In this document: one piece after another, positions 1 through 64,000 of the stretch | Layout of the letters: every line of letters begins with the position of its first letter | Numbering within the stretch: position 1 is the stretch's first letter | Assembly: GCF_020073745.1 (NCBI RefSeq) | Contig: NZ_JAIRAU010000047.1 | Location: 221,990-285,989, forward strand | Direction of reading: 5' to 3' | DNA from: Nannocystis pusilla | GTDB lineage: Bacteria > Myxococcota_A > Polyangia > Nannocystales > Nannocystaceae | Length of the DNA: 64,000 nt | Notes under the pieces: generated by a model | The model's input: only the letters and a program-made list of their open reading frames with translations | Databases searched by the model: none | Told to the model about the DNA's origin: nothing | Position numbers and translations under genes: made by a program

Positions 1-117
1 GAACAGCGAGGACACCGCCTCGAAGCCGGCGAAGCGGACCACATCGAGCTCCCCCGCGTCGGCCGTGAACGTGAACAGCGCCGCGTTACCGGTCAGCGCC
101 GAGATCAAGTTGGCGAT
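1..117 (-). CDS. Partial CDS (N-terminus only; gene runs off left edge); hydrophobic N-terminal segment
   Basis: Reverse-complement of 1-117 reads LIANLISALTGNAALFTFTADAGELDVVRFAGFEAVSSLF in an open frame with G/C-rich third positions; TTG start preceded by a GGGGGTGG SD-like element; upstream in-frame TAG. Confidence 0.3.
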   Translation of the reverse strand, partial: MANLISALTGNAALFTFTADAGELDVVRFAGFEAVSSLF

Positions 118-180
118 CAACCCCTACCACCCCCCGGAAGGAGGCATCGTAACAGAGGGTCGAGCGGGCGCTGCCGGCCG

Positions 181-1093
181 ATGTCGCGCACGCTCGCGCT
201 GCGAGGGTGCGCAGCGGCGCGCGTGCGCGCTCGCCATGATGTCCGCATGCGCGTCCTCTTCCGCACCGATCCACGCGTCGGGTCGCGTCCCGATCGCGCG
301 TCCGCGCCCGAGGTCGCGGCCGCGGACCCGGTCGGGCTCGCGTGGTCGTGCGTCGATTTCGCAGCGCTTCGTCGAGTTCGGCCCGGCGAGGCCGCGGAGG
401 TCGTCGTGTACCGCGGCTGGCTGTTGCGGGTCGAACACTACGACGCGCGGTACACCGGCCCCCTCGCGCGTAGCCTGCAATTGGTCAACGACCCGGCCGC
501 GTATCGCAGCGCGCACCTGCTGCCGCCGCGCTGCCCTTCCTCGCCGACGACACGCCCGACAGCGTCGTGTGCAGCGCGAGGCCGGCCTCGAGTGGCCGCG
601 CATCGACGCCGCGCTGGTGCGGTCCGGCGGGCGTGCGCTCGTCATCGAGGATTACGGCCAATCGCGCAAGCACGAGGACGACGACGACCACGCCGAGGTG
701 CGGCGCGTGGTCGACGACTTCCTCGAGCGTCAGGGTGGCGAGCTCGTCGGCGGGCTGATCTTCCGCGCCTACGAACCCCTGGTACCGCTCGGGATCCACC
801 CGAGGAGCGGGATGCCGCTCCCTCGCGAGCGGCGGCGCCTCGTCGTCGGTCGCCTGGTCGTCGAGGCGCCCGCGTGGGAGATCGCCGACACGATCGCTGC
901 GCCCGCATTCGCTGAGCTCGCGCGCCGCCTCCCGAGCCGCTTCTTCAGCCTCGATCTAGCCGAGCGCCAGGCCGGCGGCTGGACCGCGATCGAGCTCGGC
1001 GAGGGCATCGACGGCCTTCACATCGCCGTCTGTCGGCTACGCCTTCACGAGGCGCCGACCGATCTCCCTCGCCCCCCGGGGGACATGCCCTGA
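181..1093 (+). pseudogene. Hypothetical protein gene with two apparent frameshifts near 520-600 (pseudogene or sequence error)
   Basis: Strong GC3 coding signal on + strand in frame 1 (181 to ~530), then frame 3 (~528-590), then frame 2 (~590-1093); each segment is protein-like (VLFRTDPRVGS...; ALPFLADDTPDSVVCSA; EAGLEWPRIDAALVRSGGRALVIEDYG...GGWTAIELGEGIDG). No single ORF spans it. Confidence 0.35.
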
Positions 1094-1160
1094 AGGAAAT
1101 GTCCTATCGAGCATGTCGCTTCGGGCATAAGAAAACGGCCATGTCCTCATGGACATGGCC
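1081..1160. repeat. Tandem array (6 units, exact 14-bp period) of the GGACATGTCC-type palindromic motif; convergent intergenic
   Basis: (c)ATG cores at offsets 7,21,35,49,63,77 of the array: gacatgccc/aaatgtcc/gcatgtcg/gcataag/ccatgtcc/gacatggcc. Confidence 0.8.
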
Positions 1161-1206
1161 GTGTGAGCGAGATCGGCGCGCGCCTCGGCGCCGCGCTCGC
1201 TCGACC

Positions 1207-1716
1207 TCATTGCCGGCTCGGCGGGACGGTGCCGGCCCATGTGATCGCCGGCTGCTTCGCCGGCTTCTTCAGCTTCGCCGGCACCTTCCCCGCCCACTCG
1301 ATCGCGGGCTTCTTCGCCCTCTTCGGCACCTCCCCGACCCATTCGATCGCCGGCTTCTTCACCCTCTTCGGCACCTCCCCGACCCACTCGATCGCCGGCT
1401 TCTTCACCCTCTTCGGCACCTCACCGGCCCACTCGATCGCCGGCTGCTTCATCTTCTTCGGCACCTCCCCGGCCCACTCGATCGCCGGCTTCTTCGCCTT
1501 CTTCGGCGCCTTCGCCGGCCGCTCGGCGTCGACGCGCCGGGCCGGCTTGCCGAAGCCGTGGCGTGCCGAGTCGCCGCTGAACGACGCCCCGTGGCCCCGG
1601 CTGGCCACGAGCGGCGCGGGGCCGTCCGCCCCCCACCCGCGGGACGACGAGAGCGTGAAGCTGCAGCCGGTCACGCCGAAGAGGAGCGCCAACAGGGTCA
1701 CGATGAGCTTGTGCAT
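1207..1716 (-). CDS. Lipoprotein with six tandem 15-aa repeats (KKPAIEWAGEVPKRV)
   Basis: Signal peptide with lipobox (LLFGVTGCS); six near-perfect 45-bp DNA repeats encode KKPAIEWAGEVPKRV units; ATG at 1714-1716 preceded by the AT-rich CTTTTAAAAC element. Confidence 0.7.
   Translation of the reverse strand: MHKLIVTLLALLFGVTGCSFTLSSSRGWGADGPAPLVASRGHGASFSGDSARHGFGKPARRVDAERPAKAPKKAKKPAIEWAGEVPKKMKQPAIEWAGEVPKRVKKPAIEWVGEVPKRVKKPAIEWVGEVPKRAKKPAIEWAGKVPAKLKKPAKQPAITWAGTVPPSRQ
1270..1520. repeat. 45-bp tandem repeat x ~6 inside the lipoprotein CDS
   Basis: Repeated unit cactcgatcgccggcttcttcaccctcttcggcacctccccgacc with few substitutions. Confidence 0.85.
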
Positions 1717-1845
1717 TGTTCTTTTAAAACCTCGATGCGCACGGACGCGCGTCGACTCCGCCTATTCAGGCGATCGCCGATCGCCGCAGATCGGCCTCTG
1801 CTCACGGCGTCGCGGCCGCCGGCGCGTGGTGCGGTGATTCGCTGC

Positions 1846-1877
1846 CAATGTCATGACATGACCTGAGAGACATATCT
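1846..1877. repeat. Short GACATG-motif array (caatgtcatgacatgacctgagagacatatc)
   Basis: Three (c)ATGWC cores within the shared upstream region of two lipoprotein genes. Confidence 0.5.
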
Positions 1878-2149
1878 TCCGCGCATCGCGCCAGCGACCT
1901 CGACGGGGTGCGACCGCAGGCTGGGGCCTCCGCGACCCCTTGCGCTCGCGCCGGCCTCGGGCTCGTCATGCGCGCCGCATGCACCATCCGCGCACCTCCG
2001 CCACCTCACGGCCGTGGTCCTCGCGCGGAGCGCCTGCGGCGACGACGGCGCCTCGCCCCTCGCGGCCGCCGTCACGGCGGCGAGCAGTTCGCCCACCGGG
2101 GCCGGCAGGCGCGTCGTCATGGGGCCGGACAGCGTCGCCGTCGGAGGAT

Positions 2150-2288
2150 CTCCGGCGGCGACGTCGTCGTCGCGCTCGAGACGATCGGCGCCGGCGAAGT
2201 GCTGGCCGTCGCCGACTCGTCGATGCTCGGCTGCGTGCCGGGCGAGGCCGACAATTCGCGGTTCGTGGAGAACTTCGCCCTGCACTGA
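2150..2288 (+). pseudogene. Possible gene remnant (C-terminal ~45 aa resembling the end of GldG/DUF4350-type ABC auxiliary proteins)
   Basis: Translation GGDVVVALETIGAGEVLAVADSSMLGCVPGEADNSRFVENFALH* resembles the conserved C-terminal ...V.ADSDFL.N......N..F..N motif; the upstream frame has no continuous protein-like ORF. Confidence 0.2.
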
Positions 2289-2303
2289 TATCCTCGCGGC
2301 TCC

Positions 2304-3419
2304 GTGCCTCGCGCCTCGCTCCTCTGCGCGCTCCTGCTCGCCTGCGCGCACCAGGCCGCGCCGGCCGACTCGGCGCCCCCGACCGCGCCCGCGCCCGCGG
2401 AGGTCGATCCGTGCGCCGCGGCACCTGTCCCCGGGGACAGCACCAAGGCGCTCGCGCGGGCCGACGTGCTGCTCCGCTGCGGCGACGACGCCGGCGCGCT
2501 GGCCGTCCGCTTCGCCCTGCTGCGGCGCGACTACGGCTCGACCGCGCGCGCCTACGCGCTCGCCATGCTGGCCCACGAGTCCGGGCAGGGCCCCGAGTTC
2601 GACGCCACCGTCGCCGACCTGCCGCTGACCGCCGCCGCGCGGGCCGTCTACCGCCTGGCCCGCGACGTCTCGAACTACCTCGACGCCGTCGCCAGGCTGT
2701 CCGAAGAGGCAGGCAAGCCGGGCGAGGCCGGCGTCGACGGCAGCATCCTGGCGCGCGACGTCGCCGCCGCGCTGGCGGTCGCCGGCGAAGATCCCTACGC
2801 GCTGAGCCTCGCGCTGCGCTTCACCGCCGTGCACGACAACGACCCGCGCGAGCGCGCCGCCCCGATCTGCCGCGACCGCGCCGACCCGCTGCTCTCGCGC
2901 CTGCGCGACCGCGAGGGCGCCGCCGTGCTGGCCGGGGCCTGCGGCCGGATCGCCTTCCACTCGGGCGAGCCGATCGACGGCCGGCGCCGGTTCGCCCGCG
3001 CGCTCGAGCTCTCGCCGCGGGACCACGCCGCCGCGATCGCCTGGGCCGCCGCCGAGCTCGCGGCCGGCAACCTCCGCGAGGCGCTGCGGCTGTACGAGCT
3101 GGCCGCCGGGGCCCCGTCGCCGCGGCTGCGCTACGCCGCCTTCCTCGGGCTCGGGGTGACGCACGCCCGCCGCCACGAGCGCGACGCCGCCGAGGCCGCC
3201 TACCGCAGCGCCGCCGCCGTCCGCGGCCTCGACACCGCCGCGCCCGACCGGCTGCCGCCCGAGCTGTCGTTCAACCTCGGCGCCCTGCTCGCCGACACCA
3301 ACGACCCGGCCGCGCGGACCGAGGCGCGCGGGCTGCTGCGGGCCTACGTGGCCGACCCCCGCGCCGACGACCGCCGCCGCCTGCGCGCGCGGATCTTGCT
3401 GCGCGAGCTCGGCGACTGA
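2304..3419 (+). CDS. Secreted TPR-like repeat lipoprotein
   Basis: Signal peptide with lipobox (LLLACA); alpha-helical Ala/Leu-rich repeats; strong GC3 bias. The long antisense ORF 1851..3458 is R/G-rich junk. Confidence 0.65.
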   Translation: MPRASLLCALLLACAHQAAPADSAPPTAPAPAEVDPCAAAPVPGDSTKALARADVLLRCGDDAGALAVRFALLRRDYGSTARAYALAMLAHESGQGPEFDATVADLPLTAAARAVYRLARDVSNYLDAVARLSEEAGKPGEAGVDGSILARDVAAALAVAGEDPYALSLALRFTAVHDNDPRERAAPICRDRADPLLSRLRDREGAAVLAGACGRIAFHSGEPIDGRRRFARALELSPRDHAAAIAWAAAELAAGNLREALRLYELAAGAPSPRLRYAAFLGLGVTHARRHERDAAEAAYRSAAAVRGLDTAAPDRLPPELSFNLGALLADTNDPAARTEARGLLRAYVADPRADDRRRLRARILLRELGD

Positions 3420-3439
3420 CCCACCTCGCCGGGCTCGGC

Positions 3440-3512
3440 GACATGCTCCTGGAGACATGTTCGATTGGGCATGCCCTCATGGACATGCTCGAGGCGACAT
3501 GTCGCATCGGAC
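3440..3512. repeat. Tandem array (5 units, exact 14-bp period) of the GGACATGTCC-type motif; convergent intergenic
   Basis: CATG cores at offsets 5,19,33,47,61: gacatgctcc/gacatgttcg/gcatgccctc/gacatgctcg/gacatgtcgc. Confidence 0.85.
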
Positions 3513-3519
3513 ACAGCGC

Positions 3520-5910
3520 TCAGCGCGACGGCAGCACCGGCACGGCGGTCTGGCTGCGGCCGGTGCCGCCGCCGCCGACGAGGACGCGGCCGTCGACGTC
3601 GGGGGCGTACTCGAGCGGCTCCTCGTAGCGACCGACCAGGCGGCCGAGGCCGGCGCGGCACAGGGCGCTCTGGCTGGAGGGGTCGTGGCCCCACGCTGCC
3701 ACGTGGTCGAGGCAGCGGGCGTACGCGGTGAACACCGCCTCGCGGCGCTGGGCGGCCAGGTCGCGCATCTGCTGGGCCAGGCCGATGTCGCCGGCCTGCT
3801 CGACCGCGGCGGCGACCTCGTCGAGCAGCGCCAGGTCGGACTCGTAGACCTGGGCCTTGCGGGTCTCGATCAGCGCCGCGGCCTGGTCGCGCCCGCCGGC
3901 CGCGCCCGCGGTGGCCCCCTCGTAGACCGCGCTCATGCGCTCGACCTCGTCCTTGCGCACGTCGAGCCACGCGCGCGAGCGGGTCGGGTCGAGGCTCTTG
4001 GGCGGCTGGCTGGTGAGCGCCGACTCGGCCTTGAGGTCGCCGAGCAGCAGCGCGACCTGGCGGCTGGCCGCGCGCGCCTCGTCGACGTCGACCGCGAGCG
4101 GCGCCTCGAGCTTGTCGGGCTCGCCGGCGCTGACCTCGGGCAGCAGCTTCTCCGCGCGGTCGAGGTGCTCGCGGGCCTTCGCCAGCGGCTTGGCGAGGCG
4201 CGGGACCACGCGGGCCGGCGTGCGGTCGCGGCCGAACTCGACGCACAGGCCCTCGGCGCCGTGGACCGGGCACGACGCCCGCAGATACGCCTCGGCCGCC
4301 CGCGCGTACGCGATCGCCAGGCGCCGCGGCCCGCCCTCCTTGCCGAACCGTTCGATGTACTTCTCCGCCGCCTCGGGCGCGACGCCGGGGCGGATCACCG
4401 CGCGGAACTGGATCGCCGCCGCCAGCGTGCGCTCCTCCGGGCGGCCGCGGATCAGCGCCTCGAGCTGTCCTTCGGGCAATGTCCCGGCGCGCAGGCTCAA
4501 GATCAGCGAGCGGCGCCGGGCCGTGGCCGCCGCGCGGTGTCGCGGCGCGCGGGCGACGAGGTCGAGGTAGCGGTCGCGCGCCTGCTCGTCGTTCAAGATC
4601 CGCTCGTGCAGCCGCGCCAGCTGCAGCACCGCGTCGGGCGCCCGCGCGTCCTCGCGGTGGACGTCGGCCATGCGTTCGAGCCAGTCGATCGCCTTCTGCG
4701 TCATGCCGGCGCGCTCGTAGCAGCGGCCGGCCCCGTCGGCCGCCTCGGCCGCGGCGTCGACGTCGGCCCCGAGGTCGGCGTACAGCGCCTCGAAGGCGGC
4801 GCCGCAGCCCACGTCGTCGCCGGCCGCCTCCGACTCCTCGGCCTGGGCCCACAGCGCCGCCCGCCGCAGCGCCGCGATCTGGGTCGCCTGCGTCGCGCCC
4901 GCGGCCTCGACCTCGGCGGCGGCGGTGATCAGCGCCACGCGGGCCGCCGAGCGCTCGCCGGCGCCGGCCGACTCCATCCAGCGCGCCAGCAGCAGGCCGA
5001 CCAGCAGCACCCGGGCCTGCTCGCGCGCCGACCCGGTGACCGCGCGCAGGCCCGCCTCGGCCTCGTCCCAGCGGCGGTACAGCATCAGCAGCTCGGCCCG
5101 CTCGACCGTCACCTGCCCGTGATCGCTCGCGCCCTGCAGGCCCGGTTCGGCCAGGAACGCGTCGTAGGCGGCCAACCACTCGCGGTCGGCCGCCGTCAGC
5201 TCGCCCGGCGCGACGCGCGGGACCGGGTCGGTGCAGCGGCCGCGAGGATCCGGGAGACATGTCTGTTCGGACATGACCCATCGGCGCGGCGGGCCGTCGT
5301 ACACGCGGCGGACCGCGTCGAGCTGCGCGCGCGCCGAGCGGGCCGCCTGATCGGGCGGCAGCCCGCCGGCGAGGGCGGCGCGGTGGTGGGCGTGGGCCTC
5401 GCGCAGCGCGTCGTCGGTCAGCGTGCGCTCGCCGATCTCGAGCGTCAGCTTCTCGGCGCGGGCCCACTCGAGCCGGCCCATCGCGTGGTGCATCTGCGGC
5501 GTGTCGGCGGCCGCCGGGAAGTGCCGGCGCAGCGCCGCGTAGGCCTGCCGGGCCAGCGTGTGGCTCTGCGCCCCGCCCGACTCGGCCCCCTGCTCGGCCC
5601 AGCGCAGCGTCACCGTCGTCAGCGCCTCGCGCGTGGCCTCGGCGCAGGGCTGGCCCGCGCTCGCGCCCGCGGCCTCGTAGGCCCGCACGAGCTTGTCGAT
5701 CTCCTCCCACAGGTAGCGATCGGCCAGCCGCACCAGCCCGTCCTGGACCGCGCTCGCCTGCTCCTCGCAGCCCGCCAAACTCGGCCCGGCGGACGGCGCG
5801 GCGGACGTGTTTAACGGCGCACGCGCCGTCGCCGTCGTCGGCGCCCGCGGGGAGCAGCCGGCCAGCAGCAGCGCCGCGACCGCCCAGCCGAAGCCGCGCC
5901 TTCGGGTCAC
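3520..5910 (-). CDS. Large lipoprotein with TPR-like helical repeats (~796 aa)
   Basis: GTG start at 5908-5910 with GGAGG SD 7 bp upstream gives GFGWAVAALLLAGCS signal/lipobox. The long ORF (to 5997) would read through the motif array, so the shorter start is preferred. Protein is non-R-rich and helical. An in-frame GGACATGTCC-type motif occurs at 5255-5290 (encodes WVMSEQTCLPD). Confidence 0.7.
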   Translation of the reverse strand: MTRRRGFGWAVAALLLAGCSPRAPTTATARAPLNTSAAPSAGPSLAGCEEQASAVQDGLVRLADRYLWEEIDKLVRAYEAAGASAGQPCAEATREALTTVTLRWAEQGAESGGAQSHTLARQAYAALRRHFPAAADTPQMHHAMGRLEWARAEKLTLEIGERTLTDDALREAHAHHRAALAGGLPPDQAARSARAQLDAVRRVYDGPPRRWVMSEQTCLPDPRGRCTDPVPRVAPGELTAADREWLAAYDAFLAEPGLQGASDHGQVTVERAELLMLYRRWDEAEAGLRAVTGSAREQARVLLVGLLLARWMESAGAGERSAARVALITAAAEVEAAGATQATQIAALRRAALWAQAEESEAAGDDVGCGAAFEALYADLGADVDAAAEAADGAGRCYERAGMTQKAIDWLERMADVHREDARAPDAVLQLARLHERILNDEQARDRYLDLVARAPRHRAAATARRRSLILSLRAGTLPEGQLEALIRGRPEERTLAAAIQFRAVIRPGVAPEAAEKYIERFGKEGGPRRLAIAYARAAEAYLRASCPVHGAEGLCVEFGRDRTPARVVPRLAKPLAKAREHLDRAEKLLPEVSAGEPDKLEAPLAVDVDEARAASRQVALLLGDLKAESALTSQPPKSLDPTRSRAWLDVRKDEVERMSAVYEGATAGAAGGRDQAAALIETRKAQVYESDLALLDEVAAAVEQAGDIGLAQQMRDLAAQRREAVFTAYARCLDHVAAWGHDPSSQSALCRAGLGRLVGRYEEPLEYAPDVDGRVLVGGGGTGRSQTAVPVLPSR

Positions 5911-5929
5911 CGCCGCCCCTCCGTACGGG

Positions 5930-6022
5930 ATGTCCGCATGGACATGTCCCTTCGAGCAGCGAACCCCGGCGCGCGACGAGCCGCCGCCGCCACGCATGGC
6001 TTCACAGACATGTCCCGAAGTA
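5930..6022. repeat. GGACATGTCC motif array between kinase stop and lipoprotein start
   Basis: gatgtccgcatggacatgtcccttcg ... cacagacatgtcccgaag; contains an exact GGACATGTCC. Confidence 0.8.
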
Positions 6023-6039
6023 CACGCGCCTCGCCCCGC

Positions 6040-7920
<1,881 letters not shown>

Positions 7921-8012
7921 GGATCTTCGTGTGTTGGGCCCCGGGGGCCCGCAACGCCGCGAACCCGACCCGAGCGCGCAAGGTCCGCGGTGGGACCTAT
8001 AGTCCCCCCACG

Positions 8013-8456
8013 ATGCACTTTCGCCCGGCCACGAGCTCCGACGTCCCCGCGATCCTCGACATGATGGAGGACTTCAACCGCCTGGAGCACATCCCGTGGC
8101 AGCGCGGCCCGGGCGAGGCGCCCCTGCGCACGCTGATCGGCTCGCCCGGGCTCGGCACCGTCGGCCTCGCCGTCGAGGGCGACGCTGCGCTCGGCTACTA
8201 CATCCTCACGTGGGGCTTCGACCTCGAGTGGGGCGGCCGCGACGCCTTCCTGACCGAGCTGTACCTCCGCCCCGAATTCCGCGGCGGCGGCCGCGGCCGC
8301 CTGGTCCTCGACGCCGCCCTGGCGACCGCCCGGGCCCACGACGCCCGCGCGATCCACCTCATGGTCCGCACCGACAACACCCCCGCCCTCCAGCTCTACC
8401 GCAGCGCCGGCTTCTCCGCCCCGCCGCGCGTGCTGATGACCCGCCCGCTCGATTGA
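8013..8456 (+). CDS. GNAT family N-acetyltransferase
   Basis: ATG at 8013 (MHFRPATSSDVPAILDMMED...); acetyl-CoA binding motif RGGGRGRLVLDAAL; -10-like TATAGT inside the near-palindrome GGGACCTATAGTCCC at 7992-8006. Confidence 0.8.
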   Translation: MHFRPATSSDVPAILDMMEDFNRLEHIPWQRGPGEAPLRTLIGSPGLGTVGLAVEGDAALGYYILTWGFDLEWGGRDAFLTELYLRPEFRGGGRGRLVLDAALATARAHDARAIHLMVRTDNTPALQLYRSAGFSAPPRVLMTRPLD

Positions 8457-8464
8457 GGGCCCAC

Positions 8465-8570
8465 GGCCATGTGCCTCATGCGACATGCTCGATTGCGCAT
8501 GTCCTCATCACCATGCCCATTCGCGCATGCCCTCTCGAGCATGTGCGAACGAACATGCCCGCCTCACCGC
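8465..8570. repeat. Tandem array (8 CATG cores, last 6 with exact 14-bp period); convergent intergenic
   Basis: CATG at offsets 4,13,20,34,48,62,76,90 of ggccatgtgcctcatgcgacatgctcgattgcgcatgtcctcatcaccatgcccattcgcgcatgccctctcgagcatgtgcgaacgaacatgccc. Confidence 0.85.
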
Positions 8571-10099
8571 TTCGCGCCGACGTTCTTGCGCTGGAGCTCG
8601 ATCGCCTCGACGTCGCCGACCGCCTCCGCCTCGGCCAGCAGCCAGCGGAACATCGGGCCCGACAGGCCGTACTCCTTGCGGTCGTTCCACAGCCACACCG
8701 CGTAGCCGCACACGTCGCGGTGGACCTGCGGGAACAGCAGGTAGCGCAGCGGCATCCCGCCGAGCAGGACCGCCTCCTCGTAGCGGCGGCGGAACTGGTT
8801 CCACGCCCGCGACTCCTCGGCCGGCGGCAGGCGGCGGTCGGCGGCCGTGCGCGCGCGCAGCTCCTCGGAGCCGGTCTCGACCCCGGTCAGCAGCTCGGCG
8901 CGCAGCTCCTCGGCCGCCAGCGCGGCCGTCGGCAGCACCTCGACCTCGAACGTGGCCAGCGGCAGCCTGGCCGCGCGCGCCAGCTCGGCCAGCTCGCGCG
9001 CGACGGCGCGGCGGATGCCCGCGAGCGCCTCCTCGGCGCGCGTCTGCGTCGTCAGCACGGCGACCCGCTGCCGCATGCGCCGCTCGGCGTGCGGCCACGC
9101 CTCCTCCCACGCGCGGCAGAGCTCCTGCATGCGCGTGGCCGACAGCCGCTGCTCGAGCTCCGTGCCGGCCTGCCCGGGCGTCTTCGGCCGCAGCGCCAGC
9201 CACGTCGCGTGCAGCGCCTGCGCGTGGGCCACCGGGTCGTCGGCGTGGGCCGCGGGGTCGACCAGCGGCACCGTCATGGCCGGCTGCGGCGGCGGCGGCT
9301 TGCGCTGGTGCAGCACCCGCGGGGCCGCGCGCGCCTCGACGAGCAGCGGGCGCATGACCTTTCGGCCAGGTGCCAGCAGCCAGGAGATCCACAGCCCGAA
9401 GTCGGTCGGGTTGGGCTCGCCTGGCAGCGCCTCGCCGCGGATCCGCGCGGCGGCACGGGCGAGGAAGCGGGTGTACGCGGTCGCCTGGCCCGGCAGCACG
9501 CCGCGGCGGATCACCGTGATCCAGTCGCCGCGGCTGGCCGCGTCGGCCACCAGCCAGTCGTTGGCGGCCCGGCGCGCGGCCGCGGGCGCGAAGTCGGGGT
9601 CGAACGCGTCAGCGCCGGCGAGGATGTCGCGCGCCCCGTCGCTATCGCCGCGGCTGGCCGCCAGCAGCCCGGTCGCCACGATCCCCCCGAGCCCGGTCTT
9701 CGCGTTCGCGTGGATCTTGCCTTCGAGCCAGGTCGCGAGCGCCGCGTCGTGCGGGCGGTGCAGCAGCGCCAGCGCGGCCGCCACGAGCTTGCCGCCCTCG
9801 CGGTCGCGCTCCCAGCTCGCGCGGGCCAGCAGCGACAGCCAGTAGCTGGCGCGCACCAGGCCGGCGGCGATCACCGTGCGGCGCAGCACCGGCCACACGA
9901 TCCCGCCGATCAGGTCGAGCAGCGCCACCAGCCAGCCGCCGAGCGCGACCAGCAGGATGAGGTAGGCGAGCGCGCTGGCGACCGCGTACGTCGGCTCGAC
10001 GGCGAGGACGCGCACCGCGAAGGCGGCCGCCACGAGCGCTGCCACCTTCGACAGCGCCCGCCGGGCCAGCACGAGCGCGGCGTCGATCCGCGAACTCAC
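8564..10099 (-). CDS. Membrane protein (2-3 N-terminal TM helices + ~400-aa cytoplasmic domain), function unknown; translationally coupled to upstream J-like gene
   Basis: GTG start (10097-10099) overlaps the TGA stop of the upstream gene (GTGA); GGAGG SD 5 bp upstream; hydrophobic N-terminal helices; non-R-rich, protein-like sequence. Confidence 0.6.
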   Translation of the reverse strand: MSSRIDAALVLARRALSKVAALVAAAFAVRVLAVEPTYAVASALAYLILLVALGGWLVALLDLIGGIVWPVLRRTVIAAGLVRASYWLSLLARASWERDREGGKLVAAALALLHRPHDAALATWLEGKIHANAKTGLGGIVATGLLAASRGDSDGARDILAGADAFDPDFAPAAARRAANDWLVADAASRGDWITVIRRGVLPGQATAYTRFLARAAARIRGEALPGEPNPTDFGLWISWLLAPGRKVMRPLLVEARAAPRVLHQRKPPPPQPAMTVPLVDPAAHADDPVAHAQALHATWLALRPKTPGQAGTELEQRLSATRMQELCRAWEEAWPHAERRMRQRVAVLTTQTRAEEALAGIRRAVARELAELARAARLPLATFEVEVLPTAALAAEELRAELLTGVETGSEELRARTAADRRLPPAEESRAWNQFRRRYEEAVLLGGMPLRYLLFPQVHRDVCGYAVWLWNDRKEYGLSGPMFRWLLAEAEAVGDVEAIELQRKNVGAKR

Positions 10100-10464
10100 G
10101 ACCGCCTCCATCCCAGCGCCGCGAACGCCTCGGCCAGCGGCGCCGGCCCGGGACCCCTCGTCTCGGGGGCCGGCGGCGGCTTCGGCGGCGTCGCGGGCGG
10201 CGGCAGGCTGGCCCAAAATTCATGGCCCAGGCGCTTCTCGTGGTCGCGCAGGGCCGCCATCGCCGCGCGCACCTTGTCCTCGGTGCGGGCGCGCGGCCCG
10301 AGCGGGCTCATATAGGTCGCGGCCGACTTGAGCTTGAGCCCGAGCATGCCGAGCAGCTTCTGGCCCTCGCGCTCGACGTCGACCCGGGTGCAGTCGGGCC
10401 GCAGCCCGAGCACGTGGAACGGGTTGTCGCCCAGCGGCTCGAATTCGTCTGACTTTTGCGACAT
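10096..10464 (-). CDS. Degenerate J-domain-like protein (no HPD motif), probable Hsp70 partner
   Basis: N-terminus NPFHVLGLRPDCTRVDVEREGQKLLGMLGLKLKSA...KVRAAMAALRDHEKR has a J-domain helix II/III pattern but lacks HPD; Pro-rich tail; ATG lies inside a GACATG motif (cgccATGtcgc). Confidence 0.5.
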   Translation of the reverse strand: MSQKSDEFEPLGDNPFHVLGLRPDCTRVDVEREGQKLLGMLGLKLKSAATYMSPLGPRARTEDKVRAAMAALRDHEKRLGHEFWASLPPPATPPKPPPAPETRGPGPAPLAEAFAALGWRRS

Positions 10465-10507
10465 GGCGTTCCCGACAGGTTCTTTACCACATGGTCGAAC
10501 AGACAGC

Positions 10508-12967
<2,460 letters not shown>

Positions 12968-12992
12968 GGCGGGCAAGTGTACCCGGGCGCCC

Positions 12993-13481
12993 TCAGCCAC
13001 GCAGCGCGGAGCGAGCGCGCCGGCGCAGAAGTCGGTCGATCGTCACCCCGGCCGCGGCGCCCAGGCCGACGAGCGCGCACAACAGCGGCAGATCGCCCGC
13101 GCGCTCCGGCGGCCCGGCCGGGGCCGCTGCGCGCCAGGCCACGCGCACCACCCCCGCGCTCCACGGCCCGCACAGCTCGCCGACCAGCGACGCCGCCGCG
13201 GCCTCGTCCCACCCGGGCGGCCCCAGCCCCGTCACCACCACCGCGCCCGGGTCGCCCGCGTCCGGCAAGCGCACCTCGACCGCCAGCGCCTCGGCCCCGA
13301 GCCCGCGCAGGGCCGCCGCCACCGCGTCCGCCAGGGCCAGCTCGTCGCGCGCGCGCTCGCCCGCGCGCGTCGGCACCAGCGCGGGATCGCCGAACAGCTC
13401 GCGCTTGCCGCGGACCCCGCGGGCCTCGGGCGGGCGCGGCCGGTCGCACGCGCCCGCCGCCAGGGCTGTCCCCAGGAACAT
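12993..13481 (-). CDS. Hypothetical (lipo)protein
   Basis: Protein-like, non-R-rich translation (ELFGDPALVPTRAGERARDELALADAVAAALRGLG...). Start uncertain: ATG at 13479-13481 (MFLGTALAAGAC) or 13532; the N-terminal region overlaps a motif array. Confidence 0.4.
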   Translation of the reverse strand: MFLGTALAAGACDRPRPPEARGVRGKRELFGDPALVPTRAGERARDELALADAVAAALRGLGAEALAVEVRLPDAGDPGAVVVTGLGPPGWDEAAAASLVGELCGPWSAGVVRVAWRAAAPAGPPERAGDLPLLCALVGLGAAAGVTIDRLLRRRARSALRG

Positions 13482-13548
13482 GCACCATGCGACATGTCCG
13501 AAGATCCTCGTGGCCCTCAGGTCATGTCTCATACGCCATGTCCCGAGA
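13465..13548. repeat. GGACATGTCC-type motif array (cgacatgtccgaag...ggtcatgtctc...gccatgtcccgag)
   Basis: Five CATG cores between the sigma-factor gene and the downstream lipoprotein gene. Confidence 0.7.
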
Positions 13549-13653
13549 TATTATTCGGCCGCGCCTCGGCCGCGCCCACGCGCCCACGCGCGCCGCTCCC
13601 CGCTCGCGCGCCGGGGGCCCCCGTCGTGCTCGGCGGGCCGCCGCGCCGGGCGT

Positions 13654-14388
13654 TCACGGCCCGACCTCGGGCGGGCTCGCGCCGCCGCCGAGCAGGTCGG
13701 CGAGGCGCCGCAGCAGCCGCTGGTGGCGGCGCGAGATCGTGCTGACGCTGATCGCCAGGTCGGCCGCGACCTCGGTCATCGTCAGCCCGCGCACGTACAC
13801 CGCGTCGATCAGGGCCCGCTCGTCGGCGTCGCAGCGCTCGACCAGCGCGCGCAGCGACAGCCGGACCTCGGGGCCGAACGCGTCGTCGTCGTCGCTGGCG
13901 AACAGGCGCGACAGCACCGCCGCCGCGGTGACCTCGCGGACCAGCTCGGCCGCGTCGCCGAAGCGCTCGCCGATCCGGCGCGGGTCGTCGCCCGGGCGCA
14001 GCCGGATCTCCGCCAGCTCCTGCGTCACCTCGAGCGTGTTGAGCAGCCGGCGCGCGCGCTTGTGGTCGGGGAAGGCGTTGCGGGCGGCGTCGATCATCGC
14101 CCCGCGCACCCGGTAGAACGCGTAGGCCGCGAACGGCACCCCGGCGGCCGGGTCGTAGCGCAGGGCCGCGCGCGCCAGCGCCTCGTAGCCGGCGCTCTCG
14201 CACTCGTCGGGCGCGATCCCGACGACGCGCCGCAGGCTGCGCGCGATGCCCGGCACCCGCGGCGCGAACGCCTCGACGCGCGCGCGCTGCTCCGGCGACA
14301 GACCCGGCCCGCGCGCCGGCGCGGGGTCGGGCGCGAAGGAGGCGTCCTCTTCGACGCCGCGGACGACCTCGTCGTGAGGCTGACTCAT
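13654..14388 (-). CDS. Sigma-70 family RNA polymerase sigma factor (group 3 / FliA-like)
   Basis: Region 2 (GYEALARAALRYDPAAGVPFAAYAFYRVRGAMID) and region 4 HTH (LTMTEVAADLAISVSTISRRHQRLLRRL); ATG 5 bp downstream of an exact GGACATGTCC. Confidence 0.8.
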   Translation of the reverse strand: MSQPHDEVVRGVEEDASFAPDPAPARGPGLSPEQRARVEAFAPRVPGIARSLRRVVGIAPDECESAGYEALARAALRYDPAAGVPFAAYAFYRVRGAMIDAARNAFPDHKRARRLLNTLEVTQELAEIRLRPGDDPRRIGERFGDAAELVREVTAAAVLSRLFASDDDDAFGPEVRLSLRALVERCDADERALIDAVYVRGLTMTEVAADLAISVSTISRRHQRLLRRLADLLGGGASPPEVGP

Positions 14389-14416
14389 AGGACATGTCCT
14401 CGCAGACAGCAGCGGC

Positions 14417-14737
14417 TCAGGCGCCCGCGGCCTCCTGGCTGTCGAGGATGTGCTTGCGCAGCGCGCTCTTCTGCTCGTCGGTGATGTGGACGAAGCGGAT
14501 CGCCATGTCGCTGTCGCCGCCGCGGACGACCGTCCCGGACAGCGGCAGGCTGGCCGACAGGGCCGGGAAGCTGAGCACGAGCGCGACCTGCTGCCCCGCC
14601 TCCTCCCACGCCGGGCCGCCGAACTTGCAGCCGCCGAGGCTGAGGTCGTCGAGGGCGCGGGCCAGGACCACCTCGGAGCCGATGATGTCGGCGTGGGCGT
14701 GGATCCGCAGGCGAGGATGGAAGCGGGCGTCCGTCAC
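14417..14737 (-). CDS. PilZ domain protein (c-di-GMP receptor family)
   Basis: PilZ signature RFHPRLRI (RxxxR) ... DLSLGGC (DxSxGG); ~107 aa from the GTG start; directly upstream of the sigma factor gene. Confidence 0.7.
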   Translation of the reverse strand: MTDARFHPRLRIHAHADIIGSEVVLARALDDLSLGGCKFGGPAWEEAGQQVALVLSFPALSASLPLSGTVVRGGDSDMAIRFVHITDEQKSALRKHILDSQEAAGA

Positions 14738-14782
14738 CGCGCGATGATAGCCGCCCGGACGCGTCGACGACCTGTCGTCGCG

Positions 14783-14820
14783 AAGGGACGCGCTGGCACA
14801 CCGGCCGTGCCCCCCGTGCC
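14783..14820. promoter_or_regulatory. Operator-like double inverted repeat in the PilZ / lipoprotein divergent region
   Basis: TGGCAC-accggcc-GTGCC followed by the perfect palindrome GTGCCAA-A-TTGGCAC (14806-14820). Confidence 0.4.
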
Positions 14821-14943
14821 AAATTGGCACGCAGAGCTCCCTGGCCGCGCTCCCAAGCCGTGCGCTAAGTCCTTGTTTCAAGAAGCGACTTTGAAGGCTG
14901 GCGCGCCTGGCCGCGTGATTGCACAATCCGCCTCGCTCGACCC

Positions 14944-15453
14944 ATGCCCGGACGCTCTCTCGCCCTCGCACTCGCCACGGTGCTCGCCGCGCCCGCCGCC
15001 CTCGGCTGCAAGAACACCACGATCATCCCGGGGACCGAGATCCCCGACACGCCCGACAACCGCGAGATCCTGCAGGTCGTCGAGCGCTTCCGGACCAGCT
15101 TCGTGCGCCAGGATCCGGCCGGCATCCTCGCCACCGCTCACCCGACCTACTACGACGAGTCGGGCACCGACGACCCCAGCGACGACATCGTCTACGAGGA
15201 GCTCGGCCCGATCCTGCGCCGCCGGATCGCCCAGCTCGAGTCGGTCCGCTTCACCATCGAGTACCTCGACATCTACATGCGCCGCGACCGCGCCACCGTG
15301 AACGTGTGGATCGACGCGACCTTCCGCCTCAAGCCGATCCTCGGCGACGACGGCCTGCCCCGCTTCCCGCCGCGCGTGGTGCCCAAGCAGGACTACGCCA
15401 AGTTCGAGCTGATCCGCGAGGGCGACTCCTGGCTGATCACCAAGGGCATCTGA
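14944..15453 (+). CDS. Lipoprotein with SnoaL/NTF2-like fold
   Basis: Signal peptide with lipobox (AALGCK); compact ~150-aa mature domain; good GC3 signal. Confidence 0.65.
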   Translation: MPGRSLALALATVLAAPAALGCKNTTIIPGTEIPDTPDNREILQVVERFRTSFVRQDPAGILATAHPTYYDESGTDDPSDDIVYEELGPILRRRIAQLESVRFTIEYLDIYMRRDRATVNVWIDATFRLKPILGDDGLPRFPPRVVPKQDYAKFELIREGDSWLITKGI

Positions 15454-15464
15454 GCCGCACCTGA

Positions 15465-15550
15465 GCGAACGGGCAGGTCCTCCGGAACCTGTCCGTTCGT
15501 GCATGTCCGTTCGGGCCTGTCGCCGAGGACATGTCGCTGCGGACAGCGTC
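15465..15550. repeat. GGACATGTCC/GGACCTGTCC motif array; convergent intergenic
   Basis: ggaacctgtccgttcgtgcatgtccgttcgggcctgtcgccgaggacatgtcgctgcggacag. Confidence 0.75.
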
Positions 15551-16118
15551 AGCCGCTGCAGGCCCCGCCCGAGCAGGTCTTCTTGCACTTCGCGCCGTCG
15601 CAGCTGCGCGAGCAGGTCCCGCCCGAGCAGGTCAGGTCGCAGTCGGAGCCGGCCTTGCACGTCTGGCTGCAGGTCCCGCCGCCGCAGGTGAACCTGCAGG
15701 TCGCGCCGGCCTCGCAGGTCTGCGTGCACGAGCCGCCGGCGCAGGTGTGCTCGCAGGCGCCGCCGCTGCACGTCTGCACGCAGGCGCCGTCGGGGCAGTC
15801 CTTGCCGCTCGCCGGCTTGGCCTCGTCGCCGCCCTCGGCGGGCGCGCCGAGATGCACGACCTCGCCCGGCAGCTTGATCGTGCCGTCGGCCCCGACCTCG
15901 ACCTCGCCGGCCTTGACGCCCTTCGCGGTGACCGTGACGTCGCCGACCTCGGTGCTGCCGATCTCGACATTGACCTCGCCCGGCTCGACCGGCACCGCCG
16001 TCGCCGGCGCGCTCACGGCCGGCGCGGCGGCCTTCTGCTCCGCCTCCGCGGCGGGCTTCGAGCCGCAGGCGATGAACGACGCCGCCGCGATCGCGGCGAG
16101 GAACGAGAACGTGCGCAT
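15549..16118 (-). CDS. Cys-rich repeat lipoprotein (repeated TC-GG-C units)
   Basis: MRTFSFLAAIAAASFIACGS signal/lipobox; C-terminal CxxGxCxxTC repeats x ~7. Confidence 0.6.
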   Translation of the reverse strand: MRTFSFLAAIAAASFIACGSKPAAEAEQKAAAPAVSAPATAVPVEPGEVNVEIGSTEVGDVTVTAKGVKAGEVEVGADGTIKLPGEVVHLGAPAEGGDEAKPASGKDCPDGACVQTCSGGACEHTCAGGSCTQTCEAGATCRFTCGGGTCSQTCKAGSDCDLTCSGGTCSRSCDGAKCKKTCSGGACSG

Positions 16119-16217
16119 CACGAGCACTCCTTGGTTGCGGCACGACGCTAGCACGCCGGCCGATCGCCCACGGGTCTCGTGCTCCCTGTCCGTGGAGACA
16201 GGTTCGAGATCACGCGC

Positions 16218-17294
16218 TCACGTGCGCGCGTCGACGCCCGGCAGAGCCCGGCAGGTGTCGAGGATCCACCGCTGCAGCGCCATGTACGGCGAGGCGTAGG
16301 CGACGTGCGAGCCGCCCTTGAGGTCCTGGTCGAGCCGGACCAGCGCGGCGTAGGCCGAGCGCAGGCGCGGCTCGCTGAACCCGCGCGCCTGGGCCTCGAG
16401 CCCGCGCACCAGAAACGGCGGCAGCCGGGTCGCGTCCGCCACCCGGCCCGGGTTGACCTTGGCGGTGAAGATCAGGCGGATCTGCCGCGTGAGCATCGCC
16501 AGCACCTGCATCGACACGCCGGCGTCCTTCTCGCCGGCGGCGAACATGCGCGCCAGCACGGCCAGGGCCGCGCTGGCCTCGCCGCGGCCGACGGCGTCGG
16601 TGAGGTCGAAGATCCGCGCCTCGCGGGTGTGGGCCACGATCGCCTCGACGTCGGCGAGCCCGACCGGGCCGTCGCCGGCGTGCAGCAGCGCCTGCTCGAG
16701 CGCCCCCAGCAATTCGCTGCGCCCGGTGCCCACGGAGGCCACCAGCGCCGCCGCGGCGTCGCGGCTGATCTTGCGGCCCTGCGCCTGCGCCTCGCCGACG
16801 ACGAACCCCACCGCCTCGTCGTCGCGCTTGTAGGCCTCGAACTTGTGGGCCCACCCGTTCGCCTTGCACGCGCTCACCAGCTTCGAGCGGCCGTCGATGC
16901 CGCCGCCGCTGATCACCAGCACCGAGGTCGGGCTCGGCGCCTTGATGTAGGCCGCGAGCGCGTCCATCGCCGCCGCCGCGGTGCTCTCGGCCTCGGGGCC
17001 CTTGCCGAGGTCGTCGGGGTTGGCGAGCTCGACCAGCCGCCACTTGCTCATCATCGGGATCTGCGCGCAGGCCGCCAGCACCGGCCCGGCCCCGCTGAGG
17101 TCGACGCCGTCGAAGCGCTCGTGGTTGAAGGCCGCCATCGCCTGCGCGGTCGGGTCGTCGGGCGGGACCACGACCTTGCGCAGCGCCGTGATGACCGCCC
17201 GGATCGCCGCCGGCTCGTCGCCGTAGAGCACGTACACGGGGTCGAGCTTGCCGGCGGCGATCGCCCGCTCGAGCGCGCGCACGTCGTCGCTCAT
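16218..17294 (-). CDS. holA: DNA polymerase III subunit delta
   Basis: MSDDVRALERAIAAGKLDPVYVLYGDEP... is typical of HolA; its ATG overlaps the rlmD stop (ATGA). The ORF track fuses it to rlmD because no in-frame stop intervenes. Confidence 0.8.
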   Translation of the reverse strand: MSDDVRALERAIAAGKLDPVYVLYGDEPAAIRAVITALRKVVVPPDDPTAQAMAAFNHERFDGVDLSGAGPVLAACAQIPMMSKWRLVELANPDDLGKGPEAESTAAAAMDALAAYIKAPSPTSVLVISGGGIDGRSKLVSACKANGWAHKFEAYKRDDEAVGFVVGEAQAQGRKISRDAAAALVASVGTGRSELLGALEQALLHAGDGPVGLADVEAIVAHTREARIFDLTDAVGRGEASAALAVLARMFAAGEKDAGVSMQVLAMLTRQIRLIFTAKVNPGRVADATRLPPFLVRGLEAQARGFSEPRLRSAYAALVRLDQDLKGGSHVAYASPYMALQRWILDTCRALPGVDART

Positions 17295-18661
17295 GACCTG
17301 TCCCTCGGGGCATCCAGGGCCACGATCACCTCGACCTCCGGCGTCATCGGCATCATGTCGATCGCCAGCGCCGCGCTGGCGCGGTGGCCCGCCTCCAGCA
17401 GCGGCTCGAGGTCGCGCGCCAGCGTGGCCGGGTCGCAGGCGACGAACACCGTGCGCCCGCGGGCCACCTGGGCCAGCGCCCGCGCCCCCTGCAGGCCGAG
17501 GCCGGCGCGCGGCGGGTCGAGCACCACGCGGTCGAAGCCGCGGCCCTCGGCGGCGTAGCGGAGCAGCGCCCGCGTGGCGTCGAGCCGGCGCACCTCGACC
17601 TTCGCCTGCCGGCCGGCGCCTGCCTTTTTGGCCAGGCGGAGCAGCGCCGCCGCCGAGCCGCGGTCGTCCTCGACCGCGACCACCTCGGCGGCCTCGCGGG
17701 CCAGCGCGCGCGTGAAGTTGCCGCCGCCGGCGAACAGCTCGAGCACCTGGCCGCCGCGCGCGTCGGCCAGCGCGACCACCCGCTCGACCAGGGCCCGGTT
17801 CTGCGCCGCCTGGGCCTGCGCGAACTCGAAGGGACCTGTCGGAATGGCCATGTCCTCGGGGCCAGCATCTGCCAGCGCCAGGCGCCCGCGCCCGACCACC
17901 AGCTCGCGCCGCCCGCCGCGGGCGACCACGCCGACGACCACGTTGTCGAGCGCCTCGCCCAGCGCGGCCCGCAGGCCCGCCTCGCCGGCGTCGCCCTCGC
18001 GCGGCGCGAGGCCGGGGATCCCCACCACCACCGCGGCGCCGTCGGACAGCAGGTGCAGCTCGCCGCGCCGCAACGACCGCAGCACCTGCGCGAACGCCCC
18101 GCCCGCGCCGGCCAGCGCGTGCAGGCGCGCCAGCGCGTGGTTGAGCGGGGCGTCGAACACGGGGCAGTGCGCGAGGTCGAGGACCTCGTGCGACTGCCGG
18201 CGGTGCAGGCCGAGCCGCAGCGCCTCGCCGACGCGCTCGACGTGCAGGCGGGCGCGCCGGCGGTAGCCGAGCGCCCGCGGGCTCGCCAGCGCGTGCGGGA
18301 CCGCGATCCCGAGCCGGCGCAGCGCGCCCTCGGCGATCTGCCGCTTGAGCTCGGCCTGCGCGGCCGCCCGCGCGTGCTGCAGGCCGCAGCCGCCGCACAC
18401 GCCCTCGACCGGGCACGGGGGCGCCGCGCGGTCGGGGCTGGCCGTCAGCACCTGCAAGGTGCGCCCGCGGATCATCCGCCGGCGCTCCTCCGACCTGACC
18501 GCAAGGACCTGTTCTCCGGGCAATGCCCCTTCGACCAGCCACGTGCGCGTGTCGGCGCCCTCGCCCGCCGCCCGGCCGACGCCCTCGCCGCCGTGGGCGA
18601 TCCCGCGGACCTCGACGCGCTCGCCGGCCGCGGCCTCCATGGCCTCGGTCGTCTTCATCAC
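17291..18661 (-). CDS. rlmD: 23S rRNA (uracil-5-)-methyltransferase RlmD/RumA (TRAM + Fe-S + SAM MTase)
   Basis: 4Fe-4S Cys cluster CPVEGVCGGCGLQH; MTase motif LELFAGGGNFT; GTG start overlaps the upstream stop (GTGA). Confidence 0.85.
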   Translation of the reverse strand: MMKTTEAMEAAAGERVEVRGIAHGGEGVGRAAGEGADTRTWLVEGALPGEQVLAVRSEERRRMIRGRTLQVLTASPDRAAPPCPVEGVCGGCGLQHARAAAQAELKRQIAEGALRRLGIAVPHALASPRALGYRRRARLHVERVGEALRLGLHRRQSHEVLDLAHCPVFDAPLNHALARLHALAGAGGAFAQVLRSLRRGELHLLSDGAAVVVGIPGLAPREGDAGEAGLRAALGEALDNVVVGVVARGGRRELVVGRGRLALADAGPEDMAIPTGPFEFAQAQAAQNRALVERVVALADARGGQVLELFAGGGNFTRALAREAAEVVAVEDDRGSAAALLRLAKKAGAGRQAKVEVRRLDATRALLRYAAEGRGFDRVVLDPPRAGLGLQGARALAQVARGRTVFVACDPATLARDLEPLLEAGHRASAALAIDMMPMTPEVEVIVALDAPRDRS

Positions 18662-19257
18662 TTCTTCTTCTTGGTCTCTTCGGCGTTGACGTCGATGACC
18701 CGCTCGCGCGCCGGCCGCTGCTTGCCGTCGCCCATCTGCGCGAACGGGAAGCTGCCGAAGCCCGCCCCGCCGCCGCCCCCGGCCGGCCCGCCGGGGCCGC
18801 CGCGGCCCTGCTGCTGGGCCTGTTGCTGGGCCTGCTGCATCGCCTGCATCGCCGCCTGCAGGTTGGCCAGCGGGCCGGTGGCCTTGGGCTTGGGCGCGAA
18901 CTGGGCCAGCAGCGCGAAGCCGAGGGCCCCGAGCCCGAGGATGTAGACCGTCGGGTCGGACCCGCGCGACACGCCGCAGGCGACCGCGCCGAGCCAGAAG
19001 AAGAACAGCACGATGGCGAAGCAGCCGGCCCCGCGGGCCAGGCCGAACAGGCCGAGGATCGCCAGCGCGCCGCCGCCGACCATCACCACCGTGGGCAGGT
19101 AGACCGGCGGCCCGTTGAGGAACAGGCCGACGATGACGACCACGGCGCCGACGAGGAACAGCGAGAAGCGCCGCTGCATCTCCTTCTTCATCAGGCTCAT
19201 CGCGTCGGGCGGGAGCTTGCTGAGGTCGAAGGGCATCTGGGGCGGGACTTGGGCCAT
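18658..19257 (-). CDS. Small membrane protein with Gln/Ala/Gly-rich cytoplasmic tail
   Basis: Three predicted TM helices; C-terminal QQAQQQ and K-rich tail; coupled to rlmD. Confidence 0.55.
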   Translation of the reverse strand: MAQVPPQMPFDLSKLPPDAMSLMKKEMQRRFSLFLVGAVVVIVGLFLNGPPVYLPTVVMVGGGALAILGLFGLARGAGCFAIVLFFFWLGAVACGVSRGSDPTVYILGLGALGFALLAQFAPKPKATGPLANLQAAMQAMQQAQQQAQQQGRGGPGGPAGGGGGAGFGSFPFAQMGDGKQRPARERVIDVNAEETKKKK

Positions 19258-19325
19258 GGTGCTCTCGTGGTGCTGCTGCGTCGCGTCGCGTGCGTCCTCA
19301 GGCGTGCGTCCTCAGGGTAGCAGCG

Positions 19326-20489
19326 CTAGCCGGCGACGCGAGCGAAGCGGCGGGCGATCTCGCGACTGATGACGATGCGCTGGATCTCGCTGGTGCCCTC
19401 GAAGATGCGGGTCACGCGGACGTCGCGGAGGTAGCGCTCGACCGGGAATTCACGGGTATAGCCGAAGCCGCCGAGGATCTGCACGGCCCGGTCGCAGGCG
19501 GCCCAGCCGCGCTCGCTGGCCGCCAGCTTGGCCATCGACGCCTCCTGCGTGAACGTGCGGCCCTGTTCTTTGAGCCAGGCGGCGCGCAGCGTGAGCAAAC
19601 GGGCCGCCTCGAGCTCGGTGGCGCTGTCGGCGAGCATCCACTGGATCGCCTGGTAGTCGGCGATCGGGCTGCCGAACTGCTGCCGCTCGAGCGCGTAGCC
19701 GCGGGCGAATTCGGTGGCGGCCAGGCCGCAGCCGAGCGCCAGCCCGGCGATGCCGATCCGCCCGCCGTCGAGCGCCATCATCGCCACGCGGAAGCCCTTG
19801 CCGACCTCGCCGAGCAGCGCCTCGGGCCCGAGCTCGACGTCGTTGAACTCGAGCGGCGTGGTGGTGCTCGCGTGCTGCCCGGTCTTGTGCTCCGGCTTGC
19901 CGCGGACCAGGCCCGGGGCGTCGCCGCGGACCAGGAAGGCGCTGATGCCCTGCGAGCCGGGGGCGTCGCTGGTGCGCGCCCACACCACGAACAGCCCGGC
20001 GTCCGTGCCGCTCGTGATCCACAGCTTCTGCCCGCTCAGCACCCAGCCGCGGCCGTTCGCGGTCGCCCGCGTGCGCATGCCGGCCGGATCGCTGCCGGCG
20101 CCGGCTTCCGACAGGGCGAACCCGCCGACCACGTACTCGCCCGAGCACAGCCGCGGCACGTGCTCCTCTTGCTGCTCCGGCGTGCCGAACTTGGTGACGA
20201 CCTCGGCCACCATGTTGCTGACCGTCATCGCCACCGTGGTGCCGGCGCACGCGCGCGCCAGCTCCACGACCGCCAGGGCGTAGGCGACCGCCCCGGCCTC
20301 GACCCCGCCGAGCCGCTCCGGCACGTTGATGCCGAGCAGCCCGAGCTGCGCCGCCTCGGCCAGGCTCGCGCGCGGGAACCCGCCGGTGACGTCGAGCTCG
20401 GCCGCCCGCGGCGCCAGCGTGCGCTGGGCGAACTGCCGCGCGGTGGCGACGATGAGCTCCTGGCTCTCGGTCGGGGTGAAGTCGATCAT
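19326..20489 (-). CDS. Acyl-CoA dehydrogenase
   Basis: ACAD family signatures (GGFALSEAGAGSD, ...YTREFPVERYLRDVRVTRIFEGTSEIQR). Confidence 0.9.
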   Translation of the reverse strand: MIDFTPTESQELIVATARQFAQRTLAPRAAELDVTGGFPRASLAEAAQLGLLGINVPERLGGVEAGAVAYALAVVELARACAGTTVAMTVSNMVAEVVTKFGTPEQQEEHVPRLCSGEYVVGGFALSEAGAGSDPAGMRTRATANGRGWVLSGQKLWITSGTDAGLFVVWARTSDAPGSQGISAFLVRGDAPGLVRGKPEHKTGQHASTTTPLEFNDVELGPEALLGEVGKGFRVAMMALDGGRIGIAGLALGCGLAATEFARGYALERQQFGSPIADYQAIQWMLADSATELEAARLLTLRAAWLKEQGRTFTQEASMAKLAASERGWAACDRAVQILGGFGYTREFPVERYLRDVRVTRIFEGTSEIQRIVISREIARRFARVAG

Positions 20490-20565
20490 CGTGGTGTCTC
20501 GAAGGGCATGTCCTGGACGACATGCCCGAAAGGGAATGGCCCGAAGGACATGCTCCTTCGGGCAG
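20490..20565. repeat. Tandem array (5 units, exact 14-bp period) with a 10-bp-stem hairpin-capable copy
   Basis: (c)ATG cores at offsets 7,21,35,49,63; contains GCCCGAAGGA-catgc-TCCTTCGGGC. Confidence 0.85.
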
Positions 20566-20570
20566 GCGGC

Positions 20571-21116
20571 TCAGTAGGCCTCGCCGACCTTGCCGGTGTA
20601 CGTGTAGACGTACTCGACCTCGGGCGCCGGGTCGAACTCCCACTTGAAGGCCGACTCCTCGACGCAGGAGGCGAACAGCTTGGCCTCGCGCGGCTGGAAC
20701 TTGTCCTTCGGCACGCCCTTGGGCGGCCGGCGCTCCTTGATGTCCAGGGCCGGGATGTTGACCTTGGTGACCTTGCCGCTGGTGGCGATGGTGACCTCGA
20801 CCGAGAAGGTGCCGGCGATCCAGCGGTTCTCGTAGGCCTCCATGTCGCGCTGCAGGCAGCGGCCGAAGTCGCGCTCGTACACGCTCTCCATGGTGTCCTG
20901 GATCGACGCCAGGGTCTTCGGCGAGACGGAGGCCTGCGTGTTGCGGTCGTACTCGTCGAGGCCCTCCTCGGACTTCACCATGTCCTTGTCGTACTCCGTC
21001 TTGGTGTACTCGGCGTACATGGCGTCCTCGTTGTTGTCCATCTTGTTGAGGTGGCGCTTGGCGCACCCCGGGCCGGCGAGGGCGGCGGCGAGCAGGATCA
21101 CGGTCGTGGTTCGCAT
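20571..21116 (-). CDS. Lipoprotein, function unknown, embedded in the beta-oxidation cluster
   Basis: Lipobox LAGPGCAK; Lys/Glu/Asp-rich (unusual for this GC content), so a genuine CDS. Confidence 0.6.
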   Translation of the reverse strand: MRTTTVILLAAALAGPGCAKRHLNKMDNNEDAMYAEYTKTEYDKDMVKSEEGLDEYDRNTQASVSPKTLASIQDTMESVYERDFGRCLQRDMEAYENRWIAGTFSVEVTIATSGKVTKVNIPALDIKERRPPKGVPKDKFQPREAKLFASCVEESAFKWEFDPAPEVEYVYTYTGKVGEAY

Positions 21117-21186
21117 GGTGGTTCCTCGAGAGGCTCGTGGGGGAGCCGGGCGATCCGGGGCATGATAGCGCGCCCGAGCCCGGCGG

Positions 21187-22332
21187 TCACTTGCGGCGAA
21201 GGAGGCCGGCGGAGATGACGACGCGCTGGATCTCGCTCGTCCCCTCGTAAATCTCGGTGATCTTGGCGTCCCGGAAGTGGCGCTCGACCGGGTACTCGGT
21301 GACGTAGCCGTTGCCGCCGAACACCTGGATCGCGTCCTTGGCGACCTTGTTGGCCGTCTCGGAGGCGAACAGCTTGGCCATCGAGCTCTCGACCGAGTGC
21401 CGCTGCTTCCGCGCCTTGAGGCTCGCGGCCCGGTAGGTCAGCAGGCGGGCGGCGTCGATGCCGACCTGCATGTCCGCGAGCATGAACGCGATCGCCTGGT
21501 GGTCGATGATCCGGCGGCCGAAGGTCTTGCGGTCGAGCGCGTACTCGGCCGCGGCCTCGAAGGCGGCGCGGGCGATCCCGAGAGCCTGGGCGGCGATGCC
21601 GATCCGCCCGCAGTCGAGGGTGGCCATCGCGACTTTGAAGCCGCCGCCGACCTGGCCCAAAATCTGGTCGTCCGACACGCGGTGGTCGGTGAAGAAGATC
21701 TGGCACGAGTGGCTGGCCCGGATCCCCAGCTTGTCGTCCTTCGGCCCGCGCGACACGCCCTCGCCGTGCATGTCGACGACGAACGCGGTGATGCCCGAGT
21801 TGCCGCGCTCGGGGTCGGTCATGGTGAACAGGATCCCGGTGTCCGCCTGCGGGCCGTTGGTGATCCAGTTCTTGACGCCGTTGATGACCCAGCCGTCGCC
21901 GTCGCGCACCGCCGTGGTCTTCTGCGCCGCCGCGTCGCTGCCGGCGTTGGGCTCGCTCAGCATGAAGCAGCCGAGCTTGTCGCCGCGGGCCAGCGGCGCC
22001 AGCCACTGCTGCTTCTGCGCCTCGGTCGCGAACTTCAGCAGCGGGTCGCACACGAGCGAGTTGTTGACGCTCATGATGACGCCCGTCGAGGCGCACGCGG
22101 CCGAGACCTCCTCCATGGCGATGACGTACGAGATCGGGTCGAGGCCCGAACCGCCGTAGGCCTCGGGGACCTCGATGCCGAGCAGCCCGAGCTCGGCCAT
22201 GCGCTTCACCAGCTCGCGCGGGAACCGGGCCTCGCGATCGAGCTCGGCCGCCAGCGGCTTGACCTCGCGGGCCGCGAACTCGCGGACCATGTTCTGCAGC
22301 GCTTCTTGCTCTTCGGTCAACGACAGGTCCAT
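21187..22332 (-). CDS. Short-chain (butyryl-CoA-type) acyl-CoA dehydrogenase
   Basis: Full-length ACAD homolog (GCFMLSEPNAGSDAAAQ, YVTEYPVERHFRDAKITEIYEGTSEIQR). Confidence 0.9.
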   Translation of the reverse strand: MDLSLTEEQEALQNMVREFAAREVKPLAAELDREARFPRELVKRMAELGLLGIEVPEAYGGSGLDPISYVIAMEEVSAACASTGVIMSVNNSLVCDPLLKFATEAQKQQWLAPLARGDKLGCFMLSEPNAGSDAAAQKTTAVRDGDGWVINGVKNWITNGPQADTGILFTMTDPERGNSGITAFVVDMHGEGVSRGPKDDKLGIRASHSCQIFFTDHRVSDDQILGQVGGGFKVAMATLDCGRIGIAAQALGIARAAFEAAAEYALDRKTFGRRIIDHQAIAFMLADMQVGIDAARLLTYRAASLKARKQRHSVESSMAKLFASETANKVAKDAIQVFGGNGYVTEYPVERHFRDAKITEIYEGTSEIQRVVISAGLLRRK

Positions 22333-22351
22333 CGCGCTCTCGCTCCCTCTC

Positions 22352-23146
22352 TCACCGGCCCTTGAACTCGGGCTTGCGCTTGCCGAGGAAGGCCGCCATG
22401 CCCTCCTTCTGATCGGCGGTGTCGAACAGCCCGGCGAACGCCTCGACCTCGAGCGCGTTGGCCTGCGAAAGCGGCAGGCCGGCGCCGGCGTACAGCACCC
22501 GCTTGGCCTCGGCGACGGCCACTGGGCCCATCTCGGCGATCTTGCGGGCGGTGGCGATCGTCGCCGGCAGCAGCTCGGCCGCCGGCAGCACGCGGTTGAC
22601 CAGGCCGATCCGCGCCGCCTCGGCGGCGTCGATGGTGTCGCCGGCGAGGCACAGCTCGATCGCGCGGGCCAGGCCGACGCGGCGGGCCAGCCGCTGGGTC
22701 CCGCCGAAGCCGGGGATCACGCCGAGCTTGACCTCGGGCTGGCCGAACTTGGCGTTCTCCGCCGCGTAGATGAAGTCGCAGGCCAGCGCCAGCTCGCAGC
22801 CGCCGCCGAGCGCGAAGCCGTTGACGGCGGCGATCGTCGGGATCGGCAGCGAGGCCAGCGCGTCGCCGACGGCGTGGCCGCTGCGGGCGAACTCGCGGGC
22901 TGTCCCGACGGACATGTCGGCCATCGCCGCGATGTCGGCCCCGGCGACGAACGCCTTCTCGCCGGCGCCGGTCAGCACCAGCGCGCGCGCCCGGCCGGCG
23001 CGGGCGGCCTCGGCCGCCTCGTCGAGCACGTGCTGCAGGCCGGCGATCACCGCCTGGTTGAGGGCGTTCAGCGCCTTGGGCCGGTTGATGGTGACGACGA
23101 GGACGCCGGCGTCGTCGTCGACGAGGAGCGTGTCGGTGCCGAGCAT
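22352..23146 (-). CDS. Enoyl-CoA hydratase (crotonase)
   Basis: Crotonase fold motifs (VLTGAGEKAFVAGADI, AAVNGFALGGGCELALACD). Confidence 0.9.
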   Translation of the reverse strand: MLGTDTLLVDDDAGVLVVTINRPKALNALNQAVIAGLQHVLDEAAEAARAGRARALVLTGAGEKAFVAGADIAAMADMSVGTAREFARSGHAVGDALASLPIPTIAAVNGFALGGGCELALACDFIYAAENAKFGQPEVKLGVIPGFGGTQRLARRVGLARAIELCLAGDTIDAAEAARIGLVNRVLPAAELLPATIATARKIAEMGPVAVAEAKRVLYAGAGLPLSQANALEVEAFAGLFDTADQKEGMAAFLGKRKPEFKGR

Positions 23147-23152
23147 GGCCGC

Positions 23153-24049
<897 letters not shown>

Positions 24050-24087
24050 GTCCGATCTCCGGTGTCCTAGAGGTCATGCTCGAAAGT

Positions 24088-25266
<1,179 letters not shown>

Positions 25267-25544
25267 CACGAAACTCCTTTTGCGCAGCCTGTTGTGCGGC
25301 CGGCGGTGCGCGCGGCGACGCGGCGTCGTCACGGCTGCCGGAAGGCTCGCAAGTTCGCTTAGCACGCGGAGATGCAAGATCTGAAGCCCTGGAGCCGGTC
25401 GCGCCCGCGGCGCGACCTTTGCGCTGACTCACTGCGCTGGCGCATCCGCATGACTTCGGGGAAATAACGTCATGCCCACCCGACCCTCGAGCTTTGCGGT
25501 TGACGATCGCCGCACAGATCGGGTACGAGCGTGGCCCCTTCTTC

Positions 25545-25620
<76 letters not shown>

Positions 25621-25621
<1 letters not shown>

Positions 25622-25656
25622 GCCCGCCCCGTCAGGGAGCGGGCTTTTCTCTTTTC
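25621..25656 (+). terminator. Rho-independent terminator after the tRNA
   Basis: agcccgc-cccgtcaggga-gcgggct followed by ttttctctttt. Confidence 0.55.
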
Positions 25657-25689
25657 GCGGGCCGACGACGCGTCTCCTCGGGCTGCACT

Positions 25690-25830
25690 TCGGGACAGGT
25701 CGACGCTCCCAGTGCGCCCAGGATCCCCGAGCGACCTGTCGCCTCGGACAGGTTGACGGCGGGATCTCGCCCGTGCGGGAGTCGCTGCCTGCCTGGCGCT
25801 TCGGACAGGTCGGCCTCGGTCGATCGCGCC
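25690..25830. repeat. GACAGGTC-variant motif copies (gggacaggtc, gacctgtcgcctcggacaggttg, ttcggacaggtcgg)
   Basis: Same palindrome family with CAGG/CCTG in place of CATG, between the tRNA and the 3' end of the kinase gene. Confidence 0.6.
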
Positions 25831-25832
25831 GG

Positions 25833-28800
25833 TCAGGCCTTCTTGTCGGTCGGATCGCTGCTCGTCGGCTGGGCGGCGTCGTTCGGCTCCGACGCGGGGC
25901 GCTTCGCGCCCGGGGGGCGCGGCAGCAGGCCGCCCCCGCCCGGTCCGGGGATGTCGAACAGCGCCGACTTGGCCCGGGGGCGTGGACTGGTACCGATCGG
26001 TCCCAGCGGCTCGAAGGTCGGCTTCGGCGCCGGGGCCGGGGCCGGCTCGGCGGCGGCAGCGGGAGGCACCTCCGCAGGAGCCGCCGGGGGCTCGGGCGCC
26101 GGAGCGGTCGCGGCTGCCGGGGTCGTCGCGCTCACCGGCGTGGCAGCAGCGGGCGCCGCGGCCGGCCTGGGACCGCCGGTCGCGGCGGCCGCGGGCGTCG
26201 CCTTGCTGCCTGCTCCCAAGGACATGCCCGAAAGACCAGGTCCGGAGAGACCCCGGGCGGGCTCGGCCGCCTTTGCGGTCGCACCGCCTGGCGTCGCGCT
26301 CGTCGGCGCGGACTTCGTCGCGCCCGGGCCCGCCGCGGTGCTCGTCTTCGCCGGGGTGCTGCCCGGACCTGCTGCGGGCGTCTTCGACGCGCCCGTGCCC
26401 GTGGCTGGCGTCTCCGGCTTCGCCGCGCTCGCCGGTCCGCTCAACGCCGGGCGGTTCAGACCCGGGGCCGGCGTCGCCTTCGCGCCCGTCGCTCCGCTGG
26501 CAGCGGCCGGCCTCCCTGCCGGCTTCGTGCCGGCGGGCGCACCGGGCCCAGCTGTCCCCGGGGACCTGTCCGTCAGGCCAGCGCCCGGAGCCCTCGCCGG
26601 GGCTGTCCCCGCGGCCTTCGCCGGCCCGCTCAGAGACGGAACTCCGACGCCCGCCGCCGTCGTCGGCCCGCTCGCCGAGGGAGGCGCCGAAGCCTGTCCG
26701 ATCCCCGCGCTCGCAGCCTTCGCCGGCCCGCTCGCGGCCTTCGCCGGCCCGCTCGCCGGACGCGCCGAAGCCTGCCCGATCGAACCGCTCGACGCAGCTC
26801 TACTGGGCTCGCTGCGCCCCCGTGCGCTCGCGGCGAGCGGCGCGTCGCCGGCCGCGGGCACCGGCCCCGAGCCGCTGCGCCCGGCCGCGGTCGAGATCGT
26901 CGTGCCCGCGCCGAGCGGCGGACGACCTGCAGCGGGGCTGCTCCAGCGGGGCGCCTCACCCGGCTTGCCTGCCCCGCTCGGCTCGGCCGCGGCGCGCGTC
27001 GGCAGCGAGCCGCCTGGCGGCAAGAACGTGCGTCCTGTCGCCGGCGTGCCCTGTCCCGCGACCGACCCGCCGCGCGGTGCCGCGGGCGAACCACTCCCAG
27101 GCGCGCTCGTGCCCGGTGGGACATGTTCGGAAGTACCTGTCCTACCAGACAGCCCAGGCGTCATCGCCGGTTGCCCGTGCGCCGGCGTCGTCGGCCGCGC
27201 GCCTGGCGTGGCTCCGACAGCAGGCTGCCCCTGCGCCGGCGTGGCAGGCCGCGCTCCCGGACCTGGGAGCCCCACGACCGGCTGCCCCTGCGCCGGCGTC
27301 GCCGGCCGCGCCGGACCCGGCGCACCCACGACAGGCTGCGCCGGCGCGGCGGGTCGCGCGCCCAGACCCGGGAGCCCCACGGCAGGCTGCCCCTGCGCCG
27401 GCGTCGCTGGCCGCGCACCCGGCAGCGGGCCCGAAACGCCCAGGCCCGGCGGCCGGCTGGCCGTGGGGACAGGTCCCGAAAGACCTGTCCCGAGCGGCGG
27501 CCGCGGCGCCGTCGGCACGGGCCCGGACGCGCCACGCGCGAGGCCGGGCGTCGCCGTCCCGAGCCCGGCCCGCGGGGCGGGCCCCGAGATCCCGGGCGGC
27601 AGCGGGGCCGGTCCGACCACCGTCTGCCCCGCCGGTCGCGCCGCCACCGGGAGCGGCCCCGACGCGGGGGGCGGCGGTCCGGGCCGCATGACCCCCGGGA
27701 CAGGCCCCAAGGGACCTGCACCGTGCGACATGTCCGTTCCGACATGTCCGGACGTACCTGCCGCTTGCGCCGCCCGCACGCTCTCCGGCACCGGCAGCTC
27801 GGCGGGCATCGTCATCTGGACGGTGTCCTCGTTGGGGTCGGGTTCGCCGTCCGCGAGCTCGTCGACCTCGGCCTCGTCGAATTCCTCGACCTCCTCCGCG
27901 TACCCGCCCTCGTCGGCCTCGGCCTCGTCGCCCTCACCGGCCTCCATGCCCTCGCCGGGATACGACCCGCTCTCGGCCAGCGGCTCCTCGTCCTCGGCCG
28001 CGGCCGCCGCGATCGTCTCCGCGGCGGCGGCGTCCTGATCGATCTCCGGCTCCTCGGGCTCGCTCACCGGCGCCGGCTCCGGCGCGGGCGCAGGCGCGGG
28101 CGCGGACGCAGCGACAGCCGCGGCGCGCAGGCGCTCCCACTCGAGCTCCTCGGCGATCTCCTCCTCGGACTTCACCGGCTCGGCGGCCTTGACCGGCTTC
28201 GACTCCGGCCGGTCTGCGGGCCGCTCGGGGATCCCGAGCGAGGCGCGGCGCTCCTCGAGGATCTTGCGCAGCTCGGCCCGCCCCTCGCGGGTCAGCAGCG
28301 TGCGCGAGCGCCCCTTGGACGACTCGCTGACGCTCGCGCTCGGTCCGCTGCCGGCCGCCAGCGCCTTGTTGCGCAGCGTCTCGTCGACGTTGATCTCGAA
28401 CTCCTCCCCGCCTGTCCCATCGGCCAGGTTCGCGAACGGCCCGCTCACGCGCGGCGGCGGCTTCGGGGCCGGGGGCGGCGGCGCCGGCAGGCTGCGCGGG
28501 CGGAACGAGCCGGCCATGGGGTCGGTCTTGGGCCGCGGGCCGCTCGTCGTCGGCGCCGCGGCCGGCCGCAGCGGCGACGCGCTCGGCTCCTCCCAGTCGT
28601 CCTGCTCGCTCAGCTGGTTGAGGACATCCTGGACCACCACGCGCATCACGTTGGCGCTCGGCCAGCGGGCCACCGGCTCGAACGCCAGCGCGCGGTCGAC
28701 CAGCTCGATGAGCGGCCTGGGCAAGTCGGGTCGCAGCGTCGCCAGCGAGCGCGCCGGCGTGCGGGCCACCGCCAGCAGGCGCTCGATCACCGGGCCCACC

Positions 28801-29492
28801 GCCGGGAAGACCGTCTCGCCCGACAGCGCGCGGAAGATCGTCGCCGCGATCGACCACAGGTCGCTGCGCGCGTCGAGGTTCTCGTTGTCGGCGCGGGCCT
28901 GCTCGGGCGCGATGTACGAGACCGTCCCGAACACGATGCCGTCGCTCTGGTCGAGCGCCTCGGCCGACAGCTCGCGCACGCGGGCGAGCCCGAAGTCCAG
29001 CAGCTTCACGCTGCCGTCGCGGCACAGGAAGATGTTGGCCGGCTTGATGTCGCGGTGGAGGATGCCCTTCGAGTGGGCGGCCGCGAGCACCTCGAGCAGC
29101 GCGTCCGTCATCTCCAGCACCGCCATCGGCGGCAGCTGGCCGAGCCGCTCCAGGCGCGCCTCGAGCGACTCGCCGTCGAGCAGCTCCATCACCAGGTACA
29201 CGTCGCCCTCTTCGGTGATGTCGTCGTCGAGGACGTGGACCGCGTTGCGGTGGCCGACGCTGTTGGCGGCGTAGCCCTCGCGCAGGAAGCGGCGGCGCGC
29301 CTGCTCGTTGCGCAGGAAGAGCGTGTGCAGCACCTTGAGCGCCGCGCGGTTGCCGTTGCGATGCGTCGCCGCGTACACCGACGCCATGCCGCCGATGGCG
29401 ATCAGGCCGTCGAGGTGCCACTTGTTGCGCAGCCACCGGCCCACGCGTCCCTGGGCCTCCGACAAGAACCTCGTGCTGCTGCCCCCGACCAA
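25833..29492 (-). CDS. Serine/threonine protein kinase (1219 aa) with ~900-aa Pro/Ala/Gly/Thr/Lys-rich low-complexity tail containing 19-aa repeats
   Basis: TTG start; N-terminal Hanks domain (GGMASVYAA, HRDIKPANIF, DFGLAR, APE). The tail has GARPATPAQGQPAVGLPGP x4 and many Lys, so it is really coding. Several motif arrays lie in-frame in the tail (27690-27765 encodes GHVGTDMSHGAG). Confidence 0.8.
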   Translation of the reverse strand: MVGGSSTRFLSEAQGRVGRWLRNKWHLDGLIAIGGMASVYAATHRNGNRAALKVLHTLFLRNEQARRRFLREGYAANSVGHRNAVHVLDDDITEEGDVYLVMELLDGESLEARLERLGQLPPMAVLEMTDALLEVLAAAHSKGILHRDIKPANIFLCRDGSVKLLDFGLARVRELSAEALDQSDGIVFGTVSYIAPEQARADNENLDARSDLWSIAATIFRALSGETVFPAVGPVIERLLAVARTPARSLATLRPDLPRPLIELVDRALAFEPVARWPSANVMRVVVQDVLNQLSEQDDWEEPSASPLRPAAAPTTSGPRPKTDPMAGSFRPRSLPAPPPPAPKPPPRVSGPFANLADGTGGEEFEINVDETLRNKALAAGSGPSASVSESSKGRSRTLLTREGRAELRKILEERRASLGIPERPADRPESKPVKAAEPVKSEEEIAEELEWERLRAAAVAASAPAPAPAPEPAPVSEPEEPEIDQDAAAAETIAAAAAEDEEPLAESGSYPGEGMEAGEGDEAEADEGGYAEEVEEFDEAEVDELADGEPDPNEDTVQMTMPAELPVPESVRAAQAAGTSGHVGTDMSHGAGPLGPVPGVMRPGPPPPASGPLPVAARPAGQTVVGPAPLPPGISGPAPRAGLGTATPGLARGASGPVPTAPRPPLGTGLSGPVPTASRPPGLGVSGPLPGARPATPAQGQPAVGLPGLGARPAAPAQPVVGAPGPARPATPAQGQPVVGLPGPGARPATPAQGQPAVGATPGARPTTPAHGQPAMTPGLSGRTGTSEHVPPGTSAPGSGSPAAPRGGSVAGQGTPATGRTFLPPGGSLPTRAAAEPSGAGKPGEAPRWSSPAAGRPPLGAGTTISTAAGRSGSGPVPAAGDAPLAASARGRSEPSRAASSGSIGQASARPASGPAKAASGPAKAASAGIGQASAPPSASGPTTAAGVGVPSLSGPAKAAGTAPARAPGAGLTDRSPGTAGPGAPAGTKPAGRPAAASGATGAKATPAPGLNRPALSGPASAAKPETPATGTGASKTPAAGPGSTPAKTSTAAGPGATKSAPTSATPGGATAKAAEPARGLSGPGLSGMSLGAGSKATPAAAATGGPRPAAAPAAATPVSATTPAAATAPAPEPPAAPAEVPPAAAAEPAPAPAPKPTFEPLGPIGTSPRPRAKSALFDIPGPGGGGLLPRPPGAKRPASEPNDAAQPTSSDPTDKKA

Positions 29493-29786
29493 GCGCGCTC
29501 AGGATCACGACTGAGGGTGTAGGGTGTCAAGCATGCTGGGGGGCACGCGCCGCAGTCCGTGCGCCGCGCTGCGAGCCGCGTTCGCCGCCGCCGCCAGCGG
29601 CCTCATGCGCAAGGGAACGCCGCTCGACCGGCGTGCCGGGCGGTTCCGCCCGAAACCGCGGCGAGCGAGGCGAACATCGCCGTTCCAACATGTCCAGCGC
29701 GCCACCCGAACAGCGGCATCGCGGTCACGCGCGCGCTTTCGTCGGTTTTTTGGTCGACCTCGACGACCGGTCTACGCTCTCGAACC

Positions 29787-30740
29787 GTGGAACTCGCCAC
29801 CGCGCAGCGCCCCACCCTCTCCGACCTCGGCGACCACTTGCCGGGCGGCGAGGTCATCGAGCTGCCGGTCGAGATCGACAGCCCGCTCGAGCACCTCGAG
29901 CGCTACACCGTCCTGCGCCTGATCGGCGCCGGCGGGATGGGCAAGATCTACCAGGCCTACGACAGCCTGCTCGAGCGGAACGTCGCGCTCAAGGTCATGC
30001 ACACCGACGTGCCGGCGCGCGAGCAGCGACGCTTCCGCCGCGAGGCCATCCTCGGCGCGCGCCTCCTCCACCCCTGCCTGGTGCGCGTCTACGACATGGG
30101 CGTCGACGGGCGCGGCCAGACCGAGTGGATGGCGATGGAGTACCTGCCCGGCACCGACATGCTGCGCCTGCTCGACGCCACGCGCGCGCGCGGCCGGACG
30201 GTCCCCTGGCCGGCGCTCGTGCGCGGCCTGTCGCAGGTGCTGATGGCCCTGCAGTACCTCCACGACTGCCGGATCGTCCACTGCGATGTGAAGCCGGCCA
30301 ATATGTTCGTGACCCGCGATCCGAACACGCGCTTCTTGACCACCAAGCTGCTCGACCTCGGCATCGCCTACGACCTCGACGGCCCGCGGCCCGGCCCCAC
30401 CGACCCGCTCTGTGGCGACCCCAACTACATCGCCCCCGAGCAGACCGTGCACGGCGGCGTCATCGATCCGCGGACCGACGTCTACGCCGTCGGCGTCAGC
30501 CTCTACGAGCTGGCCACCGGCGTGCTCCCGTTCGAGGAGCTGACGAGCGCGCCGCTGCACGAGCTGCTGATCGCCCAGCGCGACCTGACGCCGCCGCCGC
30601 CGAGCTCGCGCCTGCCGGCCGGCACGCCGCCTGAACTTGCGGACAGGCTCGACTGGATCTTCAGCCGCGCTTGCGCCAAGGACCCCGCGCGTCGCTACCC
30701 GAGCGCGCGGGCGATGCAGGCCGCGCTGAACGCCGAGTGA
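29787..30740 (+). CDS. Serine/threonine protein kinase (small, cytoplasmic)
   Basis: GAGGMGKIYQA, VALK, HCDVKPANMF, DLGIA, PNYIAPE. GTG start at 29787 is preferred over the long R-rich N-terminus. Confidence 0.8.
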   Translation: MELATAQRPTLSDLGDHLPGGEVIELPVEIDSPLEHLERYTVLRLIGAGGMGKIYQAYDSLLERNVALKVMHTDVPAREQRRFRREAILGARLLHPCLVRVYDMGVDGRGQTEWMAMEYLPGTDMLRLLDATRARGRTVPWPALVRGLSQVLMALQYLHDCRIVHCDVKPANMFVTRDPNTRFLTTKLLDLGIAYDLDGPRPGPTDPLCGDPNYIAPEQTVHGGVIDPRTDVYAVGVSLYELATGVLPFEELTSAPLHELLIAQRDLTPPPPSSRLPAGTPPELADRLDWIFSRACAKDPARRYPSARAMQAALNAE

Positions 30741-30872
30741 CCGCGCGTCCTCGCGTCGACGTGTAAGGCCGTGTCGCCCCCGTGCGCGGCCTTCCGACCC
30801 CGAACGGGGACCCGGTGCGGCCTGGGAGCCTCGCTTGCCGACGCCGATCGCCGATGCGTATGATCGCGCAGA

Positions 30873-32828
30873 GTGCTGAAGACCGTACGGGTGCCGCCGG
30901 AGCTCGAGCCGCTGTTCGAGCAGGCGCAAGAGGACGTCGGACGCTTCTTCGCGGAGCGTCGTGACGTCCCCGACAAGGCCACCATCGAGGTCTTCGGCCA
31001 GCGCTACATGCTGGTGCGGGCGCGGGCCATGTCGGTCGAGTTCTTCGAGATGGTCCAGCGGCTGTACCGCGACAAGGGCCAGGACGAGGCCCTGGGGGTC
31101 GCCCGTAGCCTGTTGTTCGACATCGCTCACGCCATGGGTCTGGCCGACGCCAACGACCTCGCCGATCGCATGCAGTTGCAAGATCCGATCGCGCGGCTGT
31201 CGGCCGGTCCGATCCACTTCTCGCACTCGGGTTGGGCCTTCGTCGACATCTCGCCCGAGAGTCGGCCCGTGCCCAACGAGAGCTTCTACCTCATCTACGA
31301 TCACCCCTACTCGTTCGAGTCGGACTCGTGGATCGACGCCGGCAAGCGCACCGACTTCCCGGTGTGCGTGATGAACGCGGGCTACTCGTCGGGCTGGTGC
31401 GAAGCCAGCTTCGGGGTCCCGCTGGTCGCCTCGGAGATCCTCTGCCGGGCCAAGGGTGACGAGCACTGTCGCTTCATCATGGCCCACCCCTCGCGCATCG
31501 AGGGCTACATCCACGACTACTTGCACGGCCGGCCGCACCTCGCCGGCCACGTCACGCGCTACGAGATCCCGGGCTTCTTCTCGCGCAAGCAGCAGGAGGA
31601 CGAGCTGCGCAGCCGCGAGGAGCAGTACCGCGGGATCTTCGAGGCCGGCACCAACGCGCTGCTCATCCTCGACGACCACACCGGCGTGGTCGTCGAGGCC
31701 AACCCGGCCGCCTCGCAGCTGTTCCGCTGCTCGCGCGCCGACCTCGGCCGGTGCCGCTTCGCCGAGCTGCTCGAGGCCTCCGGCGGCGCCGACCTGTTCG
31801 CCCGCATGCGCGCCGCCGTCCACGAGCTCGGCTACTTCCTGTCCGAGGGCATCGCCACCGCCCGCGACGGCGAGACCTTCGTCGTCGAGCTGCGGGGCGC
31901 CCGCTTCCGCCTGCAGAACCGCGACCACCTGCTCGCCGTGCTCACCGACATCACCGAGCAGAAGCGGGCCCAGCTGGCCCTGCGCAAGGCTCACGACGAG
32001 CTCGAGCAGCGGGTCCGCGAGCGCACCGCCGAGCTCGAGCGGCTGAACCAGCAGCTGCACCTCCTCAACGGCCAGCTGGTCTCGGCCCGCGACTCGGCGA
32101 TCGACGCCAGCAAGGCCAAGAGCGCCTTCCTGGCCAACATGAGCCACGAGCTGCGGACCCCGCTCAACGCCATCATCGGCTACAGCGAGCTGCTCGAGGA
32201 CGAGAGCGTCGAGGACGGCCGGCGGCTCGACCTCGGCGACCTCGGCAAGATCCGCGGCGCCGCCCGCCACCTCCTCGACCTCATCAACGACATCCTCGAC
32301 GTCTCCAAGATCGAGGCCGGCAAGATGGAGCTGTTCGTCGAGGACTTCGCGGTCGACGAGCTCGTCCAGGAGGTCGTCGCCACCATCGAGCCGCTCGCCC
32401 ACAAGAACGCCAACCGGCTCGACATCGTCGCCCGCCCCGGCCTCGGCCTCGTCAGCCTCGACCGCACCAAGGTCAAGCAGATCGCCATCAACCTGCTCAG
32501 CAACGCCTGCAAGTTCACCCACCGCGGCGTCGTCGGCCTCCGCGTCTCCCGCGAGCTCGGCGCGCACGGCGAACAGCTCGTCATCGCCGTCCAGGACACC
32601 GGCATCGGCATCGACCCCGCGCGCCTCGAGGAGCTGTTCCAGCCGTTCCGCCAGGCCGACGAGTCGACCACCCGCAAGTACGGCGGCACCGGCCTCGGCC
32701 TGTCGATCAGCCGCCACTACGCCGAGATGATGCACGGCCGCATCGAGGCCCGCAGCTCGCCCGGCCTGGGCTCGACCTTCACCGTCACCCTGCCGATCGC
32801 GCTGTCCCGCGTCGAAGCCGCCGAATGA
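30873..32828 (+). CDS. Sensor histidine kinase with N-terminal V4R-type ligand domain and PAS domain (cytoplasmic)
   Basis: V4R-like Cys pattern (GWCEASFG...CRAKGDEHCRF); PAS; H-box SHELRTPLNAI; HATPase N/G boxes (GGTGLGLSI); no TM segments; no response regulator adjacent. Confidence 0.85.
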   Translation: MLKTVRVPPELEPLFEQAQEDVGRFFAERRDVPDKATIEVFGQRYMLVRARAMSVEFFEMVQRLYRDKGQDEALGVARSLLFDIAHAMGLADANDLADRMQLQDPIARLSAGPIHFSHSGWAFVDISPESRPVPNESFYLIYDHPYSFESDSWIDAGKRTDFPVCVMNAGYSSGWCEASFGVPLVASEILCRAKGDEHCRFIMAHPSRIEGYIHDYLHGRPHLAGHVTRYEIPGFFSRKQQEDELRSREEQYRGIFEAGTNALLILDDHTGVVVEANPAASQLFRCSRADLGRCRFAELLEASGGADLFARMRAAVHELGYFLSEGIATARDGETFVVELRGARFRLQNRDHLLAVLTDITEQKRAQLALRKAHDELEQRVRERTAELERLNQQLHLLNGQLVSARDSAIDASKAKSAFLANMSHELRTPLNAIIGYSELLEDESVEDGRRLDLGDLGKIRGAARHLLDLINDILDVSKIEAGKMELFVEDFAVDELVQEVVATIEPLAHKNANRLDIVARPGLGLVSLDRTKVKQIAINLLSNACKFTHRGVVGLRVSRELGAHGEQLVIAVQDTGIGIDPARLEELFQPFRQADESTTRKYGGTGLGLSISRHYAEMMHGRIEARSSPGLGSTFTVTLPIALSRVEAAE

Positions 32829-32829
32829 A

Positions 32830-32905
32830 CCGACATGCGCCGAAGGGCATGCCCCTTCGAGCATGCACATCGGGACATGCCCTCGCGGACATGTCCGAAG
32901 CGACA
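32830..32905. repeat. GGACATGTCC-type motif array; convergent intergenic
   Basis: cgacatgcgccgaagggcatgccccttcgagcatgcacatcgggacatgccctcgcggacatgtccgaag. Confidence 0.8.
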
Positions 32906-32913
32906 CCTCGGCC

Positions 32914-33852
32914 TCAGCCGATCAGCCGGCCCGAGCGGTAGTCGGCGAACGCCTGGCGCAGCTCGTCCTCCGTGTTCATGACGAACGGCCCGCGGCGGGC
33001 CACCGGCTCGCGCAGCGGCCGGCCGGCGAGCAGCAGGAGGCGCGCCCCGGCGTCGCTGGACAGCGCCAGCGTGTTGCCCTGGCCGAGCACGCCGACCTGT
33101 CCCTTGAGCAATTCGCGGCCCTCGCCGCCGAACCGGGCCGCGCCCTCGAGCACGTACGCGAACGCGGCCAGGTCGCAGGCGATCGGCTGGCGCAGCGCGG
33201 CTCCGGGCTCGAGCGTCACGTCCATCAGCAGCGGCCGCACCGTCACCCCGTCGACCGGCCCGCGCTGCCCGGCCAGCTCGCCGGCGACCAGCCGCACCTG
33301 CGCGTCGTCGACCGTCAGCGTCGGGATCGTCTCCGGCCCCAGCTCCTGGTAGCGGGGCTTCGTCATCTTCTCCGCCGCCGGCAGGTTGACCCACAGCTGG
33401 AAGGCCCACAGCTTGCCGCCGTCCTGCTGGCGCGGCATCTCCTCGTGCACGATCCCGCGGCCGGCCGTCATCCACTGCGTCGCCCCGGCGCCGATCCGCC
33501 CGTGGTTGCCGACGCTGTCGCGGTGCTCGAACGCCCCCGCGAGCACGTACGACACGGTCTCGAACCCGCGGTGCGGATGCTCCGGAAACCCCGCCAGGTA
33601 CTCGTCGGGCCGCTCGCTGCGGATCTCGTCGAGCAGCAGGAACGGGTCGAGGTCCGGCAGGCCGCGGTGACCGAGGGCGCGCCGGATCGTCACGCCTGCC
33701 CCGTCGCGCGACGGCTGGAACGGATGCACCGCCGTCACCTCTCGCGGCTTCGCGCTCTTCTTCACCACCGGTGTCGTGATCGACGGCGGCGTGCAACCAG
33801 CGAAGATCAGAGCGGGAGCGGCCTTCAAGAGCGCGCGACGCGTCGGTGACAC
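32914..33852 (-). CDS. Pirin family (cupin) protein with Tat/lipoprotein-type signal
   Basis: Pirin N-terminal motif HPHRGFETVSYVLAG...; RRALLK twin-arginine + AGC lipobox. Confidence 0.85.
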   Translation of the reverse strand: MSPTRRALLKAAPALIFAGCTPPSITTPVVKKSAKPREVTAVHPFQPSRDGAGVTIRRALGHRGLPDLDPFLLLDEIRSERPDEYLAGFPEHPHRGFETVSYVLAGAFEHRDSVGNHGRIGAGATQWMTAGRGIVHEEMPRQQDGGKLWAFQLWVNLPAAEKMTKPRYQELGPETIPTLTVDDAQVRLVAGELAGQRGPVDGVTVRPLLMDVTLEPGAALRQPIACDLAAFAYVLEGAARFGGEGRELLKGQVGVLGQGNTLALSSDAGARLLLLAGRPLREPVARRGPFVMNTEDELRQAFADYRSGRLIG

Positions 33853-34251
33853 GTCCTGACGCTAGTCCCGCGCGCACACCGTTTCAACCTCCTGGCGATG
33901 GGCCTCATGTCACGCGTCGGCGGCCTGACCGATCGGTCATGTGTCCGCCGCGGCCTGCCCGCCGACCGCCGCGAGCAGCGCCCTGGAACCAGCCGACGCG
34001 GCCGCGAGCCGGCGCAAACACAGGACTCGAGTGTGACAGCAAGACACGAGCCAGCCGCACATCTCCTGCAACTTTCACTCCTCCGCGCCACCGGCCCGAT
34101 CCTGCTGGCGCCGCGACACGCAGCCGACGACCCGGGCCCGACCCGAGCTCATCGGCGGGCGCCGGGTGCATTCGTGGCGCCGGCCCGCCGGACATCGGCC
34201 GGCGGACGCGGCGTGCGCGACGAGCCGATCACTTCCTCGCGCCCGCCGCGG

Positions 34252-37143
34252 TCAGCCGCGTTCGCTCGGGTCGAGGCCCTGGATCCCCGCCACCATCACC
34301 GCGTGCAGGCGGGGCTCGTCGATGTGCGCCGCGATCGCGTCGGCGGTGAGGTCGCGCAGGCGGACGATGTCGACCAGCGTCTTGCCCTCGGCCGTGATCG
34401 GCGGGAGCACCTGGACATCGATCGGGACATGTCGCGGGAGCCAGGTGCCGTCGTGCAGCGCGTTGCGGGTGCCCCGCAGCGCGATCGGCACCACCGGCAC
34501 CCCGGTCTCCGCGGCCAGGCGGAACGCGCCGAGCTTGAACGGCCGCAGCCCGGCCTCGCGGCTGAACGTGCCCTCCGGGAACACCACCACCGGCGCGCCC
34601 GCGCGCAGCACCTCCGCCACCGCCTCGAGCCCGGCCAGCGCGCGCTCCGCCTGCAGCCGCTCGATCAGCACGTGACCGGCCCGGCGGATCAGCGGCCCGA
34701 ACGCCCGGTTGTCGCGGCACTCGCCCTTGACCACGAAGCGGATCGTGTCGGGCAGCGCCGCCAGCAGCACGAACGGGTCGAGGTAGCTGCAGTGGTTGGG
34801 CGCGAGGATGCATGGCCCTTGGGGCATGTTCTCGAGGCCAGTCACGTTCGGGCGCAGGCCGATGGTCGCCATCGTCGCGCGCGCGACCTGGCGCGAGAAC
34901 CTGCGCAGCGGCGCGCCCGACGGGATGAAGCGCCCGGCCGCGGTCGAGGCCGCGAGCATGCCGCCGAAGGTGCCGAGGGCGAAGCCGCCGTACGCGACCT
35001 CGCCGGCGCGCCCGGCCAGCGCCCGGGCGCGTCGCGGCAGCCCGCGCAGGTACAGCCCGGCCGCCTGGCGGGCGAACGAGCCGTGGCCGCGCCCGAGCTC
35101 GCCGGCGAGGTAGAGCTTGCGCGTGTCGCCGCGGCGGATCTTGCCGCTCGACGTCTTCGGCACCGCCCCGGGCGCCGTGAGCACCACGCGGTCCGGCGGG
35201 ATCCCGACCGACGCCGCGATCGCCTCGCCGATCTTCTGCTGCAGCGCCGCGCGGGCGGCCGGCCGCTCCTCCTTCGTCTCCGCGACCACCACGATCGACT
35301 CGGTCCCGGCCGCCTCGTCGCGGACGGCGAACGCCGCCACGCAGCCCTGCCGCACCCCCGCGACCGCGCCCGCCGCGGCCTCGAGCTCGTGCGGGTAGTA
35401 GTTGCGGCCGCCCTTGATGATCAGGTCCTTGACGCGACCCGAGATGAACAGCTCGCCGTTCACCATGTACCCGAGGTCGCCCGAGTCGACCCAGCCGCCC
35501 TCGAGCTGGACCTTCGCCGTCGCCTCCGGGTTGCCGTAGTAGCCCTTGAACGTCGACGGCCCGCGGAACAGGATCCGGCCCTGCTGCCGATCGGGCAGCG
35601 CCGCCCCGGCCTCGTCGGCGATCCGCACCTCGTGCTTCGGCACCGCCGCGCCGCAGCCGACGAAGTGCAGCACCTCCCCCTCAGGCGCGTCGGCGGCCGC
35701 CGGTCGCGCCTCGCCCGTCGCCTCGAAGGCCGTGCGCTCGACGCGATCGACCAGCGGTCCGCGGCCCGGCGGCGGGAACGTCACCGCCACCATGTTCTCG
35801 GCCAGGCCGTAGGCGCAGAACAGCGCCTCGCGGCGGAAGCCCGCCGGCGCCAGGTGCTCGGCGAAGCGGTCGAGGGTGGCCGGCAGGATCGGCTCGGAGC
35901 CGTTGAGCAGCGCCCGGATCTGGCCCAGCTGCAGCGGCGCGATCGCCTCGGCCGCGACCCGCTTGACGCACAGGTCGAACGCGAAGTTCGGCGCGCACGC
36001 GATCGTGCCGTGGTAGCTCGAGAACGCCTGCAGCCACCGCTCCGGCCGGGCCAGGAAGGTCACCGGCGACAGGATCACCGTGGGTGTCCCGAAGTACAGG
36101 TTCATCAGCCACCCGCCGACGAGCCCCATGTCGTGGTAGAGCGGCAGCCAGCTGACCATCACGTCGCCGGCCCGCAGCGCGCAGCCCTCGGCCGCCGCGC
36201 GGATGTTGGCGAGCACGTTGGCGTGCGTCAGCTCGACGCCCTTCGGGTCGCCGGTGCTGCCCGACGTGTACTGCAACAGCGCCGTGTCCTCGCCGCGCAG
36301 GTCGGCCGCCACCGCGGTGTCGAGGCTGGCGTCGGCCAGCGCCTCGTCGACGTCGAGCACCTGCCCGAGCGCCGGCACCTGGTCGCGGATCAGCTCCGCG
36401 ACCCGGGCCGCGCGGGCGAACGTGATCAGCACCTCGGCCTCGGCGTTGGCCAGGATCTTCGCCTCGCGCTGGATGTACTCGGCGATCCGGTCGAGGCGGA
36501 ACGGCGGGTACAGCGGCACCGGCACCCCGCCGGCCAGCAGCGCGCCCATGAACGCCGCGAAGTAGCCGCGCGACGTCGGCAGCATGATCGCCACCTTGCC
36601 GCCCGGCCGGAGCCCGCGCCGCCGCAGCCCCGCCGCCACCCGCCCGGCGTCGCGCCGCAGCCCCGCGTAGGTGATCGGCTCCTCGCGCCCGTCCTCGCGC
36701 AGCAGCATGACGTGGACCCGCCCCGGGGCGCGCGCGACGTGCCAGTCGAGCGCCTCGATCAGCGTCTGCGCCTCCGCCGGGGCCGGCGGCGGCGCGTCAG
36801 TCGGCAGGGACAGGTCCTCTCGGACATGCTCCTTCGCACCTGCGCTCTCGGACATGTCCGAAGCGCCCTCCCCGCGGGCCTTGCGTGCCAGCGCGACGAG
36901 CTGGCGCGGGGTGTCGGCCTCGCTCAGCGCCTCCTCGGGGAACACCACGCCGAGGCGGGCCTCGAGGCGGCCGAGCAGCTCGACGCGCTCGAGGCTGCCG
37001 AGGCCGAGCTCGCGCTCGAGCGAGGCGTCGAGGCGGAGGTTGCCGAGGCCGCGCCCGTCGCCGACGGCGGAGATGAGCTCACCGACGACGGCGAGGACCG
37101 TCGCCTCTTCGATCGGGCCGGGGGCCGGGGGCGTGTCGGGCAT
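34252..37143 (-). CDS. Tri-domain fusion: acyl carrier protein / fatty acyl-AMP (acyl-ACP) ligase / 1-acylglycerol-3-phosphate acyltransferase (PlsC-like); Aas-like in reversed order
   Basis: PP-binding LGLGSLERVEL; AMP-binding motifs (YTSGSTGDPKGV, GYGLAE-like, SGKIRR); LPLAT HxxxxD (NHCSYLDPF) and FPEGT. The ACP-ligase junction (36795-36860) is a motif array read in-frame. Confidence 0.85.
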   Translation of the reverse strand: MPDTPPAPGPIEEATVLAVVGELISAVGDGRGLGNLRLDASLERELGLGSLERVELLGRLEARLGVVFPEEALSEADTPRQLVALARKARGEGASDMSESAGAKEHVREDLSLPTDAPPPAPAEAQTLIEALDWHVARAPGRVHVMLLREDGREEPITYAGLRRDAGRVAAGLRRRGLRPGGKVAIMLPTSRGYFAAFMGALLAGGVPVPLYPPFRLDRIAEYIQREAKILANAEAEVLITFARAARVAELIRDQVPALGQVLDVDEALADASLDTAVAADLRGEDTALLQYTSGSTGDPKGVELTHANVLANIRAAAEGCALRAGDVMVSWLPLYHDMGLVGGWLMNLYFGTPTVILSPVTFLARPERWLQAFSSYHGTIACAPNFAFDLCVKRVAAEAIAPLQLGQIRALLNGSEPILPATLDRFAEHLAPAGFRREALFCAYGLAENMVAVTFPPPGRGPLVDRVERTAFEATGEARPAAADAPEGEVLHFVGCGAAVPKHEVRIADEAGAALPDRQQGRILFRGPSTFKGYYGNPEATAKVQLEGGWVDSGDLGYMVNGELFISGRVKDLIIKGGRNYYPHELEAAAGAVAGVRQGCVAAFAVRDEAAGTESIVVVAETKEERPAARAALQQKIGEAIAASVGIPPDRVVLTAPGAVPKTSSGKIRRGDTRKLYLAGELGRGHGSFARQAAGLYLRGLPRRARALAGRAGEVAYGGFALGTFGGMLAASTAAGRFIPSGAPLRRFSRQVARATMATIGLRPNVTGLENMPQGPCILAPNHCSYLDPFVLLAALPDTIRFVVKGECRDNRAFGPLIRRAGHVLIERLQAERALAGLEAVAEVLRAGAPVVVFPEGTFSREAGLRPFKLGAFRLAAETGVPVVPIALRGTRNALHDGTWLPRHVPIDVQVLPPITAEGKTLVDIVRLRDLTADAIAAHIDEPRLHAVMVAGIQGLDPSERG
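36795..36860. repeat. Motif array embedded in-frame in the ACP-ligase linker
   Basis: gggacaggtcctctcggacatgctccttcgcacctgcgctctcggacatgtccgaagcg encodes GASDMSESAGAKEHVREDLSLP; includes the perfect 14-bp palindrome TCGGACATGTCCGA. Confidence 0.8.
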
Positions 37144-37222
37144 GGCGGGGACGATACCCGATCCCCGGCCTCGCGCCGCCCGCCGCGCGGCGGGCCCAGG
37201 CGCGCGCGGCCAGTGCCGCGGC

Positions 37223-38689
37223 TCACTGCAGCTTGAACTCGATGCGGCGGTTCTTCGCCTTGCCGTCCTTGGTGTTGTTGTCGGCGATCGGCTCGTCGGG
37301 GCCGGCGCCGCGGGTCGTGATCCGCGCGGAGTCGATCCCCTTGTCGACCAGGTACTTCTTGACCGCGTCGGCGCGCCGCTTCGACAGGTCGACGTTGTGG
37401 TCGCGGTCGCCGGAGCTGTCGGTGTGGCCGCTGATCTCGACCTTCACCGACGGGAAGTCCTTCAGCACCTTGACCGCGTTGTCGAGCGTCGACTTCGACG
37501 ACTTCTTGATCGAGTCCTTGTCGACGTCGAAGAAGATGCCCTTGATGACGCCGGTGAACTTGGTGACCGCGCGCGGGACCTCGTCGGCGCAGCCGTCGTC
37601 GTCCTGGTAGTTGTTGCGGGTCTCCGGGATCGCCGGGCACTTGTCGTCGCGGTCGGGGATGCCGTCCTTGTCCTTGTCGGGCAGCGGGCAGCCGTCGGGC
37701 GCGATGCCCTTCTCGTCGGGGCACTTGTCCTTGCTGTCGACGAAGCCGTCGCCGTCGCGGTCCTTCTCGGGGCAGCCGTCGGGCGCGATGCCGGGCTCCT
37801 GCGGGCAGGCGTCGACCGAGTCGAGGAAGCCGTCGCCGTCGGCGTCGCCCTCGACCGCCACCGGGCAGCCGTCGGGCGCCACGCCCGGCACCGTCGGGCA
37901 CTTGTCGACCGAGTCCTTGAACCCGTCGCCGTCGCTGTCCGGGTCGTCCTTCTGCTTCTGCTTCTTGCGCAGCACGAACGACAGGCCGAGCAGCACCTCG
38001 AGGTGGTGCGTGCGGCCGCCGTCGATCGCGTACTGGGCGGTCGCGTTGTCGCGGACGTCGAGGCGCAGCGCCAGGTAGTCGTTGATGTAGAACTTCACGC
38101 CGCCGCCGAAGTGGATCGCCGGGTCGACGTCGCCGCCGAGCCCCGACGTGCCGAGCAGACCGGGGCCGATCAGCACGAACGGCGAGATCCGGTACGGCAG
38201 CTGCGCGATCGCGTAGCCGCGGAAGCCGCCGAGCACCGCGCCCTTGTCGTCGTTCTCGGTCTTGGTCGGGACGATCGCGCCCTCGAGCTCGACGCCGAGG
38301 AACGACAGCGGATAGAAGCCCGCGCGCAGGCCGATGTCGGCCGCGACCTTCTTGTACGGCTGCCAGTTGTTCGGCTCGCCCGGCAGCGGCGGCAGGTACA
38401 GCTCGTGGTCGCGGGCCGGGAAGAACAGGCCGGCGAAGATCCCGAACTCCGCCGACATCGCCGTCGGCCGGTAGCGCTTGATCCACGGCACCCCGCTCTT
38501 GTCGCCGCCCCTGGCCTTCTTCTCGCGCTTCTTCTTGCCGGCCTTCGCGTCGCCCGCGGCCGACGCCCCCGCCGGCGACAGCGAGACCGACCCCTCCGCC
38601 TTCGCGCCCTCGGGTTCCTGCGCCGCCGCGGGCAGCGAGAGCGACGAGAGGACCACAGCGGCAGCGACGGGGAGCGAGAGCTTGGACAT
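37223..38689 (-). CDS. OmpA-family outer-membrane protein with thrombospondin type-3 repeats
   Basis: Signal peptide; N-terminal beta-barrel region; DxDxDGxxDxxD TSP3 repeats x5; C-terminal OmpA peptidoglycan-binding motif (NRRIEF...). Confidence 0.85.
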   Translation of the reverse strand: MSKLSLPVAAAVVLSSLSLPAAAQEPEGAKAEGSVSLSPAGASAAGDAKAGKKKREKKARGGDKSGVPWIKRYRPTAMSAEFGIFAGLFFPARDHELYLPPLPGEPNNWQPYKKVAADIGLRAGFYPLSFLGVELEGAIVPTKTENDDKGAVLGGFRGYAIAQLPYRISPFVLIGPGLLGTSGLGGDVDPAIHFGGGVKFYINDYLALRLDVRDNATAQYAIDGGRTHHLEVLLGLSFVLRKKQKQKDDPDSDGDGFKDSVDKCPTVPGVAPDGCPVAVEGDADGDGFLDSVDACPQEPGIAPDGCPEKDRDGDGFVDSKDKCPDEKGIAPDGCPLPDKDKDGIPDRDDKCPAIPETRNNYQDDDGCADEVPRAVTKFTGVIKGIFFDVDKDSIKKSSKSTLDNAVKVLKDFPSVKVEISGHTDSSGDRDHNVDLSKRRADAVKKYLVDKGIDSARITTRGAGPDEPIADNNTKDGKAKNRRIEFKLQ

Positions 38690-38903
38690 GGTGCGGACCC
38701 GTGGGGAAGCGTCGCCTCGTCGTGAGGCGGCAAGACAACTTGTACATGCCTTCGTCTGCGTTGCCTAGGCAGCGGCAGCCCCCGCACGGCCCCTGAGCGG
38801 CTCGCCGACAGCCCTGCTCGCGCCTGCTTGTTCGGACAGGCGCGGGCCGGTGTCGCCCGAGACGCGCGCGCCAGCGCCCATGCGTGGTACGGTCCCGCGC
38901 GCC

Positions 38904-39260
38904 ATGACGGCCGTCCTCTTCGCCCATCCTCGATGCGACACCTGCCGCAACGCGCGGCGCTGGCTCGACGCCCACCACGTCTCCTACGACGTCGTCGACC
39001 TCACCGTCCGCGCGCCGACCTCCGCCGAGCTGCGCGCGGTCCTGCGGAGCTCCGGCTTGCCGGCGCGCAAGCTGTTCAACACCTCCGGCCAGGCCTACCG
39101 CGCCGGCGGCTTCGGCGAGCGGCTGAAGACCATGGACGACGACGCCATGATCGCAGCGCTGGCGGCCGACGGCCTGCTCGTCAAGCGCCCGATCTTCACC
39201 CGCGACGCGCTCGCGCTGGTCGGCTTCTCCGCAGACGCCTACGCGCGCGCGCTCGCGTAG
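38904..39260 (+). CDS. ArsC/Spx-family thioredoxin-fold protein (YffB-like)
   Basis: MTAVLFAHPRCDTCRNARRWLDAH... with the family's conserved N-terminal Cys motif. Confidence 0.7.
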   Translation: MTAVLFAHPRCDTCRNARRWLDAHHVSYDVVDLTVRAPTSAELRAVLRSSGLPARKLFNTSGQAYRAGGFGERLKTMDDDAMIAALAADGLLVKRPIFTRDALALVGFSADAYARALA

Positions 39261-39379
39261 CGCCACGACCGGGCATGTCGATCCTTCCTCGCGCCGGATC
39301 CGACATGCTGGCGGAGGCGCGAGGAGGGCTGTAAGTCGGCCCGCGGCCGCATCGTTGGGGGCGCAGCGGCCCGCAGCGC

Positions 39380-39398
39380 CCGTGAATTTGGTTCACGG
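39380..39398. promoter_or_regulatory. Perfect inverted repeat CCGTGAA-tttgg-TTCACGG, 26 bp upstream of the beta-barrel gene
   Basis: 7-bp arms, 5-bp centre, in an otherwise GC-rich leader. Confidence 0.4.
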
Positions 39399-39423
39399 CG
39401 CTCCGGGGTCCCCCAGGTATGCC

Positions 39424-40014
39424 ATGACAGCCCTCGCCTATCCCCGCCCCGTCCGCTTGCCGACCACCGTCAAGCTCGCCCTCGTCGCCCTCCTCGCCAC
39501 CATCGCCGTGATCGCGCCGCGGCCCGCACGCGCGAGCGAGGGCCAGGTCGCGACCGACTTCAAGCGCGGTCCCTTCGCCGAGTTCGCGTGGCGCCCCGCC
39601 GTCGTCCCCCTGCGCAACGACGTCATGCCCGCCGCGCGCACGCACATGATGTTCGGCGCCCGCATCTCGCCCGCGGTCACGCTCGGCACCATGGGCCACC
39701 TGACGATCTACTTCGACAGGGACCAGAAGGTCGGCGCCGGCCTCGACGCCATGATCCAGGTGAACGTCACGCGCGGCTTCTATCTCCGCGGCGGCGCCGG
39801 CGTGATCAGCCACGTCCCCGTCGCCCGCGAGATCACCACGCGCACCCCCGGCTACGGCGGTCAGGTCGGCCTCGGTTACGCGTTCAAGCTCGGCGACAAG
39901 GGCAAGGGCAAGGGCATCGCGCTCGCCCTCGGCGCCGACTACGACCTGCGGATCCTCGCCGACAAGCGCCGCCGCGGCGTCTTCGTCCTCGGCCTCTCGT
40001 TCATGTTCGGCTGA
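39424..40014 (+). CDS. Small outer-membrane beta-barrel protein (porin-like)
   Basis: Signal peptide (LALVALLATIAVIAPRPARA); alternating amphipathic beta-strands; C-terminal LSFMFG. Confidence 0.55.
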   Translation: MTALAYPRPVRLPTTVKLALVALLATIAVIAPRPARASEGQVATDFKRGPFAEFAWRPAVVPLRNDVMPAARTHMMFGARISPAVTLGTMGHLTIYFDRDQKVGAGLDAMIQVNVTRGFYLRGGAGVISHVPVAREITTRTPGYGGQVGLGYAFKLGDKGKGKGIALALGADYDLRILADKRRRGVFVLGLSFMFG

Positions 40015-40163
40015 CCTTCACGACCTCGACCTCACCCCGCCGAGTGGGTCGTCCCCCGAGGTCGCCAGGATGATTCGCCGGCGAGCGAACGCCGACAACG
40101 TCGTCGCCATGGTCGCTTCGTTCGCGCGACGCGAACAACTTCGCGGCCTGCGGCTTCACATCT

Positions 40164-41414
40164 TCACACCCGCCCCGCGTGCGGCACCGCGGCGACCAGC
40201 GCATCGACGGCGCGACGCACCCGCGCCGTGCTCTCGTAGCAGGGGGCGCCCAGCCGCAGCAGCGGCGTGCGCTTGCCGGCGGCTCTTCGCTCGTGAACGC
40301 AGCGCACGTGGATCCCCGCGGGTTGCAGCGACGCGCACACCGCCTCGACGTCGACCGCGGGCAGCGTCACGCTCACCGTCGCCAGCAACCCGTCCGCGGT
40401 CGGCGGCGTCTCGCGCTCCTCGCCCGTCACCGGATCGAAGAACTGATGGGCCACGCCGGCCGCCAGCAGTCGCTCGTGGAGCTCGCGCGCCAGCCAGGCC
40501 GCCAGCGTGCGGCTCCGCTTCAGCGCGACCTGTCCGAGCGCCGCGTGCAGATCGAGCGCGGCGGCCAGCCCCGCGTAGACCGAGAAGTCGTGCGCCCCTC
40601 GCCGCTCGAGCCCCGCGCAGCCGCCCTCCTCGCTCGCATCGCCCGCCGTCAGCAGCGGCAGCTCCGAGCGCGCGCGCGTCGAGGCCCACGCCAGGCCCAC
40701 CCCCGGCGGCCCGAACAACCACTTGTGCCCGCTCGCGACCACGAAGTCGGCCCCCGTCAGCGCCGGCGGTACCAGCCCCAGCGCCTGCGCCGCGTCGACG
40801 ATCACGAACACCTCCGGCGCCGCCGCGCGGACCGCCGCCGCGATCTCCCGCACGGGAATCACCTGTCCGATCGTATAGGTCACCTGCGACAGCAGCAGGA
40901 TCGCCGGCCGCTGCGCCGCCGCGATCGCCCCCGCCGCCGCCGGATCGCGCAGCGCCGCGTCGGGCAGGATCGCCGCGCGGAACCCCGGCTCGAACGCCGC
41001 CGTCGCCCCCGGGTGCTCGTGCCCGCTGGTGAGGAGCAGCGGCGACTCGCTCCCGCCCAGCCGCTCGCTCAGCGCCGACGCGATCGTCCGCAGCGCCTCG
41101 CTCGTCCCGGCCGTCAGCGCCGGCGGGTCGCCGCCCCACAGCGCGGCCGCCAGCGCCCGGGCCCGCCGCCGCTCGGCCCGCCCGCGCTGCACCTGTCCTT
41201 CGGGATAGGCGAACAGCTCGTCGTCCCAGAACCCCTGCATCGCCGCGCGCACCGCCTGCGCCGGCGTGGCGATCGCTCCCGGGTCGAGGTTGATGCGCGC
41301 CCCGGGGAATTGGCGCACGCGCAACCTGTCCCAGAGGTCCTGGTCTTCGGGACGCTCGCGCAGCGCGCCGAGCACCGACTCGCCGGCGGGCCGGCGCCCG
41401 CTCGCCTCCGTCAT
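40164..41414 (-). CDS. Class V aminotransferase (cysteine desulfurase / epimerase-like, PLP-dependent)
   Basis: PLP-lysine region VASGHKWLFGPPGVGLAWAS; ATG at 41412-41414 (MTEASGRR). The longer annotated ORF reads through a motif array. Confidence 0.8.
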   Translation of the reverse strand: MTEASGRRPAGESVLGALRERPEDQDLWDRLRVRQFPGARINLDPGAIATPAQAVRAAMQGFWDDELFAYPEGQVQRGRAERRRARALAAALWGGDPPALTAGTSEALRTIASALSERLGGSESPLLLTSGHEHPGATAAFEPGFRAAILPDAALRDPAAAGAIAAAQRPAILLLSQVTYTIGQVIPVREIAAAVRAAAPEVFVIVDAAQALGLVPPALTGADFVVASGHKWLFGPPGVGLAWASTRARSELPLLTAGDASEEGGCAGLERRGAHDFSVYAGLAAALDLHAALGQVALKRSRTLAAWLARELHERLLAAGVAHQFFDPVTGEERETPPTADGLLATVSVTLPAVDVEAVCASLQPAGIHVRCVHERRAAGKRTPLLRLGAPCYESTARVRRAVDALVAAVPHAGRV

Positions 41415-41559
41415 CGGCTGCCCTCTGCCATCGGTCCACAGTAGACCGCCGCGCGCCCTCCCGGGGGATCGATCCGCCGCGCTGAACCGCGCTCCCCGAG
41501 CGCCGCCGCGCGGCAGCGCGCACGGCCGAGGTCGCGACCGTCGTATCTGTTCCACCATG

Positions 41560-41600
41560 CCTGTTCGGACATGCCCCAACCGACATGTCCATTCAACCAT
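41560..41600. repeat. Motif array (ttcggacatgccccaaccgacatgtccattc)
   Basis: Between the aminotransferase start and the lipoprotein stop. Confidence 0.7.
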
Positions 41601-41632
41601 GGCCGCGAACAGCGTCTCGCACCTCGCCGGCC

Positions 41633-42265
41633 TCACAGCGAGTTCTGCAGCACACACTCCCCGGCCACGCAGCGGGCCACCTTCGCGGTGCACTGGTCGA
41701 TGGCGACGCACGGCACCTCGTCGGGCGGCACCGGGCACTGCGCCAGCTGGTCGACGCAGTCGGTGGCGATCGCCATCTCGTGGCCGCCGAGGTCGCACGG
41801 GCAGCAGCCCGGGACCACCTTCTGGCAGTCCTCGTCGTCGTTGCAGCCGCAGCGCGGCTCGGTCCGGCAGCGGCAGATCTCGCAGCCGCGCTCGTCGCGT
41901 TGGAACCCGAACGGGCACAGGAGGGTGCACGGCACCGGCTCACACACGGCAGCCGCGTCGACGCAGGTCCCGCCGCCGCAGTCGAGGCTGCAGGCCGACT
42001 GCCCCGTCGCCGGATCGCAGCTGCACAGCGAGGGCACGCACTCCGGGCCCCGCTGGCATACCTGTCCTTCCGGACACCCGGCCTGCACGCAGCCCGGCTG
42101 CCGGAACCCCTCGCACGGGTCCTCCGCGACGTCCGTGTCCTCGCCCGGACTGGGCGGCACGAGCGGCACCTGGGCCGTCCGCACCGGCACGCCGGGCGGC
42201 AGGACGTCGCACCCCGGCCCGAGCGCCGCGCCCAGCAACACCACCGCCAATGGCAGAGATCGCAT
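41633..42265 (-). CDS. Cys-rich lipoprotein A (TIL/EGF-like 10-Cys module)
   Basis: ATG with GGAAGGAG SD; lipobox LGPGC; C-x7-C-x4-C-x5-C-x5-C-x4-C-x-C-x8-C-x3-C-x4-C pattern, then a second Cys-rich module. Confidence 0.65.
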   Translation of the reverse strand: MRSLPLAVVLLGAALGPGCDVLPPGVPVRTAQVPLVPPSPGEDTDVAEDPCEGFRQPGCVQAGCPEGQVCQRGPECVPSLCSCDPATGQSACSLDCGGGTCVDAAAVCEPVPCTLLCPFGFQRDERGCEICRCRTEPRCGCNDDEDCQKVVPGCCPCDLGGHEMAIATDCVDQLAQCPVPPDEVPCVAIDQCTAKVARCVAGECVLQNSL

Positions 42266-42429
42266 GACCACGCTCCTTCCGGCGAGCGTGGCCCGGGCGC
42301 ACGCGCGAGCAAGCCGGCGAGCCGGGCGACCGGCACGCGCGAGCCCCCGCCCGCGACGCCTCGGCTCGGACCGCTGCTCGCCCGCCCCGCCGAGGCGCGG
42401 CGGCCCGGCCGCAGCGGACCGGACCTTGG

Positions 42430-42500
42430 TTCATGCCCGAAGGACCATGCTCCTTCGGACATTCCCCTCAGGACATGTCCGTCACGACATGCCCCGGAGG
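42430..42500. repeat. Motif array with hairpin-capable copy (CCGAAGGA-ccatgc-TCCTTCGG)
   Basis: catgcccgaaggaccatgctccttcggacattcccctcaggacatgtccgtcacgacatgcccc. Confidence 0.8.
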
Positions 42501-42501
42501 G

Positions 42502-43350
42502 TCACTGCAGCACGCACTGCCCCTGCGAGCACACCGCCTGGGCGTCGGTGCACAGGTACACCGCCGGGCACACCACCTCGCCGGGCGGGAACGGGCACGG
42601 CTCGAGCTGGTCGAGGCAGGCGGCCGCGACCGCCACCTCGGCCCCGCCCATGTTGCACGAGCAGCAGCCGGGGCTGGCCTTGACGCAGTCGGCGTCGGAC
42701 TCGCAGCCGCAGTCGGGCGCCGGCGGCTCGTTGCAGGCGCAGATCTCGCAGCCCTGCTCGTCCTTCTGGAACCCGAACTCGCAGAACAGGTCGCAGACCA
42801 CCGGGTCGCACAAGGACGCCACGCAGGTGCCGCCGCCGCAGTCCGGCGTGCAGTTGATCTGCTGCGTGACCGGATCGCAGCTGCAGGCCGACGGCACGCA
42901 TTCGACCCCCATCTCGCACGTCTGTCCCTCGGGACAGCCCTTCTCGATGCACCCCGGCTGCTCGAAGTCGTCGCACAGGTTGCCGCCGGTGCTGGTCTCC
43001 CCGGTCGTGTCCGGACCGGCGGTGCCGCTCGTCGTCTCGGCGGTGGTGCCCGCCGTCGTCTCGCCGCTCGTGCTCGTCGTCGTCGTCTCGCTGCTCGTGC
43101 TCGTCGTCGTCGTCTCGCCCGTCGCCGACTCGGTCTGCCCCTCGCTGCCTCCCGTCTCGGTCGGCCCGCCGGAGCCCGTCAGCGTCGCGCTGCCGGAGCT
43201 CGTGTCGGCGCTCGTCGCCGTGCTCTCCGAGGTCTGACCGGACTCGCCGCCCTCGCTGGTCCCGCCGCTCTGACCGCAACCCAGCCCGAGCACCAGCGCC
43301 GCGCAACTCGCAGCTCGCGCCATCCGACCCTGCGTGTTCATGATCATCAT
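42502..43350 (-). CDS. Cys-rich lipoprotein B (paralog of A, with Thr/Ser/Gly-rich linker)
   Basis: AAGGAG SD + ATGATGATCATG start in a locally AT-rich leader; lipobox LGLGCG; ~110-aa T/S/G linker; Cys module collinear with protein A (FEQPGCIEKGCPEGQTC... vs FRQPGCVQAGCPEGQVC...). Confidence 0.65.
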   Translation of the reverse strand: MMIMNTQGRMARAASCAALVLGLGCGQSGGTSEGGESGQTSESTATSADTSSGSATLTGSGGPTETGGSEGQTESATGETTTTSTSSETTTTSTSGETTAGTTAETTSGTAGPDTTGETSTGGNLCDDFEQPGCIEKGCPEGQTCEMGVECVPSACSCDPVTQQINCTPDCGGGTCVASLCDPVVCDLFCEFGFQKDEQGCEICACNEPPAPDCGCESDADCVKASPGCCSCNMGGAEVAVAAACLDQLEPCPFPPGEVVCPAVYLCTDAQAVCSQGQCVLQ

Positions 43351-43460
43351 AATTAAGCTCCTTCGTCGCGGGCATAGCCGACAGGCCTCACCGCGACAAG
43401 CGACGCCCGCAGCCGCGTGTGGCCAGCGACGCCCCTGCGCGGTCGGGCCCGCTCGTGAAG

Positions 43461-44483
43461 CTACACGCGGACCTGAGCGCGGGGCGGCGGCGCGCCGGGC
43501 AGCTGCAGGCAATAGGCGACGAACGCGGCGAACACCGGGCGCGCGCGCCCCTCGGTCGGCAGCGCGTGCAGGTGCAGCGCAGGCACCACGTTGACCTCGA
43601 GCAGCAGCGCCGAGCCCTGCGCCGCCGCGGGCGGCCCCGCGAACGCCGCCAGCGGCCCGCGGAGGTCGACCCCGCCGACATCGACCCCCAGCAGATCGCA
43701 CGCCGACGCCGCGACCGCCAGCCACTCCGGGTGCACCTCCTCGGTCCGATCGATCACGGCGAGCTCGTCGCCCGTGATCTCGACCTCACGCCCGTCGGGG
43801 ATCGCCGCCTCGAGGTCGAGCTCATAGACCTCGAGGTGACCGGCGAGGTCCTCGTCCGCCTCGATCTGGTCGATCGGACAGAGGCTCGGCGTCGACCACG
43901 TCCCGCGCCGCGCGTCGCGGTTCAGCGCCGCCACCTGCGCCGCCGCGCTGCGCCCCGCCTGCAACGTCGGCCGCACCACCTCGACCGCGGCCAGCGCCTC
44001 CCCGGCGATCACCGCCACGCGCAGGTTGGTCCCGGCGATGAACGGCTCGACCAGCACCTCCTCGTCGAGGTCGATCGCGCGGGCCCGCTCGCGCGCGCGC
44101 GCCAGGGTCGCCAGGTCGCGCACATCGGTCGCGACCCCGACCCCGCGGTTCCCCCAGTTGGGCTTGACCACCAGCCGCCCGTGACGCGCCAGCAGGGCCC
44201 GCACCACCGGCCCGGCGATGTCGCCGGCCTCGTCGACCAGCACCCCCTCGGCGCACGGCAGCGCGCGCGCGCGCAGCAGCTCGCGGCTCAGGTGCTTGTT
44301 GTTGGCCAGGCCCTGCGCCACCTGCGTCAGGAACGGCGAGCGCGTCTTGCTGACGATCGCCGAGCGCTCGCCGTGCGACAGGCGCATGAAGTAGTCGGTG
44401 TGCTCGCGCCCGAGCGGCTCGGCCCGCGCCCCGAGCTCGGCCGCCGCCGCCGCGATCAGCTGGTTCGTCCTGCTCCAGACCAC
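43461..44483 (-). CDS. ATP-grasp ligase (RimK/GshB-like)
   Basis: VVKPNWGNRGVGV and LVEPFIAG..NLRV ATP-grasp motifs; GTG start immediately after a motif array. Confidence 0.75.
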   Translation of the reverse strand: MVWSRTNQLIAAAAAELGARAEPLGREHTDYFMRLSHGERSAIVSKTRSPFLTQVAQGLANNKHLSRELLRARALPCAEGVLVDEAGDIAGPVVRALLARHGRLVVKPNWGNRGVGVATDVRDLATLARARERARAIDLDEEVLVEPFIAGTNLRVAVIAGEALAAVEVVRPTLQAGRSAAAQVAALNRDARRGTWSTPSLCPIDQIEADEDLAGHLEVYELDLEAAIPDGREVEITGDELAVIDRTEEVHPEWLAVAASACDLLGVDVGGVDLRGPLAAFAGPPAAAQGSALLLEVNVVPALHLHALPTEGRARPVFAAFVAYCLQLPGAPPPRAQVRV

Positions 44484-44560
44484 TGGGACATGTCCTCTCA
44501 GACATGGCTCAATCGCCATGTCCTTTATGACCTGTCGTATACGACAGCAGCTCGCCCTCG
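44480..44560. repeat. Motif array between the aminopropyltransferase-like and ATP-grasp genes
   Basis: gggacatgtcctctcagacatggctcaatcgccatgtcctttatgacctgtcgtatacgacag. Confidence 0.8.
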
Positions 44561-45429
44561 CCGGTGATCACCTGCCCCGGCTCGGCCAGGCGGCGGCGCA
44601 GGATCGGCGGCAGCTCGAGCGCCGCGCGGTGGGCCGTCGGCGTGTACCACTGCAGCTCGCCGAGCGCGGCGATCCGGCGGGCCAGGTCGGGCGGGTCGGC
44701 GTCGAGCGGCCGGCGCGACATCAGGGCGAAGCCCCACAGGCAGTGGAACGACGGCACGAAGCCGTGGGCGAAGCGGACGTGGGGGAACACCGCCTCGAGC
44801 GTGCTGCGGACGGTGCGGGCCAGCTTGAGGTCGAGCGGGTCGAGCTCGCCGGCCTGCAGCACGCAGATCCCGTCGTCGGCCAGCGCGCGCCGCACCAGCG
44901 CGAAGAACCGGGTCGAGAACAGCGCCGCCGAGGGCCCCTCGTCCGTCGGGTCGGTGACGTCGAGGACGATCGCGTCGAAGCTGCCGGGCGCGGCCTGGCG
45001 CAGCGTGTCGAAGATGTCCTCGGTGCGCAGCTCGACGCGGGGATCGTCGAGGCTGCCGGCGTGCCACTTCTCGAGGAACCGCCGGCTGAGCTCGACCACC
45101 TCGGCGTCGAGGTCGACCGACACGATCTTCTCGACCGAAGCGTGGCGGAGGATCTCCCGCAGGGACGCGCCCTCGCCTGTCCCTCCGACCAGCACCCGGC
45201 GCGGCGACCCGTGCAGCACCAGCGCCGGGTGGATCAGCGCCTCGTGGTAGAGCGCCTCGTCGGCCTCGGCCGACTGCACCAGCCCGTCGAGGAACAGCAT
45301 GCGCCCGTAGGCGCTGGTGTCGGCGACGACCGCGTCCTGGTAGCGCGTCTTCACGTGCGCGACCAGGCGCTCGACGCTGTACAGGATCGACACGCCCTCG
45401 ATCTCGGGCTCTTGCAGCACCAGGTGCAT
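44509..45429 (-). CDS. Spermidine synthase-like aminopropyltransferase (PABS family, variant GGTGEG motif)
   Basis: PABS fold motifs VLVGGTGEGASLREILRH (canonical GGGDGG) and DVTDPTDEGP (canonical DSSDPxGP). Confidence 0.75.
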   Translation of the reverse strand: MHLVLQEPEIEGVSILYSVERLVAHVKTRYQDAVVADTSAYGRMLFLDGLVQSAEADEALYHEALIHPALVLHGSPRRVLVGGTGEGASLREILRHASVEKIVSVDLDAEVVELSRRFLEKWHAGSLDDPRVELRTEDIFDTLRQAAPGSFDAIVLDVTDPTDEGPSAALFSTRFFALVRRALADDGICVLQAGELDPLDLKLARTVRSTLEAVFPHVRFAHGFVPSFHCLWGFALMSRRPLDADPPDLARRIAALGELQWYTPTAHRAALELPPILRRRLAEPGQVITGEGELLSYTTGHKGHGD

Positions 45430-45444
45430 CGTCTGTCCTTTCGC

Positions 45445-45927
45445 TCAGCCGCGCGACCGGCGGCGGCTGGCGATCATACCGAGCCCGGTGGCCACCAGCG
45501 CCAGCATCCCGAGGCCCGCGAGCAGCGCGGCGGCCTGCCCCGGCAGACCGACGATCTCGCCGGTGTGCAGCTTGAACAGCAGCTGCGTCAGCCCGCCCGC
45601 GGTGCGGCGGCGCTCGATCAGCGAGCCGTCGCCGGCCAGGTAGAGCACCGTCTCATCGTCGTCGTCGAGCCAGAACACCCACGGCGCGTCGGGTTCGGTG
45701 GCCAGGCCGATGTCGGTGATCACCTCGTCGCCGGCCTCGCGCTGCGCGCGCTCCAGCAGCGCCTCCAGCGCGAGCGGCCGCTCGACCACCGGCGCGGTCG
45801 GCGGCGGCACCTTCGTGCAGCCGCGGAACACCAGCATCGCCCCCGTCAACGCGATCACCGCGAACACCGCCGCCAGCCCGGCCCCGACCGTCTGGTGCAG
45901 CTTGAACAGCCTCCGGCGCATGCTCAT
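45445..45927 (-). CDS. PepSY-associated TM helix protein
   Basis: Two TM helices flanking a periplasmic segment; typical partner of TonB-dependent receptors. Confidence 0.65.
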   Translation of the reverse strand: MSMRRRLFKLHQTVGAGLAAVFAVIALTGAMLVFRGCTKVPPPTAPVVERPLALEALLERAQREAGDEVITDIGLATEPDAPWVFWLDDDDETVLYLAGDGSLIERRRTAGGLTQLLFKLHTGEIVGLPGQAAALLAGLGMLALVATGLGMIASRRRSRG

Positions 45928-45967
45928 ACGGACATGCTCCTTCGTTCATGCCCCTTGCGACATGTCC

Positions 45968-48421
45968 TCACAGCGTGGCCCCCCAGGTGCGCCAGAACCA
46001 CCGCTCCATCCGCCGCACCCCGGCCGTCCAGACCCGGCGGTTGACCTTGCCGGACTTCCAGCGCATGCGCGCCTGCTCGCCGGCCTTGCCGCGGATCCAC
46101 TCGTGGGCGAACCCCAGGTTGAAGTAGAACGTGCGCGGGCGCATCGGCAGGATGCCGCCGTTGATGTCGTCGGAGCGGGTGAACCACACCTCGTCGAGCA
46201 AGTTCTTGACGCCGACGGTCGCCTCGAGCCGCCAGCCCTGCGGCAGGGCGGTGCGGTAGCCGAGCCACGCGCCCATCAGCGTGTAGGCCGGCATCGTCCC
46301 GACCTCGCCGGTCGCGCGCGGCGCGTCCCAGTTGGCGTAGTCGGTGTACTGCCTGTCGACCCACTCGACCTTGGTGCCGACGCGCAGGCCGAACGGCGCC
46401 TCGTAGCTGGCCGAGCCCCACACCTCGTGCGCCGGATACCACGGCATGCGGTTGCCGGTGTAGAGGTCGCGCAGCACCCGGCTGCCGTTGTAGGCGTAGC
46501 CGGCGTTGAACTCGAGCCCCTCGACCTTCTCCCACACCTCGCCGGGCAGCCACTCGACGTCGACCTCGGCGCCGTAGGTGTGGGCCGCCGGGATGACGTC
46601 GATCGCGTTCTCGCCCTCGTCGCGGAGGTTGTTGAAGTAGCGGTACCAGCCGTCGACGGTCGCGTAGACCCCGCCGAGCTCCATCAGCTTGACGCCCGCC
46701 TCGACGGTGTCGGCCAGCTCGGGCTTGATGAAGCGCAGCGCCCGGCCCATCGCCTCGCCGGGGTTGATCGGCTGGATCGCCCCCGACAGGTAGCTCGGCG
46801 CGCCGAACGAGCGCCCGTAGCCGAGGTAGAGCCCGACGTAATCGCCGCCGTACCACAGCGACGCCGCCGGCAGCGGCCCGCCGTAGAACGGCCGCGGGTA
46901 GCTCACGCCCTCGAGCACGTTGTAAAAGCTCTGCTTGGTCAGCTCGAGCCGCACGCCGGCCGTCAGCACCAGCTTGGTGTCGAGCAGGTAGATCTTGTCC
47001 TCGAGGTACAGCGAGTAGCCGCCGATCCGGCCGTCGAAGCAGCGCAGCGCGTTGGGCGAGCCCTCCGGCAGCACCGCGCCGCGCGGGCACACCCGCGCGT
47101 CGCCGTCGGCCTGCAGCGGGTCGCCGGGGCGCCCCGGAAACTCGACGCGGAAGCCGCGGATCCGCGCCGCCTCGAACACGCCGCGCGTGCCGATCGAGAT
47201 GTCGTGGAAGCCGCCGCGGTGGCGCACGCGGAACGCGTAGCGCGGCTCGACGCCGACCACGTCGAACGCGCGCGGCTGCACCAGCAGGAACGTCGGCGCC
47301 GCGCCGAGGTTGCGGTCCTCGTTGGTCGCCTGGACCACCCGGCGCAGCGTGTGGCTGTAGAACGCGATCACCTGCAGCTCGTGCTCGGCCTTCGGCGTCC
47401 ACCGCAGCTTGAGGCTGGTACCCTCGCGGTGGCCGTTGAACGTGTCGAACGGGCGCTTGCTGGCGAACCGGTCGTCTCTGTAGACGTCGGAGTCGAGGCC
47501 GCCCGGCAGGTTGGTCTTCTCCCAGAACAGGTGCGTGCTCGACAGCAGCTCGACGCGCTTCGTCACCGGCACTTGGAGCTTGACGATCCCGCCGTGGCTC
47601 TGAAACTCGCTGTGCTCGCGGTACGTCTTGCCGAACCGCGGCGCGTACTCGACGTACACGCCGACGCCCCTGTGCGTGCCGCCGTACGAGGCCGCCGCGC
47701 CGGCGTCGCCGAAGTGATCCGACTGGGCGAACACCGACACCGTCGGGTTCTTCGGGATCGGGTGCGACACCATGTTGAACACGCCGCCCGACGTCCACGG
47801 CCCGAAGCGCACCGACGAGCCGCCGCGCACCGTGTCGACGCGGGCGATCTGGAACAGCGACAGCGGGAACAGCACCATCGACGGCGCGCCGTACGGGGCC
47901 GGCGCCACCGGCACCTCGTCGAGCAGGATCGTCGCCTGCTCCGACAGCCGCGGGTCGGCGCCGCGGACCGCCAGGTTGAGCTTCGTCGCCGACGTCCCGA
48001 GCCCCGACGCGCCCTCGACCGCGCGCACCCCCGGGACCTTGTCGAGCAGCTCGGCCACCCCGCTGGCGCCCTCGGCCTTCGACTGGTCGACGTCGACCAC
48101 CGCGCGCCCGCCCGCGTGGCGGTGGGCGTCGACGCGGGTCGAGCGGCCGAGCAGGTCGGTCGTCACCTCGATGTCGCGCGACTCGCCCGGCAGCACCTTG
48201 GCGCCGGCGGGCAGCGGCCGCTCCTCGGGCTCGGGCGCCGCCGGGGCGGTGACCGTCGGACTGCCTGTCTCTTCGGGCATGCTCTTCAGAGCAGGCTCTC
48301 GAGAGAATGTCCAATCGGGCCTGTCCTCCGGAGCAGGCACGTCCGGGGCCGCGTCCGGCCCGTCGTACGCGCGCGGGTCGACGGCCAGCAGCAGGGCCAG
48401 GCTGTACGCGAGCGGCGACAC
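45968..48421 (-). CDS. TonB-dependent outer-membrane receptor (siderophore-type) with ~43-aa C-terminal extension beyond the usual terminal aromatic residue
   Basis: Plug + 22-strand barrel features; canonical C-terminus ...FYFNLGFAHEW is followed in-frame by IRGKAGEQARMRW...WGATL*; GTG start 5 bp after the upstream gene stop. Confidence 0.8.
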   Translation of the reverse strand: MSPLAYSLALLLAVDPRAYDGPDAAPDVPAPEDRPDWTFSREPALKSMPEETGSPTVTAPAAPEPEERPLPAGAKVLPGESRDIEVTTDLLGRSTRVDAHRHAGGRAVVDVDQSKAEGASGVAELLDKVPGVRAVEGASGLGTSATKLNLAVRGADPRLSEQATILLDEVPVAPAPYGAPSMVLFPLSLFQIARVDTVRGGSSVRFGPWTSGGVFNMVSHPIPKNPTVSVFAQSDHFGDAGAAASYGGTHRGVGVYVEYAPRFGKTYREHSEFQSHGGIVKLQVPVTKRVELLSSTHLFWEKTNLPGGLDSDVYRDDRFASKRPFDTFNGHREGTSLKLRWTPKAEHELQVIAFYSHTLRRVVQATNEDRNLGAAPTFLLVQPRAFDVVGVEPRYAFRVRHRGGFHDISIGTRGVFEAARIRGFRVEFPGRPGDPLQADGDARVCPRGAVLPEGSPNALRCFDGRIGGYSLYLEDKIYLLDTKLVLTAGVRLELTKQSFYNVLEGVSYPRPFYGGPLPAASLWYGGDYVGLYLGYGRSFGAPSYLSGAIQPINPGEAMGRALRFIKPELADTVEAGVKLMELGGVYATVDGWYRYFNNLRDEGENAIDVIPAAHTYGAEVDVEWLPGEVWEKVEGLEFNAGYAYNGSRVLRDLYTGNRMPWYPAHEVWGSASYEAPFGLRVGTKVEWVDRQYTDYANWDAPRATGEVGTMPAYTLMGAWLGYRTALPQGWRLEATVGVKNLLDEVWFTRSDDINGGILPMRPRTFYFNLGFAHEWIRGKAGEQARMRWKSGKVNRRVWTAGVRRMERWFWRTWGATL

Positions 48422-48427
48422 GGCGGT

Positions 48428-49600
48428 TCAGGGCACGACGACGGCCGTGGCCCCGCGGATCCGCAGGCTGCGATCGGGATCGGTGAACAGCGGCCCGAGC
48501 TCGTCGTGGACCTCGAAGCGCCAGGCCGACGGCGCCTCGGCCGTCGGCTCGGTGATCTTGTAGACCGTGCCGCCGATGCCGACGGCGTAGATCGCCCCCT
48601 GGACGCGGGCCAGGCCCTCGATCTCGAAGCCGGCCGGGATGTCGTCGATGTACGGCCCGTACGCGCGCGGCTCGGGCATCTCGCCGGAGGCGGCGACTCG
48701 CAGCAGCTCGTGGCGGCCCTCGGGGAGCGTCTCCGACATCTCGCCGCGGACCAGCGCGAGCACGTCACCGCCTGGCCCCGGGACCATGTCCCCGGAGACA
48801 CCCACCTTCTCCTCGAACTGCGCGTGGATCGAGCAGATCGGGTCGCAGGCGTAATAGAGCGGGTCGTGGCTGATGTCGCTCGGTAGCACGCAGTGCTTGG
48901 GCTCGGCCAGGAACGCCGGGTCGAGCTCGAACAGCGCCCCGCGGGCGTCGAGGCCGTTGCCGGGCTTGCCGGCCGAGGCGGCGAACAGGGTGTCGCCGAC
49001 GAACTCGAGGCCGGTCATGCTCTGGCGCCAGTAGCAGGCGTCGGTGGCCGGGTCCTTCACGTCGCCGTACTTGAAGGCGTAGCGGACGCTCTCGATGCGG
49101 TTGTCGGCGCGGGTCCAGTCGGGCACGCCGAGGGTCATCAGGCCCCACTCGTCGTTGAGCGGGTCGTAGCTGAGGCCCCACAGCCCCTTCTCGGCGTGCC
49201 AGGCCAGGTCGCGCACGGTGAAGCGCAGCAGCGACTGATCGGACATCGAGATCGGGCCCATCTTGTCGTCGAGCCACAGGTTGCCGAGCTTGCTCAGGCA
49301 GCCGCCGTCCTTGCACGGCTTCGACGGGTCGTACAGGTAGAGCGCGTTGCCGACGTAGCGGCCCTCGGCGTCGAGCGGGAAGTTGGCGGTGAAGTTGGCG
49401 TCGCCGTCGGTCGGCTTGGTGTTGACCAGCAGCATCAGCTCGCCGCGGAGCGGCTGGTCTTCGGGACAGCCCTCGCAGAGGTCGACCTCCGGCGGCAGCC
49501 CCTCGCCCTCGTACGTGTCCGGCATCATCGGCTCGTAGCCGACGCAGCCCGACGCGACCGTCGCCACGCCGGCGAGGGCAATATTGAAAATCGTTTTCAT
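48428..49600 (-). CDS. Lipoprotein (first gene of the TonB-dependent-receptor operon)
   Basis: MKTIFNIALAGVATVASGC lipobox; ATG embedded in an AT-rich leader; non-R-rich 390-aa protein. Confidence 0.6.
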   Translation of the reverse strand: MKTIFNIALAGVATVASGCVGYEPMMPDTYEGEGLPPEVDLCEGCPEDQPLRGELMLLVNTKPTDGDANFTANFPLDAEGRYVGNALYLYDPSKPCKDGGCLSKLGNLWLDDKMGPISMSDQSLLRFTVRDLAWHAEKGLWGLSYDPLNDEWGLMTLGVPDWTRADNRIESVRYAFKYGDVKDPATDACYWRQSMTGLEFVGDTLFAASAGKPGNGLDARGALFELDPAFLAEPKHCVLPSDISHDPLYYACDPICSIHAQFEEKVGVSGDMVPGPGGDVLALVRGEMSETLPEGRHELLRVAASGEMPEPRAYGPYIDDIPAGFEIEGLARVQGAIYAVGIGGTVYKITEPTAEAPSAWRFEVHDELGPLFTDPDRSLRIRGATAVVVP

Positions 49601-49745
49601 TTACCGGTGTTCTCTACACCGCAGTCCGCCGGGGGTCAAGCAGGTAATTCCACCCAAGAAACAGGACGTCAATGACCTTGCAAATGATTTTCCTTTTCAT
49701 TATGACCCGGCCGCACGCCCCCGCTCGCCCTTTCAGGAGATTTCC
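49601..49745. promoter_or_regulatory. AT-rich divergent promoter region with Fur-box-like inverted repeats
   Basis: AATATTGAAAATCGTTTTCATTT (GAAAA..TTTTC arms) and GCAAATGATTTTCCTTTTCATTATGAC resemble the Fur consensus GATAATGATAATCATTATC; region ~45% GC in a ~70% GC genome, flanked by a TonB-dependent-receptor operon and an imelysin-like gene. Confidence 0.4.
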
Positions 49746-51020
49746 ATGCACCTGCGCAGCCTTCCCCTACTCGCCCTCTCGCTCGGTCTGGCCGCCTGTC
49801 CGGGCAATGAATCCGCGACCGACGGCACCGACACCGAGACCGCCGGGCCCACCACCAACGAGCCGGCGACCGACCCGGGCACCGAGACCGACGGCACCGA
49901 GACCGCCGCCCCGACGACCACCGAGGACGAGCCGACGGCCGGGACCACCGGCGAGCCGGGCGGCGACCTGAACCCGCACACCCTCGGCGACCACGCCAGC
50001 CAGGCCTGCAAGGACGCCATGACGGGGGCCGCGGCCTTCCTCGCCGCCACCGCCGACGCCGACGCCGCCGCCGCCACCGCCGCCTACGGCGACGCGCTCA
50101 AGATCTACGTCCAGACCATCGACACCGGCAACATGCGCGACGACGACAGCGCCATCACGGCCGCGCTCATGCAGAACGACGCCCCCGGGGCCGCGCTCGC
50201 CGAGGGCCACCTCTACACCGCCCTCATGTTCCAGCTGCGGGCCAACCTCTCGGCCGTCGAGACCGGCGCCGAGGACAAGTACGCCGCCTGGGACGAGGCC
50301 CACTGCGTGTGGGACGGCGGCCTGCGGCTGCTCGCCACCCGGGCCCAGGAGGAGGGCTGGAAGACCGAGGGCGACCCGATCGTCGCCGACATCGACGCCG
50401 CCTTCGCCGCCGGCCACGACGGCATCAGCGGCGACGCTCCGGCCACCGCCATCGACGACTGGCGGATCCCCCCGCAGAAGCAGATCATCGAGAAGACCCT
50501 GTTCCGCGCCGCCCACCGCGACATCATCGGCAAGGCGATCGCCGCCGCCGACGCGGCCGACGCCACCCAGGCCGCGCGCGCGCTCGGCGTGTTCGGGATC
50601 GTGCGCGACCGGCTCGAGGGCCGCAACACCCCCGGCATCGCCGTCATCGAGGGCATGCTGACCGGCGACCCGGCCATGATCAACGGCACGGTGGTCGCCT
50701 TCGAGATGGACAAGGCGTTCGCCAAGCGCACCCGCAACTACGCCGACCAGGCGTTCGGCGAGGGCCTCGGGATCCCGCCGAGCTACAAGGGCGCGGTCGA
50801 GGGGCGCACCTATGCCAAGCTCATCGTCGCCGGGATGTCCTCGGCGATGTTGAACACCGACGCCTACCTCGCCGACTGGGAGGATTACGCGGAGCTTGTG
50901 CGCACGGGTGAGGACGACGCGGCGGCCATGGAGATCAGCCAGCGGATCATCGACACCACCTGCATGTACCAGACCCTGCTCGGAATCGCCGCCTGCACCG
51001 GCAGCGATGACGAGACCTAG
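49746..51020 (+). CDS. Secreted lipoprotein, possibly imelysin/EfeO-like iron-associated protein
   Basis: MHLRSLPLLALSLGLAACPG lipobox; T/E/G-rich linker; helical domain with GHLYTAL (HxxE-like). Family assignment is tentative. Confidence 0.5.
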   Translation: MHLRSLPLLALSLGLAACPGNESATDGTDTETAGPTTNEPATDPGTETDGTETAAPTTTEDEPTAGTTGEPGGDLNPHTLGDHASQACKDAMTGAAAFLAATADADAAAATAAYGDALKIYVQTIDTGNMRDDDSAITAALMQNDAPGAALAEGHLYTALMFQLRANLSAVETGAEDKYAAWDEAHCVWDGGLRLLATRAQEEGWKTEGDPIVADIDAAFAAGHDGISGDAPATAIDDWRIPPQKQIIEKTLFRAAHRDIIGKAIAAADAADATQAARALGVFGIVRDRLEGRNTPGIAVIEGMLTGDPAMINGTVVAFEMDKAFAKRTRNYADQAFGEGLGIPPSYKGAVEGRTYAKLIVAGMSSAMLNTDAYLADWEDYAELVRTGEDDAAAMEISQRIIDTTCMYQTLLGIAACTGSDDET

Positions 51021-51047
51021 GCGCGAGCGGCAATATGTCCGGACTGC

Positions 51048-51464
51048 ATGGCCGAGATTTTTCCGGGATACAGCGAGTTCGGCCGCGTGCTCGCCGACTA
51101 CATCACGCGTGAAGCCGCGGCCCGCGGCGCGGTGCTCAGCGACAACGAGGGCGACACCGTCGACCTCGCTTTCGACGAGGCCCGCACCTCCGCCCTCGAG
51201 GTCCAGATCCTCGGCGCCCAGCTCGACCGGGCCGCCGAACGACTGAGCTCGTGGTTCCAAGATCGCGGCCGAGGCCAGTGTGAGATCTTGATTGAGGCAA
51301 GTCACGGACGACTCTGCTGCGCGTTCGTCGGCGGCGCCTACGTGCTCGCCGTCCTCTCCGAGCCGGCGGCCGGCGACGACGAAGCCCGCGCCACCGAGGC
51401 CGAGCGGGTGCTCGCGGGCTTCCGCGAGCTGCGCCGTGACATCGAGGCCCTGCTGGATACCTGA
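51048..51464 (+). CDS. Roadblock/LC7-like small protein
   Basis: ~138 aa, alpha/beta pattern compatible with the roadblock fold; weak call. Confidence 0.4.
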   Translation: MAEIFPGYSEFGRVLADYITREAAARGAVLSDNEGDTVDLAFDEARTSALEVQILGAQLDRAAERLSSWFQDRGRGQCEILIEASHGRLCCAFVGGAYVLAVLSEPAAGDDEARATEAERVLAGFRELRRDIEALLDT

Positions 51465-51601
51465 GCTCCACTTCCTGCCCGGCGTGCGCGATCTTGACGC
51501 AAGGTCACATCTCGCCGCTCGCGTCCCGCTGCGCCGCCGCCGTCCAGGCGTGGCACACTGCGGGCGCGTGGCCCCGGCCCGGAAGGAGCCCAGTTTTACC
51601 C

Positions 51602-51916
51602 ATGGCGACCCACATCACTGAAGAGTGCATCAACTGCGGCGCGTGTGAGCCGGAGTGCCCCAACGAGGCGATCTCGGAGGGCGACGACCGGTATGTCATC
51701 GACCCCAACCTCTGCACCGAGTGCGTCGGGTTCCACGATTACGAGGCGTGCCAGGCCGTGTGCCCGGTCGAGTGCTGCGTCCCCGACCCCGAGCGCCGCG
51801 AGACCGAGGACACCCTCCTCGAGCGCGCCCGCAAGCTGCACCCCGAGAAGAGCTTCCCCGCGGTGGCCGACCTGCCCAGCGATCTGAGCCGGTTCCGCAG
51901 CGCGAAGAAGAAGTGA
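51602..51916 (+). CDS. 4Fe-4S ferredoxin (YfhL-like)
   Basis: CINCGACEPECP and CTECVGFHDYEACQAVCP cluster motifs. Confidence 0.8.
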   Translation: MATHITEECINCGACEPECPNEAISEGDDRYVIDPNLCTECVGFHDYEACQAVCPVECCVPDPERRETEDTLLERARKLHPEKSFPAVADLPSDLSRFRSAKKK

Positions 51917-52175
51917 CCCACCGCGGCGCGACCCGCCGCGATCTTCGATACCTACGGGCGGCGCCAGGGCGCCGCTCTTCGCGTTGGTCGCGACCTGATC
52001 ACCGGCTGTCGCGCAGGAGATCCCCTCCCCGCGTCCCGAGGATCGGCGCCCGTGCTCGGTCGCGGATCTCCGCTGCGGGCCCGGCGCGCCGGGCCGCGTC
52101 GACGGCGATCGCCGCTCGTCGGGTCCGAACGCAGGTCCTGACTTTCGCAGCCGCCCCGGGGACACTCTCGCCAGC

Positions 52176-53222
52176 GTGTCGTCCTCGCCCGCTCCCGCGC
52201 CTCTCGCTGCCGCGCCCGCGCCCGCGCGCGCGTGGCTGCGCGTCGGCCTGTCGATCGGGATCACCGCGCTCGCGCTGTGGCTGGTCCAGCGTCAGCTCGA
52301 TCCCCTGCCCGACGAGCTCGAGATCGCCGCCTGGGGCCTGCCGGCCTACCTCGCCACCCTGCTGCTCTACGCCTTCCTGCGCTCGGCGCGGTGGTGGTTC
52401 CTCGTCAGACCTTTGGGACAGGTTCGCTTCGGCGACGTCATGCTCGTCGGCCTCGCCGGCGCGCTGTGGATCGTCGCGCTCCCGTGGCGGCTCGGCGAGC
52501 TGGTGCGTCCGGCCCTGCTCGGCCGACGCAGCGGCATCCCGGCCAGCCAGCTGCTCGGCACCGTCGCCATCGAGCGCGTCGTCGACGGCCTGTGCGTGTG
52601 CGCGGCCTTCTTCGTCGCGGCCGCCGGCGCGCCCGACGTCCCGGCGCTGACCGGCCTCTACGCCGCCTGCACCGCCGCCTTCGCCCTGTTCGCCGGCGCC
52701 CTCGTCGTGCTCGTCGTGCTCGCCCGCTGGCCGGCCGCGCTCGAGCTGCTGCTGCGGCGCGGCCTCGGCCGGATCGCCGCCCGGCCGGCCGCCATCCTCG
52801 CCGACGTCGCCCGCGGCCTCGCCGAGGGCCTGCGGGCCCTGCCCTCGCTGCGCCCGCTGCTGCTGTTCCTGCTCGGCACCGTCGCCTACTGGGGCACCAA
52901 CGTGTTCGGCATGGCCCTGCTCGCGCGCGCCTGCGGCCTCGACCTCGGCCTGCTCGACGCGCTCGCCGTCCTCGCCGTCCTCAACCTCACCCTGCTCGTG
53001 CCCGGCCCGCCGGCCCACGTCGGCACCTTCCAGCTCGGCGTCGCCGCCGGGCTCGGCCTGTTCCTCCCGCCGGACGTCGTCCGCGCCGGCGGCTCGACCT
53101 ACGCCTTCTTCCTCTACACCTGCCAGCTCGCCATGATCGCCGCGCTCGGCATCGCCGCCAGCCTGCGCCTGCGCCTCGGCTGGCGCGCCGCCCTCGACCT
53201 CCGCCCGCCCGACCGGCCCTGA
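52176..53222 (+). CDS. Lysylphosphatidylglycerol-synthase-TM-domain family membrane protein (UPF0104), paralog 1
   Basis: 8 TM helices, Arg-rich loops, family-typical layout; no synthase domain. Confidence 0.6.
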   Translation: MSSSPAPAPLAAAPAPARAWLRVGLSIGITALALWLVQRQLDPLPDELEIAAWGLPAYLATLLLYAFLRSARWWFLVRPLGQVRFGDVMLVGLAGALWIVALPWRLGELVRPALLGRRSGIPASQLLGTVAIERVVDGLCVCAAFFVAAAGAPDVPALTGLYAACTAAFALFAGALVVLVVLARWPAALELLLRRGLGRIAARPAAILADVARGLAEGLRALPSLRPLLLFLLGTVAYWGTNVFGMALLARACGLDLGLLDALAVLAVLNLTLLVPGPPAHVGTFQLGVAAGLGLFLPPDVVRAGGSTYAFFLYTCQLAMIAALGIAASLRLRLGWRAALDLRPPDRP

Positions 53223-53264
53223 TCGCCCCGCGATGCCCGCCGCCCTCACCTGCCCGAATCACCA

Positions 53265-53335
53265 TGCTTCTGGGGCCATGCCCTTTGAGACATATCCATT
53301 CGAGCATGCCCTCACGAACATGTCCCCGGGAGCCG
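53265..53335. repeat. Motif array between the two membrane-protein paralogs
   Basis: ggccatgccctttgagacatatccattcgagcatgccctcacgaacatgtccccggg. Confidence 0.75.
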
Positions 53336-53342
53336 GACCCTC

Positions 53343-54329
53343 GTGAGCCCGCGCCTGCGCACCGCGCTCAAGCTGCTGCTCGGGCTCGGCCTGCTCGCCG
53401 GCCTGGTGTGGTGGCTCGTGCCCGGCGGCGACGAGCTGCGGGCCGCGTTCGCGCGCGCCCGGCTGCGGCCGGCGTGGCTCGGCGTGTGCTTGCTGGCGAC
53501 CTTCGTGGCTACCTTCGTCACCAGCGCGCGCTGGCGGCTGATGGCCGAGTCGATGGGCGGCAACCGCCTGCCGCACATCGCCTACTTCCACAGCCTGGCG
53601 CTGACGAAGATCCTCGGCCAGGTCAGCTCGACGTTCGTCATGGACATCGTCGGCCGCGGCGTGGTCTTGCGGGCCGCCGGCTCGCAGCGCGGCCTCGGCC
53701 ACGCCATCACCCAGGCCGTGCTCGAGCGGGTGTTCGACGTCGTGCTGCCGGCCATGATGCTCGCCTGGGCCGTGGTCGTCTGGCGCGGCGGCTTCGCCGG
53801 CGCGGCCGCGATCGGCTCGTTCGCCGGCGTGTGCCTGCTGTTCGCCGCGTTCGCCGCCGTCTTCCTGGCCCCGCTGACGCGCCTGGCCCTGCGCGCCTAC
53901 GCGGCCGCCCGCGCCCTGCGGGCCCGGCTCCGCCGCGTCGCCGTCGAGGACCCCGAGCTCGCCCCGCCCGTCGTCGACCGCCGCCTCGCCGTGCAGATCG
54001 GCGCCTACAGCCTGCTGCGCTACCTCGCGTCCATGCTGATGTCGTGGTCGACCGCCGCCGGGATCGGCGTCGACTTCACCTTCTTCCAGATCGCCGCCGC
54101 CACCCCGCTCGGCCAGTTCGCCGGCATGCTCGGCGTCACCCCCGGCTCGCTCGGGATCCAGGAGGTCGGCTGGGCCGGCGGCTTCAAGTGGGTCGGGGCC
54201 GACGACGCCGCGATCGTGCTGTTCGTCCTCAGCCTGCGCCTCGTCACGACCGCCTCGTTCGCCGTGCTCGTGCTCGTCAGCTGGCCGCTGCTCCGCCGCA
54301 GCCGCCCCGCCGCCCCGCCGCCCGCCTGA
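53343..54329 (+). CDS. LPG-synthase-TM-domain family membrane protein, paralog 2
   Basis: GTG start; same topology as the upstream paralog. Confidence 0.6.
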   Translation: MSPRLRTALKLLLGLGLLAGLVWWLVPGGDELRAAFARARLRPAWLGVCLLATFVATFVTSARWRLMAESMGGNRLPHIAYFHSLALTKILGQVSSTFVMDIVGRGVVLRAAGSQRGLGHAITQAVLERVFDVVLPAMMLAWAVVVWRGGFAGAAAIGSFAGVCLLFAAFAAVFLAPLTRLALRAYAAARALRARLRRVAVEDPELAPPVVDRRLAVQIGAYSLLRYLASMLMSWSTAAGIGVDFTFFQIAAATPLGQFAGMLGVTPGSLGIQEVGWAGGFKWVGADDAAIVLFVLSLRLVTTASFAVLVLVSWPLLRRSRPAAPPPA

Positions 54330-54380
54330 ACGCCTCTTCGGACATGTCCGTCACGACATGTCCAGGAAAACATCACGGCG
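54330..54380. repeat. Motif array abutting the sulfatase stop codon
   Basis: cttcggacatgtccgtcacgacatgtccagg (two exact or near-exact GGACATGTCC). Confidence 0.8.
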
Positions 54381-56373
54381 TGACGATGTTGAACGCCTGC
54401 GGGAACTGATCGAGCAGGCCGAAGAGCTCCTCGACCGCCGCCCGGTTCCCGCGCAGCTTCAGCGCCCCGGCGGCGATCGCCTGGTCGAGCGACGTCTCGC
54501 CCGCCTGCAGCGCGATCAGCGTCATCTTCGACAGCGCCAGGCTCGCGTCGGCGTCGGCGACCTCGGCCGAGCGTCGCCCGTAGTTCAGCACCCCGTGCGC
54601 GACCGTCAGCTCGTAGCGCTCCTTGGGCTCGGTGAAGTGGATGTCGAGCTTGAGCCGGGTCGCGGCCGCGCGCGCGCCGTTGAGGCGGACGGCCATGAGG
54701 TCGAACAGCAGCGCCGGCGTCAGCGCGCGCAGCGTGTCCGGCCCGGCCGTCTGGGCCGCCGAGCCGCTCGGCACGCCCTGGCGCAGCTCGAAGGCGCCTT
54801 GCAGGTACACCGCGCGCCACGGCCCCGACTCCGCCTGGTAGCCCAATTGCTCGTAGGCGTCGGCCAGCAGCTCCTTGCCGGCCGCGCTGTCGGGGTTGGC
54901 GAACACCACGTGGCGCAGCACCTCGGCGACCCAGCGGTACTCCCCGCGCTCGAAGTCGGCGCGGGCCCGCTCGATCGCCGCCGCCTCGCCGCCCATGTAC
55001 TCGACGTACTTGCGGGCCGCCGGCTCCTGCGGCAGCACGTCGAGGTCCGACGGGTTGCCGCTGTAGAAGCCCATGTATCGCTGATACACCGCTCGCGCGT
55101 TGTGGCGCACCGTCCCGTAGTAGCCGCGGTTCGGCCAGTACTGCGCCAGGTCGGGCGGCAATTGCAGGTACTCCGCGATCTCCGGGCCCACGTAGCCGAA
55201 GTTCAGCATGTGCACCGATTGATCGTGGATGTACTTGTACAGGTCGCGCTGCTTCTCGAGGTACGAGCGCACGTTGGCCTTGCCCCACATCGGCCAGTGG
55301 TGGGCTTGGAACTTGACCTCGATCGCGTCGCCGTACAGCCCGATCGTCTCGTCGATGTACTTGGCCCACGCCAGCGCGTCGCGCACCTGCGCCCCGCGCA
55401 GCGTCAGGACGTTGTGCAGCGTGTGCGTCGTGTTCTCGGCCATCCACATCGCCCTGAACTGCGGGAAGTAGGTGTTCATCTCGGCCGGCGCCTCGGTGTT
55501 GGGCGTCAGCTGGAACACCATCTTCACCCCGTCGATCGTCAGCTCCTGGCCCGTCTTCGTGATCGACTGCGTCGGCGCGATCAGCGACACCGTGCCGCTC
55601 GCGTTCGCCATGCCGAGCCCGCTGCCCACCGTGCCCTGTGGGTCGCGGGGCAGGAACGTCCCGTACATGTACGCCGCGCGGCGAGTCATCGCCGGGCCCG
55701 CGAGCACCATCTCGCTCACCGCGTGGGCGAGGAAGCCCTCCGGCGCGATGATCCGCACCCGTCCCGCGCGCACCGCGGCCTCGTCGACCAGCCCGCGCAC
55801 GCCCCCGTAATGATCGGGGTGCGAATGGCTGTAGATCACGGCCACGATCGGTCGGTCGCCGAGGTGCTGCTTCACCAGCGCGTGCGCGGCCCTCGCCGTC
55901 TCGACGGTGAGCAGCGGGTCCATCACGATCCACCCGCGGTCGCCCTTGATGAACGTGATGTTCGCCAGGTCGAAGCCGCGCACCTGATAGACCCGCTCGG
56001 TCACCTTGAACAGGCCGTAGATCAAGTTCAGCTGCGATTGTCGCCACAGGCTCGGATTGACCGTGTCGGGCGCCGGCGCGTCGCGGCGGATGAACTTCTT
56101 GAACGGCTCGAGGTCCCACACCACATTACCGTCGCCGTCGGTGATGGTCAGCGTGTGCGGGCGGGCGATGAGCCCGCGCTCGGCGTCCTCGAAGTCGGCG
56201 CGGTCCGAGAACGGCAGCGACTGCAGCAGCGCCGCGTTGGCCCGCCGCGTCGCCTCGGTCGCCGGCTTCGGCCCGTTCGGCGCCGCGGCCAGGCCCGCGT
56301 ACGTCACACCGGCCAGCAGCAATCCGAGGGCGACGAACCAGATCCGCGAGACGTGAGCTCTCCGTGGCTGCAT
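54373..56373 (-). CDS. Alkyl/aryl-sulfatase (SdsA1/BDS1 type; MBL fold + SCP2 domain), secreted
   Basis: Metallo-beta-lactamase HSHPDHYGG; dimerisation and SCP2 C-terminal regions; signal peptide from ATG 56371-56373. Confidence 0.85.
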   Translation of the reverse strand: MQPRRAHVSRIWFVALGLLLAGVTYAGLAAAPNGPKPATEATRRANAALLQSLPFSDRADFEDAERGLIARPHTLTITDGDGNVVWDLEPFKKFIRRDAPAPDTVNPSLWRQSQLNLIYGLFKVTERVYQVRGFDLANITFIKGDRGWIVMDPLLTVETARAAHALVKQHLGDRPIVAVIYSHSHPDHYGGVRGLVDEAAVRAGRVRIIAPEGFLAHAVSEMVLAGPAMTRRAAYMYGTFLPRDPQGTVGSGLGMANASGTVSLIAPTQSITKTGQELTIDGVKMVFQLTPNTEAPAEMNTYFPQFRAMWMAENTTHTLHNVLTLRGAQVRDALAWAKYIDETIGLYGDAIEVKFQAHHWPMWGKANVRSYLEKQRDLYKYIHDQSVHMLNFGYVGPEIAEYLQLPPDLAQYWPNRGYYGTVRHNARAVYQRYMGFYSGNPSDLDVLPQEPAARKYVEYMGGEAAAIERARADFERGEYRWVAEVLRHVVFANPDSAAGKELLADAYEQLGYQAESGPWRAVYLQGAFELRQGVPSGSAAQTAGPDTLRALTPALLFDLMAVRLNGARAAATRLKLDIHFTEPKERYELTVAHGVLNYGRRSAEVADADASLALSKMTLIALQAGETSLDQAIAAGALKLRGNRAAVEELFGLLDQFPQAFNIVTP

Positions 56374-56647
56374 ACGCCCACGATGGCCGAGGACCGCGCC
56401 CGCGCCAGTGACCGCGCCGCCTGCTCGTCGCGGCCCACGCCGCCGCGGAGGCCGCCGCGCCGGCAATCACCACACATGACCTTGGAGACATCTCGGAAGA
56501 CCTCCGCCGCGGGCGGACGAGGTCGAGGCGTCGAGCCGCGCGCAGGCGGGCCGAAACGCCCCTCGCGGTCGTCGGCGCCGCGGCCGGCGCCGGTACGGTG
56601 AAGGTCCAGGTGCGGCCGTCTGAGCCTGTCCCGACAGACAGGCGTCG

Positions 56648-58684
56648 TCAGGGCGCGACCAGGATCCGCGCCGAGCGGGCCGGCACCGTCACCATCGGCC
56701 CCTCGACCATCTCGCCGGTCAGCTCGTCCTTCAGCGTCATCGCCGGCAGGTTGCCGACCGACTTGTCCGCGTCGCTGCGGTTGACGGCCACCGTCACCGT
56801 CTCGCCCTCGCCGGACATCGAGTAGGCGAAGCTGTCGGCGTCGGCGCCGAGGCGCGTGTACGACCCGCGGCGCAGCGCCGGGTGGGCCGCGCGGATCGCC
56901 CCCAGATCCTGGATATGACCCAAGAGCCAGGTCTGCCCCGCCGAGTAGCCGTCCCACTGCATGAAGCGGCGGTTGTCGGGGTCGCCGGCGCCGGGCATGC
57001 CGACCTCGTCGCCGTAGTACACCAGCGGCGCGCCGAGCGACGTGTAGAGCATCGTGAAGCTCAGCCCCAGGCGCTCGAACGCCGCGGCGCCGCCCGGCAG
57101 CCCCGGCTTGTTGTCCCACGCCCGGTCCTTGCCGTCGGCCCACTGGTTGTTCCACAGCGGCGAGTCCTCGGCCAGGTGGATCGCGCGCGGGATGTCGTGG
57201 TTGCCGATGAACGTGCTCATCACCGCCGCCCCGCCGTTGTAATAATTATTGTTGGCGTCGTAGAAGTCGGCCAGCTCCGTCATCGAGCCCTGGCGCATCA
57301 GCACGTTGTAGGCCATCTGCATGCGCAACGGGAAGTCGAACTGGCCGTCGAGCTTGTCGCAGCCGACGTACTTGTTGATGGTCGGCTTGTCGCCCGTGAA
57401 CGTCTCGCCGACCATGTAGAAGTGCTGACCCGACATCGGCTCGACGTCGGCCTGGACGCGCGCGCGCAGGTCGGTCAGCCACTCGATCTTGATGTGCTTG
57501 ACCGCGTCGAGGCGGAACCCGTCGGCGCCGGTGTCCATGATCCACTGGATCGCGTTGTCGATCGAGAATTCGCGGGCCGCCTGGTTGCTGAAGTCGAAGT
57601 CGGGCAGGTAGTCGGTGAACCAGCAGCGCTCGCCGTCGGCCCCGTCCCACGAGCAGCCGGCCCCGCACACGCAATCGCCGCCGCTCCCGTTGTCGTTGGG
57701 GTTGAACCAGTCGGGGTTGTCGGCGTAGACCGGCGCGCTGATGTGCACGTGGTTCATCGCGTAGTCGAGGATCACCTTGAGGTCGGCCGCGTGGGCCGCC
57801 GCCACCAGCGCCTGCAGTTCCGCCAGCGTGCCGAAGTGCTCCTCGGTCTGCGTCAGGTCGGTCGGCCAGTAGCCGTGGTACGCGCTGTACAGGTGCCCGT
57901 CGGTGCCGAGGCCGTCGTCCGAGGTGTTGTTCATCGGCACCGTCAGCCACAGCGTGTTGATCCCGAGCTCGGTGAAGTACCCCTCCTCGATCTTCGCCGT
58001 CACCCCGGCCCAGTCGCCGCCCTGCCAGTCGGCCGCCGTCTCCACCCCGATCAGCGCGTCGTTGCCCGGATTGCCGTTGTTGAAGCGGTCGACGAACACG
58101 AAGTAGATCACCGCGTCGCGCCAGTCGAACTGGCCCTCCTGCGGCGCCCCGCACGAGGCCGCCTCGCAGGTGAACGGGTCGCACGTCTTCGGCTCGAGCA
58201 CCGAGTTGTAGCCGCCGAACCCGTCGTCGACCTGCTCGGGGTTGTTCGGGTCGGGGATCCAGCTCATCGACCCGTCGATGCGCAGCTTGTACTGCACGGG
58301 CGTGTCCCACGGGACAGTCACCGTCACGCGCCAGGTCGTCCCGTCGCTCTTCATCGCCGCGCCCTTCGTCCACCCGTCGGGCGCGAAGCTCCCCATCACG
58401 TCGACCGACGTCTCGCCGTTGTCGGGGTGCGTGAATTCGTGGTCGCAACGCTTCAGCGCGTCGTCGCACATCGGCGGCGGCGGCTCGCCCGTGGTCGGCT
58501 CGCCGGTCGTCGGCTCGGGCCCTCCCGTGGCGTAGCCCGTCACGTTCCCGCCCTGCGACGGGTCGTACGGCATCGTGCTCGGCGGCATCGTCACCGAGTC
58601 CGTCGTCTCCGACATGAGCGGCGGATCGGTGCAGCCGACCCACAAGATCGAAAGGACAGGCAGGATCCGGTGCGAGCGCGACAC
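56648..58684 (-). CDS. Alpha-amylase family glycoside hydrolase (GH13), secreted/lipoprotein
   Basis: GH13 regions (DYAMNHV, GFRLDAVKHI, EXXXXXXXW, FIGNHD); GTG start gives signal LSILWVGCT. Confidence 0.85.
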   Translation of the reverse strand: MSRSHRILPVLSILWVGCTDPPLMSETTDSVTMPPSTMPYDPSQGGNVTGYATGGPEPTTGEPTTGEPPPPMCDDALKRCDHEFTHPDNGETSVDVMGSFAPDGWTKGAAMKSDGTTWRVTVTVPWDTPVQYKLRIDGSMSWIPDPNNPEQVDDGFGGYNSVLEPKTCDPFTCEAASCGAPQEGQFDWRDAVIYFVFVDRFNNGNPGNDALIGVETAADWQGGDWAGVTAKIEEGYFTELGINTLWLTVPMNNTSDDGLGTDGHLYSAYHGYWPTDLTQTEEHFGTLAELQALVAAAHAADLKVILDYAMNHVHISAPVYADNPDWFNPNDNGSGGDCVCGAGCSWDGADGERCWFTDYLPDFDFSNQAAREFSIDNAIQWIMDTGADGFRLDAVKHIKIEWLTDLRARVQADVEPMSGQHFYMVGETFTGDKPTINKYVGCDKLDGQFDFPLRMQMAYNVLMRQGSMTELADFYDANNNYYNGGAAVMSTFIGNHDIPRAIHLAEDSPLWNNQWADGKDRAWDNKPGLPGGAAAFERLGLSFTMLYTSLGAPLVYYGDEVGMPGAGDPDNRRFMQWDGYSAGQTWLLGHIQDLGAIRAAHPALRRGSYTRLGADADSFAYSMSGEGETVTVAVNRSDADKSVGNLPAMTLKDELTGEMVEGPMVTVPARSARILVAP

Positions 58685-58894
58685 GCGGCCCCGAGGATGG
58701 CGCCTCGCCCGGCTCGCGGTCAAGCGCCCGGCCGCCTCCGACCCACGCCCGCCGACCTCGGGCCGCGGACGACCGGCCCCGACCGGCCCCGCCATTTACA
58801 TGTCTTTTAAAACATGTCGAATCAGCCAGACCGAGCGCTCCGTTGTCGCCTCCGCTGAGCATTTCTCGGCCCGGCGACGAGCGGGGCCCACGAC

Positions 58895-59095
58895 GCTCGC
58901 TGCAGGCGGGCACGGAGCGGCGGATTTGGGACGCCGGTGGGACGGAGACGCGGTTCAGCGCGCGCAGGCGCCCGTCCTCCGCGCGCGCGACGAACATGTC
59001 CTCAAGAGCATCTTGTCCCCAGCCAAGGCGCCGAGCACGTGAACCGGTGGGGGCCCGCCGAGCGAGGGGCCCAAATCCGCCGCTCCGTGCCCGCC
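58895..59095. mobile_element. ~200-bp MITE-like repeat with 26-bp terminal inverted repeats (copy 1)
   Basis: GGCGGGCACGGAGCGGCGGATTTGGG at 58895-58920 and its exact reverse complement at 59070-59095; ~90% identical second copy begins at ~63836 and is truncated by the window end. Confidence 0.55.
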
Positions 59096-59215
59096 GTCAC
59101 CCAGTTCTTCCGGGCCCCGCGCCTTCGCACGCGCCTTCCGGGCCCCCGCGCCTTCGCACGCGCCAAGCCCAGTTCTTCCGGGTTCCGCGCCTTCGCACGC
59201 GCCAAGCTCAGCCGC
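59095..59215. repeat. 37-bp tandem repeat x3 (ttcttccgggccccgcgccttcgcacgcgccaagcccag)
   Basis: Three consecutive copies with minor substitutions directly 3' of the MITE-like element. Confidence 0.7.
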
Positions 59216-59217
59216 GT

Positions 59218-60135
59218 TCACCCCGGCCCGAAGTCCTGGCGATAGCTACCGCGCTCGATGTCCTCGACCAGCCCCGGCCGCGACGGACGCCAGCCGAGCG
59301 CCCGCGCGTGCGTCGCTCGCACCCGGCTGTTGGACGCCAGGCCCAGGGCCGCAGCCTCCTCGCCGAGCGCCGCGATCGCCTCGGCCAGCGGCCACGACGT
59401 CGTGCGGTCGCCGAACCCGAGCAGGTGCGCGATCGCCAGCGCCACCTCGCGCAGCGACGTCTCGCCGTTCTCCGCGAAGAAGAAGCTGCCGGGCTCGGCC
59501 TTGTCGATCACCAGCGTGTACAGGTCGACGAGGTCGTCGATGTGCACGTTCGACCAGATGTTGCGACCTTCGCCGATGTACACCCCCGCGCCGCGCTGCT
59601 GCGACTCGCGGATCAGCATCGGCACCTGGATCGAGTCGCGCTTGCTGCCGGTGCCGCGGCCGTAGATCATCGTCGGGCACACCACGACGCTGCAGACCCC
59701 CTGGTGGGCCGCGTCGCGGACGAAGCGGTCGATGGCCACGCGCGCCGCCTTCGCCGGCACCGGCGTGAACGGCGAGTCGTCGGTGAACACCTGCTCCGAC
59801 CGCTCGCCCGTGCCGACCTCGGCCACGATCGACGACCCGCTGGTGTGTACCAGCGTCTTGCCGCTCCCGCGCATCCCGGCGACCAGCGCCTCGACCGCCG
59901 GGCGGTGGTCCGCGTCCGCCGTGCTGATCACCAGGTCGGCCGCGTCGGCCAGGCGCACCAGGAGGTCCGTATCGTCGAGCCCGCCGATCACCGGCCGCAC
60001 GCCCGTCGCCTCCACCCGGACCGCGCTCGCCGGATCGCGGACCAGGCCCGTCACCTCGTAGCCGTCCTGCACCAGCCGTCGCGCCACCGAGCCGCCGATA
60101 TAACCGGAAACACCTGTCACAAATGCACGCTTCAT
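59218..60135 (-). CDS. NAD(P)-dependent epimerase/dehydratase (NmrA/SDR-like)
   Basis: Rossmann motif VTGVSGYIGGSVARRL; ATG at 60133-60135. Confidence 0.8.
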   Translation of the reverse strand: MKRAFVTGVSGYIGGSVARRLVQDGYEVTGLVRDPASAVRVEATGVRPVIGGLDDTDLLVRLADAADLVISTADADHRPAVEALVAGMRGSGKTLVHTSGSSIVAEVGTGERSEQVFTDDSPFTPVPAKAARVAIDRFVRDAAHQGVCSVVVCPTMIYGRGTGSKRDSIQVPMLIRESQQRGAGVYIGEGRNIWSNVHIDDLVDLYTLVIDKAEPGSFFFAENGETSLREVALAIAHLLGFGDRTTSWPLAEAIAALGEEAAALGLASNSRVRATHARALGWRPSRPGLVEDIERGSYRQDFGPG

Positions 60136-60227
60136 CTCGCTGCTCCTGTGCCGCGAGCATGGTGTGTTCCTGCGCAGCATGGTAGTGTGATTCCTGGCAC
60201 ACCATCTGTGCCTGAAAGGCAAACCTC
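60136..60227. promoter_or_regulatory. Divergent LysR-type intergenic region with inverted repeats
   Basis: ATGGTGTG ... CACACCAT (8-bp inverted repeat) and GGCACA-ccatct-GTGCC between the epimerase and LysR starts. Confidence 0.4.
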
Positions 60228-61115
60228 GTGGACCTGTCGCCGCAACTCCACGCGTTCGTCCGCAGCGTGCGGGCGGGCAGCTTCAGCGCCGCCGCGCGCG
60301 AGGCCGGCACCACCCCCTCGGCCTTCAGCAAGCAGGTCGCGCGGCTCGAGCAGAAGCTCGGCGTACCGCTGGTCGTGCGCAGCGGCCAGGGTCTGCAGCC
60401 GACCCTTGAGGGCGAGGCCCTGTTCGCGCGGGTGCAGCGGGCCTTCGACGACATCACCGACGCCTGCGAGGAGGCCGCCCGGGCCACCGGCCCGCGCGGG
60501 CAGGTCCGCCTGAGCGCCCCGGTCGAGCTCGGCCACGCCTGGCTGGTCCCGCGCCTGCCCGCCCTGCACCGCGCGCACCCGCAGATCGCCGTCGCGCTCG
60601 AGCTCGCCGATCGCTTCGTCGACCTGCACGCCGAGCAATTCGACCTCGCCTTGCGCGTCGGCGGCGACGGCGACGGCCGGCTCGTCCAGCGGCGGCTCGG
60701 TCGCCTGCGCCGCTGCTTCTGCGCCACCCCGGCCTACCTCAAGGCCCACGGCGTCCCGCGCACCCCCGAGGCCCTCGCGGGTCACCGCCTGCTCGCCATC
60801 CTCCGCGCCGGCCGGCGCGTCGTCTGGGAGCTGCCCGGCGGCGGCCGCCTCACCCCGCAGGGCCCCGTCGCCAGCGACAGCAACGAGGCCCTGCGCCAGC
60901 TCGTCCTCGCCGGCATGGGCATCGCCTGGCTGCCCGACGTCACGATCGCCGTCGACCTCAAGCGCGGCGCCCTGCGCCAGCTCTTCGCCGACACCCCCGA
61001 GGAGCCCGGCCTGCCGATCCAGCTCGTGTTCCCGCAGAGCCGCCTGCTCGCCCCGCGCGTCCGCGCCGTCGTCGACTTCCTCGTCGCCGCCGCCCGCAGC
61101 ACCATGTCCGCATGA
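60228..61115 (+). CDS. LysR family transcriptional regulator
   Basis: N-terminal HTH (LHAFVRSVRAGSFSAAAREAGTTPSAFSKQVARLE) + LysR substrate-binding domain; divergent to the epimerase. Confidence 0.85.
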   Translation: MDLSPQLHAFVRSVRAGSFSAAAREAGTTPSAFSKQVARLEQKLGVPLVVRSGQGLQPTLEGEALFARVQRAFDDITDACEEAARATGPRGQVRLSAPVELGHAWLVPRLPALHRAHPQIAVALELADRFVDLHAEQFDLALRVGGDGDGRLVQRRLGRLRRCFCATPAYLKAHGVPRTPEALAGHRLLAILRAGRRVVWELPGGGRLTPQGPVASDSNEALRQLVLAGMGIAWLPDVTIAVDLKRGALRQLFADTPEEPGLPIQLVFPQSRLLAPRVRAVVDFLVAAARSTMSA

Positions 61116-61180
61116 ACATGTCCTTGTCGCCATGTTCCTCGGCGCGGCGCGCAGCGAAGCCTGCACGAACCTGTCCCGAG
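61110..61180. repeat. Motif array 3' of the LysR regulator gene
   Basis: accatgtccgcatgaacatgtccttgtcgccatgttcctcg ... gaacctgtcccgag. Confidence 0.75.
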
Positions 61181-61228
61181 GGCCATATTACACGCACGCC
61201 GACAATGCCCTTTTCGTAATTCAGATCA

Positions 61229-61245
61229 CCAAACTTGCAGTTTGG
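61229..61245. promoter_or_regulatory. Inverted repeat CCAAACT-tgc-AGTTTGG in an AT-richer leader
   Basis: 7-bp arms; followed by GTGATAGTTT (-10-like) about 35 bp upstream of the 61281 start. Confidence 0.35.
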
Positions 61246-61280
61246 CGGTAACGGCGCCTCCGTGATAGTTTCGGCCGGAC

Positions 61281-61886
61281 ATGACCGTCGATCCGGCACG
61301 TTTCGGGCGCACGGCCGCCGTCCTGGCCCGCGGCCCGCTCGGCCTGCTCGCGCTGTGCCTCGTGTTCTCGTACGGCGTCGCCAACATGTTCGGCAGCCTC
61401 GCCGTCGCCCACCTCACCCCCGGGCAGCGCGACGTCCTGCTCGGATTCGTGGTCGTGTTCCCGTTCGTCGTGTTCGCCGGGCTGTTCCGCCTGATCACCC
61501 ACCATCACACCAAGCTCTACGCCCCCGCCGACTTCCGCGACGAGCGCCACTTCGTCGCCGTCGGCCGCCCGTCGCCCGGGCGCCTCACCCCCGTCAGCCC
61601 GCCGGCGCTCGTCGAGCCGGTCGTCCACGGCGACGACTTCGTCATGATCGACGTCGCCCCGCCGGCCAACACCGCCCCGCGCGCCCTGTCCGGCTTCTGG
61701 ACCCGCGCCGGCGAGACCTACTACGTCACCCGCCAGGGCCGCGTCTACCTCCTGCGCTCCCCCGCCCAGCAGGCCCAGATCACCCGCGTCGACGCCCTCC
61801 CCGACGGCTGCAGCCCGATCGCCAGCCAGCACTGCGACTCCGCCCTGTGCGCCCTCGCGGAGGTCGCCGACTCGCGCGCCGGCTGA
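61281..61886 (+). CDS. Hypothetical membrane protein
   Basis: Two N-terminal TM helices; protein-like and non-R-rich. Confidence 0.5.
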   Translation: MTVDPARFGRTAAVLARGPLGLLALCLVFSYGVANMFGSLAVAHLTPGQRDVLLGFVVVFPFVVFAGLFRLITHHHTKLYAPADFRDERHFVAVGRPSPGRLTPVSPPALVEPVVHGDDFVMIDVAPPANTAPRALSGFWTRAGETYYVTRQGRVYLLRSPAQQAQITRVDALPDGCSPIASQHCDSALCALAEVADSRAG

Positions 61887-61922
61887 TTGAAAGTCTCCTC
61901 GGCTCGAGTCACCGTCACGGCA

Positions 61923-62177
61923 TCAGTCGGGCCAGGATCCCAATTCACCGCCATCCACGATGGCCTTGATCAACTCGTGCTTCCCCGCGAATCTGATGAA
62001 GACTCGCGCGAAGAACTCCAGATCGAAGTCACACGCTGGAGAGACGCCAGCTCGCGTCTCTTGCCAGAGAGCGGCGAACAACGCGCCCACCAGATCCCGC
62101 GTCTTCTCGTCGTCAATTTCGTCGATCAGAAGCACGGCCTCTTCCTGGCGGATCAAGACACCCTTCGCGTCGCTCAT
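61923..62177 (-). CDS. Small hypothetical protein (84 aa) in a lower-GC (~58%) patch; Walker-B-like LLIDEID
   Basis: AGGACGGAGAG SD + ATG (62175-62177); MSDAKGVLIRQEEAVLLIDEIDDEKTRDLVGALFAALWQE...; local GC clearly below the surroundings. Confidence 0.4.
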   Translation of the reverse strand: MSDAKGVLIRQEEAVLLIDEIDDEKTRDLVGALFAALWQETRAGVSPACDFDLEFFARVFIRFAGKHELIKAIVDGGELGSWPD

Positions 62178-62236
62178 CTCTCCGTCCTTTCGAGTCATCC
62201 ACCACGGCGGCGCTCCTCGCGGCCGCGGGGCGAGAT

Positions 62237-62872
62237 TCACCCTCCCGCCGCCCGCTCGCACCGCGCGGCGTAGCTGCGCATCAGCTCGGCGAGCTCTGGC
62301 GAGTGCTGCGGTTCGGCCGCCCGGAGCTCGCGCTCGAGCAGCGCGAGGCGCTCGTCGACAGCGAGGCCGCGGAGTTGTTCGGCGAGCTCTGCCAGCGCGC
62401 CGCCCTCGACGCCCAGTTCGTCCCGCGCCTCGACCTCGGCCGCGATCGCTCGCGCCTCGCCGGCGATCACCGCCTCGAGCTGCTGCGAGCACGGGACAGC
62501 TGGAGCGGGGAAGCGGTCGAGGCCATCGGCCACATGCTCGAGGAGGTGCACGATCCGTGCGATGCTCGCCGGCTCGGGCGCCGATCGATCGAGCACCAGC
62601 ACGCCTCCGGCGCGCACGCTGCCGAGCTCCCGGCCGCCGAAGCAGATCTTGTAGTCGCGCAGCCCCAGCCCCGCCAGCGCGCGTGCCCCCGAGCGGATGT
62701 TCGTCACGCCTTCGAGCAACGTCGCAGCGCGCCTCGGCTCGGCGACAGTCCCTTCGGGGCAGCCCGTCGTCGGGCTCGCGGCCCGATCCGCGCCCGCCAT
62801 CACCGGCGTGCCGCAGCCCGGCAGCGCCGTCGCCAGGACGAGGCACAGGACGCGATACCGGCGGGCATGCAC
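62237..62872 (-). CDS. Hypothetical lipoprotein
   Basis: Lipobox ALPGCG; helical C-terminal half; immediately upstream of the small gene. Confidence 0.5.
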   Translation of the reverse strand: MHARRYRVLCLVLATALPGCGTPVMAGADRAASPTTGCPEGTVAEPRRAATLLEGVTNIRSGARALAGLGLRDYKICFGGRELGSVRAGGVLVLDRSAPEPASIARIVHLLEHVADGLDRFPAPAVPCSQQLEAVIAGEARAIAAEVEARDELGVEGGALAELAEQLRGLAVDERLALLERELRAAEPQHSPELAELMRSYAARCERAAGG

Positions 62873-62949
62873 GCTGCGATGATAACCTGCGAGCGGTCCC
62901 CCGCGCGGCCGCCGTTGCTGCCACCGCCGGCGACGTGTAGCATCGAACG

Positions 62950-63564
62950 ATGCTTATCGCGCCTCCTTATCGCTTCGTTGGCCGGTGGTGTGCCGCCGCC
63001 CTGCTCGCCCTCCTCGCCGCCACGAGCGGCGTCGCCCGGGCCGACGTCGTCGACGTGCCGCCGGACTGCCCCGACGGCGCCACCCCGAACGGCTGTCACA
63101 GCGGCCCGTACTGCAGCCCCCAGGATTGCAGCGACGACACGACCTGTCCCGAAGGCAAGGTGTGCCGGCCCGTCGAGAAGTGCGCCCAGCCCTTCGAGTG
63201 CGGCGGCGGCTTCACCACCAGCGCTGGCGGCAACCTCATCGACGACATCGTCGGCGAGTGCGGCGACGGGGGCGCCTGCGCCAAGGGGACGTGCAAGATG
63301 TTCAAGCTGTGTGTCTCGGAGAGCGCGACGACCAGCGACACCGCCGGCAGTTCCGTCACGGGCTCCGGCTCCGGCGACTCGACCGCGAGCGGCGGCTCCA
63401 GCGGCGCCGGCTCGGGCTCGGGCTCCGGCGACTCCGCCGCGAGCAGCGGCGGCGCCCCGACCAAGCCCCTCGGCTGCGACGGCTGCCGCGCCGGCGAAGA
63501 CCGCACGCCCGCGCTGATGCTGCTCGCGTCGCTGGCCCTGGCGCTGCGCCGGCGCCGACGATGA
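62950..63564 (+). CDS. Secreted Cys-rich protein with MYXO-CTERM sorting signal
   Basis: Signal peptide; Cys-rich domain; G/S-rich linker; C-terminal GCDGC + hydrophobic helix + RRRRR (MYXO-CTERM). Confidence 0.75.
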   Translation: MLIAPPYRFVGRWCAAALLALLAATSGVARADVVDVPPDCPDGATPNGCHSGPYCSPQDCSDDTTCPEGKVCRPVEKCAQPFECGGGFTTSAGGNLIDDIVGECGDGGACAKGTCKMFKLCVSESATTSDTAGSSVTGSGSGDSTASGGSSGAGSGSGSGDSAASSGGAPTKPLGCDGCRAGEDRTPALMLLASLALALRRRRR

Positions 63565-63835
63565 ACCCCCGAGCGCTCGCGTTCACCCGCGATGCCCGCC
63601 CGGCCGCGCGAACTCCTCGGCGCAACGAATTCGCCCCCGCCATCCACATGTCCCAAAGAACATTCTGTCCAAAGAGACAGCGTTGAGCCGATCGAGCGGT
63701 AGCGCCCTCGACCCCTGCCGCCCCGCGGCACGGACGCGCGACAATCGTCGTACGCGAACGCTGACGCCCGTGCAACGCAATCCAGCGCACGCCGACCCCG
63801 GTCTTCAACGAGGCGCCTGCGCACGTCCCTCCCCG

Positions 63836-64000
63836 CCCGGCCACGAGCGGGGCCCGCGACGCTCGTCGAGAGGCGGGCACGGAGCGGCGGATTTGGGACG
63901 CCGGTGGGACGGAGACGCGGTTCAGCGCGCGCAGGCGCCCGTCCTGTGCCGGATCGACGAACCTGTCCTCAAGGCCATCCTGTCCAAAGAGACAGCGCCG
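63836..64000. mobile_element. Second (truncated by window) copy of the MITE-like repeat
   Basis: 63872-63897 = the same 26-bp TIR; 63836-63990 ~90% identical to 58858-59020; ends with ...cctgtcctcaaggccatcctgtccaaagagacagcg, similar to 63640-63680. Confidence 0.5.

Follow-up and report, generated by a model that had tools for sequence, protein, structure and literature searches.

Short interrupted palindromes of the Nannocystis lineage, dense just after stop codons

Analysis of a 64,000-nucleotide stretch of Nannocystis pusilla DNA (hereafter the window) identified, with high confidence, a family of short interrupted palindromes that is restricted to the Nannocystis lineage, dense just after stop codons and rarer in genes. 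The repeat unit is the 14-bp interrupted palindrome TGTCC-N4-GGACA (CTGTCC-N4-GGACAG in isolated copies), and units are abutted head to tail in arrays of 2-7. Because abutting units meet at a CA|TG junction, the arrays display CATG and GGACATGTCC cores on a strict 14-bp lattice. The original prediction had described a 10-bp palindrome plus a 4-bp spacer; its 14-bp period holds, and the unit is better described as abutted TGTCC-N4-GGACA, which also occurs singly and in genes.

Both the spacing and the phase of the repeat are strict. TGYCC-Nn-GGRCA was found 225 times at n=4 and no more than 10 times at any other n, and distances of 14 bp numbered 194 versus 5 at 13 bp. The two central spacer bases are 64% A/T in a 73% GC genome. 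CATG-to-CATG distances in the window showed the expected autocorrelation, with 37 at 14 bp, 25 at 28, 17 at 42 and 8 at 56; nearly every other distance was seen only 0-4 times. The exact 10-mer GGACATGTCC was also over-represented as predicted (7 in the window, 0.03 expected from dinucleotide shuffles), and the variant centre GACAGGTC/GACCTGTC was found. Strict in-phase CATG chains numbered 24, and a relaxed lattice scan detected 40 arrays in the window compared with 0-2 (about 1) in block shuffles, which agrees with the more than 30 loci first proposed; the five arrays measured earlier (approximately 1081-1160, 3440-3512, 8465-8570, 20490-20565 and 27690-27765) are all in 14-bp register. In-phase CATG pairs numbered about 58 per 100 kb of window sequence, compared with 23 per 100 kb across other Nannocystis tiles, and extrapolation from these densities suggests thousands of copies per genome. 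The lattice scan and the Nannocystis genomes thus bear out an abundant, non-CRISPR signal that is genome-wide and lineage-wide.

The arrays lie at 3' ends and between cistrons and are kept out of divergent promoter gaps. In the window they were present in 6/8 convergent, 11/34 co-directional and 0/8 divergent gaps, contrary to the claim that they fill almost every gap whatever the gene orientation. In an unbiased set of 584 Nannocystis gaps the corresponding values were 41%, 10% and 6%, with none in the 76 divergent gaps of less than 300 bp, and the placement pattern was repeated in the orthologous L125 using precomputed gene calls. Arrays in co-directional gaps lie a median of 35 nt past the upstream stop and 166 nt ahead of the next start; this proximity to the upstream stop, together with the empty short divergent gaps, does not support the proposed placement in 5' leaders.

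The convergent gaps of the window contain a 6-unit array at 1079-1162 (gap 1094-1206; recovered by both the CATG chain and the lattice scan), a 5-unit array at 3437-3506 (gap 3420-3519; fold z-scores -4.3/-2.2), a 6-unit array at 8479-8562 (gap 8457-8563), a 5-unit array with mixed CAGG/CCTG/CATG centres at 15469-15538 (gap 15454-15548), a 5-unit array at 32829-32898 (gap 32829-32913) and, at 54338-54393, an array of two perfect units plus degenerate ones (gap 54330-54372). Co-directional gaps harbor 4-unit arrays at 20502-20557 (gap 20490-20570) and 41551-41606 (gap 41415-41632), 5-unit arrays at 42427-42496 (gap 42245-42501) and 53258-53327 ((+) gap 53223-53342), and pairs of 2-unit elements at 5924-5951 and 6004-6031 (gap 5779-6039), 13474-13501 and 13518-13545 (gap 13482-13653), and 58794-58821 and 58990-59017 (gap 58616-59217). 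Some arrays occupy operon junctions of only 25-40 bp. Other gene junctions carry a degenerate 4-unit array at 10457-10512 (co-directional, 10465-10507), a 3-unit array at 24042-24083 (co-directional, 24050-24087) and a single exact GGACATGTCC at 14390-14399 (14389-14416), the last located by the 10-mer count. Start codons had been noted inside units, and some arrays do touch start or stop codons at operon junctions: the 4-unit array at 44484-44539 covers both the stop codon of a spermine-synthase-like gene and the following gene's start, and that at 45914-45969 fills the 40-bp junction from a TonB-receptor stop to a PepSY_TM start. In addition, a 3-unit plus a 2-unit element (61098-61192) lie downstream of gene 60228-61115(+), two weak 2-unit elements (63642-63669 and 63957-63984) downstream of gene 62950-63564(+), and a CCTG/CAGG-type inverted repeat (25730-25757) about 110 nt downstream of the tRNA gene at 25545-25618.

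Besides gene ends, the unit is also found inside genes. TGTCC-N4-GGACA occurs 75 times in CDS interiors versus 2.8 expected from synonymous-codon shuffles, a 27-fold enrichment, whereas the N3 and N5 forms and composition-matched control motifs are at expectation. Single half-sites in CDS (296 versus 128 expected) exceed expectation by no more than the 75 pairs account for, so the unit is a strict palindrome. Isolated copies lie within CDS at 2426-2439, 17299-17312, 22901-22914, 42063-42076, 42923-42936 and 58303-58316, and a 2-unit element at 5253-5280 lies within ORF 3520-5778(-), where the coding signal shows a local dip. A kinase ORF of 1203 aa (25833-29444(-)), whose L125 orthologue is called as one gene, carries four elements in its low-complexity half (26218-26245, 27117-27144, 27465-27492 and a 6-unit array at 27682-27765). 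In a TonB-receptor ORF, a degenerate 5-unit array (48259-48328) follows the putative signal peptide and precedes the plug domain. In the 963-aa ORF 34252-37143(-), the linker from the ACP to the AMP-binding domain contains an in-frame 4-unit array (36806-36861), the lattice of which is kept in L121 too; the linker is equally long in homologues, so this array is not an insertion.

Comparison with relatives indicated both stability and turnover. A scan of 185,579 species found the palindrome almost only in Nannocystis, a genus of soil myxobacteria, and Nannocystaceae, and the 14-bp lattice recurs across seven or more named Nannocystis genomes as well as several MAGs. Orthologous positions in relatives also carry arrays (for example, L125 has the orthologue of the 32829-32898 array at 14416-14461), and restriction to the window as a local or assembly artefact is therefore excluded. 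The window and N. radixulma share 95% identity; at that distance arrays keep both their positions and their copy numbers, with the 53258-53327 array unchanged in copy number in N. radixulma L077. Between orthologous arrays, identity was 57% in spacers, 77% in the GGA/TCC flanks and 88% in CATG, and selection acts on the arms rather than the spacers. At 44484-44539, two G->T changes 14 nt apart, relative to three relatives, have made in-phase CATGs. We tentatively infer that arrays are kept, and even created, by point changes towards the consensus. Unit slippage was seen directly: orthologous sites differ in copy number from one species to another, and L021 has a recent expansion with identical spacers (CGTTCGGACATGCA x6) that L106 lacks. 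Arrays are dense in the lineage of the window and almost missing in L121 (75% nucleotide identity).

Fold z-scores lay between -2 and -8 for most arrays, whichever strand was folded. Folding energies were -17.8 kcal/mol for the consensus two-unit RNA and -9.9 kcal/mol for the 18-nt unit, and the array at 54338-54365 folds from either strand (dG -15.0 and -16.7). The 10-bp stem hairpin GCCCGAAGGA-CATGC-TCCTTCGGGC is present as predicted, at 20539-20563 within the 20502-20557 array region, about 4 nt from the 20535-20559 first given. The right-hand two units of the 1079-1162 array form, on the minus strand (1162->1135), a hairpin with a 12-bp stem (dG -23.8) followed by UUUUCUU. This is the only canonical hairpin with a U tail among about 40 arrays, and since a U-tract 3' of the arrays is generally missing, they are not canonical intrinsic terminators. 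At symmetric arm positions read in the sense orientation, G.U-compatible mismatches outnumber A.C ones (83 versus 49); local GC skew explains only part of this excess, and a transcription- or replication-linked mutation bias could produce it. The stem-closing position covaries (A-T 88 and C-G 61 versus A-G 40 and C-T 48; Fisher p = 1.4e-4). No covariation of half-sites was found within lattices, nor any pairing past the conserved core in 89 isolated copies; what is conserved is sequence, not pairing.

No Rfam family matches the repeat, and a literature search found no description of it. Like intrinsic (Rho-independent) terminators, the arrays place a GC-rich hairpin directly 3' of genes, in the 1162->1135 (-) case with a U-rich tail; unlike them, the elements form arrays, also sit in ORFs and keep their stem sequence conserved across loci. 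The original prediction had set the repeat apart from REP/BIME elements, and this does not hold for its genomic distribution, which is the one described for REP families, namely gaps separating convergent or unidirectional ORFs, sites 3' of coding regions and, at times, gene interiors (PMC3733652). The GTAG-/CGTC-tagged REP/BIME super-families are likewise short palindromes in hundreds to thousands of copies, mostly in convergent or unidirectional gaps, rare in divergent gaps and occasionally in genes; they frequently cluster, are specific to a species or genus, and have been proposed to work as hairpins in transcribed RNA. Only the anatomy differs, in that REP/BIME units of 20-40 bp form inverted dimers with variable linkers, whereas the 14-bp Nannocystis unit is interrupted with a free 4-nt centre, carries neither a GTAG nor a CGTC tag, follows a strict head-to-tail lattice and is strongly enriched in CDS. 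The distribution also matches that of the TRIT motif ("Tuberculosis Rho-independent terminator") of Mycobacterium, a bidirectional palindrome of conserved sequence that is confined to its genus and lies at the gene ends of a high-GC genome; from this conservation its authors suspected a dedicated factor (PMC3152330). Both are conserved, gene-end-bound hairpins in genomes poor in canonical terminators. TRIT, however, is a single longer hairpin in 147 copies with its centre some 8 nt upstream of the stop codon, whereas the Nannocystis repeat, with thousands of copies by extrapolation, forms arrays of 2-7 units mostly past the stop codon and also has its unit in genes.

The protein-binding array, uptake-type signal and mini-satellite originally put forward are all live as rivals or partial truths. 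A putative dimeric helix-turn-helix-type protein might bind TGTCC-N4-GGACA as a 14-bp operator-like site, side by side every 14 bp, and serve at gene ends as a roadblock or insulator, a supercoiling barrier or a nucleoid-organising site. The sharply bounded palindrome without complementarity past the core, half-sites conserved independently without covariation, strict spacing and phase around a free spacer sequence, and A/T-rich spacer centres all argue for such binding; if the bound protein represses promoters, divergent promoter gaps should be free of sites, and MetJ is a precedent for tandem arrays of palindromic boxes bound co-operatively. On the other hand, we know of no bacterial sequence-specific DNA-binding protein with thousands of post-stop-codon sites per genome, a roadblock within ORFs and operon junctions should be harmful, the 14-bp period sets adjacent dimers 120 degrees apart round the helix, and neither the sense-strand G.U excess nor the A-T/C-G covariation is expected of protein-DNA recognition. 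We consider this explanation unlikely, if worth keeping in view.

Two readings in which the repeat accumulates or survives where it does least harm appear weaker. One is a genome-wide drive, either uptake-type (DUS/USS) or a repair- or methylation-linked palindrome such as HIP1, for which gene 3' ends are the most permissive sites and copies there may secondarily serve as hairpins. In cyanobacteria, the highly iterated palindrome HIP1, GCGATCGC, is also lineage-specific, greatly over-represented and found inside genes. It is an uninterrupted 8-mer and, to our knowledge, has neither the 3'-end preference nor the phased tandem arrays of the Nannocystis repeat. DUS/USS of Neisseriaceae and Pasteurellaceae are likewise lineage-specific short motifs, at about 1 per kb in CDS and intergenic DNA, with inverted pairs concentrated in terminators. 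Predicted terminators contain about half of all DUS/USS and most of the inverted-repeat ones, and CDS copies are biased in reading frame (bioRxiv 10.1101/2025.10.24.684340). The CDS enrichment over all controls, the restriction to a genus or family and point substitutions converging on the consensus are in line with a drive of this kind. However, DUS/USS are non-palindromic, enriched singly and without phased lattices, whereas only the strict N4 palindrome is enriched here; uptake or repair would leave the tandem lattices, the stop-codon proximity and the empty short divergent gaps unexplained, and we regard such a drive as quite improbable. The other is a selfish repeat without host function, a REP/MITE-like mobile element or mini-satellite, which the variable orthologous copy number, the L021 expansion, the near-absence from L121 and in-frame copies within genes, as for some REPs, would suit. 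Yet conserved arms combined with unrelated spacers show that the majority of copies did not arise by recent copy-and-paste; arms evolve far slower than spacers at orthologous sites, arrays hold their place and unit number at 95% genome identity, the ACP-linker array was not inserted, and no tag, target-site duplication or transposase link was seen. A purely selfish origin is very unlikely.

We tentatively prefer, at somewhat less than even confidence, to view the repeats as a new REP/TRIT-like family whose hairpins act at transcript 3' ends, probably via a sequence-specific factor. A purely 3'-end role leaves the CDS-interior enrichment unexplained, and strong termination is hard to reconcile with arrays within real ORFs and 25-40-bp operon junctions. 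Both places where the elements are found, CDS and 3' regions, are transcribed DNA. They would be transcribed together with the upstream gene and form either CAUGUCC-N4-GGACAUG or a 10-bp stem joining two neighbouring units, and arrays would gain and lose units by 14-bp slippage. Arm sequence and loop length are held more tightly than folding needs, which points to a putative factor that may read the stem by sequence and geometry. Since palindromic arms give the same RNA hairpin from either strand, one array could serve both convergent genes, and in Nannocystis such hairpins may define the 3' ends of transcripts, protect them or bring about termination, as has been proposed for REP/BIME and mycobacterial TRIT.

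Phased arrays of a palindromic repeat occur in the window far more often than expected by chance. In this DNA of 73% GC, dinucleotide shuffles predict 0.03 copies of the 10-mer GGACATGTCC, and seven copies were found. Distances between CATG tetramers are concentrated at 14 bp (37 pairs), 28 bp (25), 42 bp (17) and 56 bp (8), with nearly all other distances represented by 0-4 pairs. Both the enrichment of the 10-mer and the 14-bp periodicity claimed in the original prediction are therefore strong. Chaining of in-phase CATGs resulted in 24 arrays, including all five whose phase had been measured previously, and a relaxed lattice scan (CAGG/CCTG centres allowed) resulted in 40 arrays in the 64 kb, compared with 0-2 in block-shuffled sequence. 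A hairpin quoted at 20535-20559 is also present, its true position being 20539-20563. The arrays were correctly judged not to be CRISPR-like: more than 30 dispersed loci carry 10-bp cores separated by spacers of 4 bp, which rules out a CRISPR array with its repeats of ~23-50 bp and unique spacers of similar length.

The position matrix of the unit reads GGA-CATG-TCC followed by four weakly constrained bases, the two central ones being 64% A/T, and the lattice has dyad symmetry about two axes, which pass through CATG and the spacer. The inverted repeat TGYCC-N4-GGRCA was found 11 times in the window against 0.37 expected, and its spacing is strict, with 225 copies at N4 and no more than 10 at any other spacing from 0 to 10. 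Single copies have the form CTGTCC-N4-GGACAG (89 in ~1 Mb), and no complementarity extends the stem past this core. The simplest description of these patterns is a 14-bp interrupted palindrome, TGTCC-N4-GGACA; when such units abut head to tail, their CA|TG junctions yield the CATG and the 10-bp palindrome noted originally. The earlier description of a 10-bp palindrome plus a 4-bp spacer was accurate as to period and core sequence, but the unit is better regarded as the interrupted 14-bp palindrome.

We scanned one genome per species (185,579 species) with the query GACATGTCC-N5-GACATGTCC and obtained at least 120 stretches, ~110 of which, among the matches listed, belong to Nannocystis or a Nannocystaceae MAG. 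The Nannocystis carriers among these matches are N. exedens, N. pusilla, N. punicea, N. bainbridge, N. radixulma, Nannocystis sp. RBIL2 and MAGs, and the remaining listed matches are single strays in unrelated taxa with no further lattice. MAG BC1.173 is one of the lattice-bearing genomes. Because arrays recur in numerous independent genomes, and also at sites that are orthologous, an assembly artefact or a local duplication is ruled out, and the signal is not confined to the window. Segment 48349-56287 of the window shares 95% identity with N. radixulma NCELM, which places the window in a Nannocystis genome. The signal is therefore a lineage property. Viral contigs gave two stray matches, which are uninformative. 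A low-GC viral contig (L127, IMG/VR, 44% GC) carries eight copies of GACATGTC within 14.7 kb, probably an unrelated repeated operator. A search of the whole window against Rfam at the gathering threshold returned no family for the repeat; the sole match is a tRNA gene at 25545-25618 on the + strand (63.9 bits), and ~110 nt downstream of it, at 25730-25757, lies an inverted repeat of the CCTG/CAGG type that belongs to the lattice family. No description was found in the literature on the motif, or on repeats, palindromes or REPs in Sorangium, Nannocystis or myxobacteria. Searches with the 10-mer returned only p53 response-element and primer papers, and the 10-mer resembles the p53 half-site RRRCATGYYY by coincidence only.

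To place the arrays relative to genes, genes were called with a codon-score model that had been trained on the window itself, and the calls were checked against precomputed gene calls at orthologous loci, and 584 gaps that had not been used for locus selection served as an unbiased set. Arrays are present in 6 of 8 convergent gaps of the window and 41% of those in the unbiased set (48% at 30-299 bp), in 11 of 34 co-directional gaps (unbiased, 10%), and in none of 8 divergent gaps (unbiased, 6%, and 0 of 76 below 300 bp). Between co-directional genes the median array lies 35 nt past the upstream stop codon and 166 nt ahead of the next start, a stop-proximal placement, and some arrays occupy operon junctions of 25-40 bp. 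The precomputed calls of L125, a locus orthologous to part of the window, agree: in-phase pairs are found in one convergent gap, in co-directional gaps and at one operon junction, and none in its two divergent gaps. Intergenic single copies are likewise missing from divergent gaps (0 of 34). The original claim that arrays fill gaps regardless of gene orientation, 5' leaders included, must thus be replaced: they are 3'-end and inter-cistronic elements. A lower-GC interval at 61887-62236, scored as a convergent gap by the gene caller, has no lattice; it probably belongs to a coding region on the - strand (ORF 61923-62924), possibly of foreign origin. A Shine-Dalgarno role of (A/G)GGA, considered at operon junctions only, was rejected because the in-unit ATG lies at the wrong distance and most arrays are not followed by a start.

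This distribution is that of REPs, extragenic elements that lie mainly downstream of coding regions and between ORFs in convergent or unidirectional arrangement (PMC3733652): 6/8, 11/34 and 0/8 of the convergent, co-directional and divergent gaps in the window, and 41, 10 and 6% in the unbiased set. The anatomy is different, since REPs, which are associated with a RAYT (an IS200/IS605-like tyrosine transposase flanked by the repeats), are imperfect palindromes of 20-40 bp with a GTAG/CGTC end tag, and the Nannocystis element has a 14-bp unit with a 10-bp core and, according to the position matrices, neither GTAG nor CGTC beside its units. The earlier statement that the repeat is not REP/BIME-like is accordingly right for its structure and wrong for its distribution. 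The element also resembles TRIT as a genus-restricted, conserved palindromic hairpin at gene termini, a likeness of kind that is not put forward as homology. TRIT of Mycobacterium is the only comparable conserved motif, and no reader is known for it (PMC3152330). The Nannocystis elements can be grouped with such REP/TRIT-like 3' palindromic repeats, their unusual features being the phased lattice and an enrichment inside genes.

The latter enrichment is strong. In the interiors of 470 confidently called CDS, the N4 palindrome was found 75 times, compared with 2.8 ± 1.6 after synonymous-codon shuffling, with no excess over expectation for N3, N5 or composition-matched controls. Half-sites in CDS number 296 against 128, a surplus that the 75 strict N4 palindromes explain. 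This and the strict spacing separate the element from DUS/USS, which are non-palindromic 9-12-mers over-represented as single motifs in both orientations and which enhance DNA uptake through a specific competence receptor. Palindromes of the HIP1 type are over-represented genome-wide, CDS included. The Nannocystis element shares this property (75 versus 2.8 in CDS interiors, 11 versus 0.37 in the window) but differs from HIP1 in its concentration at 3' ends and its phased arrays. The CDS enrichment, together with the lack of single copies in divergent gaps, indicates that the element is favoured throughout transcribed DNA. It is densest just after genes and excluded from promoter regions.

Whole arrays also occur in frame: in the linker between the ACP and AMP-binding domains of a conserved 963-aa enzyme, directly after the putative signal peptide of a TonB-dependent receptor, and in a 1203-aa kinase protein, within its low-complexity half. 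Insertion into the gene was ruled out for the ACP-linker array, because homologues have an equally long linker. This array (36806-36861) lies in a widely conserved three-domain enzyme, where its units encode ...SDMSE...HV... (alignment A1, columns ~135-160). Distant homologues have SDMP or DRSE at the site, and the linker in L121, a comparison locus without intergenic lattices, nevertheless retains CATG/CAGG/CATG in 14-nt phase. Such conservation hints that, within this gene, the nucleic acid itself has long been under constraint. Longer tandem repeats in coding regions are unrelated to the lattice: 45 bp x6 (1257-1525), 57 bp x3 (15618-15798), 54/105 bp (27172-27423) and 27 bp x4 (43016-43119). 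The repeats at 27172-27423 share the low-complexity half of the kinase ORF with four lattice elements.

At 95% genome identity, the copy number and position of arrays are unchanged, and at 82% identity spacers differ while whole cores are identical. Across nine orthologous comparisons (77-96% identity), CATG is 88%, the GGA/TCC flanks 77% and the spacers 57% identical. Arms and spacing are constrained, whereas spacers are not. Unit number varies between species (e.g., 2 versus at least 5), and one recent expansion of six units with identical spacers indicates slippage. At 44484-44539, the window differs from three relatives by two G->T changes, spaced exactly 14 nt, that turn CAGG into in-phase CATG. 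L121, at 75% nucleotide identity, is almost without lattices and has only scattered CCTGTCC-N4-GGACAGG-type copies, and a more distant relative of 69% GC has no lattice. Myxococcus xanthus and a close relative with an 11-Mb genome (L124) are among the genomes without one. Other repeats were observed in N. pusilla. Locus L005 contains at 3010-3759 a ~46-bp minisatellite, GCGCTCTCGCnTCCTCGCAAACGCGAGATGTTCAA, in ~9 copies without spacers, with a 2-unit lattice element downstream. In locus L108, a ~190-bp segment is present three times at 3194-4000, each with a gene 3' end and a 2-unit element, so that elements can spread by larger local duplication too. Locus L123 of a Nannocystaceae relative (GCA_964267895; orthologue 66% identical in amino acids) has direct repeats of GCCATGTCCCnnnn with a 14-bp period at 3052-3189, within a called 258-aa gene that has no Pfam match. 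Their left half is not GGA and adjacent spacers are nearly identical; they may represent a diverged version of the lattice.

In folding predictions, a consensus two-unit RNA reached -17.8 kcal/mol and an 18-nt unit -9.9 kcal/mol; real arrays fold from both strands. Over consensus and real hairpins, dG ranges from -9.9 to -23.8 kcal/mol, and z-scores go down to -8. Palindromic arms give an identical stem from both strands, which suits convergent pairs. A canonical terminator was rejected: the hairpin is stable and GC-rich, but the U-tract of 7-9 nt is missing. Over 94 oriented arrays there is in general no U-tract on the 3' side, T frequency being at most 0.34 at every downstream position, and only one terminator-like site in window positions 1-20000 falls within an array (1162->1135, - strand). 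Ordinary intrinsic terminators do occur in this clade, as a canonical hairpin with U7 adjoins a tRNA gene in L121 (20702-21538), in a gap that also has about six scattered CCTGTCC-N4-GGACAGG-like copies. No covariation was found within lattices, whether intra-unit, inter-unit or between CAGG/CCTG centre pairs in full units; an early signal was a product of locus selection and vanished once the selected matches were removed. Covariation is seen at the position closing the stem, where A-T and C-G exceed A-G and C-T (p = 1.4e-4); two element classes may contribute to it. Mismatches in sense orientation are more often G.U-compatible (83) than A.C (49), the split being 53:17 for genes on the G-rich strand and 30:31 on the C-rich strand, which points to a weak orientation effect added to a skew effect.

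We conclude with high confidence that the repeats form a family of interrupted palindromes, specific to the lineage and distributed like REP elements and mycobacterial TRIT. Its function can be proposed only tentatively. The best fit is that transcribed, strand-symmetric hairpins would define, protect or terminate 3' ends, a reading favoured because of the stop proximity, the convergent preference, the confinement to transcribed DNA and weak asymmetries of the RNA type. Strict sequence and spacing suggest a sequence-specific reader rather than folding alone. A lattice bound by protein as double-stranded DNA would account for the strict geometry and the absent covariation, yet it fits poorly with in-gene copies and thousands of sites, and we consider it rather unlikely. 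A drive or uptake-type signal, which would explain the CDS enrichment, is less probable still, as phased arrays, stop proximity and palindrome-only enrichment would be left unexplained. Slippage is real and might suggest a purely selfish repeat, but unrelated spacers between conserved arms speak against recent copying and make this the least probable of these alternatives.

Another reading, more novel and also unlikely, is a putative factor-dependent, sequence-coded bidirectional 3'-end signal. Co-operative recognition of the TGTCC-N4-GGACA lattice by a dedicated protein, in a 14-nt register and as RNA stem or duplex DNA, would end or delimit transcription for both members of a convergent pair. 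Hairpin-plus-U-tract terminators would thereby be largely replaced in a 73% GC genome, and the same recognition of single in-gene copies would explain the 27-fold CDS enrichment. The strict geometry makes these proposals easily tested.

The repeat can serve as a diagnostic marker of Nannocystis DNA in metagenomes and as an annotation guide, since arrays flag operon junctions and the ends of genes, and ORF callers can be misled by them. In the engineering of myxobacterial natural-product clusters, the arrays are candidates for terminator or insulator parts. With 40 arrays in 64 kb, the Nannocystis signal is far more abundant than TRIT, and its 3'-end arrays and strong in-gene enrichment join REPs, uptake sequences and iterated palindromes, which are usually handled apart. 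The finding bears on how very-high-GC bacteria with few canonical terminators end and stabilise their transcripts.

Follow-up and report, generated by a model that had tools for sequence, protein, structure and literature searches.

The six genes that the first-pass annotation read as one operon are, judged by adjacency at loci and on contigs, two independently conserved modules that lie side by side in Nannocystis and its close relatives. We call these module A (a divergent lipoprotein, a PilZ protein, a sigma factor, and a second lipoprotein) and module B (an Hsp70, a J-like protein, and a protein we call X511). We propose with moderate confidence that module B serves the Polyangia as a dedicated Hsp70 system tethered to the membrane, and that module A is a separate, c-di-GMP-related unit with which module B is probably co-transcribed in this organism.

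Organization of the locus

The window analyzed here is a stretch of 64,000 nt from Nannocystis pusilla (assembly GCF_020073745.1, contig NZ_JAIRAU010000047.1, positions 221,990-285,989 of the forward strand). The six genes are all on the minus strand between 8564 and 14737, with the boundaries that had been assigned to them, and the GTGA overlap and palindrome reported alongside them were also found in place. The features of the locus are:

8468-8557, no strand assigned, CATG-rich array, 8 CATG in 90 nt with a period of roughly 14 nt
8564-10099, minus, X511, 511 aa, predicted membrane-anchored all-alpha TPR-like solenoid (module B)
10096-10464, minus, J-like protein, 122 aa, J-domain fold without HPD (module B)
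10508-12967, minus, atypical Hsp70, 819 aa, Pfam HSP70 E 4.5e-80 in the NBD only (module B)
12993-13532, minus, envelope lipoprotein, 179 aa, lipobox-type Cys and C-terminal TM segment (module A)
13654-14388, minus, sigma-70-family factor, 244 aa, Sigma70 regions 2 and 4 (module A)
14417-14737, minus, single-domain PilZ protein, 106 aa, Pfam PilZ E 1.2e-9 (module A)
14816-14830, no strand assigned, palindrome GTGCCAATTTGGCAC, 7-bp arms and 1-nt spacer, in the divergent intergenic region
14908-14923, plus, sigma-54-type promoter-like element TGGCCGCGTGATTGCA, GG-N10-GC
14944-15453, plus, divergent lipoprotein, about 170 aa, transcribed away from PilZ (module A, gene 0)

From PilZ through the sigma factor, lipoprotein, and Hsp70 to the J-like gene, the intergenic gaps are 28, 121, 25, and 43 nt. 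The GTG start codon of X511 lies over the TGA stop codon of the J-like gene in a 4-nt overlap (GTGA). No terminator-like sites were found within the six-gene cluster. The CATG-rich array is directly 3' of X511, the last gene; it is one copy of a dispersed intergenic element found across the window and was rejected as a part of either module. The divergent lipoprotein gene lies beyond the region originally delimited.

Conservation of the two modules

Wherever upstream sequence was available, the J-like gene was directly upstream of X511, except at one locus (L087) where it was not detected. In about 65 of these J-like/X511 loci, a gene for an Hsp70 of about 820 aa is immediately upstream. Loci with this trio span Nannocystis, Enhygromyxa, Sorangium, Chondromyces, Minicystis, Byssovorax, Kofleriaceae, and Haliangiales, and members of the X511 family turned up in class Polyangia alone, with none in Myxococcia. 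In the gene-called loci L004, L005, L007, and L009 the start and stop codons of module B genes abut or overlap, suggesting translational coupling. There are at least two natural fusions of the J-like protein with X511 (P0045, 677 aa; P0420, 580 aa). Some MAGs with the full trio also carry paralogous J-like/X511 pairs that have no Hsp70 of their own, and the one paralog checked (L067) retains the hairpin motif described below. The synteny check that had been suggested for these three genes thus revealed co-conservation across class Polyangia, and it supports the view that module B is a real unit comprised of a non-housekeeping Hsp70, a degenerate J partner, and a membrane partner.

In Sorangium, Chondromyces, Minicystis, Enhygromyxa, and Haliangiales, no PilZ or sigma gene adjoins the Hsp70 trio, and many metagenome contigs carry the PilZ-sigma-lipoprotein genes with no adjoining Hsp70. 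Module A occurs without module B at L105, L107, L108, L112-114, L118, L126, and L130; in those inspected (L107, L108, L118, and L130) the downstream genes are on the opposite strand. The two modules adjoin only in Nannocystis and close relatives, where the gap from the lipoprotein stop codon to the Hsp70 start codon is 11-65 nt where measured. The idea of a single c-di-GMP/sigma/chaperone signaling module is weakened by this pattern: the same-strand adjacency holds in Nannocystis and its relatives, but each module is conserved separately.

Proteins of module B

The Hsp70 consists of an NBD (residues 1 to about 365), an insert of about 110 aa (about 366-477), an SBD-beta-like domain (478 to about 600), and a helical tail, longer than that of DnaK, that extends to residue 819. 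Residues 8-366 match DnaK NBD structures (E 9e-63), and the motifs GIDLGTTNS, FKRLMG, QEP, DLGGGTFD, and LVGGPS are readable. We compared a profile of the C-terminal family, and also the single sequence, with DnaK, HscA, and HscC by hhalign; residues 478-619 aligned with the SBD-beta of DnaK (396-523) with a probability of 81% (E 1.2e-5). Pfam and PDB HMM searches did not detect an SBD-beta, so this domain is very divergent. The protein ends in GHESGVR, and almost all of 81 relatives share a C-terminal [HYF][DE]SGVR. Membership in the DnaK and HscA equivalog families was rejected because the NCBIfam scores are below both cutoffs (271.9 bits against 648 for PRK00290; 240.8 bits against 708.55 for TIGR01991). 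By its actin-fold NBD with these motifs and its SBD-beta-like domain, the protein is a member of the Hsp70 superfamily. The original call of an Hsp70-like ATPase stands on the Pfam match, whereas its description as an NBD with a C-terminal extension of about 280 aa gives way to an insert, an SBD-beta, and a tail. The insert between NBD and SBD could disrupt classical Hsp70 allostery and, consequently, the usual chaperoning activity is not assured.

The J-like protein has a four-helix J-domain fold. As had been claimed, it contains no HPD, and neither does any of 91 relatives. The aligned position is x-[T/S]-P within a Y-x-[T/S]-P-x-G-P-x-x-R beta-hairpin that is longer than the HPD loop and invariant; Y51, P54, G56, and R60 are among about 24 invariant columns. 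Pfam DnaJ (PF00226) gave no match to the window protein and weak matches to 7 of 30 relatives (best E 0.068). No Pfam, NCBIfam, or PADLOC model matched either the J-like protein or X511, in agreement with the earlier impression that both partners fall outside recognizable families, and X511 also has no close PDB relative. An identical 511-aa protein from N. pusilla is present in NCBI. The family alignment of X511 has 45 invariant columns, and its only hydrophobic stretch is at the N-terminus and is followed by Arg-rich sequence. Hydropathy and the positive-inside rule suggest an N-terminal inner-membrane anchor with the solenoid in the cytoplasm. The predicted solenoid is all-alpha and TPR-like in a generic sense.

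Module A and the divergent promoter region

The PilZ protein scored 38.8 bits against a Pfam cutoff of 22.5 and has intact RFHPR (RxxxR) and DLSLGG (DxSxxG) motifs, which bears out its initial assignment. RxxxR and [DN]xSxxG are retained in all 48 PilZ orthologs, and gene calls in L001, L005, and L006 are 106-107 aa long. We thus predict that it is a c-di-GMP receptor. Assignment of the next gene to the sigma-70 family was likewise sound, with regions 2 and 4 both exceeding Pfam cutoffs. Among solved structures the best matches are FliA chains (E 1e-9); next come 6pfj and 6pfv (E 1e-5), which are labeled only 'RNA polymerase sigma factor' and which we take to be entries for the RsiG-WhiG complex. 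The factor aligns end to end with the FliA model PRK06986 at 50.3 bits (cutoff 201) and scores 59.3 bits against FliA_WhiG TIGR02479 (cutoff 189.6). By these scores it is sigma-28 (FliA/WhiG)-like but divergent and, being below the subfamily cutoff, not a member.

At many loci there is no gap between the sigma gene and the gene for the 179-aa lipoprotein, the two abutting or overlapping. An alignment of 17 orthologs showed a conserved N-terminal lipobox-type Cys and a conserved LFGDPxLVPTRxGERARxELALA motif; hydropathy places a TM segment at the C-terminus, followed by an Arg-rich tail. No relative was found in Pfam, NCBIfam, or PDB searches, including no anti-sigma match in Pfam. We rejected this protein as a classical transmembrane anti-sigma factor, since the signal and lipobox are N-terminal, the body is presumably periplasmic, and the TM segment is C-terminal. 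At each of the 44 loci where both genes are present, whether or not the Hsp70 module is there too, the divergent lipoprotein gene is next to PilZ; its counterparts at that divergent position in L001, L005, L107, and L118 share 58-82% identity with it. The divergent lipoprotein had no Pfam match; one ortholog weakly matched NTF2-like families (DUF4440, SnoaL, CaMKII_AD).

The palindrome GTGCCAATTTGGCAC has one match in the 64 kb and two or more matches in 15 of 100 shuffles, and is thus not rare alone. We judge it to be real because it is conserved in related loci: 27 of the 45 orthologous intergenic regions carry TGCCA-N2-5-TG(G/T)CA variants, some of them at loci that have no Hsp70 module. 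It had been taken as a sign of dedicated regulation. That part is not upheld; since the palindrome is kept without the Hsp70 module and the region is shared with the divergent lipoprotein, it is no mark of Hsp70-specific regulation, and by its position and conservation it is assigned to the divergent promoter region of module A. About 90 nt downstream of it is TGGCCGCGTGATTGCA, 20 nt 5' of the ATG of the divergent lipoprotein. This element is the sole match in the window to TGGC-N7-TTGCA, a motif with at least one match in 23 of 100 shuffles. All six sequenced Nannocystis genomes have it at the same distance, as does a metagenome contig (L090), and a looser TGG[CT]-N7-[TC]TGC motif occurs in 19 of the 45 intergenic regions. 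We regard it as a candidate sigma-54-type promoter.

Comparison with known systems

The locus had been likened to StkA-type modules. In Myxococcus xanthus, the gene for StkA, a DnaK homologue of 540 aa, precedes those for the SCP2-like StkB (141 codons) and the 89-aa StkC (PMC4319316). The two share a myxobacterial non-heat-shock DnaK homologue, and StkA is followed by two small downstream genes and has a role in regulating exopolysaccharide (PMC4319316). However, the StkA locus has no J-like protein, large membrane solenoid, insert, or long tail, and no SCP2 Pfam match was found among the genes here. The architectures are different and we do not retain the comparison.

The best reading is that module B is analogous to, not homologous with, the HscC-DjlB/C system of Escherichia coli. 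HscC is a non-DnaK Hsp70 encoded alongside its own membrane-anchored J-type partners, DjlB and DjlC, and this anchoring indicates action at the cytoplasmic membrane face (PMC8215388). Both systems have a specialized Hsp70 encoded beside membrane-linked J-type partners and more than one J partner per Hsp70 (DjlB and DjlC; here, the paralogous J-like/X511 pairs), and the E. coli locus also holds TPR-class (Sel1) genes. The Hsp70 is 34% identical to HscC, in the NBD only. By contrast, DjlB and DjlC are described as J-domain proteins with C-terminal tail anchors, and DjlC stimulates the HscC ATPase; here the J-like protein lacks HPD, and the predicted anchor is at the N-terminus of a solenoid of about 440-450 aa that is either a separate protein or fused to the J-like protein. 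HscC is 556 aa long, whereas the Hsp70 here, with its insert and long tail, reaches 819 aa. Comparison of X511 and the J-like protein with DjlC, YbeU (DUF1266), and YbeT (Sel1) gave hhalign probabilities of 0.9%, 0.1%, 0.2%, and 0.05%; with all below 1%, homology to the HscC partners was rejected.

A J-domain fold without HPD also occurs in Tim16/Pam16 and in J-fold subunits of large complexes. Tim16 has no catalytic HPD and is a tether or regulator, not an ATPase trigger. Those proteins are eukaryotic or organellar, whereas here a longer invariant beta-hairpin replaces the HPD loop and the partner is the module's own Hsp70 paralog. In eukaryotes, the EEVD tail of Hsp70 binds the TPR co-chaperones Hop, CHIP, and Tom70. 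Module B resembles this by analogy, not membership, in that its Hsp70 ends in a conserved peptide and has a TPR-like partner encoded beside it; the tail here is [H/Y/F][D/E]SGVR, not EEVD, and the partner is only generically TPR. For module A, a parallel is RsiG, a c-di-GMP-armed anti-sigma for the sigma-28-family factor sigma-WhiG (PMC7005675). In both cases the bacterium is non-flagellated and has a complex development, and a sigma-28-like factor has a predicted c-di-GMP receptor beside it, but the factor here is far below the FliA/WhiG cutoff. RsiG is a helical protein, not a PilZ domain.

Alternative explanations

The six genes could instead form one circuit in which the membrane-tethered Hsp70 system holds or releases the sigma-28-like factor post-translationally, as DnaK/DnaJ do with sigma-32, and PilZ sets the switch by c-di-GMP in the manner of RsiG. 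Consistent with this, adjacency and same-strand order with short gaps persist across Nannocystis and its relatives, down to about 39-41% identity in X511 and about 45% in the sigma factor, whose closest solved relatives are FliA with weaker matches to the presumed RsiG-WhiG chains. The lipoprotein after the sigma gene has no cytoplasmic N-terminal domain and is not a classical anti-sigma, leaving the role of sigma regulator vacant. Sigma-32 is an established target of Hsp70 control (review PMC8215388), and there is the precedent of a c-di-GMP-armed anti-sigma in the sigma-28 family (PMC7005675). Yet both modules are also conserved apart, which means that neither depends on its counterpart, and the Hsp70 trio is far more widespread than the A/B adjacency. 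No sequence feature ties the sigma factor to either the Hsp70 or X511, and a limited literature search found no PilZ-type anti-sigma. We consider a single circuit unlikely.

Less probable still is that the Hsp70 is a degenerate, redundant proteostasis paralog, a DnaK derivative with a minor general stress role, accompanied by a decayed J co-chaperone in an inherited gene order that reflects no specific joint function. Myxobacteria have up to 15 Hsp70-family genes, and individual deletion of four non-canonical ones in M. xanthus only reduced sporulation and oxidative resistance (PMC8265645); reviews term such derivatives unexplored 'dark matter' (PMC13580251). Decay is contradicted by strong purifying conservation of the invariant J-like columns, replacement hairpin included; the invariant X511 columns, the Hsp70 tail, and the start/stop overlaps are likewise kept, and the J-like and X511 genes have become fused at least twice. 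That the genes are an Hsp70-based conflict or anti-phage defense system on a mobile island is very improbable. Multi-gene systems that combine an NTPase with membrane or repeat proteins are common in defense islands, and the Hsp70 partners are outside known families. However, PADLOC gave nothing better than E 0.001 for the six proteins (best Hsp70 match, E 0.064), and the distribution is class-wide. A scan found the module once per sequenced Nannocystis genome, with the region upstream of PilZ alignable across those genomes. No integrase, toxin, or nuclease domain is near the loci examined, and the GC content of the cluster is that of its surroundings.

Proposed function

Our preferred reading, a membrane-tethered Hsp70 system next to a separate module A, builds on observed gene identities, folds, motif conservation, synteny, and fusions. 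Module A would be an independent envelope-related regulatory unit, most likely sensing c-di-GMP via PilZ. Because module B is 25 nt downstream on the same strand, it is probably co-transcribed with module A and under its control, a suggestion for the Nannocystis lineage drawn from spacing alone.

In module B, one or two N-terminal helices of X511 would sit in the inner membrane with the solenoid toward the cytoplasm. The J-like protein would be an obligate partner of X511 that docks the atypical Hsp70. Since a conserved Y-x-[T/S]-P-x-G hairpin replaces HPD, coupling of the J-like protein to Hsp70 is probably non-canonical; it is perhaps a tether or regulator instead of a classical ATPase trigger, and it may even have no effect on the ATPase. 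The Hsp70 tail is a candidate docking peptide for X511. With an Hsp70 that keeps its ATPase motifs and an SBD-beta-like domain, the trio would carry out ATP-driven binding and remodeling of one or more specific clients at the cytoplasmic face of the membrane.

Organization of the locus

The window has a GC content of approximately 75% and contains six genes in the same orientation, with a seventh gene diverging from them:

14944-15453, plus strand: divergent lipoprotein, approximately 170 aa
14417-14737, minus strand: PilZ protein
13654-14388, minus strand: sigma-70-family factor
12993-13532, minus strand: third gene, 179-aa envelope protein
10508-12967, minus strand: Hsp70, 819 aa
10096-10464, minus strand: J-like protein, 122 aa
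8564-10099, minus strand: X511, a 511-aa membrane protein; its GTG start overlaps the TGA of the J-like gene

The first-pass annotation had read the six minus-strand genes as a single c-di-GMP, sigma factor and chaperone module, and all six, the GTGA overlap and an upstream palindrome were recovered at the positions it reported. The divergent lipoprotein gene lies outside the interval it considered and is a fourth member of what we call module A, together with the genes for PilZ, the sigma factor and the third protein. The Hsp70, J-like and X511 genes form a trio that we call module B. From PilZ to X511 the intergenic gaps are 28, 121, 25 and 43 nt and the last junction is a 4-nt overlap. No terminator-like sites or sigma-70 promoters were found inside the cluster, a result that is uninformative at this GC content. 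The sole Rfam match in the cluster, to L19_leader, lies within the coding sequence of X511 and scored 27.2 bits, under the gathering score of 36; we take it as chance and reject a riboswitch or leader RNA. Downstream of the cluster, at 6040-7920 on the same strand, there is a 626-aa ORF that resembles Ser/Thr protein kinases, and a kinase gene is likewise found near locus L003, where the J-like and X511 genes are fused. A 511-aa protein identical to X511 is on record for N. pusilla.

Two modules with separate distributions

We scanned one genome per species with an X511 profile, which returned 79 loci, and surveyed these with tblastn using the six window proteins. The nearest genome locus was that of N. 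radixulma. All class-labelled X511 loci were from Polyangia; two metagenome-assembled genomes (MAGs) are labelled Proteobacteria or Alphaproteobacteria. The J-like gene lies directly upstream of X511 wherever upstream sequence exists, being undetected in one such locus (L087), and a gene for an Hsp70 of approximately 820 aa lies directly upstream of the J-like gene in approximately 65 loci, distributed over Nannocystis, Enhygromyxa, Sorangium, Chondromyces, Minicystis, Byssovorax, Kofleriaceae and Haliangiales. In this synteny comparison the Hsp70/J-like/X511 order is kept across Polyangia. Gene calls in public assemblies agree, with the start and stop codons of the trio abutting or overlapping.

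The PilZ, sigma factor and lipoprotein genes lie upstream of the trio only in Nannocystis and close relatives; the upstream neighbour is a CAP-domain gene in Sorangium and a bestrophin gene in Chondromyces. When metagenomes were scanned with a profile of the third gene and surveyed in the same way, module A was found without Hsp70 in at least nine loci where the contig extends well beyond it downstream. In the four that were inspected (L107, L108, L118 and L130) the genes after module A are on the other strand. Downstream of module A in two of these contigs is a convergent gene on the minus strand (L107, 8133-10331; L118, 8583-10865) encoding a papain-family (Peptidase_C1) protein with TPR repeats.

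The PilZ-sigma-lipoprotein group is a self-standing unit. The idea of one six-gene module is doubtful, since each module is conserved without the other; the same-strand adjacency is seen in the Nannocystis lineage. What the window contains is a specialized, uncharacterized Hsp70 system, real and well delimited, which a separate PilZ/sigma-28-like module adjoins in one lineage.

A second, paralogous subfamily of J-like/X511 pairs has no adjacent Hsp70 (L053, L054, L056, L059, L066-L068, L070, L071, L073, L078 and L082, with the match near position 8001 in each); the MAGs in which it is found carry a complete trio as well. The one member checked, in L067, retains the hairpin motif of the J-like protein described below. 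This pair sits between an AnmK gene and an ORF with an acyltransferase domain; the latter and a FabH-like ORF, on the opposite strand, lie upstream, and there is no Hsp70 there.

Proteins of the Hsp70 trio

Residues 8-366 of the Hsp70 match DnaK structures, and the nucleotide-binding (ATPase) motifs are intact. Plain HMM searches matched nothing beyond residue 366. Profile-profile alignment (probability 81%, E 1.2e-5) placed residues 478-619 on DnaK 396-523, a stretch that comprises SBD-beta and the first part of the lid. The predicted order is a nucleotide-binding domain (NBD), an insert of approximately 110 aa, an SBD-beta-like domain and a helical region of approximately 220 aa, which replaces the earlier description of an ATPase domain with a C-terminal extension of approximately 280 aa. 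The final six residues, [H/Y/F][D/E]SGVR, are kept in nearly all of 81 relatives.

The 122-aa protein is a J-fold protein, as judged by profile comparison and structural modelling. Its profile aligned with canonical J domains in hhalign (E 8e-5), with x-[T/S]-P at the position of HPD, and in its AlphaFold model (pLDDT 80) the helices of a J domain are present, with a beta-hairpin at residues 50-59 instead of the HPD loop. None of 91 relatives has HPD, and all 91 have Y-x-[T/S]-P-x-G-x-x-x-R. X511 is a membrane-anchored helical-repeat protein with a putative TPR-like solenoid, in which the N-terminal helices are followed by Arg-rich sequence. At the sequence level, profile searches of the PDB found no significant match for X511, the J-like protein, the Hsp70 C-terminus, the third gene product or the divergent lipoprotein.

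The J-like domain has been fused naturally to X511 on two independent occasions. P0045 (677 aa; L003, 10001-12034) is encoded directly after an Hsp70 gene, and between its J-like domain and solenoid is a hydrophobic segment (residues 149-196) that could accommodate a transmembrane hairpin. P0420 (580 aa) likewise has a hydrophobic membrane segment between its J-like and X511 portions. Because of the Arg-rich sequence after the X511 helices and the hydrophobic stretch in the fusions, the J-like domain and the solenoid are expected to be cytoplasmic.

Proteins of module A

The PilZ protein scores above the Pfam threshold and carries RFHPR and DLSLGG, and all 48 orthologs retain both motifs. The sigma factor has regions 2 and 4 according to Pfam, and FliA models align with it over its full length at scores far under their cutoffs. 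Among solved structures FliA is nearest, followed by weaker matches to 6pfj and 6pfv, which are labelled just "RNA polymerase sigma factor" and which we take to be RsiG-WhiG entries. By these comparisons we class it as sigma-28-like and not as a member of the sigma-28 subfamily.

The third gene encodes a protein with a conserved lipobox-type Cys, a C-terminal hydrophobic helix, an Arg-rich tail and a very conserved stretch, LFGDPxLVPTRxGERARxELALA. Since it lacks a cytoplasmic N-terminal domain, it does not qualify as a classical anti-sigma factor. Its lipobox and C-terminal transmembrane layout led us to consider an EscJ/PrgK-type ring-building lipoprotein, which found no Pfam or PDB support. 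The divergent lipoprotein is 58-82% identical across loci, and its gene adjoins PilZ in all 44 loci holding both, whether or not the Hsp70 module is present; one ortholog weakly matched NTF2-like families. Beyond it, at 15549-16154 on the minus strand, is a predicted 201-aa protein with a hydrophobic N-terminus and a run of Cys-rich repeats resembling C-x-G-G-x-C-x-x-x-C, which had no Pfam match.

The divergent promoter region and repeated elements

The following elements were located in the window:

14816-14830: palindrome GTGCCAATTTGGCAC, in the divergent intergenic region of module A
14908-14923, plus strand: sigma-54-type GG-N10-GC element TGGCCGCGTGATTGCA, 20 nt upstream of the ATG of the divergent lipoprotein gene
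13528-13543 and 14384-14399, minus strand: exact 16-mer GGACATGNNNTATGAG, spanning the start codons of the third gene and the sigma factor gene
8468-8557, 13479-13540, 3442-3501, 32834-32893 and 41556-41601: examples of CATG-rich arrays

The palindrome is kept in six Nannocystis genomes, with a spacer 1 nt shorter in one, and variants of the form TGCCA-N2-5-TG(G/T)CA are present in 27 of the 45 orthologous intergenic regions, some of them at loci that lack the Hsp70 module. The sigma-54-type element, approximately 90 nt from the palindrome, keeps its distance from the ATG in the six Nannocystis genomes and in metagenome contig L090, with related versions in other lineages. It fits the sigma-54 consensus, GG-N10-GC. 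The geometry of the two elements suggests a sigma-54 promoter preceded by an enhancer-binding-protein site. Judged by its conservation, the palindrome is a genuine regulatory footprint of the divergent promoter region of module A. The first-pass annotation had taken it to suggest dedicated regulation of the operon; its conservation fits regulation, but it belongs to the module A region and is present where the Hsp70 module is not, and it may serve the divergent gene instead of the genes running from PilZ to Hsp70.

GGACATG occurs 55 times in the window versus 5.65 expected, an approximately 10-fold over-representation. CATG-rich arrays with a period of approximately 14 nt occur at approximately 10 sites, in many cases around palindromes resembling GGACATGTCC, and those checked against ORFs are intergenic. 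These sequences are a dispersed element of the window and are not operon-specific. We considered the 16-mer as a shared control element and rejected it because its conservation ends at the nearest relative, L015, and its core, GGACATG, is common throughout the window.

Discussion

DnaK derivatives are numerous in bacteria and above all in myxobacteria, and the bacterial derivatives are called unexplored in a 2026 review (PMC13580251) and likewise in PMC8265645. Because myxobacteria have many Hsp70 paralogs, a specialized trio is unsurprising in principle; no such Hsp70/J-like/X511 trio is described in the literature surveyed. The resemblance to StkA-type modules proposed earlier does not hold, since the stk locus (StkABC) is described with a different architecture. 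PADLOC gave no match to an anti-phage defence system. The closest functional analogue is HscC with DjlB/DjlC of E. coli, a specialized Hsp70 beside membrane-anchored J proteins (PMC8215388). Membership in that system is ruled out because the partners have no homology detectable by hhalign, HPD is missing here and the anchor is at the opposite end. In the hscC neighbourhood of E. coli K-12 (676000-686000; L089) there is a duplicated arrangement of a Sel1-repeat gene, a DUF1266 gene and djlB or djlC, in which each DUF1266 gene and djl gene overlap by 4 nt, a loose parallel to the layout of the trio. A mechanistic precedent comes from HPD-less J-like proteins, Tim16 among them.

We propose that the J-like/X511 pair forms a membrane platform that would dock the Hsp70, with the J-like hairpin taking the place of the canonical HPD contact. 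Alignments suggest that the NBD sequence LLETRDGLLRV, which is invariant in the family, and residues E31 (invariant) and E33 (near-invariant) in helix II of the J-like protein may be co-adapted, an idea that draws on the known contacts between DnaK and DnaJ. By analogy with EEVD-TPR binding, the conserved Hsp70 tail may occupy the TPR-like groove of X511. The 25-nt gap and the lack of a terminator make co-transcription of the trio with module A probable in Nannocystis, which would put the trio under c-di-GMP/sigma-linked control. The opposite direction, in which the chaperone trio acts back on the sigma factor, is unlikely, the two modules each occurring without the other. The docking model can be carried further: Hsp70 would be captured through [H/Y/F][D/E]SGVR by a J-fold adaptor without HPD together with a TPR-like receptor in the membrane, a new mode of bacterial Hsp70 regulation and a counterpart of the eukaryotic EEVD-TPR interaction. 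In Nannocystis, a PilZ/sigma-28-like switch would make this a c-di-GMP-controlled, membrane-localized chaperone that gates either the sigma factor or envelope assembly. We consider this full scheme very doubtful.

Control of a sigma-28-family factor by c-di-GMP has a precedent in RsiG/WhiG (PMC7005675), and the unit of PilZ, sigma-28-like factor and lipoprotein is a candidate second route of this kind. Defined here as a unit of three parts that occurs across an entire class of bacteria, the Hsp70 trio offers testable handles in the invariant hairpin that replaces HPD, a membrane helical-repeat partner without a family model, the Hsp70 tail and the fusions that predict contacts. These handles open an experimental route to learning how an Hsp70 may be driven or tethered without HPD and what role such systems have at the membrane.

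Follow-up and report, generated by a model that had tools for sequence, protein, structure and literature searches.

What might a polyamine aminopropyltransferase and an ATP-grasp ligase be doing at the end of a gene string whose first members resemble a metal-uptake system? The question is raised by a locus of Nannocystis pusilla located within the 64,000-nucleotide stretch of DNA analysed here (the window), for which an earlier note, made from the sequence alone, had proposed a Fur-regulated operon that yields a polyamine-derived metallophore. That the genes form a metal-regulated operon is well supported. The reading we favour goes further, to a metal-repressed divergon whose two enzymes plausibly generate a polyamine-amide metallophore, and it is held tentatively, at somewhat less than even confidence.

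The gene string and its operators

The features of the locus, in window positions, are as follows.

41633..43350, minus strand: two Cys-rich lipoproteins with an antistasin domain (42502 to ~43350 and 41633-42271; PF02822, 3e-8 and 6.8e-10)
43461..44483 (ORF to 44519), minus strand: ATP-grasp ligase, stand-alone, 340 aa, related to the cyanophycin synthetase G domain
44509..45429, minus strand: PABS polyamine aminopropyltransferase of the Thermus/Pyrobaculum type, 306 aa (PF01564, PF17284)
45445..45927, minus strand: half-size PepSY_TM protein, 160 aa, TM-PepSY-TM (PF03929, 57.7 bits, cut-off 28.8)
45968..48421, minus strand: TonB-dependent receptor, 817 aa (Plug PF07715, 45.4 bits; barrel PF00593, 92.8 bits)
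48428..49600, minus strand: operon lipoprotein, 390 aa, lipobox VASGC, five-bladed beta-propeller
49585..49599, no strand: Box 2, putative operator, perfect 7-1-7 palindrome TGAAAACGATTTTCA (minus-strand reading), 0 mismatches
49611..49639, minus strand: putative operon promoter, TTGACC (49634-49639), 17-nt spacer, TAGAGA (49611-49616)
49679..49699, no strand: Box 1, putative Fur-family operator in two overlapping registers, TGAAAAGGAAAATCA (49685-49699) and GGAAAATCATTTGCA (49679-49693)
49746..51020, plus strand: divergent lipoprotein gene, 424 aa, lipobox GLAAC (ORF)

The single minus-strand string described in the earlier note is recovered in full from the ORF listing. Its five genes encode the lipoprotein, the receptor, the PepSY_TM protein, the PABS enzyme and the ATP-grasp ligase, and are separated by 6, 40, 15 and 25 nt. 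The 15-nt gap between the PepSY_TM and PABS genes holds nothing but a Shine-Dalgarno-like GAAAGGA, and a search for a terminator within the operon found none. This gene order is kept in 28 of the 36 loci with 6 kb of upstream sequence, and the five genes are presumably co-transcribed as one unit. The true start of the ATP-grasp gene is probably the GTG at 44483 rather than 44519, because all homologues are approximately 340 aa. The two antistasin-domain lipoproteins, located downstream of the ATP-grasp gene on the same strand, are restricted to Nannocystis-proper loci and one further locus (L065), and are probably genus-specific and outside the system.

The leader is AT-rich for the genome, as had been claimed (GC 0.61 versus ~0.72), and the Fur-box-like repeats reported there stand. 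The motif TGAAAANNNTTTTCA at no more than 2 mismatches occurs twice in the entire 64-kb window, both times at the leader, where 0.04 occurrences are expected. Both boxes are 7-1-7 palindromes of the form TGAAAAn-N-nTTTTCA. The interval originally assigned to them (49601-49745) contains Box 1 and just misses Box 2, the better of the two. Box 1 lies 47-61 nt 5ˊ of the ATG of the divergent lipoprotein gene, and 25 of 27 loci have a site of this type between −88 and −121 relative to the lipoprotein start. Box 2 begins at the TG of the operon lipoprotein ATG and therefore overlaps the start codon, a position that is identical in 27/27 related loci with lipoprotein identity down to 38%. The lipoprotein gene has a GC3 of 0.97, yet four of its first six codons, which lie under Box 2, end in A or T. 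In ~0.89 Mb of related DNA, the sole further site at no more than 1 mismatch is 5ˊ of a PepSY_TM gene. A putative Fur-family operator so consistently placed at a tight five-gene string agrees with the Fur-type control proposed earlier. The elements at 49611-49639 are kept across aligned loci as CTTGACC and GGTG(C)TA(C/G)AGA and may constitute the operon promoter, giving a leader just a few nucleotides long, although a consensus promoter scanner made no call at this position.

The operator consensus is the same as that of the dFUR box, WTGAAAATNATTTTCAW, a 17-bp palindrome known from delta-proteobacteria, where it precedes feoAB and fur (Rodionov et al. 2004, PMC545781), and present in the promoter region here as ATGAAAACGATTTTCAA at 49584-49600. 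Geobacter, Desulfuromonas and Desulfovibrio, not Myxococcota, served to define the dFUR box, and the Nannocystis locus differs in having one operator that overlaps a start codon. The regulating metal is probably iron, most likely sensed by Fur with Fe2+. Alternatively, the boxes could be Zur operators and the operon a zinc-starvation system that combines ZnuD-like import with a zincophore pathway, a parallel to the cnt/pseudopaline and EDDS clusters, which Zur controls. We consider this quite unlikely. The core TGAAAA(C/T)GATTTTCA recurs unchanged in the Zur boxes of Mycobacterium avium subsp. paratuberculosis (PMC4298942). Yet feoAB and fur are what the exact consensus marks in Geobacter, Desulfuromonas and Desulfovibrio, the closest relatives studied, where predicted Zur sites differ (PMC545781). 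There are well-known cases of TonB-dependent receptors and metallophore clusters under Zur control (PMC6103462), but the receptor in this operon resembles FecA only, the proteins that accompany it are PepSY_TM reductases, and IucA/IucC-FhuF synthetases are encoded in relatives. Furthermore, neither the window nor the related loci contain a gene of the zinc regulon (znuABC, COG0523, ribosomal paralogues).

The uptake proteins

The receptor carries both the Plug and the 22-strand barrel domain of TonB-dependent siderophore receptors. Its sole PDB matches are to E. coli FecA (2.7e-63, residues 84-767), and its match to the FecA model begins at model position 110, so that it is FecA-like without the N-terminal signalling domain. 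It is not a true FecA ferric-dicitrate equivalog, given this missing domain and a score of 279.6 bits against a cut-off of 1100. Surface partnership with the receptor is proposed for the propeller lipoprotein, which matched no Pfam family. The divergent lipoprotein has no match in Pfam, NCBIfam or PDB-profile searches, and its single-sequence AF2 prediction, with a pLDDT of 45, is too poor to be of use. Its family is confined to Nannocystaceae, with the divergent arrangement kept in 17 of 40 genome loci.

PepSY_TM proteins are haem-dependent ferrisiderophore reductases, and the characterised examples modelled in the same study all carry four or more predicted TM segments (PMC13038864). The protein encoded here pairs PF03929 with conserved putative haem-ligand histidines, as FoxB-type proteins do: H121 does not vary, and H11 occurs in all aligned rows whose N-terminus is complete. 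The match spans profile positions 174-293 only, and the two ends of the protein align with FoxB (7abw) at its first and its last TM segment. With 160 aa and two TM segments, it departs from the FoxB-type layout, in which one chain supplies four or more TM segments and a large periplasmic cavity, and would presumably need to form a homodimer. Its gene stays beside the enzyme pair even in loci where the receptor sits elsewhere.

The two enzymes

The PABS protein matches PF01564 with 132.6 bits (cut-off 22.9) and the N-terminal tetramerisation domain PF17284 with 36.2 bits (cut-off 22.1). It lies below the NCBIfam equivalog cut-offs (PRK00811, 235 versus 260; TIGR00417, 207.8 versus 249.55), and by these scores is a divergent family member slightly under the naming thresholds. 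Structural matches are the polyamine aminopropyltransferase 7xif (1e-53, residues 5-276) and 1uir (1e-49, residues 16-239), the latter being T. thermophilus SpeE, a triamine/agmatine aminopropyltransferase. The Q, DE, YHE, GxGEGA, DLD and DxTDP motifs are kept, and DVTDP, LDG..QS, DE and YHE are conserved across 37 aligned sequences. The GGTGEG string pointed out in the earlier note is present, but the altered substrate read from it does not follow, because the motif is the Thermus-type GGGEGA with one variable position. GGTGEGA lines up with GGGEGA of 1uir and 7xif, not with GGGDGG, and all catalytic motifs are retained. The SpeE and 7xif enzymes thus share the GGGEGA-type dcSAM motif and the DxTDP catalytic motif with the Nannocystis family, which differs in having T, A or G in place of the second motif Gly, in its own Q.GE and VPSFH.LW motifs, and in its constant pairing with the ATP-grasp ligase. 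The protein is predicted to transfer an aminopropyl group from dcSAM to an amine and could be no more than the spermidine synthase of the cell.

The RimK/GshB label first given to the ligase is not sustained, since TIGR00768 scores 17.8 bits against a cut-off of 143.4 and GshAB models match weakly. Its nearest sequence relative is instead the G domain of CphA1 (7wac, 7lg5; 1.3e-18), with which it has the residues for ATP, Mg and acyl-phosphate in common. The equivalents of TeCphA1 K220, K261, R309, E450 and N452 are invariant in 20/20 sequences, and the ATP lysines, Mg-binding E/N and acyl-phosphate-stabilising Arg of the ATP-grasp superfamily are all in place. Among the residues whose roles have been described in TeCphA1, R323, N394 and R458 recognize aspartate (PMC9427784). 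In the same 20 sequences R323 is replaced by V, I or L and R458 by H, and a shorter acidic segment, E-x-E-I-x-G-(D/E)-E, takes the place of the ANLSTGG loop that holds N394; H267 has become R in the family. The acidic loop and the loss of the Asp-binding elements would fit an amine nucleophile. Cyanophycin synthetase CphA1 was rejected as an identity for the ligase. The ligase's NCBIfam score is 140.5 bits against a cut-off of 877, with model residues 171-468 alone matched, it stands alone without the N and M domains of the ~870-aa CphA1 (N, G and M), and the aspartate recognition elements are replaced throughout. The database name ‘cyanophycin synthetase’ for this family is a misannotation.

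Role of the enzyme pair and comparison with known systems

The two enzyme genes adjoin each other in 56 of 57 loci, an obligate pairing that bears out the link drawn between them in the earlier note. In some rarer relatives (L037/L038), three lipoprotein paralogues, a receptor and a PepSY gene are followed by IucA/IucC, MFS, AdoMetDC::PABS, ATP-grasp and a second AdoMetDC::PABS gene, and another locus (L075) likewise has ATP-grasp and then AdoMetDC::PABS. By their gene content (IucA/IucC, MFS exporter, AdoMetDC-PABS fusions), these are siderophore-type clusters. An IucA/IucC gene, with rhizoferrin FslA as best match, lies within 10 kb in 10 of 68 related loci, and a homospermidine-synthase-like gene is divergent from PABS in 19 loci. 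A polyamine-derived metallophore is a reasonable proposal because the enzyme pair of relatives sits with such genes, and it is weakened by the window, which lacks IucA/IucC, and by the boxless pair of Enhygromyxa and Plesiocystis. A search of the 64 kb found no IucA/IucC, MFS exporter, AdoMetDC or homospermidine-synthase-like gene, and the locus is not an NIS (IucA/IucC) siderophore cluster. Either the two enzymes suffice to make the product, or they have partners encoded at other places in the genome. The orthologous IucA/IucC gene of N. punicea is ~240 kb distant and shares an operon with prs and nadE, and no box lies closer to it than 10 kb.

The distribution of the boxes bears on whether the enzymes have a metal role at all. 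In Plesiocystis, a boxed lipoprotein-receptor unit (L070) and a PepSY / HSS-like / PABS / ATP-grasp unit in which no box was found (L032) are on different contigs, and in Enhygromyxa-type loci the enzyme pair is apart from the receptor and boxless; this indicates that the operator belongs to the uptake module. The lipoprotein, receptor and PepSY_TM protein might therefore be a self-sufficient Fur-controlled importer of a xenosiderophore or ferric citrate-like chelate, with the enzymes a lineage-specific polyamine-modification pair (for instance for the homeostasis of polyamines, for a conjugate used in storage or osmoprotection, or for a component of the envelope) that sits downstream by ancestral synteny. 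Also in keeping with this are the wider surroundings (mdh-sucCD, tol-pal-like genes), syntenic across loci, the exporter and NIS synthetase missing from the window, and the presence of an osmolyte-forming N-acetylglutaminylglutamine synthetase among relatives of the ligase. However, the gap between the PepSY_TM and PABS genes is too small for a promoter, the fused order persists across lineages at ~45-55% protein identity, and PepSY_TM, of a metal-reductase family, is what remains with the enzymes where the receptor is absent. In L037/L038, moreover, the pair lies between IucA/IucC-MFS and the second AdoMetDC::PABS gene, directly behind the receptor. On balance, we regard an enzyme pair without a metal role as unlikely, although deserving of serious weight.

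It is very improbable, in our judgement, that the enzymes re-extend or re-conjugate an imported compound or its freed polyamine part, as recycling or detoxification after iron release. The operon has no exporter and its enzyme genes follow those for uptake and reduction in transcriptional order, but both enzymes are of biosynthetic types that use dcSAM and ATP, and in L037/L038 an MFS exporter-like gene and an NIS synthetase are present as well. We know of no precedent for ligand processing by such enzymes.

Under the favoured metallophore reading, a repressor of the Fur family (most likely Fe2+-bound Fur) would bind both 7-1-7 operators, with Box 1 lying over the divergent lipoprotein gene's promoter and Box 2 over the transcription and translation start of the operon. 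Metal scarcity would then permit transcription of the five genes as a single unit. The propeller lipoprotein might capture the ligand at the surface or cap the receptor, which would import a ferric carboxylate-type chelate, and a PepSY_TM dimer could bind haem via its two conserved histidines and reduce the Fe(III) complex in the periplasm. The PABS enzyme would use decarboxylated SAM to add aminopropyl groups to a di- or polyamine, lengthening the backbone, and the ligase would phosphorylate a carboxylate and couple it to an amine of this polyamine. The resulting amide could be a polyamine-carboxylate metallophore or its building block, and might be rhizoferrin-like if an FslA-like IucA/IucC synthetase elsewhere in Nannocystis genomes also acts. 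The substrates of both enzymes and metal binding by the product are likewise presumed. In its broadest form, a possibility to which we give rather limited credence, the proposal is that Nannocystaceae and some related Myxococcota make a new class of polyamine-backbone metallophores. PABS (AdoMetDC-fused in some lineages) would tailor the backbone, a CphA1-G-derived ligase whose pocket has changed from Asp- to amine-binding would form at least one amide, and re-uptake would proceed under Fur control via the propeller lipoprotein, the FecA-like receptor and the mini-PepSY_TM protein.

The earlier statement that no system of this composition has been described is in line with the literature searched, in which no equivalent receptor-PABS-ATP-grasp system was found. 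The rhizoferrin-type NIS systems (FslA/LbtA IucA-IucC synthetase, MFS exporter, outer-membrane receptor) share the polyamine-plus-carboxylate logic of the proposed product. The likeness extends to the FecA-like receptor and to the relatives of this locus that carry an IucA/IucC-FhuF synthetase (best NCBIfam match FslA) and an MFS gene. In contrast, the Nannocystis window lacks IucA/IucC and an exporter and includes genes for a dedicated aminopropyltransferase and for an ATP-grasp ligase, neither of which, to our knowledge, occurs in rhizoferrin pathways. The vibrioferrin cluster pvsABCDE-pvuA resembles the operon in placing an ATP-grasp amide ligase, PvsA, beside a TonB-dependent receptor. However, PvsA is from a different ATP-grasp branch, there is no polyamine in vibrioferrin, and the cluster encodes NIS synthetases and no PABS enzyme. 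Bacteroides XusABC, Caulobacter HiuABC and Pseudomonas FoxA-FoxB share the layout of surface lipoprotein, receptor and PepSY_TM reductase, as well as iron control. Relative to these, the Nannocystis lipoprotein is an unrelated five-bladed propeller outside any Pfam family, the PepSY_TM protein is half-size with two TM segments, and the operon has two enzymes appended.

Gene string and operator

Open reading frame calls and domain searches confirmed all five genes of the minus-strand string proposed in an earlier note from the sequence alone, with two coordinate corrections. The window, from a Nannocystis species, has a GC content of about 72%.

Features of the operon and its surroundings
49746-51020, plus strand: second lipoprotein gene, divergent from the operon
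48428-49600, minus strand: lipoprotein, 390 aa, lipobox VASGC
45968-48421, minus strand: TonB-dependent receptor, Plug and barrel domains
45445-45927, minus strand: PepSY_TM protein, 160 aa
44509-45429, minus strand: polyamine aminopropyltransferase (PABS) enzyme, 306 aa
ending at 43461, minus strand: ATP-grasp enzyme, start more likely GTG 44483 than ATG 44519
42502 to about 43350 and 41633-42271, minus strand: two tandem Cys-rich lipoproteins, an antistasin domain (PF02822) in each
40164-41414, minus strand: class-V aminotransferase-fold protein, genus-specific, downstream of the antistasin-like genes
25545-25618, plus strand: tRNA gene, the only Rfam match in the window at the gathering threshold

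The GTG start of the ATP-grasp gene is favoured because its homologues are all about 340 aa long. The five genes are separated by 6, 40, 15 and 25 nt, and the 15-nt gap 5ˊ of the PABS gene holds a Shine-Dalgarno-like GAAAGGA alone. A consensus scan found no terminator-like sites between 41500 and 50000, and neither the Rfam scan nor a promoter consensus scan gave a match in the operon region. The five genes are probably co-transcribed. Directly 3ˊ of the ATP-grasp gene, the antistasin-domain lipoproteins, whose domain family is known from leech protease inhibitors, are confined to loci of Nannocystis proper and to locus L065. Weak similarity links the aminotransferase-fold protein to cysteine desulfurase-like proteins and, at 4.6e-9, to PvdN, a pyoverdine-tailoring protein.

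The leader, where Fur-box-like repeats had been noticed, carries a pair of AT-rich 7-1-7 palindromes that follow the form TGAAAAn-N-nTTTTCA. When up to two mismatches are allowed, the 64-kb window has two sites of this pattern, both in the leader, with 0.04 expected. Box 2 (49585-49599, minus-strand sequence TGAAAACGATTTTCA) matches perfectly and begins at the TG of the lipoprotein ATG, and box 1 (49679-49699) comprises two overlapping registers located 47-61 nt 5ˊ of the ATG of the divergent gene. Among 68 related loci from genomes and metagenomes, 27 include the lipoprotein start. Box 2 keeps an identical position relative to the ATG or GTG in all 27, with at most two mismatches and even at 38% lipoprotein identity, and box 1 is found at −88 to −121 in 25 of them. 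Of the first six lipoprotein codons that follow the ATG, four have A or T in third position, whereas third-position GC for the gene is 0.97, and therefore the constraint lies on the DNA. The signal-peptide codons AAA, ATT, AAT and ATT (49581-49603) appear to be imposed by the DNA site and not by codon preference.

Between the boxes there is a conserved TTGACC followed 17 nt downstream by TAGAGA (TACAGA in relatives). This putative promoter, which was not called by the consensus scanner, would place box 2 over the transcription start and yield a nearly leaderless mRNA. Related DNA totalling about 0.89 Mb has a single further site with no more than one mismatch, 13 nt 5ˊ of another PepSY_TM gene. 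In locus L030 (2016-2960), a third perfect box, TGAAAATGGTTTTCA, lies 13 nt 5ˊ of a gene for a 305-aa PepSY_TM-like protein just downstream of the divergent lipoprotein gene, and the iron island is larger in this lineage. Metal control of the operon by a Fur-family regulator is well supported, and we consider it very probable. For Myxococcota, the locus provides a Fur-family operator with a clean phylogenetic footprint, in which the overlap with the start codon is unusual.

The sites do not correspond to the E. coli-type Fur box (GATAATGATAATCATTATC), which was rejected in favour of the delta-proteobacterial variant. Their consensus is identical to the dFUR box WTGAAAATNATTTTCAW, which Rodionov et al. 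obtained from sites preceding feoAB and fur in Geobacter, Desulfuromonas and Desulfovibrio, genomes in which the E. coli Fur profile found nothing and the predicted Zur sites differ from the dFUR box (PMC545781). The metal that is sensed is a separate uncertainty, since the Zur box listed for Mycobacterium avium subsp. paratuberculosis has the same core (PMC4298942), and no myxobacterial Fur consensus was found in the literature. Fur with iron is favoured because of the phylogenetic proximity to delta-proteobacteria, the receptor's only PDB relative (FecA, 2.7e-63), the PepSY_TM partners, and the IucA/IucC-FhuF genes carried by relatives; zinc in place of iron is improbable.

Uptake proteins and enzymes

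The PepSY_TM protein matches only the last part of the Pfam model and consists of a transmembrane segment, a PepSY domain and a second transmembrane segment, with both ends aligning with the first and last transmembrane segments of FoxB (7abw). It has a conserved His pair, H11 in F-K-L-H and the invariant H121 in F-x-L-H-T-G-E. A protein of half size would presumably need to dimerise, and this minimal version might be useful for study of the reductase family. The operon lipoprotein gave generic five-bladed propeller matches only; apart from shared architecture, nothing linked it to DUF4374/XusB or BtuG. For the divergent lipoprotein, a profile search of the PDB gave no match, and an AF2 model from the single sequence reached a pLDDT of 45.

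The closest structural relatives of the PABS enzyme are the aminopropyltransferase 7xif (1e-53) and Thermus thermophilus SpeE (1uir, 1e-49). A GGTGEG string in place of GGGDGG had been taken to imply an altered substrate. The string is present, but the appropriate comparison is the GGGEGA of 7xif and 1uir, with which the G-T-GEGA of the window aligns column for column. The variable position is T, A or G across 37 family members, all of which conserve the Q, DE, YHE, D-L-D and D-x-T-D-P motifs, and the string was rejected as a mark of an altered donor or substrate. The score of 235 falls just below the NCBI equivalog threshold of 260. The protein seems to be a functional aminopropyltransferase that depends on dcSAM and is of the broad-specificity Thermus type, with no pointer to a changed donor.

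The ATP-grasp enzyme shares 96% identity with its N. radixulma counterpart; for N. exedens, N. punicea, N. pusilla and N. bainbridge the values are 85-88%. Its clade is small and isolated: a profile search of 1.84 billion representatives gave about 12 matches above 230 bits, roughly half of them fragments, below which scores fall to other stand-alone and CphA-like proteins. The remoter stand-alone relatives P0365, P0358 and P0366 occur in unrelated gene contexts and are uninformative. The RimK/GshB-like label first given to the ligase was not borne out, as the best matches are to the cyanophycin synthetase G domain (NCBIfam, residues 171-468, 140 bits with the cut-off at 877; 7wac, 1.3e-18). 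Family-model scores and residue mapping led us to reject cyanophycin synthetase, RimK and GshB identities alike.

For this mapping, residue roles determined in Trichodesmium CphA1 (ATP, Mg, acyl-phosphate and aspartate carboxylates; PMC9427784) were transferred to 20 family members. The ATP, Mg and acyl-phosphate residues K220, K261, R309, E450 and N452 are invariant. None of the 20 sequences retains any of the three elements that hold the incoming aspartate by its carboxylates: R323 is replaced by V, I or L, the N394-bearing ANLSTGG loop by E-x-E-I-x-G-(D/E)-E, which is five residues shorter, and R458 by H. In addition, H267 of the P-loop is an invariant Arg. On our reading of these residues, the enzyme would still form an acyl phosphate and would use a nucleophile other than an acidic amino acid; a cationic amine, for example a polyamine, suits the acidic pocket in this role. 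The name 'cyanophycin synthetase' on members of this family is a misannotation that the locus corrects.

Gene pairing and cluster variants in related loci

Of the 57 loci long enough to judge, 56 have the PABS gene directly upstream of the ATP-grasp gene; Plesiocystis has three genes between the two. The order lipoprotein-receptor-PepSY-PABS-ATP-grasp is present in 28 of the 36 loci with 6 kb of upstream sequence. Ten loci have, within 10 kb, an IucA/IucC-FhuF synthetase whose best match is the rhizoferrin synthetase FslA. Two deltaproteobacterial MAG contigs (L037 and L038) combine three lipoprotein paralogues, a receptor, PepSY_TM, IucA/IucC, MFS, AdoMetDC::PABS, ATP-grasp and a further AdoMetDC::PABS. 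This arrangement reads as a self-contained siderophore-type cluster, and it is the strongest argument for a role of the enzyme pair in chelator biosynthesis.

The main rival explanation is that the enzyme pair merely rides behind the importer. In the 64-kb window, tblastn found no genes for IucA/IucC, a homospermidine-synthase-like protein, MFS or AdoMetDC. Nannocystis species encode orthologous IucA/IucC proteins (45-50% identity); in N. punicea the gene shares an operon with prs and nadE at a distance of about 240 kb and has no box nearby. Plesiocystis locus L070 carries the divergent lipoprotein, propeller lipoprotein and receptor with both boxes and lacks the downstream enzymes, whereas the Plesiocystis PepSY/HSS-like/PABS/ATP-grasp unit (L032) has no box, and none of the receptor-less loci has a box 5ˊ of PABS, where the only conserved feature is a GC-rich stretch. 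The operator thus belongs to the uptake module, and the enzymes fall under it only where they are fused behind that module, as in the window. Conserved synteny may also lie behind part of the co-localisation, because mdh-sucCD and tol-pal-like genes flank the region. We judge the rival explanation possible but less likely than a role of the enzyme pair in metal acquisition.

Several variants were observed besides. A distant homospermidine synthase homologue (6y87, 1e-7) is divergent from PABS in 19 loci (Enhygromyxa, Plesiocystis and MAGs), usually with a PepSY_TM gene near and the receptor absent; three loci (L016, L025 and L048) have it together with the receptor set. The gene divergent from PABS in L012, L013, L016, L017, L019, L022-L026, L028, L031, L032, L034 and L036 encodes this homospermidine-synthase-like protein, a Rossmann protein of about 400 aa with no Pfam or NCBIfam assignment, which may represent a new subfamily of polyamine-forming enzymes. 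AdoMetDC is joined to the N terminus of PABS at L037:8721-9974 and 10966-12081, L038:2585-3763 and 4755-5828, and L075:1079-2149. The two fusions flank the ATP-grasp gene in L037 and L038, where the catalytic motif of the first copy is degenerate (DLVDEV for DxTDP), and the L075 contig is a third with ATP-grasp followed by AdoMetDC::PABS. For L021 (N. pusilla Na p29, 3495-11012), tblastn shows each of the genes for the receptor, PABS, the ATP-grasp enzyme and the divergent lipoprotein as apparently split or truncated, which suggests long-read assembly indels or operon decay in this strain. The apparent operon at L041:7680-14779 (N. punicea CP114040) encodes an AAA_16 protein, two unknown proteins, IucA/IucC, PRPP synthetase and NAD synthase; the IucA/IucC gene overlaps its neighbours, an odd setting for a siderophore synthetase.

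Comparison with known metallophore systems

We regard the region as a metal-regulated metallophore-type uptake and biosynthesis locus with unusual enzymology. The proposal that PABS and the ATP-grasp enzyme make a polyamine amide used in metal acquisition now has better grounds than the motif argument on which it was first based, but we hold it only tentatively, as a plausible reading. The hypothesis could be tested directly, since Nannocystis and Enhygromyxa strains are culturable producers of natural products. As the earlier note had supposed, no described system of this composition was found in the literature, and searches on the gene combination and on Nannocystis polyamines returned nothing specific. 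The nannochelins, the known Nannocystis siderophores, are citrate-hydroxamates and are not an obvious product because they contain no polyamine. If the proposal is true, the locus would represent a new enzymatic route to metallophores, with a polyamine backbone from a pathway-dedicated aminopropyltransferase and amide bonds from a repurposed ATP-grasp enzyme of the cyanophycin-synthetase type. Such chemistry would be missed by standard genome-mining rules when an IucA/IucC or NRPS gene is not nearby.

Follow-up and report, generated by a model that had tools for sequence, protein, structure and literature searches.

Low-copy palindromic repeats at gene 3' ends in a Nannocystis subclade

Two similar repeats lie near the end of the window, the 64,000-nt (64-kb) stretch of Nannocystis pusilla DNA that was analysed here. 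As direct repeats at a distance of 4,967 bp, they raise the question of what kind of element they are and whether they enclose a mobile segment. Palindromic interspersed repeats are little described in Myxococcota, and the open-access literature yielded none for Nannocystis besides the msDNA-like repeats discussed below. The low-copy palindromic family described here, which we call family A, is new. It is also small enough to reconstruct every insertion.

Sequence and fold of the repeat unit

Exactly three matches to the 26-mer GGCGGGCACGGAGCGGCGGATTTGGG lie in the window, on the plus strand at 58905-58930 and 63872-63897 and on the minus strand at 59070-59095, while no occurrence is expected by chance. 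Two of these occurrences are the arms of copy 1. The left arm (58905..58930) is one half of a perfect inverted repeat, with an exact match, and is the same in every copy and species. The right arm (59070..59095), 139 nt away, is 100% complementary to it in copy 1. In the relatives the right arm carries A>G in copies 2 and 3 and additionally C>T in copy 3, and both changes yield G.U or G.T pairs on the plus strand. Between the arms, the inner 139 nt (58931..59069) continue the palindrome in degenerate form, as helices 5-8 of the predicted fold. The apex holds two RCATGYC-like 14-nt units at about 58992-59030, and this is where the variation among the copies clusters.

Outside the arms, the outer left stem GCCCGGCGACGAGCGGGGCCCACGACGCTCGCTGCA (58866..58904) is partnered with the outer right stem GTCACCCAGTTCTTCCGGGCCCCGCGCCTTCGCACGCGCC (59096..59135) in RNAalifold helices 1-3, which are kept in six of the six full copies. 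On the gene-sense minus strand the outer right stem has the reading ...GGGTGAC, and in copy 2 of the relatives the TGA within it is the stop codon of an extended TetR ORF. Similarity between the copies starts at about 58866, 37 nt to the left of the left arm, and in the full copies of the relatives it extends about 40-60 nt to the right of the right arm. Because similarity reaches beyond the arms on both sides, the 26-nt arms are sub-terminal. The inverted repeats thus do not form the unit termini as they do in a MITE, and the outer parts build an additional imperfect stem. The initial annotation had described two MITE-like copies of about 200 bp with 26-bp terminal inverted repeats; the repeats and their perfect 26-nt arms are real, but the arms are not terminal and the unit measures about 270 nt.

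Copy 1 also possesses a tail of tandem repeats (59107..59205), built of two 29-nt units and a third degenerate unit with CCGCGCCTTCGCACGCGCC in each, which bridges the distance to the stop codon of the epimerase gene (59218-59220). Tails are found at the other copies as well, with other unit lengths: copy 2 has 4.2 units of 33 nt, and copy 3 is also tailed. Copy 2 is cut by the window end (63834..64000) and comprises the outer left stem (63834-63871), the arm (63872-63897) and inner part (63898-64000). It was correctly noted before as a similar copy running off the window, and its alignment with copy 1, which begins at about 63834 and reaches the end of the window, shows 88% identity across 130 nt without gaps. 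Full versions of copy 2 are present in strain SCPEA4 (L052:6340-6611) and N. radixulma (L031:478-749), both of which run into the 3' end of the TetR gene. An arm-less paralogue of the central ~90 nt of the element lies at 63618..63707, 130 nt to the left of copy 2, with about 70% identity (nhmmer E = 7e-8; local alignment z = 8 against shuffles).

Over its full ~270 nt (58866-59135), the unit is predicted to fold into one rod-like imperfect palindrome with 84 pairs. Paired cells make up 97.4%, compared to 30-44% with the partner slid. Both strands of the unit fold equally well, with minimum free energies between -146 and -188 kcal/mol; copy 1 reaches z = -3.8. Substitutions affect 19 of 168 paired columns versus 33 of 123 unpaired columns (p = 0.001), and the one-sided stem changes all give G.U on the plus strand. 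There is one compensatory change, from C-G to G-C in copy 3, and covariation was not significant, with 72-97 of 500 shuffles matching the observed values. Indels of 1 nt and of 10-11 nt between the copies disrupt every reading frame of the unit, and therefore a coding role is ruled out. No promoter-like or terminator-like signal was found in the unit, and Rfam gave no family match for it even at E <= 10.

Insertion sites, distribution and age

Every copy of family A is positioned at the very 3' terminus of a gene and has the same orientation relative to it. The upstream genes are an epimerase gene for copy 1, a TetR gene for copy 2 and an acyl-CoA thioesterase gene for copy 3. The tail side of all three copies faces the stop codon, and the tails abut or replace the final codons; taken by itself, the orientation rule has p = 0.25 at n = 3. 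At the NAD-dependent epimerase gene (59218..60135, minus strand) the element directly follows the TGA, the last sense codon has changed from K to G relative to the outgroups, and the ancestral post-stop sequence picks up again past the element. The TetR gene reads through the tail for about 53-55 aa to the TGA beside the arm (two genomes). The thioesterase C-terminus is replaced, giving 150 aa versus 141 aa. Target-site duplications, proposed earlier as a check, were found neither at the arm nor at the outer boundaries of copies 1-3, which are known within a few nt, nor in the comparison of the empty with the filled epimerase-stop site.

The TetR 3' site in N. punicea holds an unrelated palindromic family (family B), with 21-nt perfect arms and 2.9 copies of a 404-nt unit. 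Therefore several palindromic families are found at gene ends in this genus. That three of three family A copies lie at a stop codon in one orientation, that two of them rewrote the C-terminus and that an unrelated family shares a site together point to a targeted insertion process, for which the family A insertions offer a concrete and testable set of loci.

The copy number is taken from an exact 18-mer scan of 185,579 species with one genome each, a search which diverged copies escape. N. radixulma is the only species-representative genome with 18-mer matches. Its four arm matches correspond to three elements on two contigs, with the third copy on a separate contig (L011), and the exact-word scan detected no further locus in this genome. 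A copy beyond the window pair thus exists, but the count stays at about three in N. radixulma by exact 18-mer. A scan of one metagenome returned a chance match only.

The window strain is about 95% identical to N. radixulma, and copies 1 and 2 occupy the same sites in N. radixulma and in strain SCPEA4. Strain ILAH1 and an uncultured relative (Logan contig L061) carry no insertion at either window site, and family A is missing at both of these sites in N. punicea. The site of copy 3 is unoccupied in N. pusilla L056 and in N. bainbridge L058. The paralogs are equidistant in a star-like manner, with identities of 0.88-0.90, while those of orthologs are 0.944-0.975. As the three paralogs are about equally distant, the neighbouring pair is no tandem or segmental duplicate; together with the third copy on another N. 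radixulma contig, this removes a mere local duplication as the origin of the pair. The three insertions, at mutually unrelated sites, took place in an ancestor shared by N. radixulma, SCPEA4 and the window strain, and the copies were passed on vertically afterwards.

Orthologous units differ by 2.5-5%, versus 11-16% in the intergenic DNA next to them (Fisher p = 2e-5 to 1.5e-4). Compared with fourfold-degenerate sites, conservation of the unit was not significantly higher in two of three comparisons. No insertion polymorphism was seen within the repeat-bearing clade, and therefore there is no sign of current mobility. The sole difference within the clade is a 2,507-bp deletion in SCPEA4 with the microhomology CTGG, which took out the core of copy 3.

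The bracketed segment and rival readings

Copy 1 is located between an amylase gene (56648-58795, minus strand) and the epimerase gene. Between copy 1 and copy 2 the genes follow as previously annotated: epimerase, LysR (60228-61115, plus), a membrane protein (61281-61886, plus), an 84-aa ORF (61923-62177, minus), a lipobox protein (62237-62872, minus) and a MYXO-CTERM protein (62950-63564, plus; TIGR03901 match). The lower GC of the 84-aa ORF is likewise confirmed (0.59 versus 0.73 for the window). Its region is an indel specific to the window strain, displacing a 170-nt RCATGYC-array spacer, and another genome of N. pusilla carries an 80%-identical homologue elsewhere, not at this locus. The low-GC ORF does not belong to the repeat family.

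The initial annotation considered the repeat-flanked segment a candidate for gain, loss or inversion, which would make the two copies the ends of a composite or recombination-bounded block. The direct orientation of the copies would suit such a block, as would the lipoprotein and MYXO-CTERM genes beside copy 2, which are confined to the same clade as the repeats. We regard it as very improbable nevertheless, since the epimerase, LysR and membrane genes hold the same order and place in the repeat-free N. punicea, ILAH1 and L061. The 4.8-kb segment is therefore ancestral and no repeat-borne island. Codon usage, another of the proposed checks, gives native GC3 values of 0.93-0.97 for these three genes. 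Furthermore, none of the three repeat-bearing genomes has a deletion or inversion of the segment, copy 2 is about equally far from copy 1 and from the unlinked copy 3, and the low-GC ORF came in separately. The two window copies are independent insertions 4.97 kb apart that define no mobile segment, which in practice means that the 4.8 kb should not be treated as a mobile island. The clade-restricted genes beside copy 2 also enter another reading, in which tail and hairpin are the junction module of cassettes that integrate at gene 3' ends and bring new C-terminal codons with a stop, and maybe cargo. Two of the three upstream genes had their last codons replaced and took a new stop from the element, the lipoprotein and MYXO-CTERM genes directly adjoin copy 2, a DUF4240-like gene that N. 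pusilla and N. bainbridge lack at this site adjoins copy 3, and the other palindromic family sits at the TetR 3' site of N. punicea. Still, copy 1 comes without cargo, the window ORFs that were tested include no integrase, neither element nor target is repeated at the far end of the putative cargo, and the GC3 of the putative cargo genes is native. Moreover, other causes, such as an ISL3 element in N. bainbridge, make the DNA downstream of the thioesterase gene variable in every species, and we consider cassettes an improbable origin.

Two further readings concern the hairpin itself. The repeats might be retron-derived, either as integrated msDNA copies or as orphan msr-msd repeats with the reverse transcriptase (RT) encoded elsewhere. 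Nannocystis offers a precedent in Retron-Nex1 (Ne160), for which PMC6868368 gives a duplicated msr/msd with no RT within a kilobase. The long stable hairpin, a 26-nt inverted repeat inside the 8-30 nt range of end repeats (PMC6868368), the few copies and the lack of a transposase would all agree with it. The inner arm end, however, lacks a priming G in (T)AGC in either arm and on either strand: it reads ...GGATTTGGG followed by A (plus strand) or C (minus strand), and the sole AGC lies 12 nt inside the arm. The consensus fold is one symmetric rod up to the apex instead of msr hairpins and a separate msd hairpin, and Rfam is silent at E = 10. Among the ORFs tested in the 64 kb there was none with YxDD, VTG and NAxxH and no RT Pfam match. 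The neighbours of the copies are amylase, epimerase, TetR, thioesterase and a DUF4240-like gene, with no adjacent retron RT, and N. radixulma has no fourth 18-mer locus that could be a master retron. A retron derivation is accordingly doubtful, at about the same level as cassettes. Somewhat less doubtful, yet unlikely as well, is a structured RNA gene or cis-element of the host, such as a small RNA or 3' UTR regulator, whose duplication to three loci served its function, as opposed to a selfish element. In its favour are conservation well above that of adjacent non-coding DNA, substitutions that avoid paired columns, one-sided stem changes that all give G.U on the plus strand, the very stable hairpin and the constant position relative to stop codons. 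N. punicea, ILAH1 and L061, however, lack the unit at both sites, which means that any function is not conserved across the genus. The two strands fold equally well, covariation is not significant, the unit has no promoter-like or terminator-like signal and no Rfam family, and the copy 3 core was deleted in SCPEA4 without obvious replacement.

Preferred reading and comparison with known systems

On balance, we favour the reading that the repeats form a small family of interspersed palindromes, non-coding and specific to one lineage, which are MITE/REPIN-like in form. Each has a ~270-nt imperfect palindrome, a perfectly conserved 26-bp stem at its core and a tail of tandem repeats that varies between copies. 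The earlier idea of a non-autonomous transposon family holds for the dispersed non-coding hairpin repeats and their empty sites, while target-site duplications are not seen and the copies number only ~3. The ORFs tested in the 64-kb window include no transposase, integrase or RT, and neither these ORFs nor the exact 18-mer scan of N. radixulma revealed an autonomous partner. Dispersal would have been by a trans-acting enzyme encoded elsewhere, possibly one recognising folded single-stranded hairpins, which would fit the missing target duplications and the orientation bias. Each copy is probably co-transcribed as the 3' UTR of its upstream gene, because it lies directly downstream of the stop codon or is fused to it. 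There the 26-bp perfect duplex could serve as a transcript-end structure or as an RNase III-type processing site. A function of this kind might account for the stronger conservation of the unit relative to nearby non-coding DNA.

More speculatively, and with rather low probability, the long hairpin elements of families A and B would both have been inserted at stop codons by a hairpin- or single-strand-specific mechanism that rewrites the C-terminus, with retron-RT integration as one candidate. If so, the fixed copies would be genomic footprints of retron-RT-mediated integration of msDNA-like DNA. Family A therewith bears on the old question whether msDNA-like DNA integrates into the chromosome. 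Repetitive msDNA-like sequences were reported in N. exedens (Lampson & Rice 1997, Mol Microbiol 23:813; Lampson et al. 2002), and a retron-type origin, with integration of msDNA-like DNA by a retron RT, was suspected for them (Lampson & Rice 1997), both as cited in PMC6868368. Like these, family A belongs to Nannocystis and consists of a few chromosomal, hairpin-rich, non-coding copies with no RT nearby; the retron hallmarks set it apart, as it lacks the priming G context, the msr hairpins and the asymmetry.

REPINs (PMC3116915, PMC3337134) form populations of tens to hundreds with a single RAYT gene flanked by REPs. Family A resembles them in having two inverted ~20-26-nt sequences with a spacer that form a hairpin, and in being extragenic, vertically inherited and persistent without classical TIR/TSD signatures (PMC3116915, PMC3337134). 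It differs from them in that about three copies are known and the 139-nt spacer is itself palindromic. The ORFs tested in the window contain no RAYT (Y1 transposase) gene.

The Correia elements of Neisseria are about 100-155 bp long, with 26-bp terminal inverted repeats and a TA target duplication, and are present in hundreds of copies that are co-transcribed and cut by RNase III. Family A shares with them the small, non-coding and intergenic nature, the 26-nt inverted repeat, the long hairpin, the presence or absence between related genomes and a position predicted to allow co-transcription with the neighbour gene. In contrast to Correia elements, it has sub-terminal arms, no target duplication, about three copies and no cognate IS among the window ORFs tested or in the exact 18-mer scan of N. 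radixulma, and is always found at a stop codon in one orientation with a tandem-repeat tail.

Integron attC sites are imperfect palindromes of fixed orientation that lie at the 3' end of an ORF or overlap it and act as folded single strands. An imperfect palindrome at an ORF 3' end in fixed orientation is also what family A presents. However, it has no R''/R' core sites (RYYYAAC / GTTRRRY), integrase or cassette array: GTTRRRY does not occur on reading the family A unit, and no integrase is among the ORFs tested in the window. It lies beside core chromosomal genes, and even the largest attC is half as long.

The ERIC or IRU elements of enterobacteria are ~127-bp imperfect palindromes in transcribed intergenic regions. 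Like them, family A is an imperfect palindrome over its whole length beside gene ends, in DNA predicted to be transcribed, and its copy number is low, as theirs is low to moderate in some species. It is unrelated to them in sequence, twice as long, restricted to one Nannocystis subclade and equipped with a tandem-repeat tail.

Structure and conservation of the family A unit

The 26-mer GGCGGGCACGGAGCGGCGGATTTGGG occurs at positions 58905-58930 (+), 59070-59095 (-) and 63872-63897 (+), where none is expected by chance in the window. The first two occurrences are the inverted arms of one palindromic unit (copy 1, 58866-59135), which we call family A. The third belongs to copy 2, which aligns with copy 1 at 88% identity over 130 gapless nucleotides, between about 63834 and the end of the window. 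The repeat reported in the initial annotation is thus confirmed, with coordinates that were close and a gene content that was described correctly. Its perfect inverted arms also stand, but they are sub-terminal in a unit of about 270 nt, and not the terminal inverted repeats of a ~200-bp element. An alignment of six full copies (window, N. radixulma and strain SCPEA4, L052) places the limits of homology about 37 nt outside the left arm and about 40-60 nt outside the right arm.

According to RNAalifold, the whole ~270-nt unit forms one rod with 84 pairs. Its outer stem is imperfect (GCGGGGCCCG / CGGGCCCCGC); further in come the invariant 26-bp stem and a degenerate palindrome up to the apex, in which two RCATGYC units are located. 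In the aligned copies 97.4% of the cells assigned to pairs are paired, versus 30-44% when the partners are slid, and the folding energies range from -146 to -188 kcal/mol on either strand. For a putative RNA, one-sided changes point to the plus strand, but the minimum free energy is lower on the minus strand in five of six copies. To the right of the palindrome, in window orientation, follows a tandem-repeat tail, the repeat unit of which varies by copy: copy 1 has a 29-nt unit, and copy 2 a 33-nt unit repeated 4.2 times. A coding function of the unit is excluded, because indels of 1 nt and of 10-11 nt between the copies break the frame.

Orthologous units diverge by 2.5-5%, compared to 11-16% in the intergenic DNA directly to their left (p = 2e-5 to 1.5e-4). 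In the flanking genes, fourfold sites diverge by 6-9%, and just one of three comparisons shows a significant difference from the unit. Substitutions are found in 19 of 168 paired versus 33 of 123 unpaired columns (p = 0.001). The alignment contains a single compensatory pair, together with several U-A to U.G changes, but the covariation test on the six sequences was not significant.

An arm-less paralogue of the central 90 nt (63618-63707; ~70% identity, z = 8), lies 130 nt left of copy 2 and is shared with SCPEA4 and N. radixulma; it is possibly a progenitor or else a remnant. Apart from this paralogue, an nhmmer profile of the unit detected no diverged copies in about 190 kb of Nannocystis DNA.

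Distribution and history of the copies

We searched for exact 18-mers in 185,579 species, each represented by one genome, and obtained 51 stretches, two of which are real, both in Nannocystis radixulma. One (L031) is syntenic with the window at ~95% identity and carries both window copies; the other, a separate contig (L011), carries copy 3, so that the family extends beyond the local pair. A single metagenome match to a 21-mer of the arm lies within a coding sequence, shares these 21 nt alone and was dismissed as chance. BLAST searches against plasmids and phages returned no match.

Using the epimerase gene, we retrieved syntenic loci from SCPEA4 (96%), N. punicea, strain ILAH1 and an uncultured relative (L061). 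The window, SCPEA4 and N. radixulma have both copies 1 and 2; N. punicea, ILAH1 and the uncultured relative have neither. The gene order P450-TetR / membrane protein-LysR-epimerase-amylase is nevertheless kept in these three copy-less lineages. Therefore the genes between the repeats are ancestral and the repeats were added later, which removes the reading as a composite element and with it the repeat-bracketed segment that the initial annotation took as a candidate for gain, loss or inversion. The lipoprotein and MYXO-CTERM genes are restricted to the repeat-bearing clade.

Copy 3 lies behind an acyl-CoA thioesterase gene in N. radixulma and is absent from N. pusilla (L056) and N. bainbridge (L058). 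In SCPEA4 only its tail is left. This strain lacks 2,507 bp of the N. radixulma sequence (L057:4488-4491 versus L011:2183-4689), with a 4-bp CTGG microhomology at the junction; lost are the core of copy 3 and most of a DUF4240-like gene, which is intact in N. radixulma. A 47-aa ORF remnant is left in SCPEA4. We considered the boundary of tail and core as a recombination site, but a 4-bp microhomology deletion inside the intact N. radixulma gene is the better explanation. The interval between the thioesterase and MbnP genes differs in each species sampled. In N. bainbridge it is an ISL3-family transposase gene that lies downstream of the thioesterase gene (L058:4370-6139), preceded by a duplicate, about 55 nt long, from the 3' end of the thioesterase gene.

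The paralogs are about equidistant (identity 0.88-0.90) and the orthologs have identities of 0.944-0.975, so the sequences fit three roughly simultaneous insertions in the ancestor of the clade and vertical inheritance since then.

Position at gene 3' ends and the probable nature of family A

Each of the three copies is oriented alike with respect to its upstream gene, its tail pointing to the 3' end of that gene. At the epimerase gene (59218-60135, -), the sequence that follows the TGA in the outgroups (GGACGGGGCGAACG...) picks up in the window only past the element, and the last sense codon is altered. At copy 2, in SCPEA4 and N. radixulma, the TetR gene has lost its final codons and stop. 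The tail adds about 53-55 aa to the reading frame, in the form of (A)ESGELRSSGG(AG) repeats (L052:6180-6380; L031:330-480), and the frame ends at the TGA of GGGTGAC beside the arm. The repeat lengths of this tail are multiples of three and the frame is open in both. At copy 3 the C-terminus of the thioesterase is replaced (150 aa versus 141 aa).

The best reading is that family A comprises new, very low-copy palindromic interspersed elements in the MITE / REPIN / ERIC tradition, inserted at gene 3' ends and now fixed. The MITE-like, non-autonomous family proposed initially is partly right and in line with the third copy on another contig, but several hallmarks of these elements are lacking: the arms are sub-terminal, the copy number is not high and no direct repeats, and hence no target-site duplications, flank any of the three copies. 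No transposase, integrase or reverse transcriptase (RT) gene was found among the ORFs tested in the window. The copies would be co-transcribed with their upstream genes, and the perfect 26-bp duplex could then act in the transcript as a 3'-end or RNase III-type structure. Scans for sigma-70 promoters and intrinsic terminators found none, and a sigma-54-like GGCACG-N-GC noticed by eye inside the arm is wrongly spaced.

A retron origin is worth mentioning, since msr/msd-like repeats without a nearby RT have been reported from N. exedens (Lampson and Rice 1997, as cited in PMC6868368). However, in tests of family A we found no priming-G context, no msr hairpins, no asymmetric fold, no adjacent RT and no Rfam match; searches of Rfam at gathering thresholds with the whole window and at E <= 10 with the element gave no relevant family. 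That the unit is a purely host-functional RNA, or the junction of an integrating cassette, is possible with low probability. Family A would be of more than modest interest if stop-codon targeting or the retron link were true.

Where copy 2 sits in the clade of the window, N. punicea has a different palindromic family at the TetR 3' site. This family B, between the TetR and membrane-protein genes (L053:6843-7998, CP114040), is a non-coding 404-nt unit x 2.9 with 97% identity, one unit spanning L053:6843-7247. Each unit contains a perfect 21-nt inverted repeat (GCCGCGAGCGGGCCCCGGATC) with arms 188 nt apart and folds as a ~250-nt rod. The sequence similarity between families A and B is not significant (z ~1.3).

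RCATGYC arrays, the low-GC ORF and other window features

Arrays of the palindrome RCATGYC with a strict 14-nt period, of two to five units each, are found in nearly every intergenic region of the window, for example at 3439-3510, 8482-8560, 27727-27762, 32832-32895, 42458-42493, 54341-54362, 58798-58818 and 63645-63690. There are 60 pairs with period 14, versus 0.33 expected. Neighbouring units pair as 8-10-bp hairpins on either strand, and some spacers between convergent genes are made entirely of such arrays. Half of the single-unit matches lie at most 150 nt from a stop codon, a zone covering 16% of the window. Every Nannocystis species that we sampled has such arrays, and three unrelated GC-rich loci have none. 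They look like a genus-wide REP-like motif, of which we found no earlier report in the open-access papers searched.

The low-GC 84-aa ORF (61923-62177, -; GC 0.59, GC3 0.75) has no relation to the repeats that bracket it. At this position it is found in the window strain only, where it takes the place of a 170-nt spacer as a separate small indel. It is 100% identical to an annotated protein of an N. pusilla assembly, and a homologue (80%, GC 0.51) is found in a further N. pusilla genome at a locus of no relation to this one (L060:6001-6255), the shared DNA around the loci being only about 290 nt. The ORF had no Pfam, NCBIfam, PADLOC or PHROG match and only marginal matches to PDB sequences (E >= 0.02); its structure prediction (pLDDT 58) was too poor for a fold search. 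Confined to Nannocystis, at loci that differ between strains, and predicted to be helical, it resembles in its behaviour a very small mobile gene, although no mobility functions are visible.

Beside a tRNA gene (25545-25618), a 4-kb stretch (25429-29522) lacks ORFs that show the usual GC3 signature; it includes tandem repeats of 105-111 nt at 27167-27452. A 45-nt tandem repeat lies within an ORF at 1212-1570, and two paralogous acyl-CoA dehydrogenase genes, 1,846 bp apart, are located at 19326-22716.
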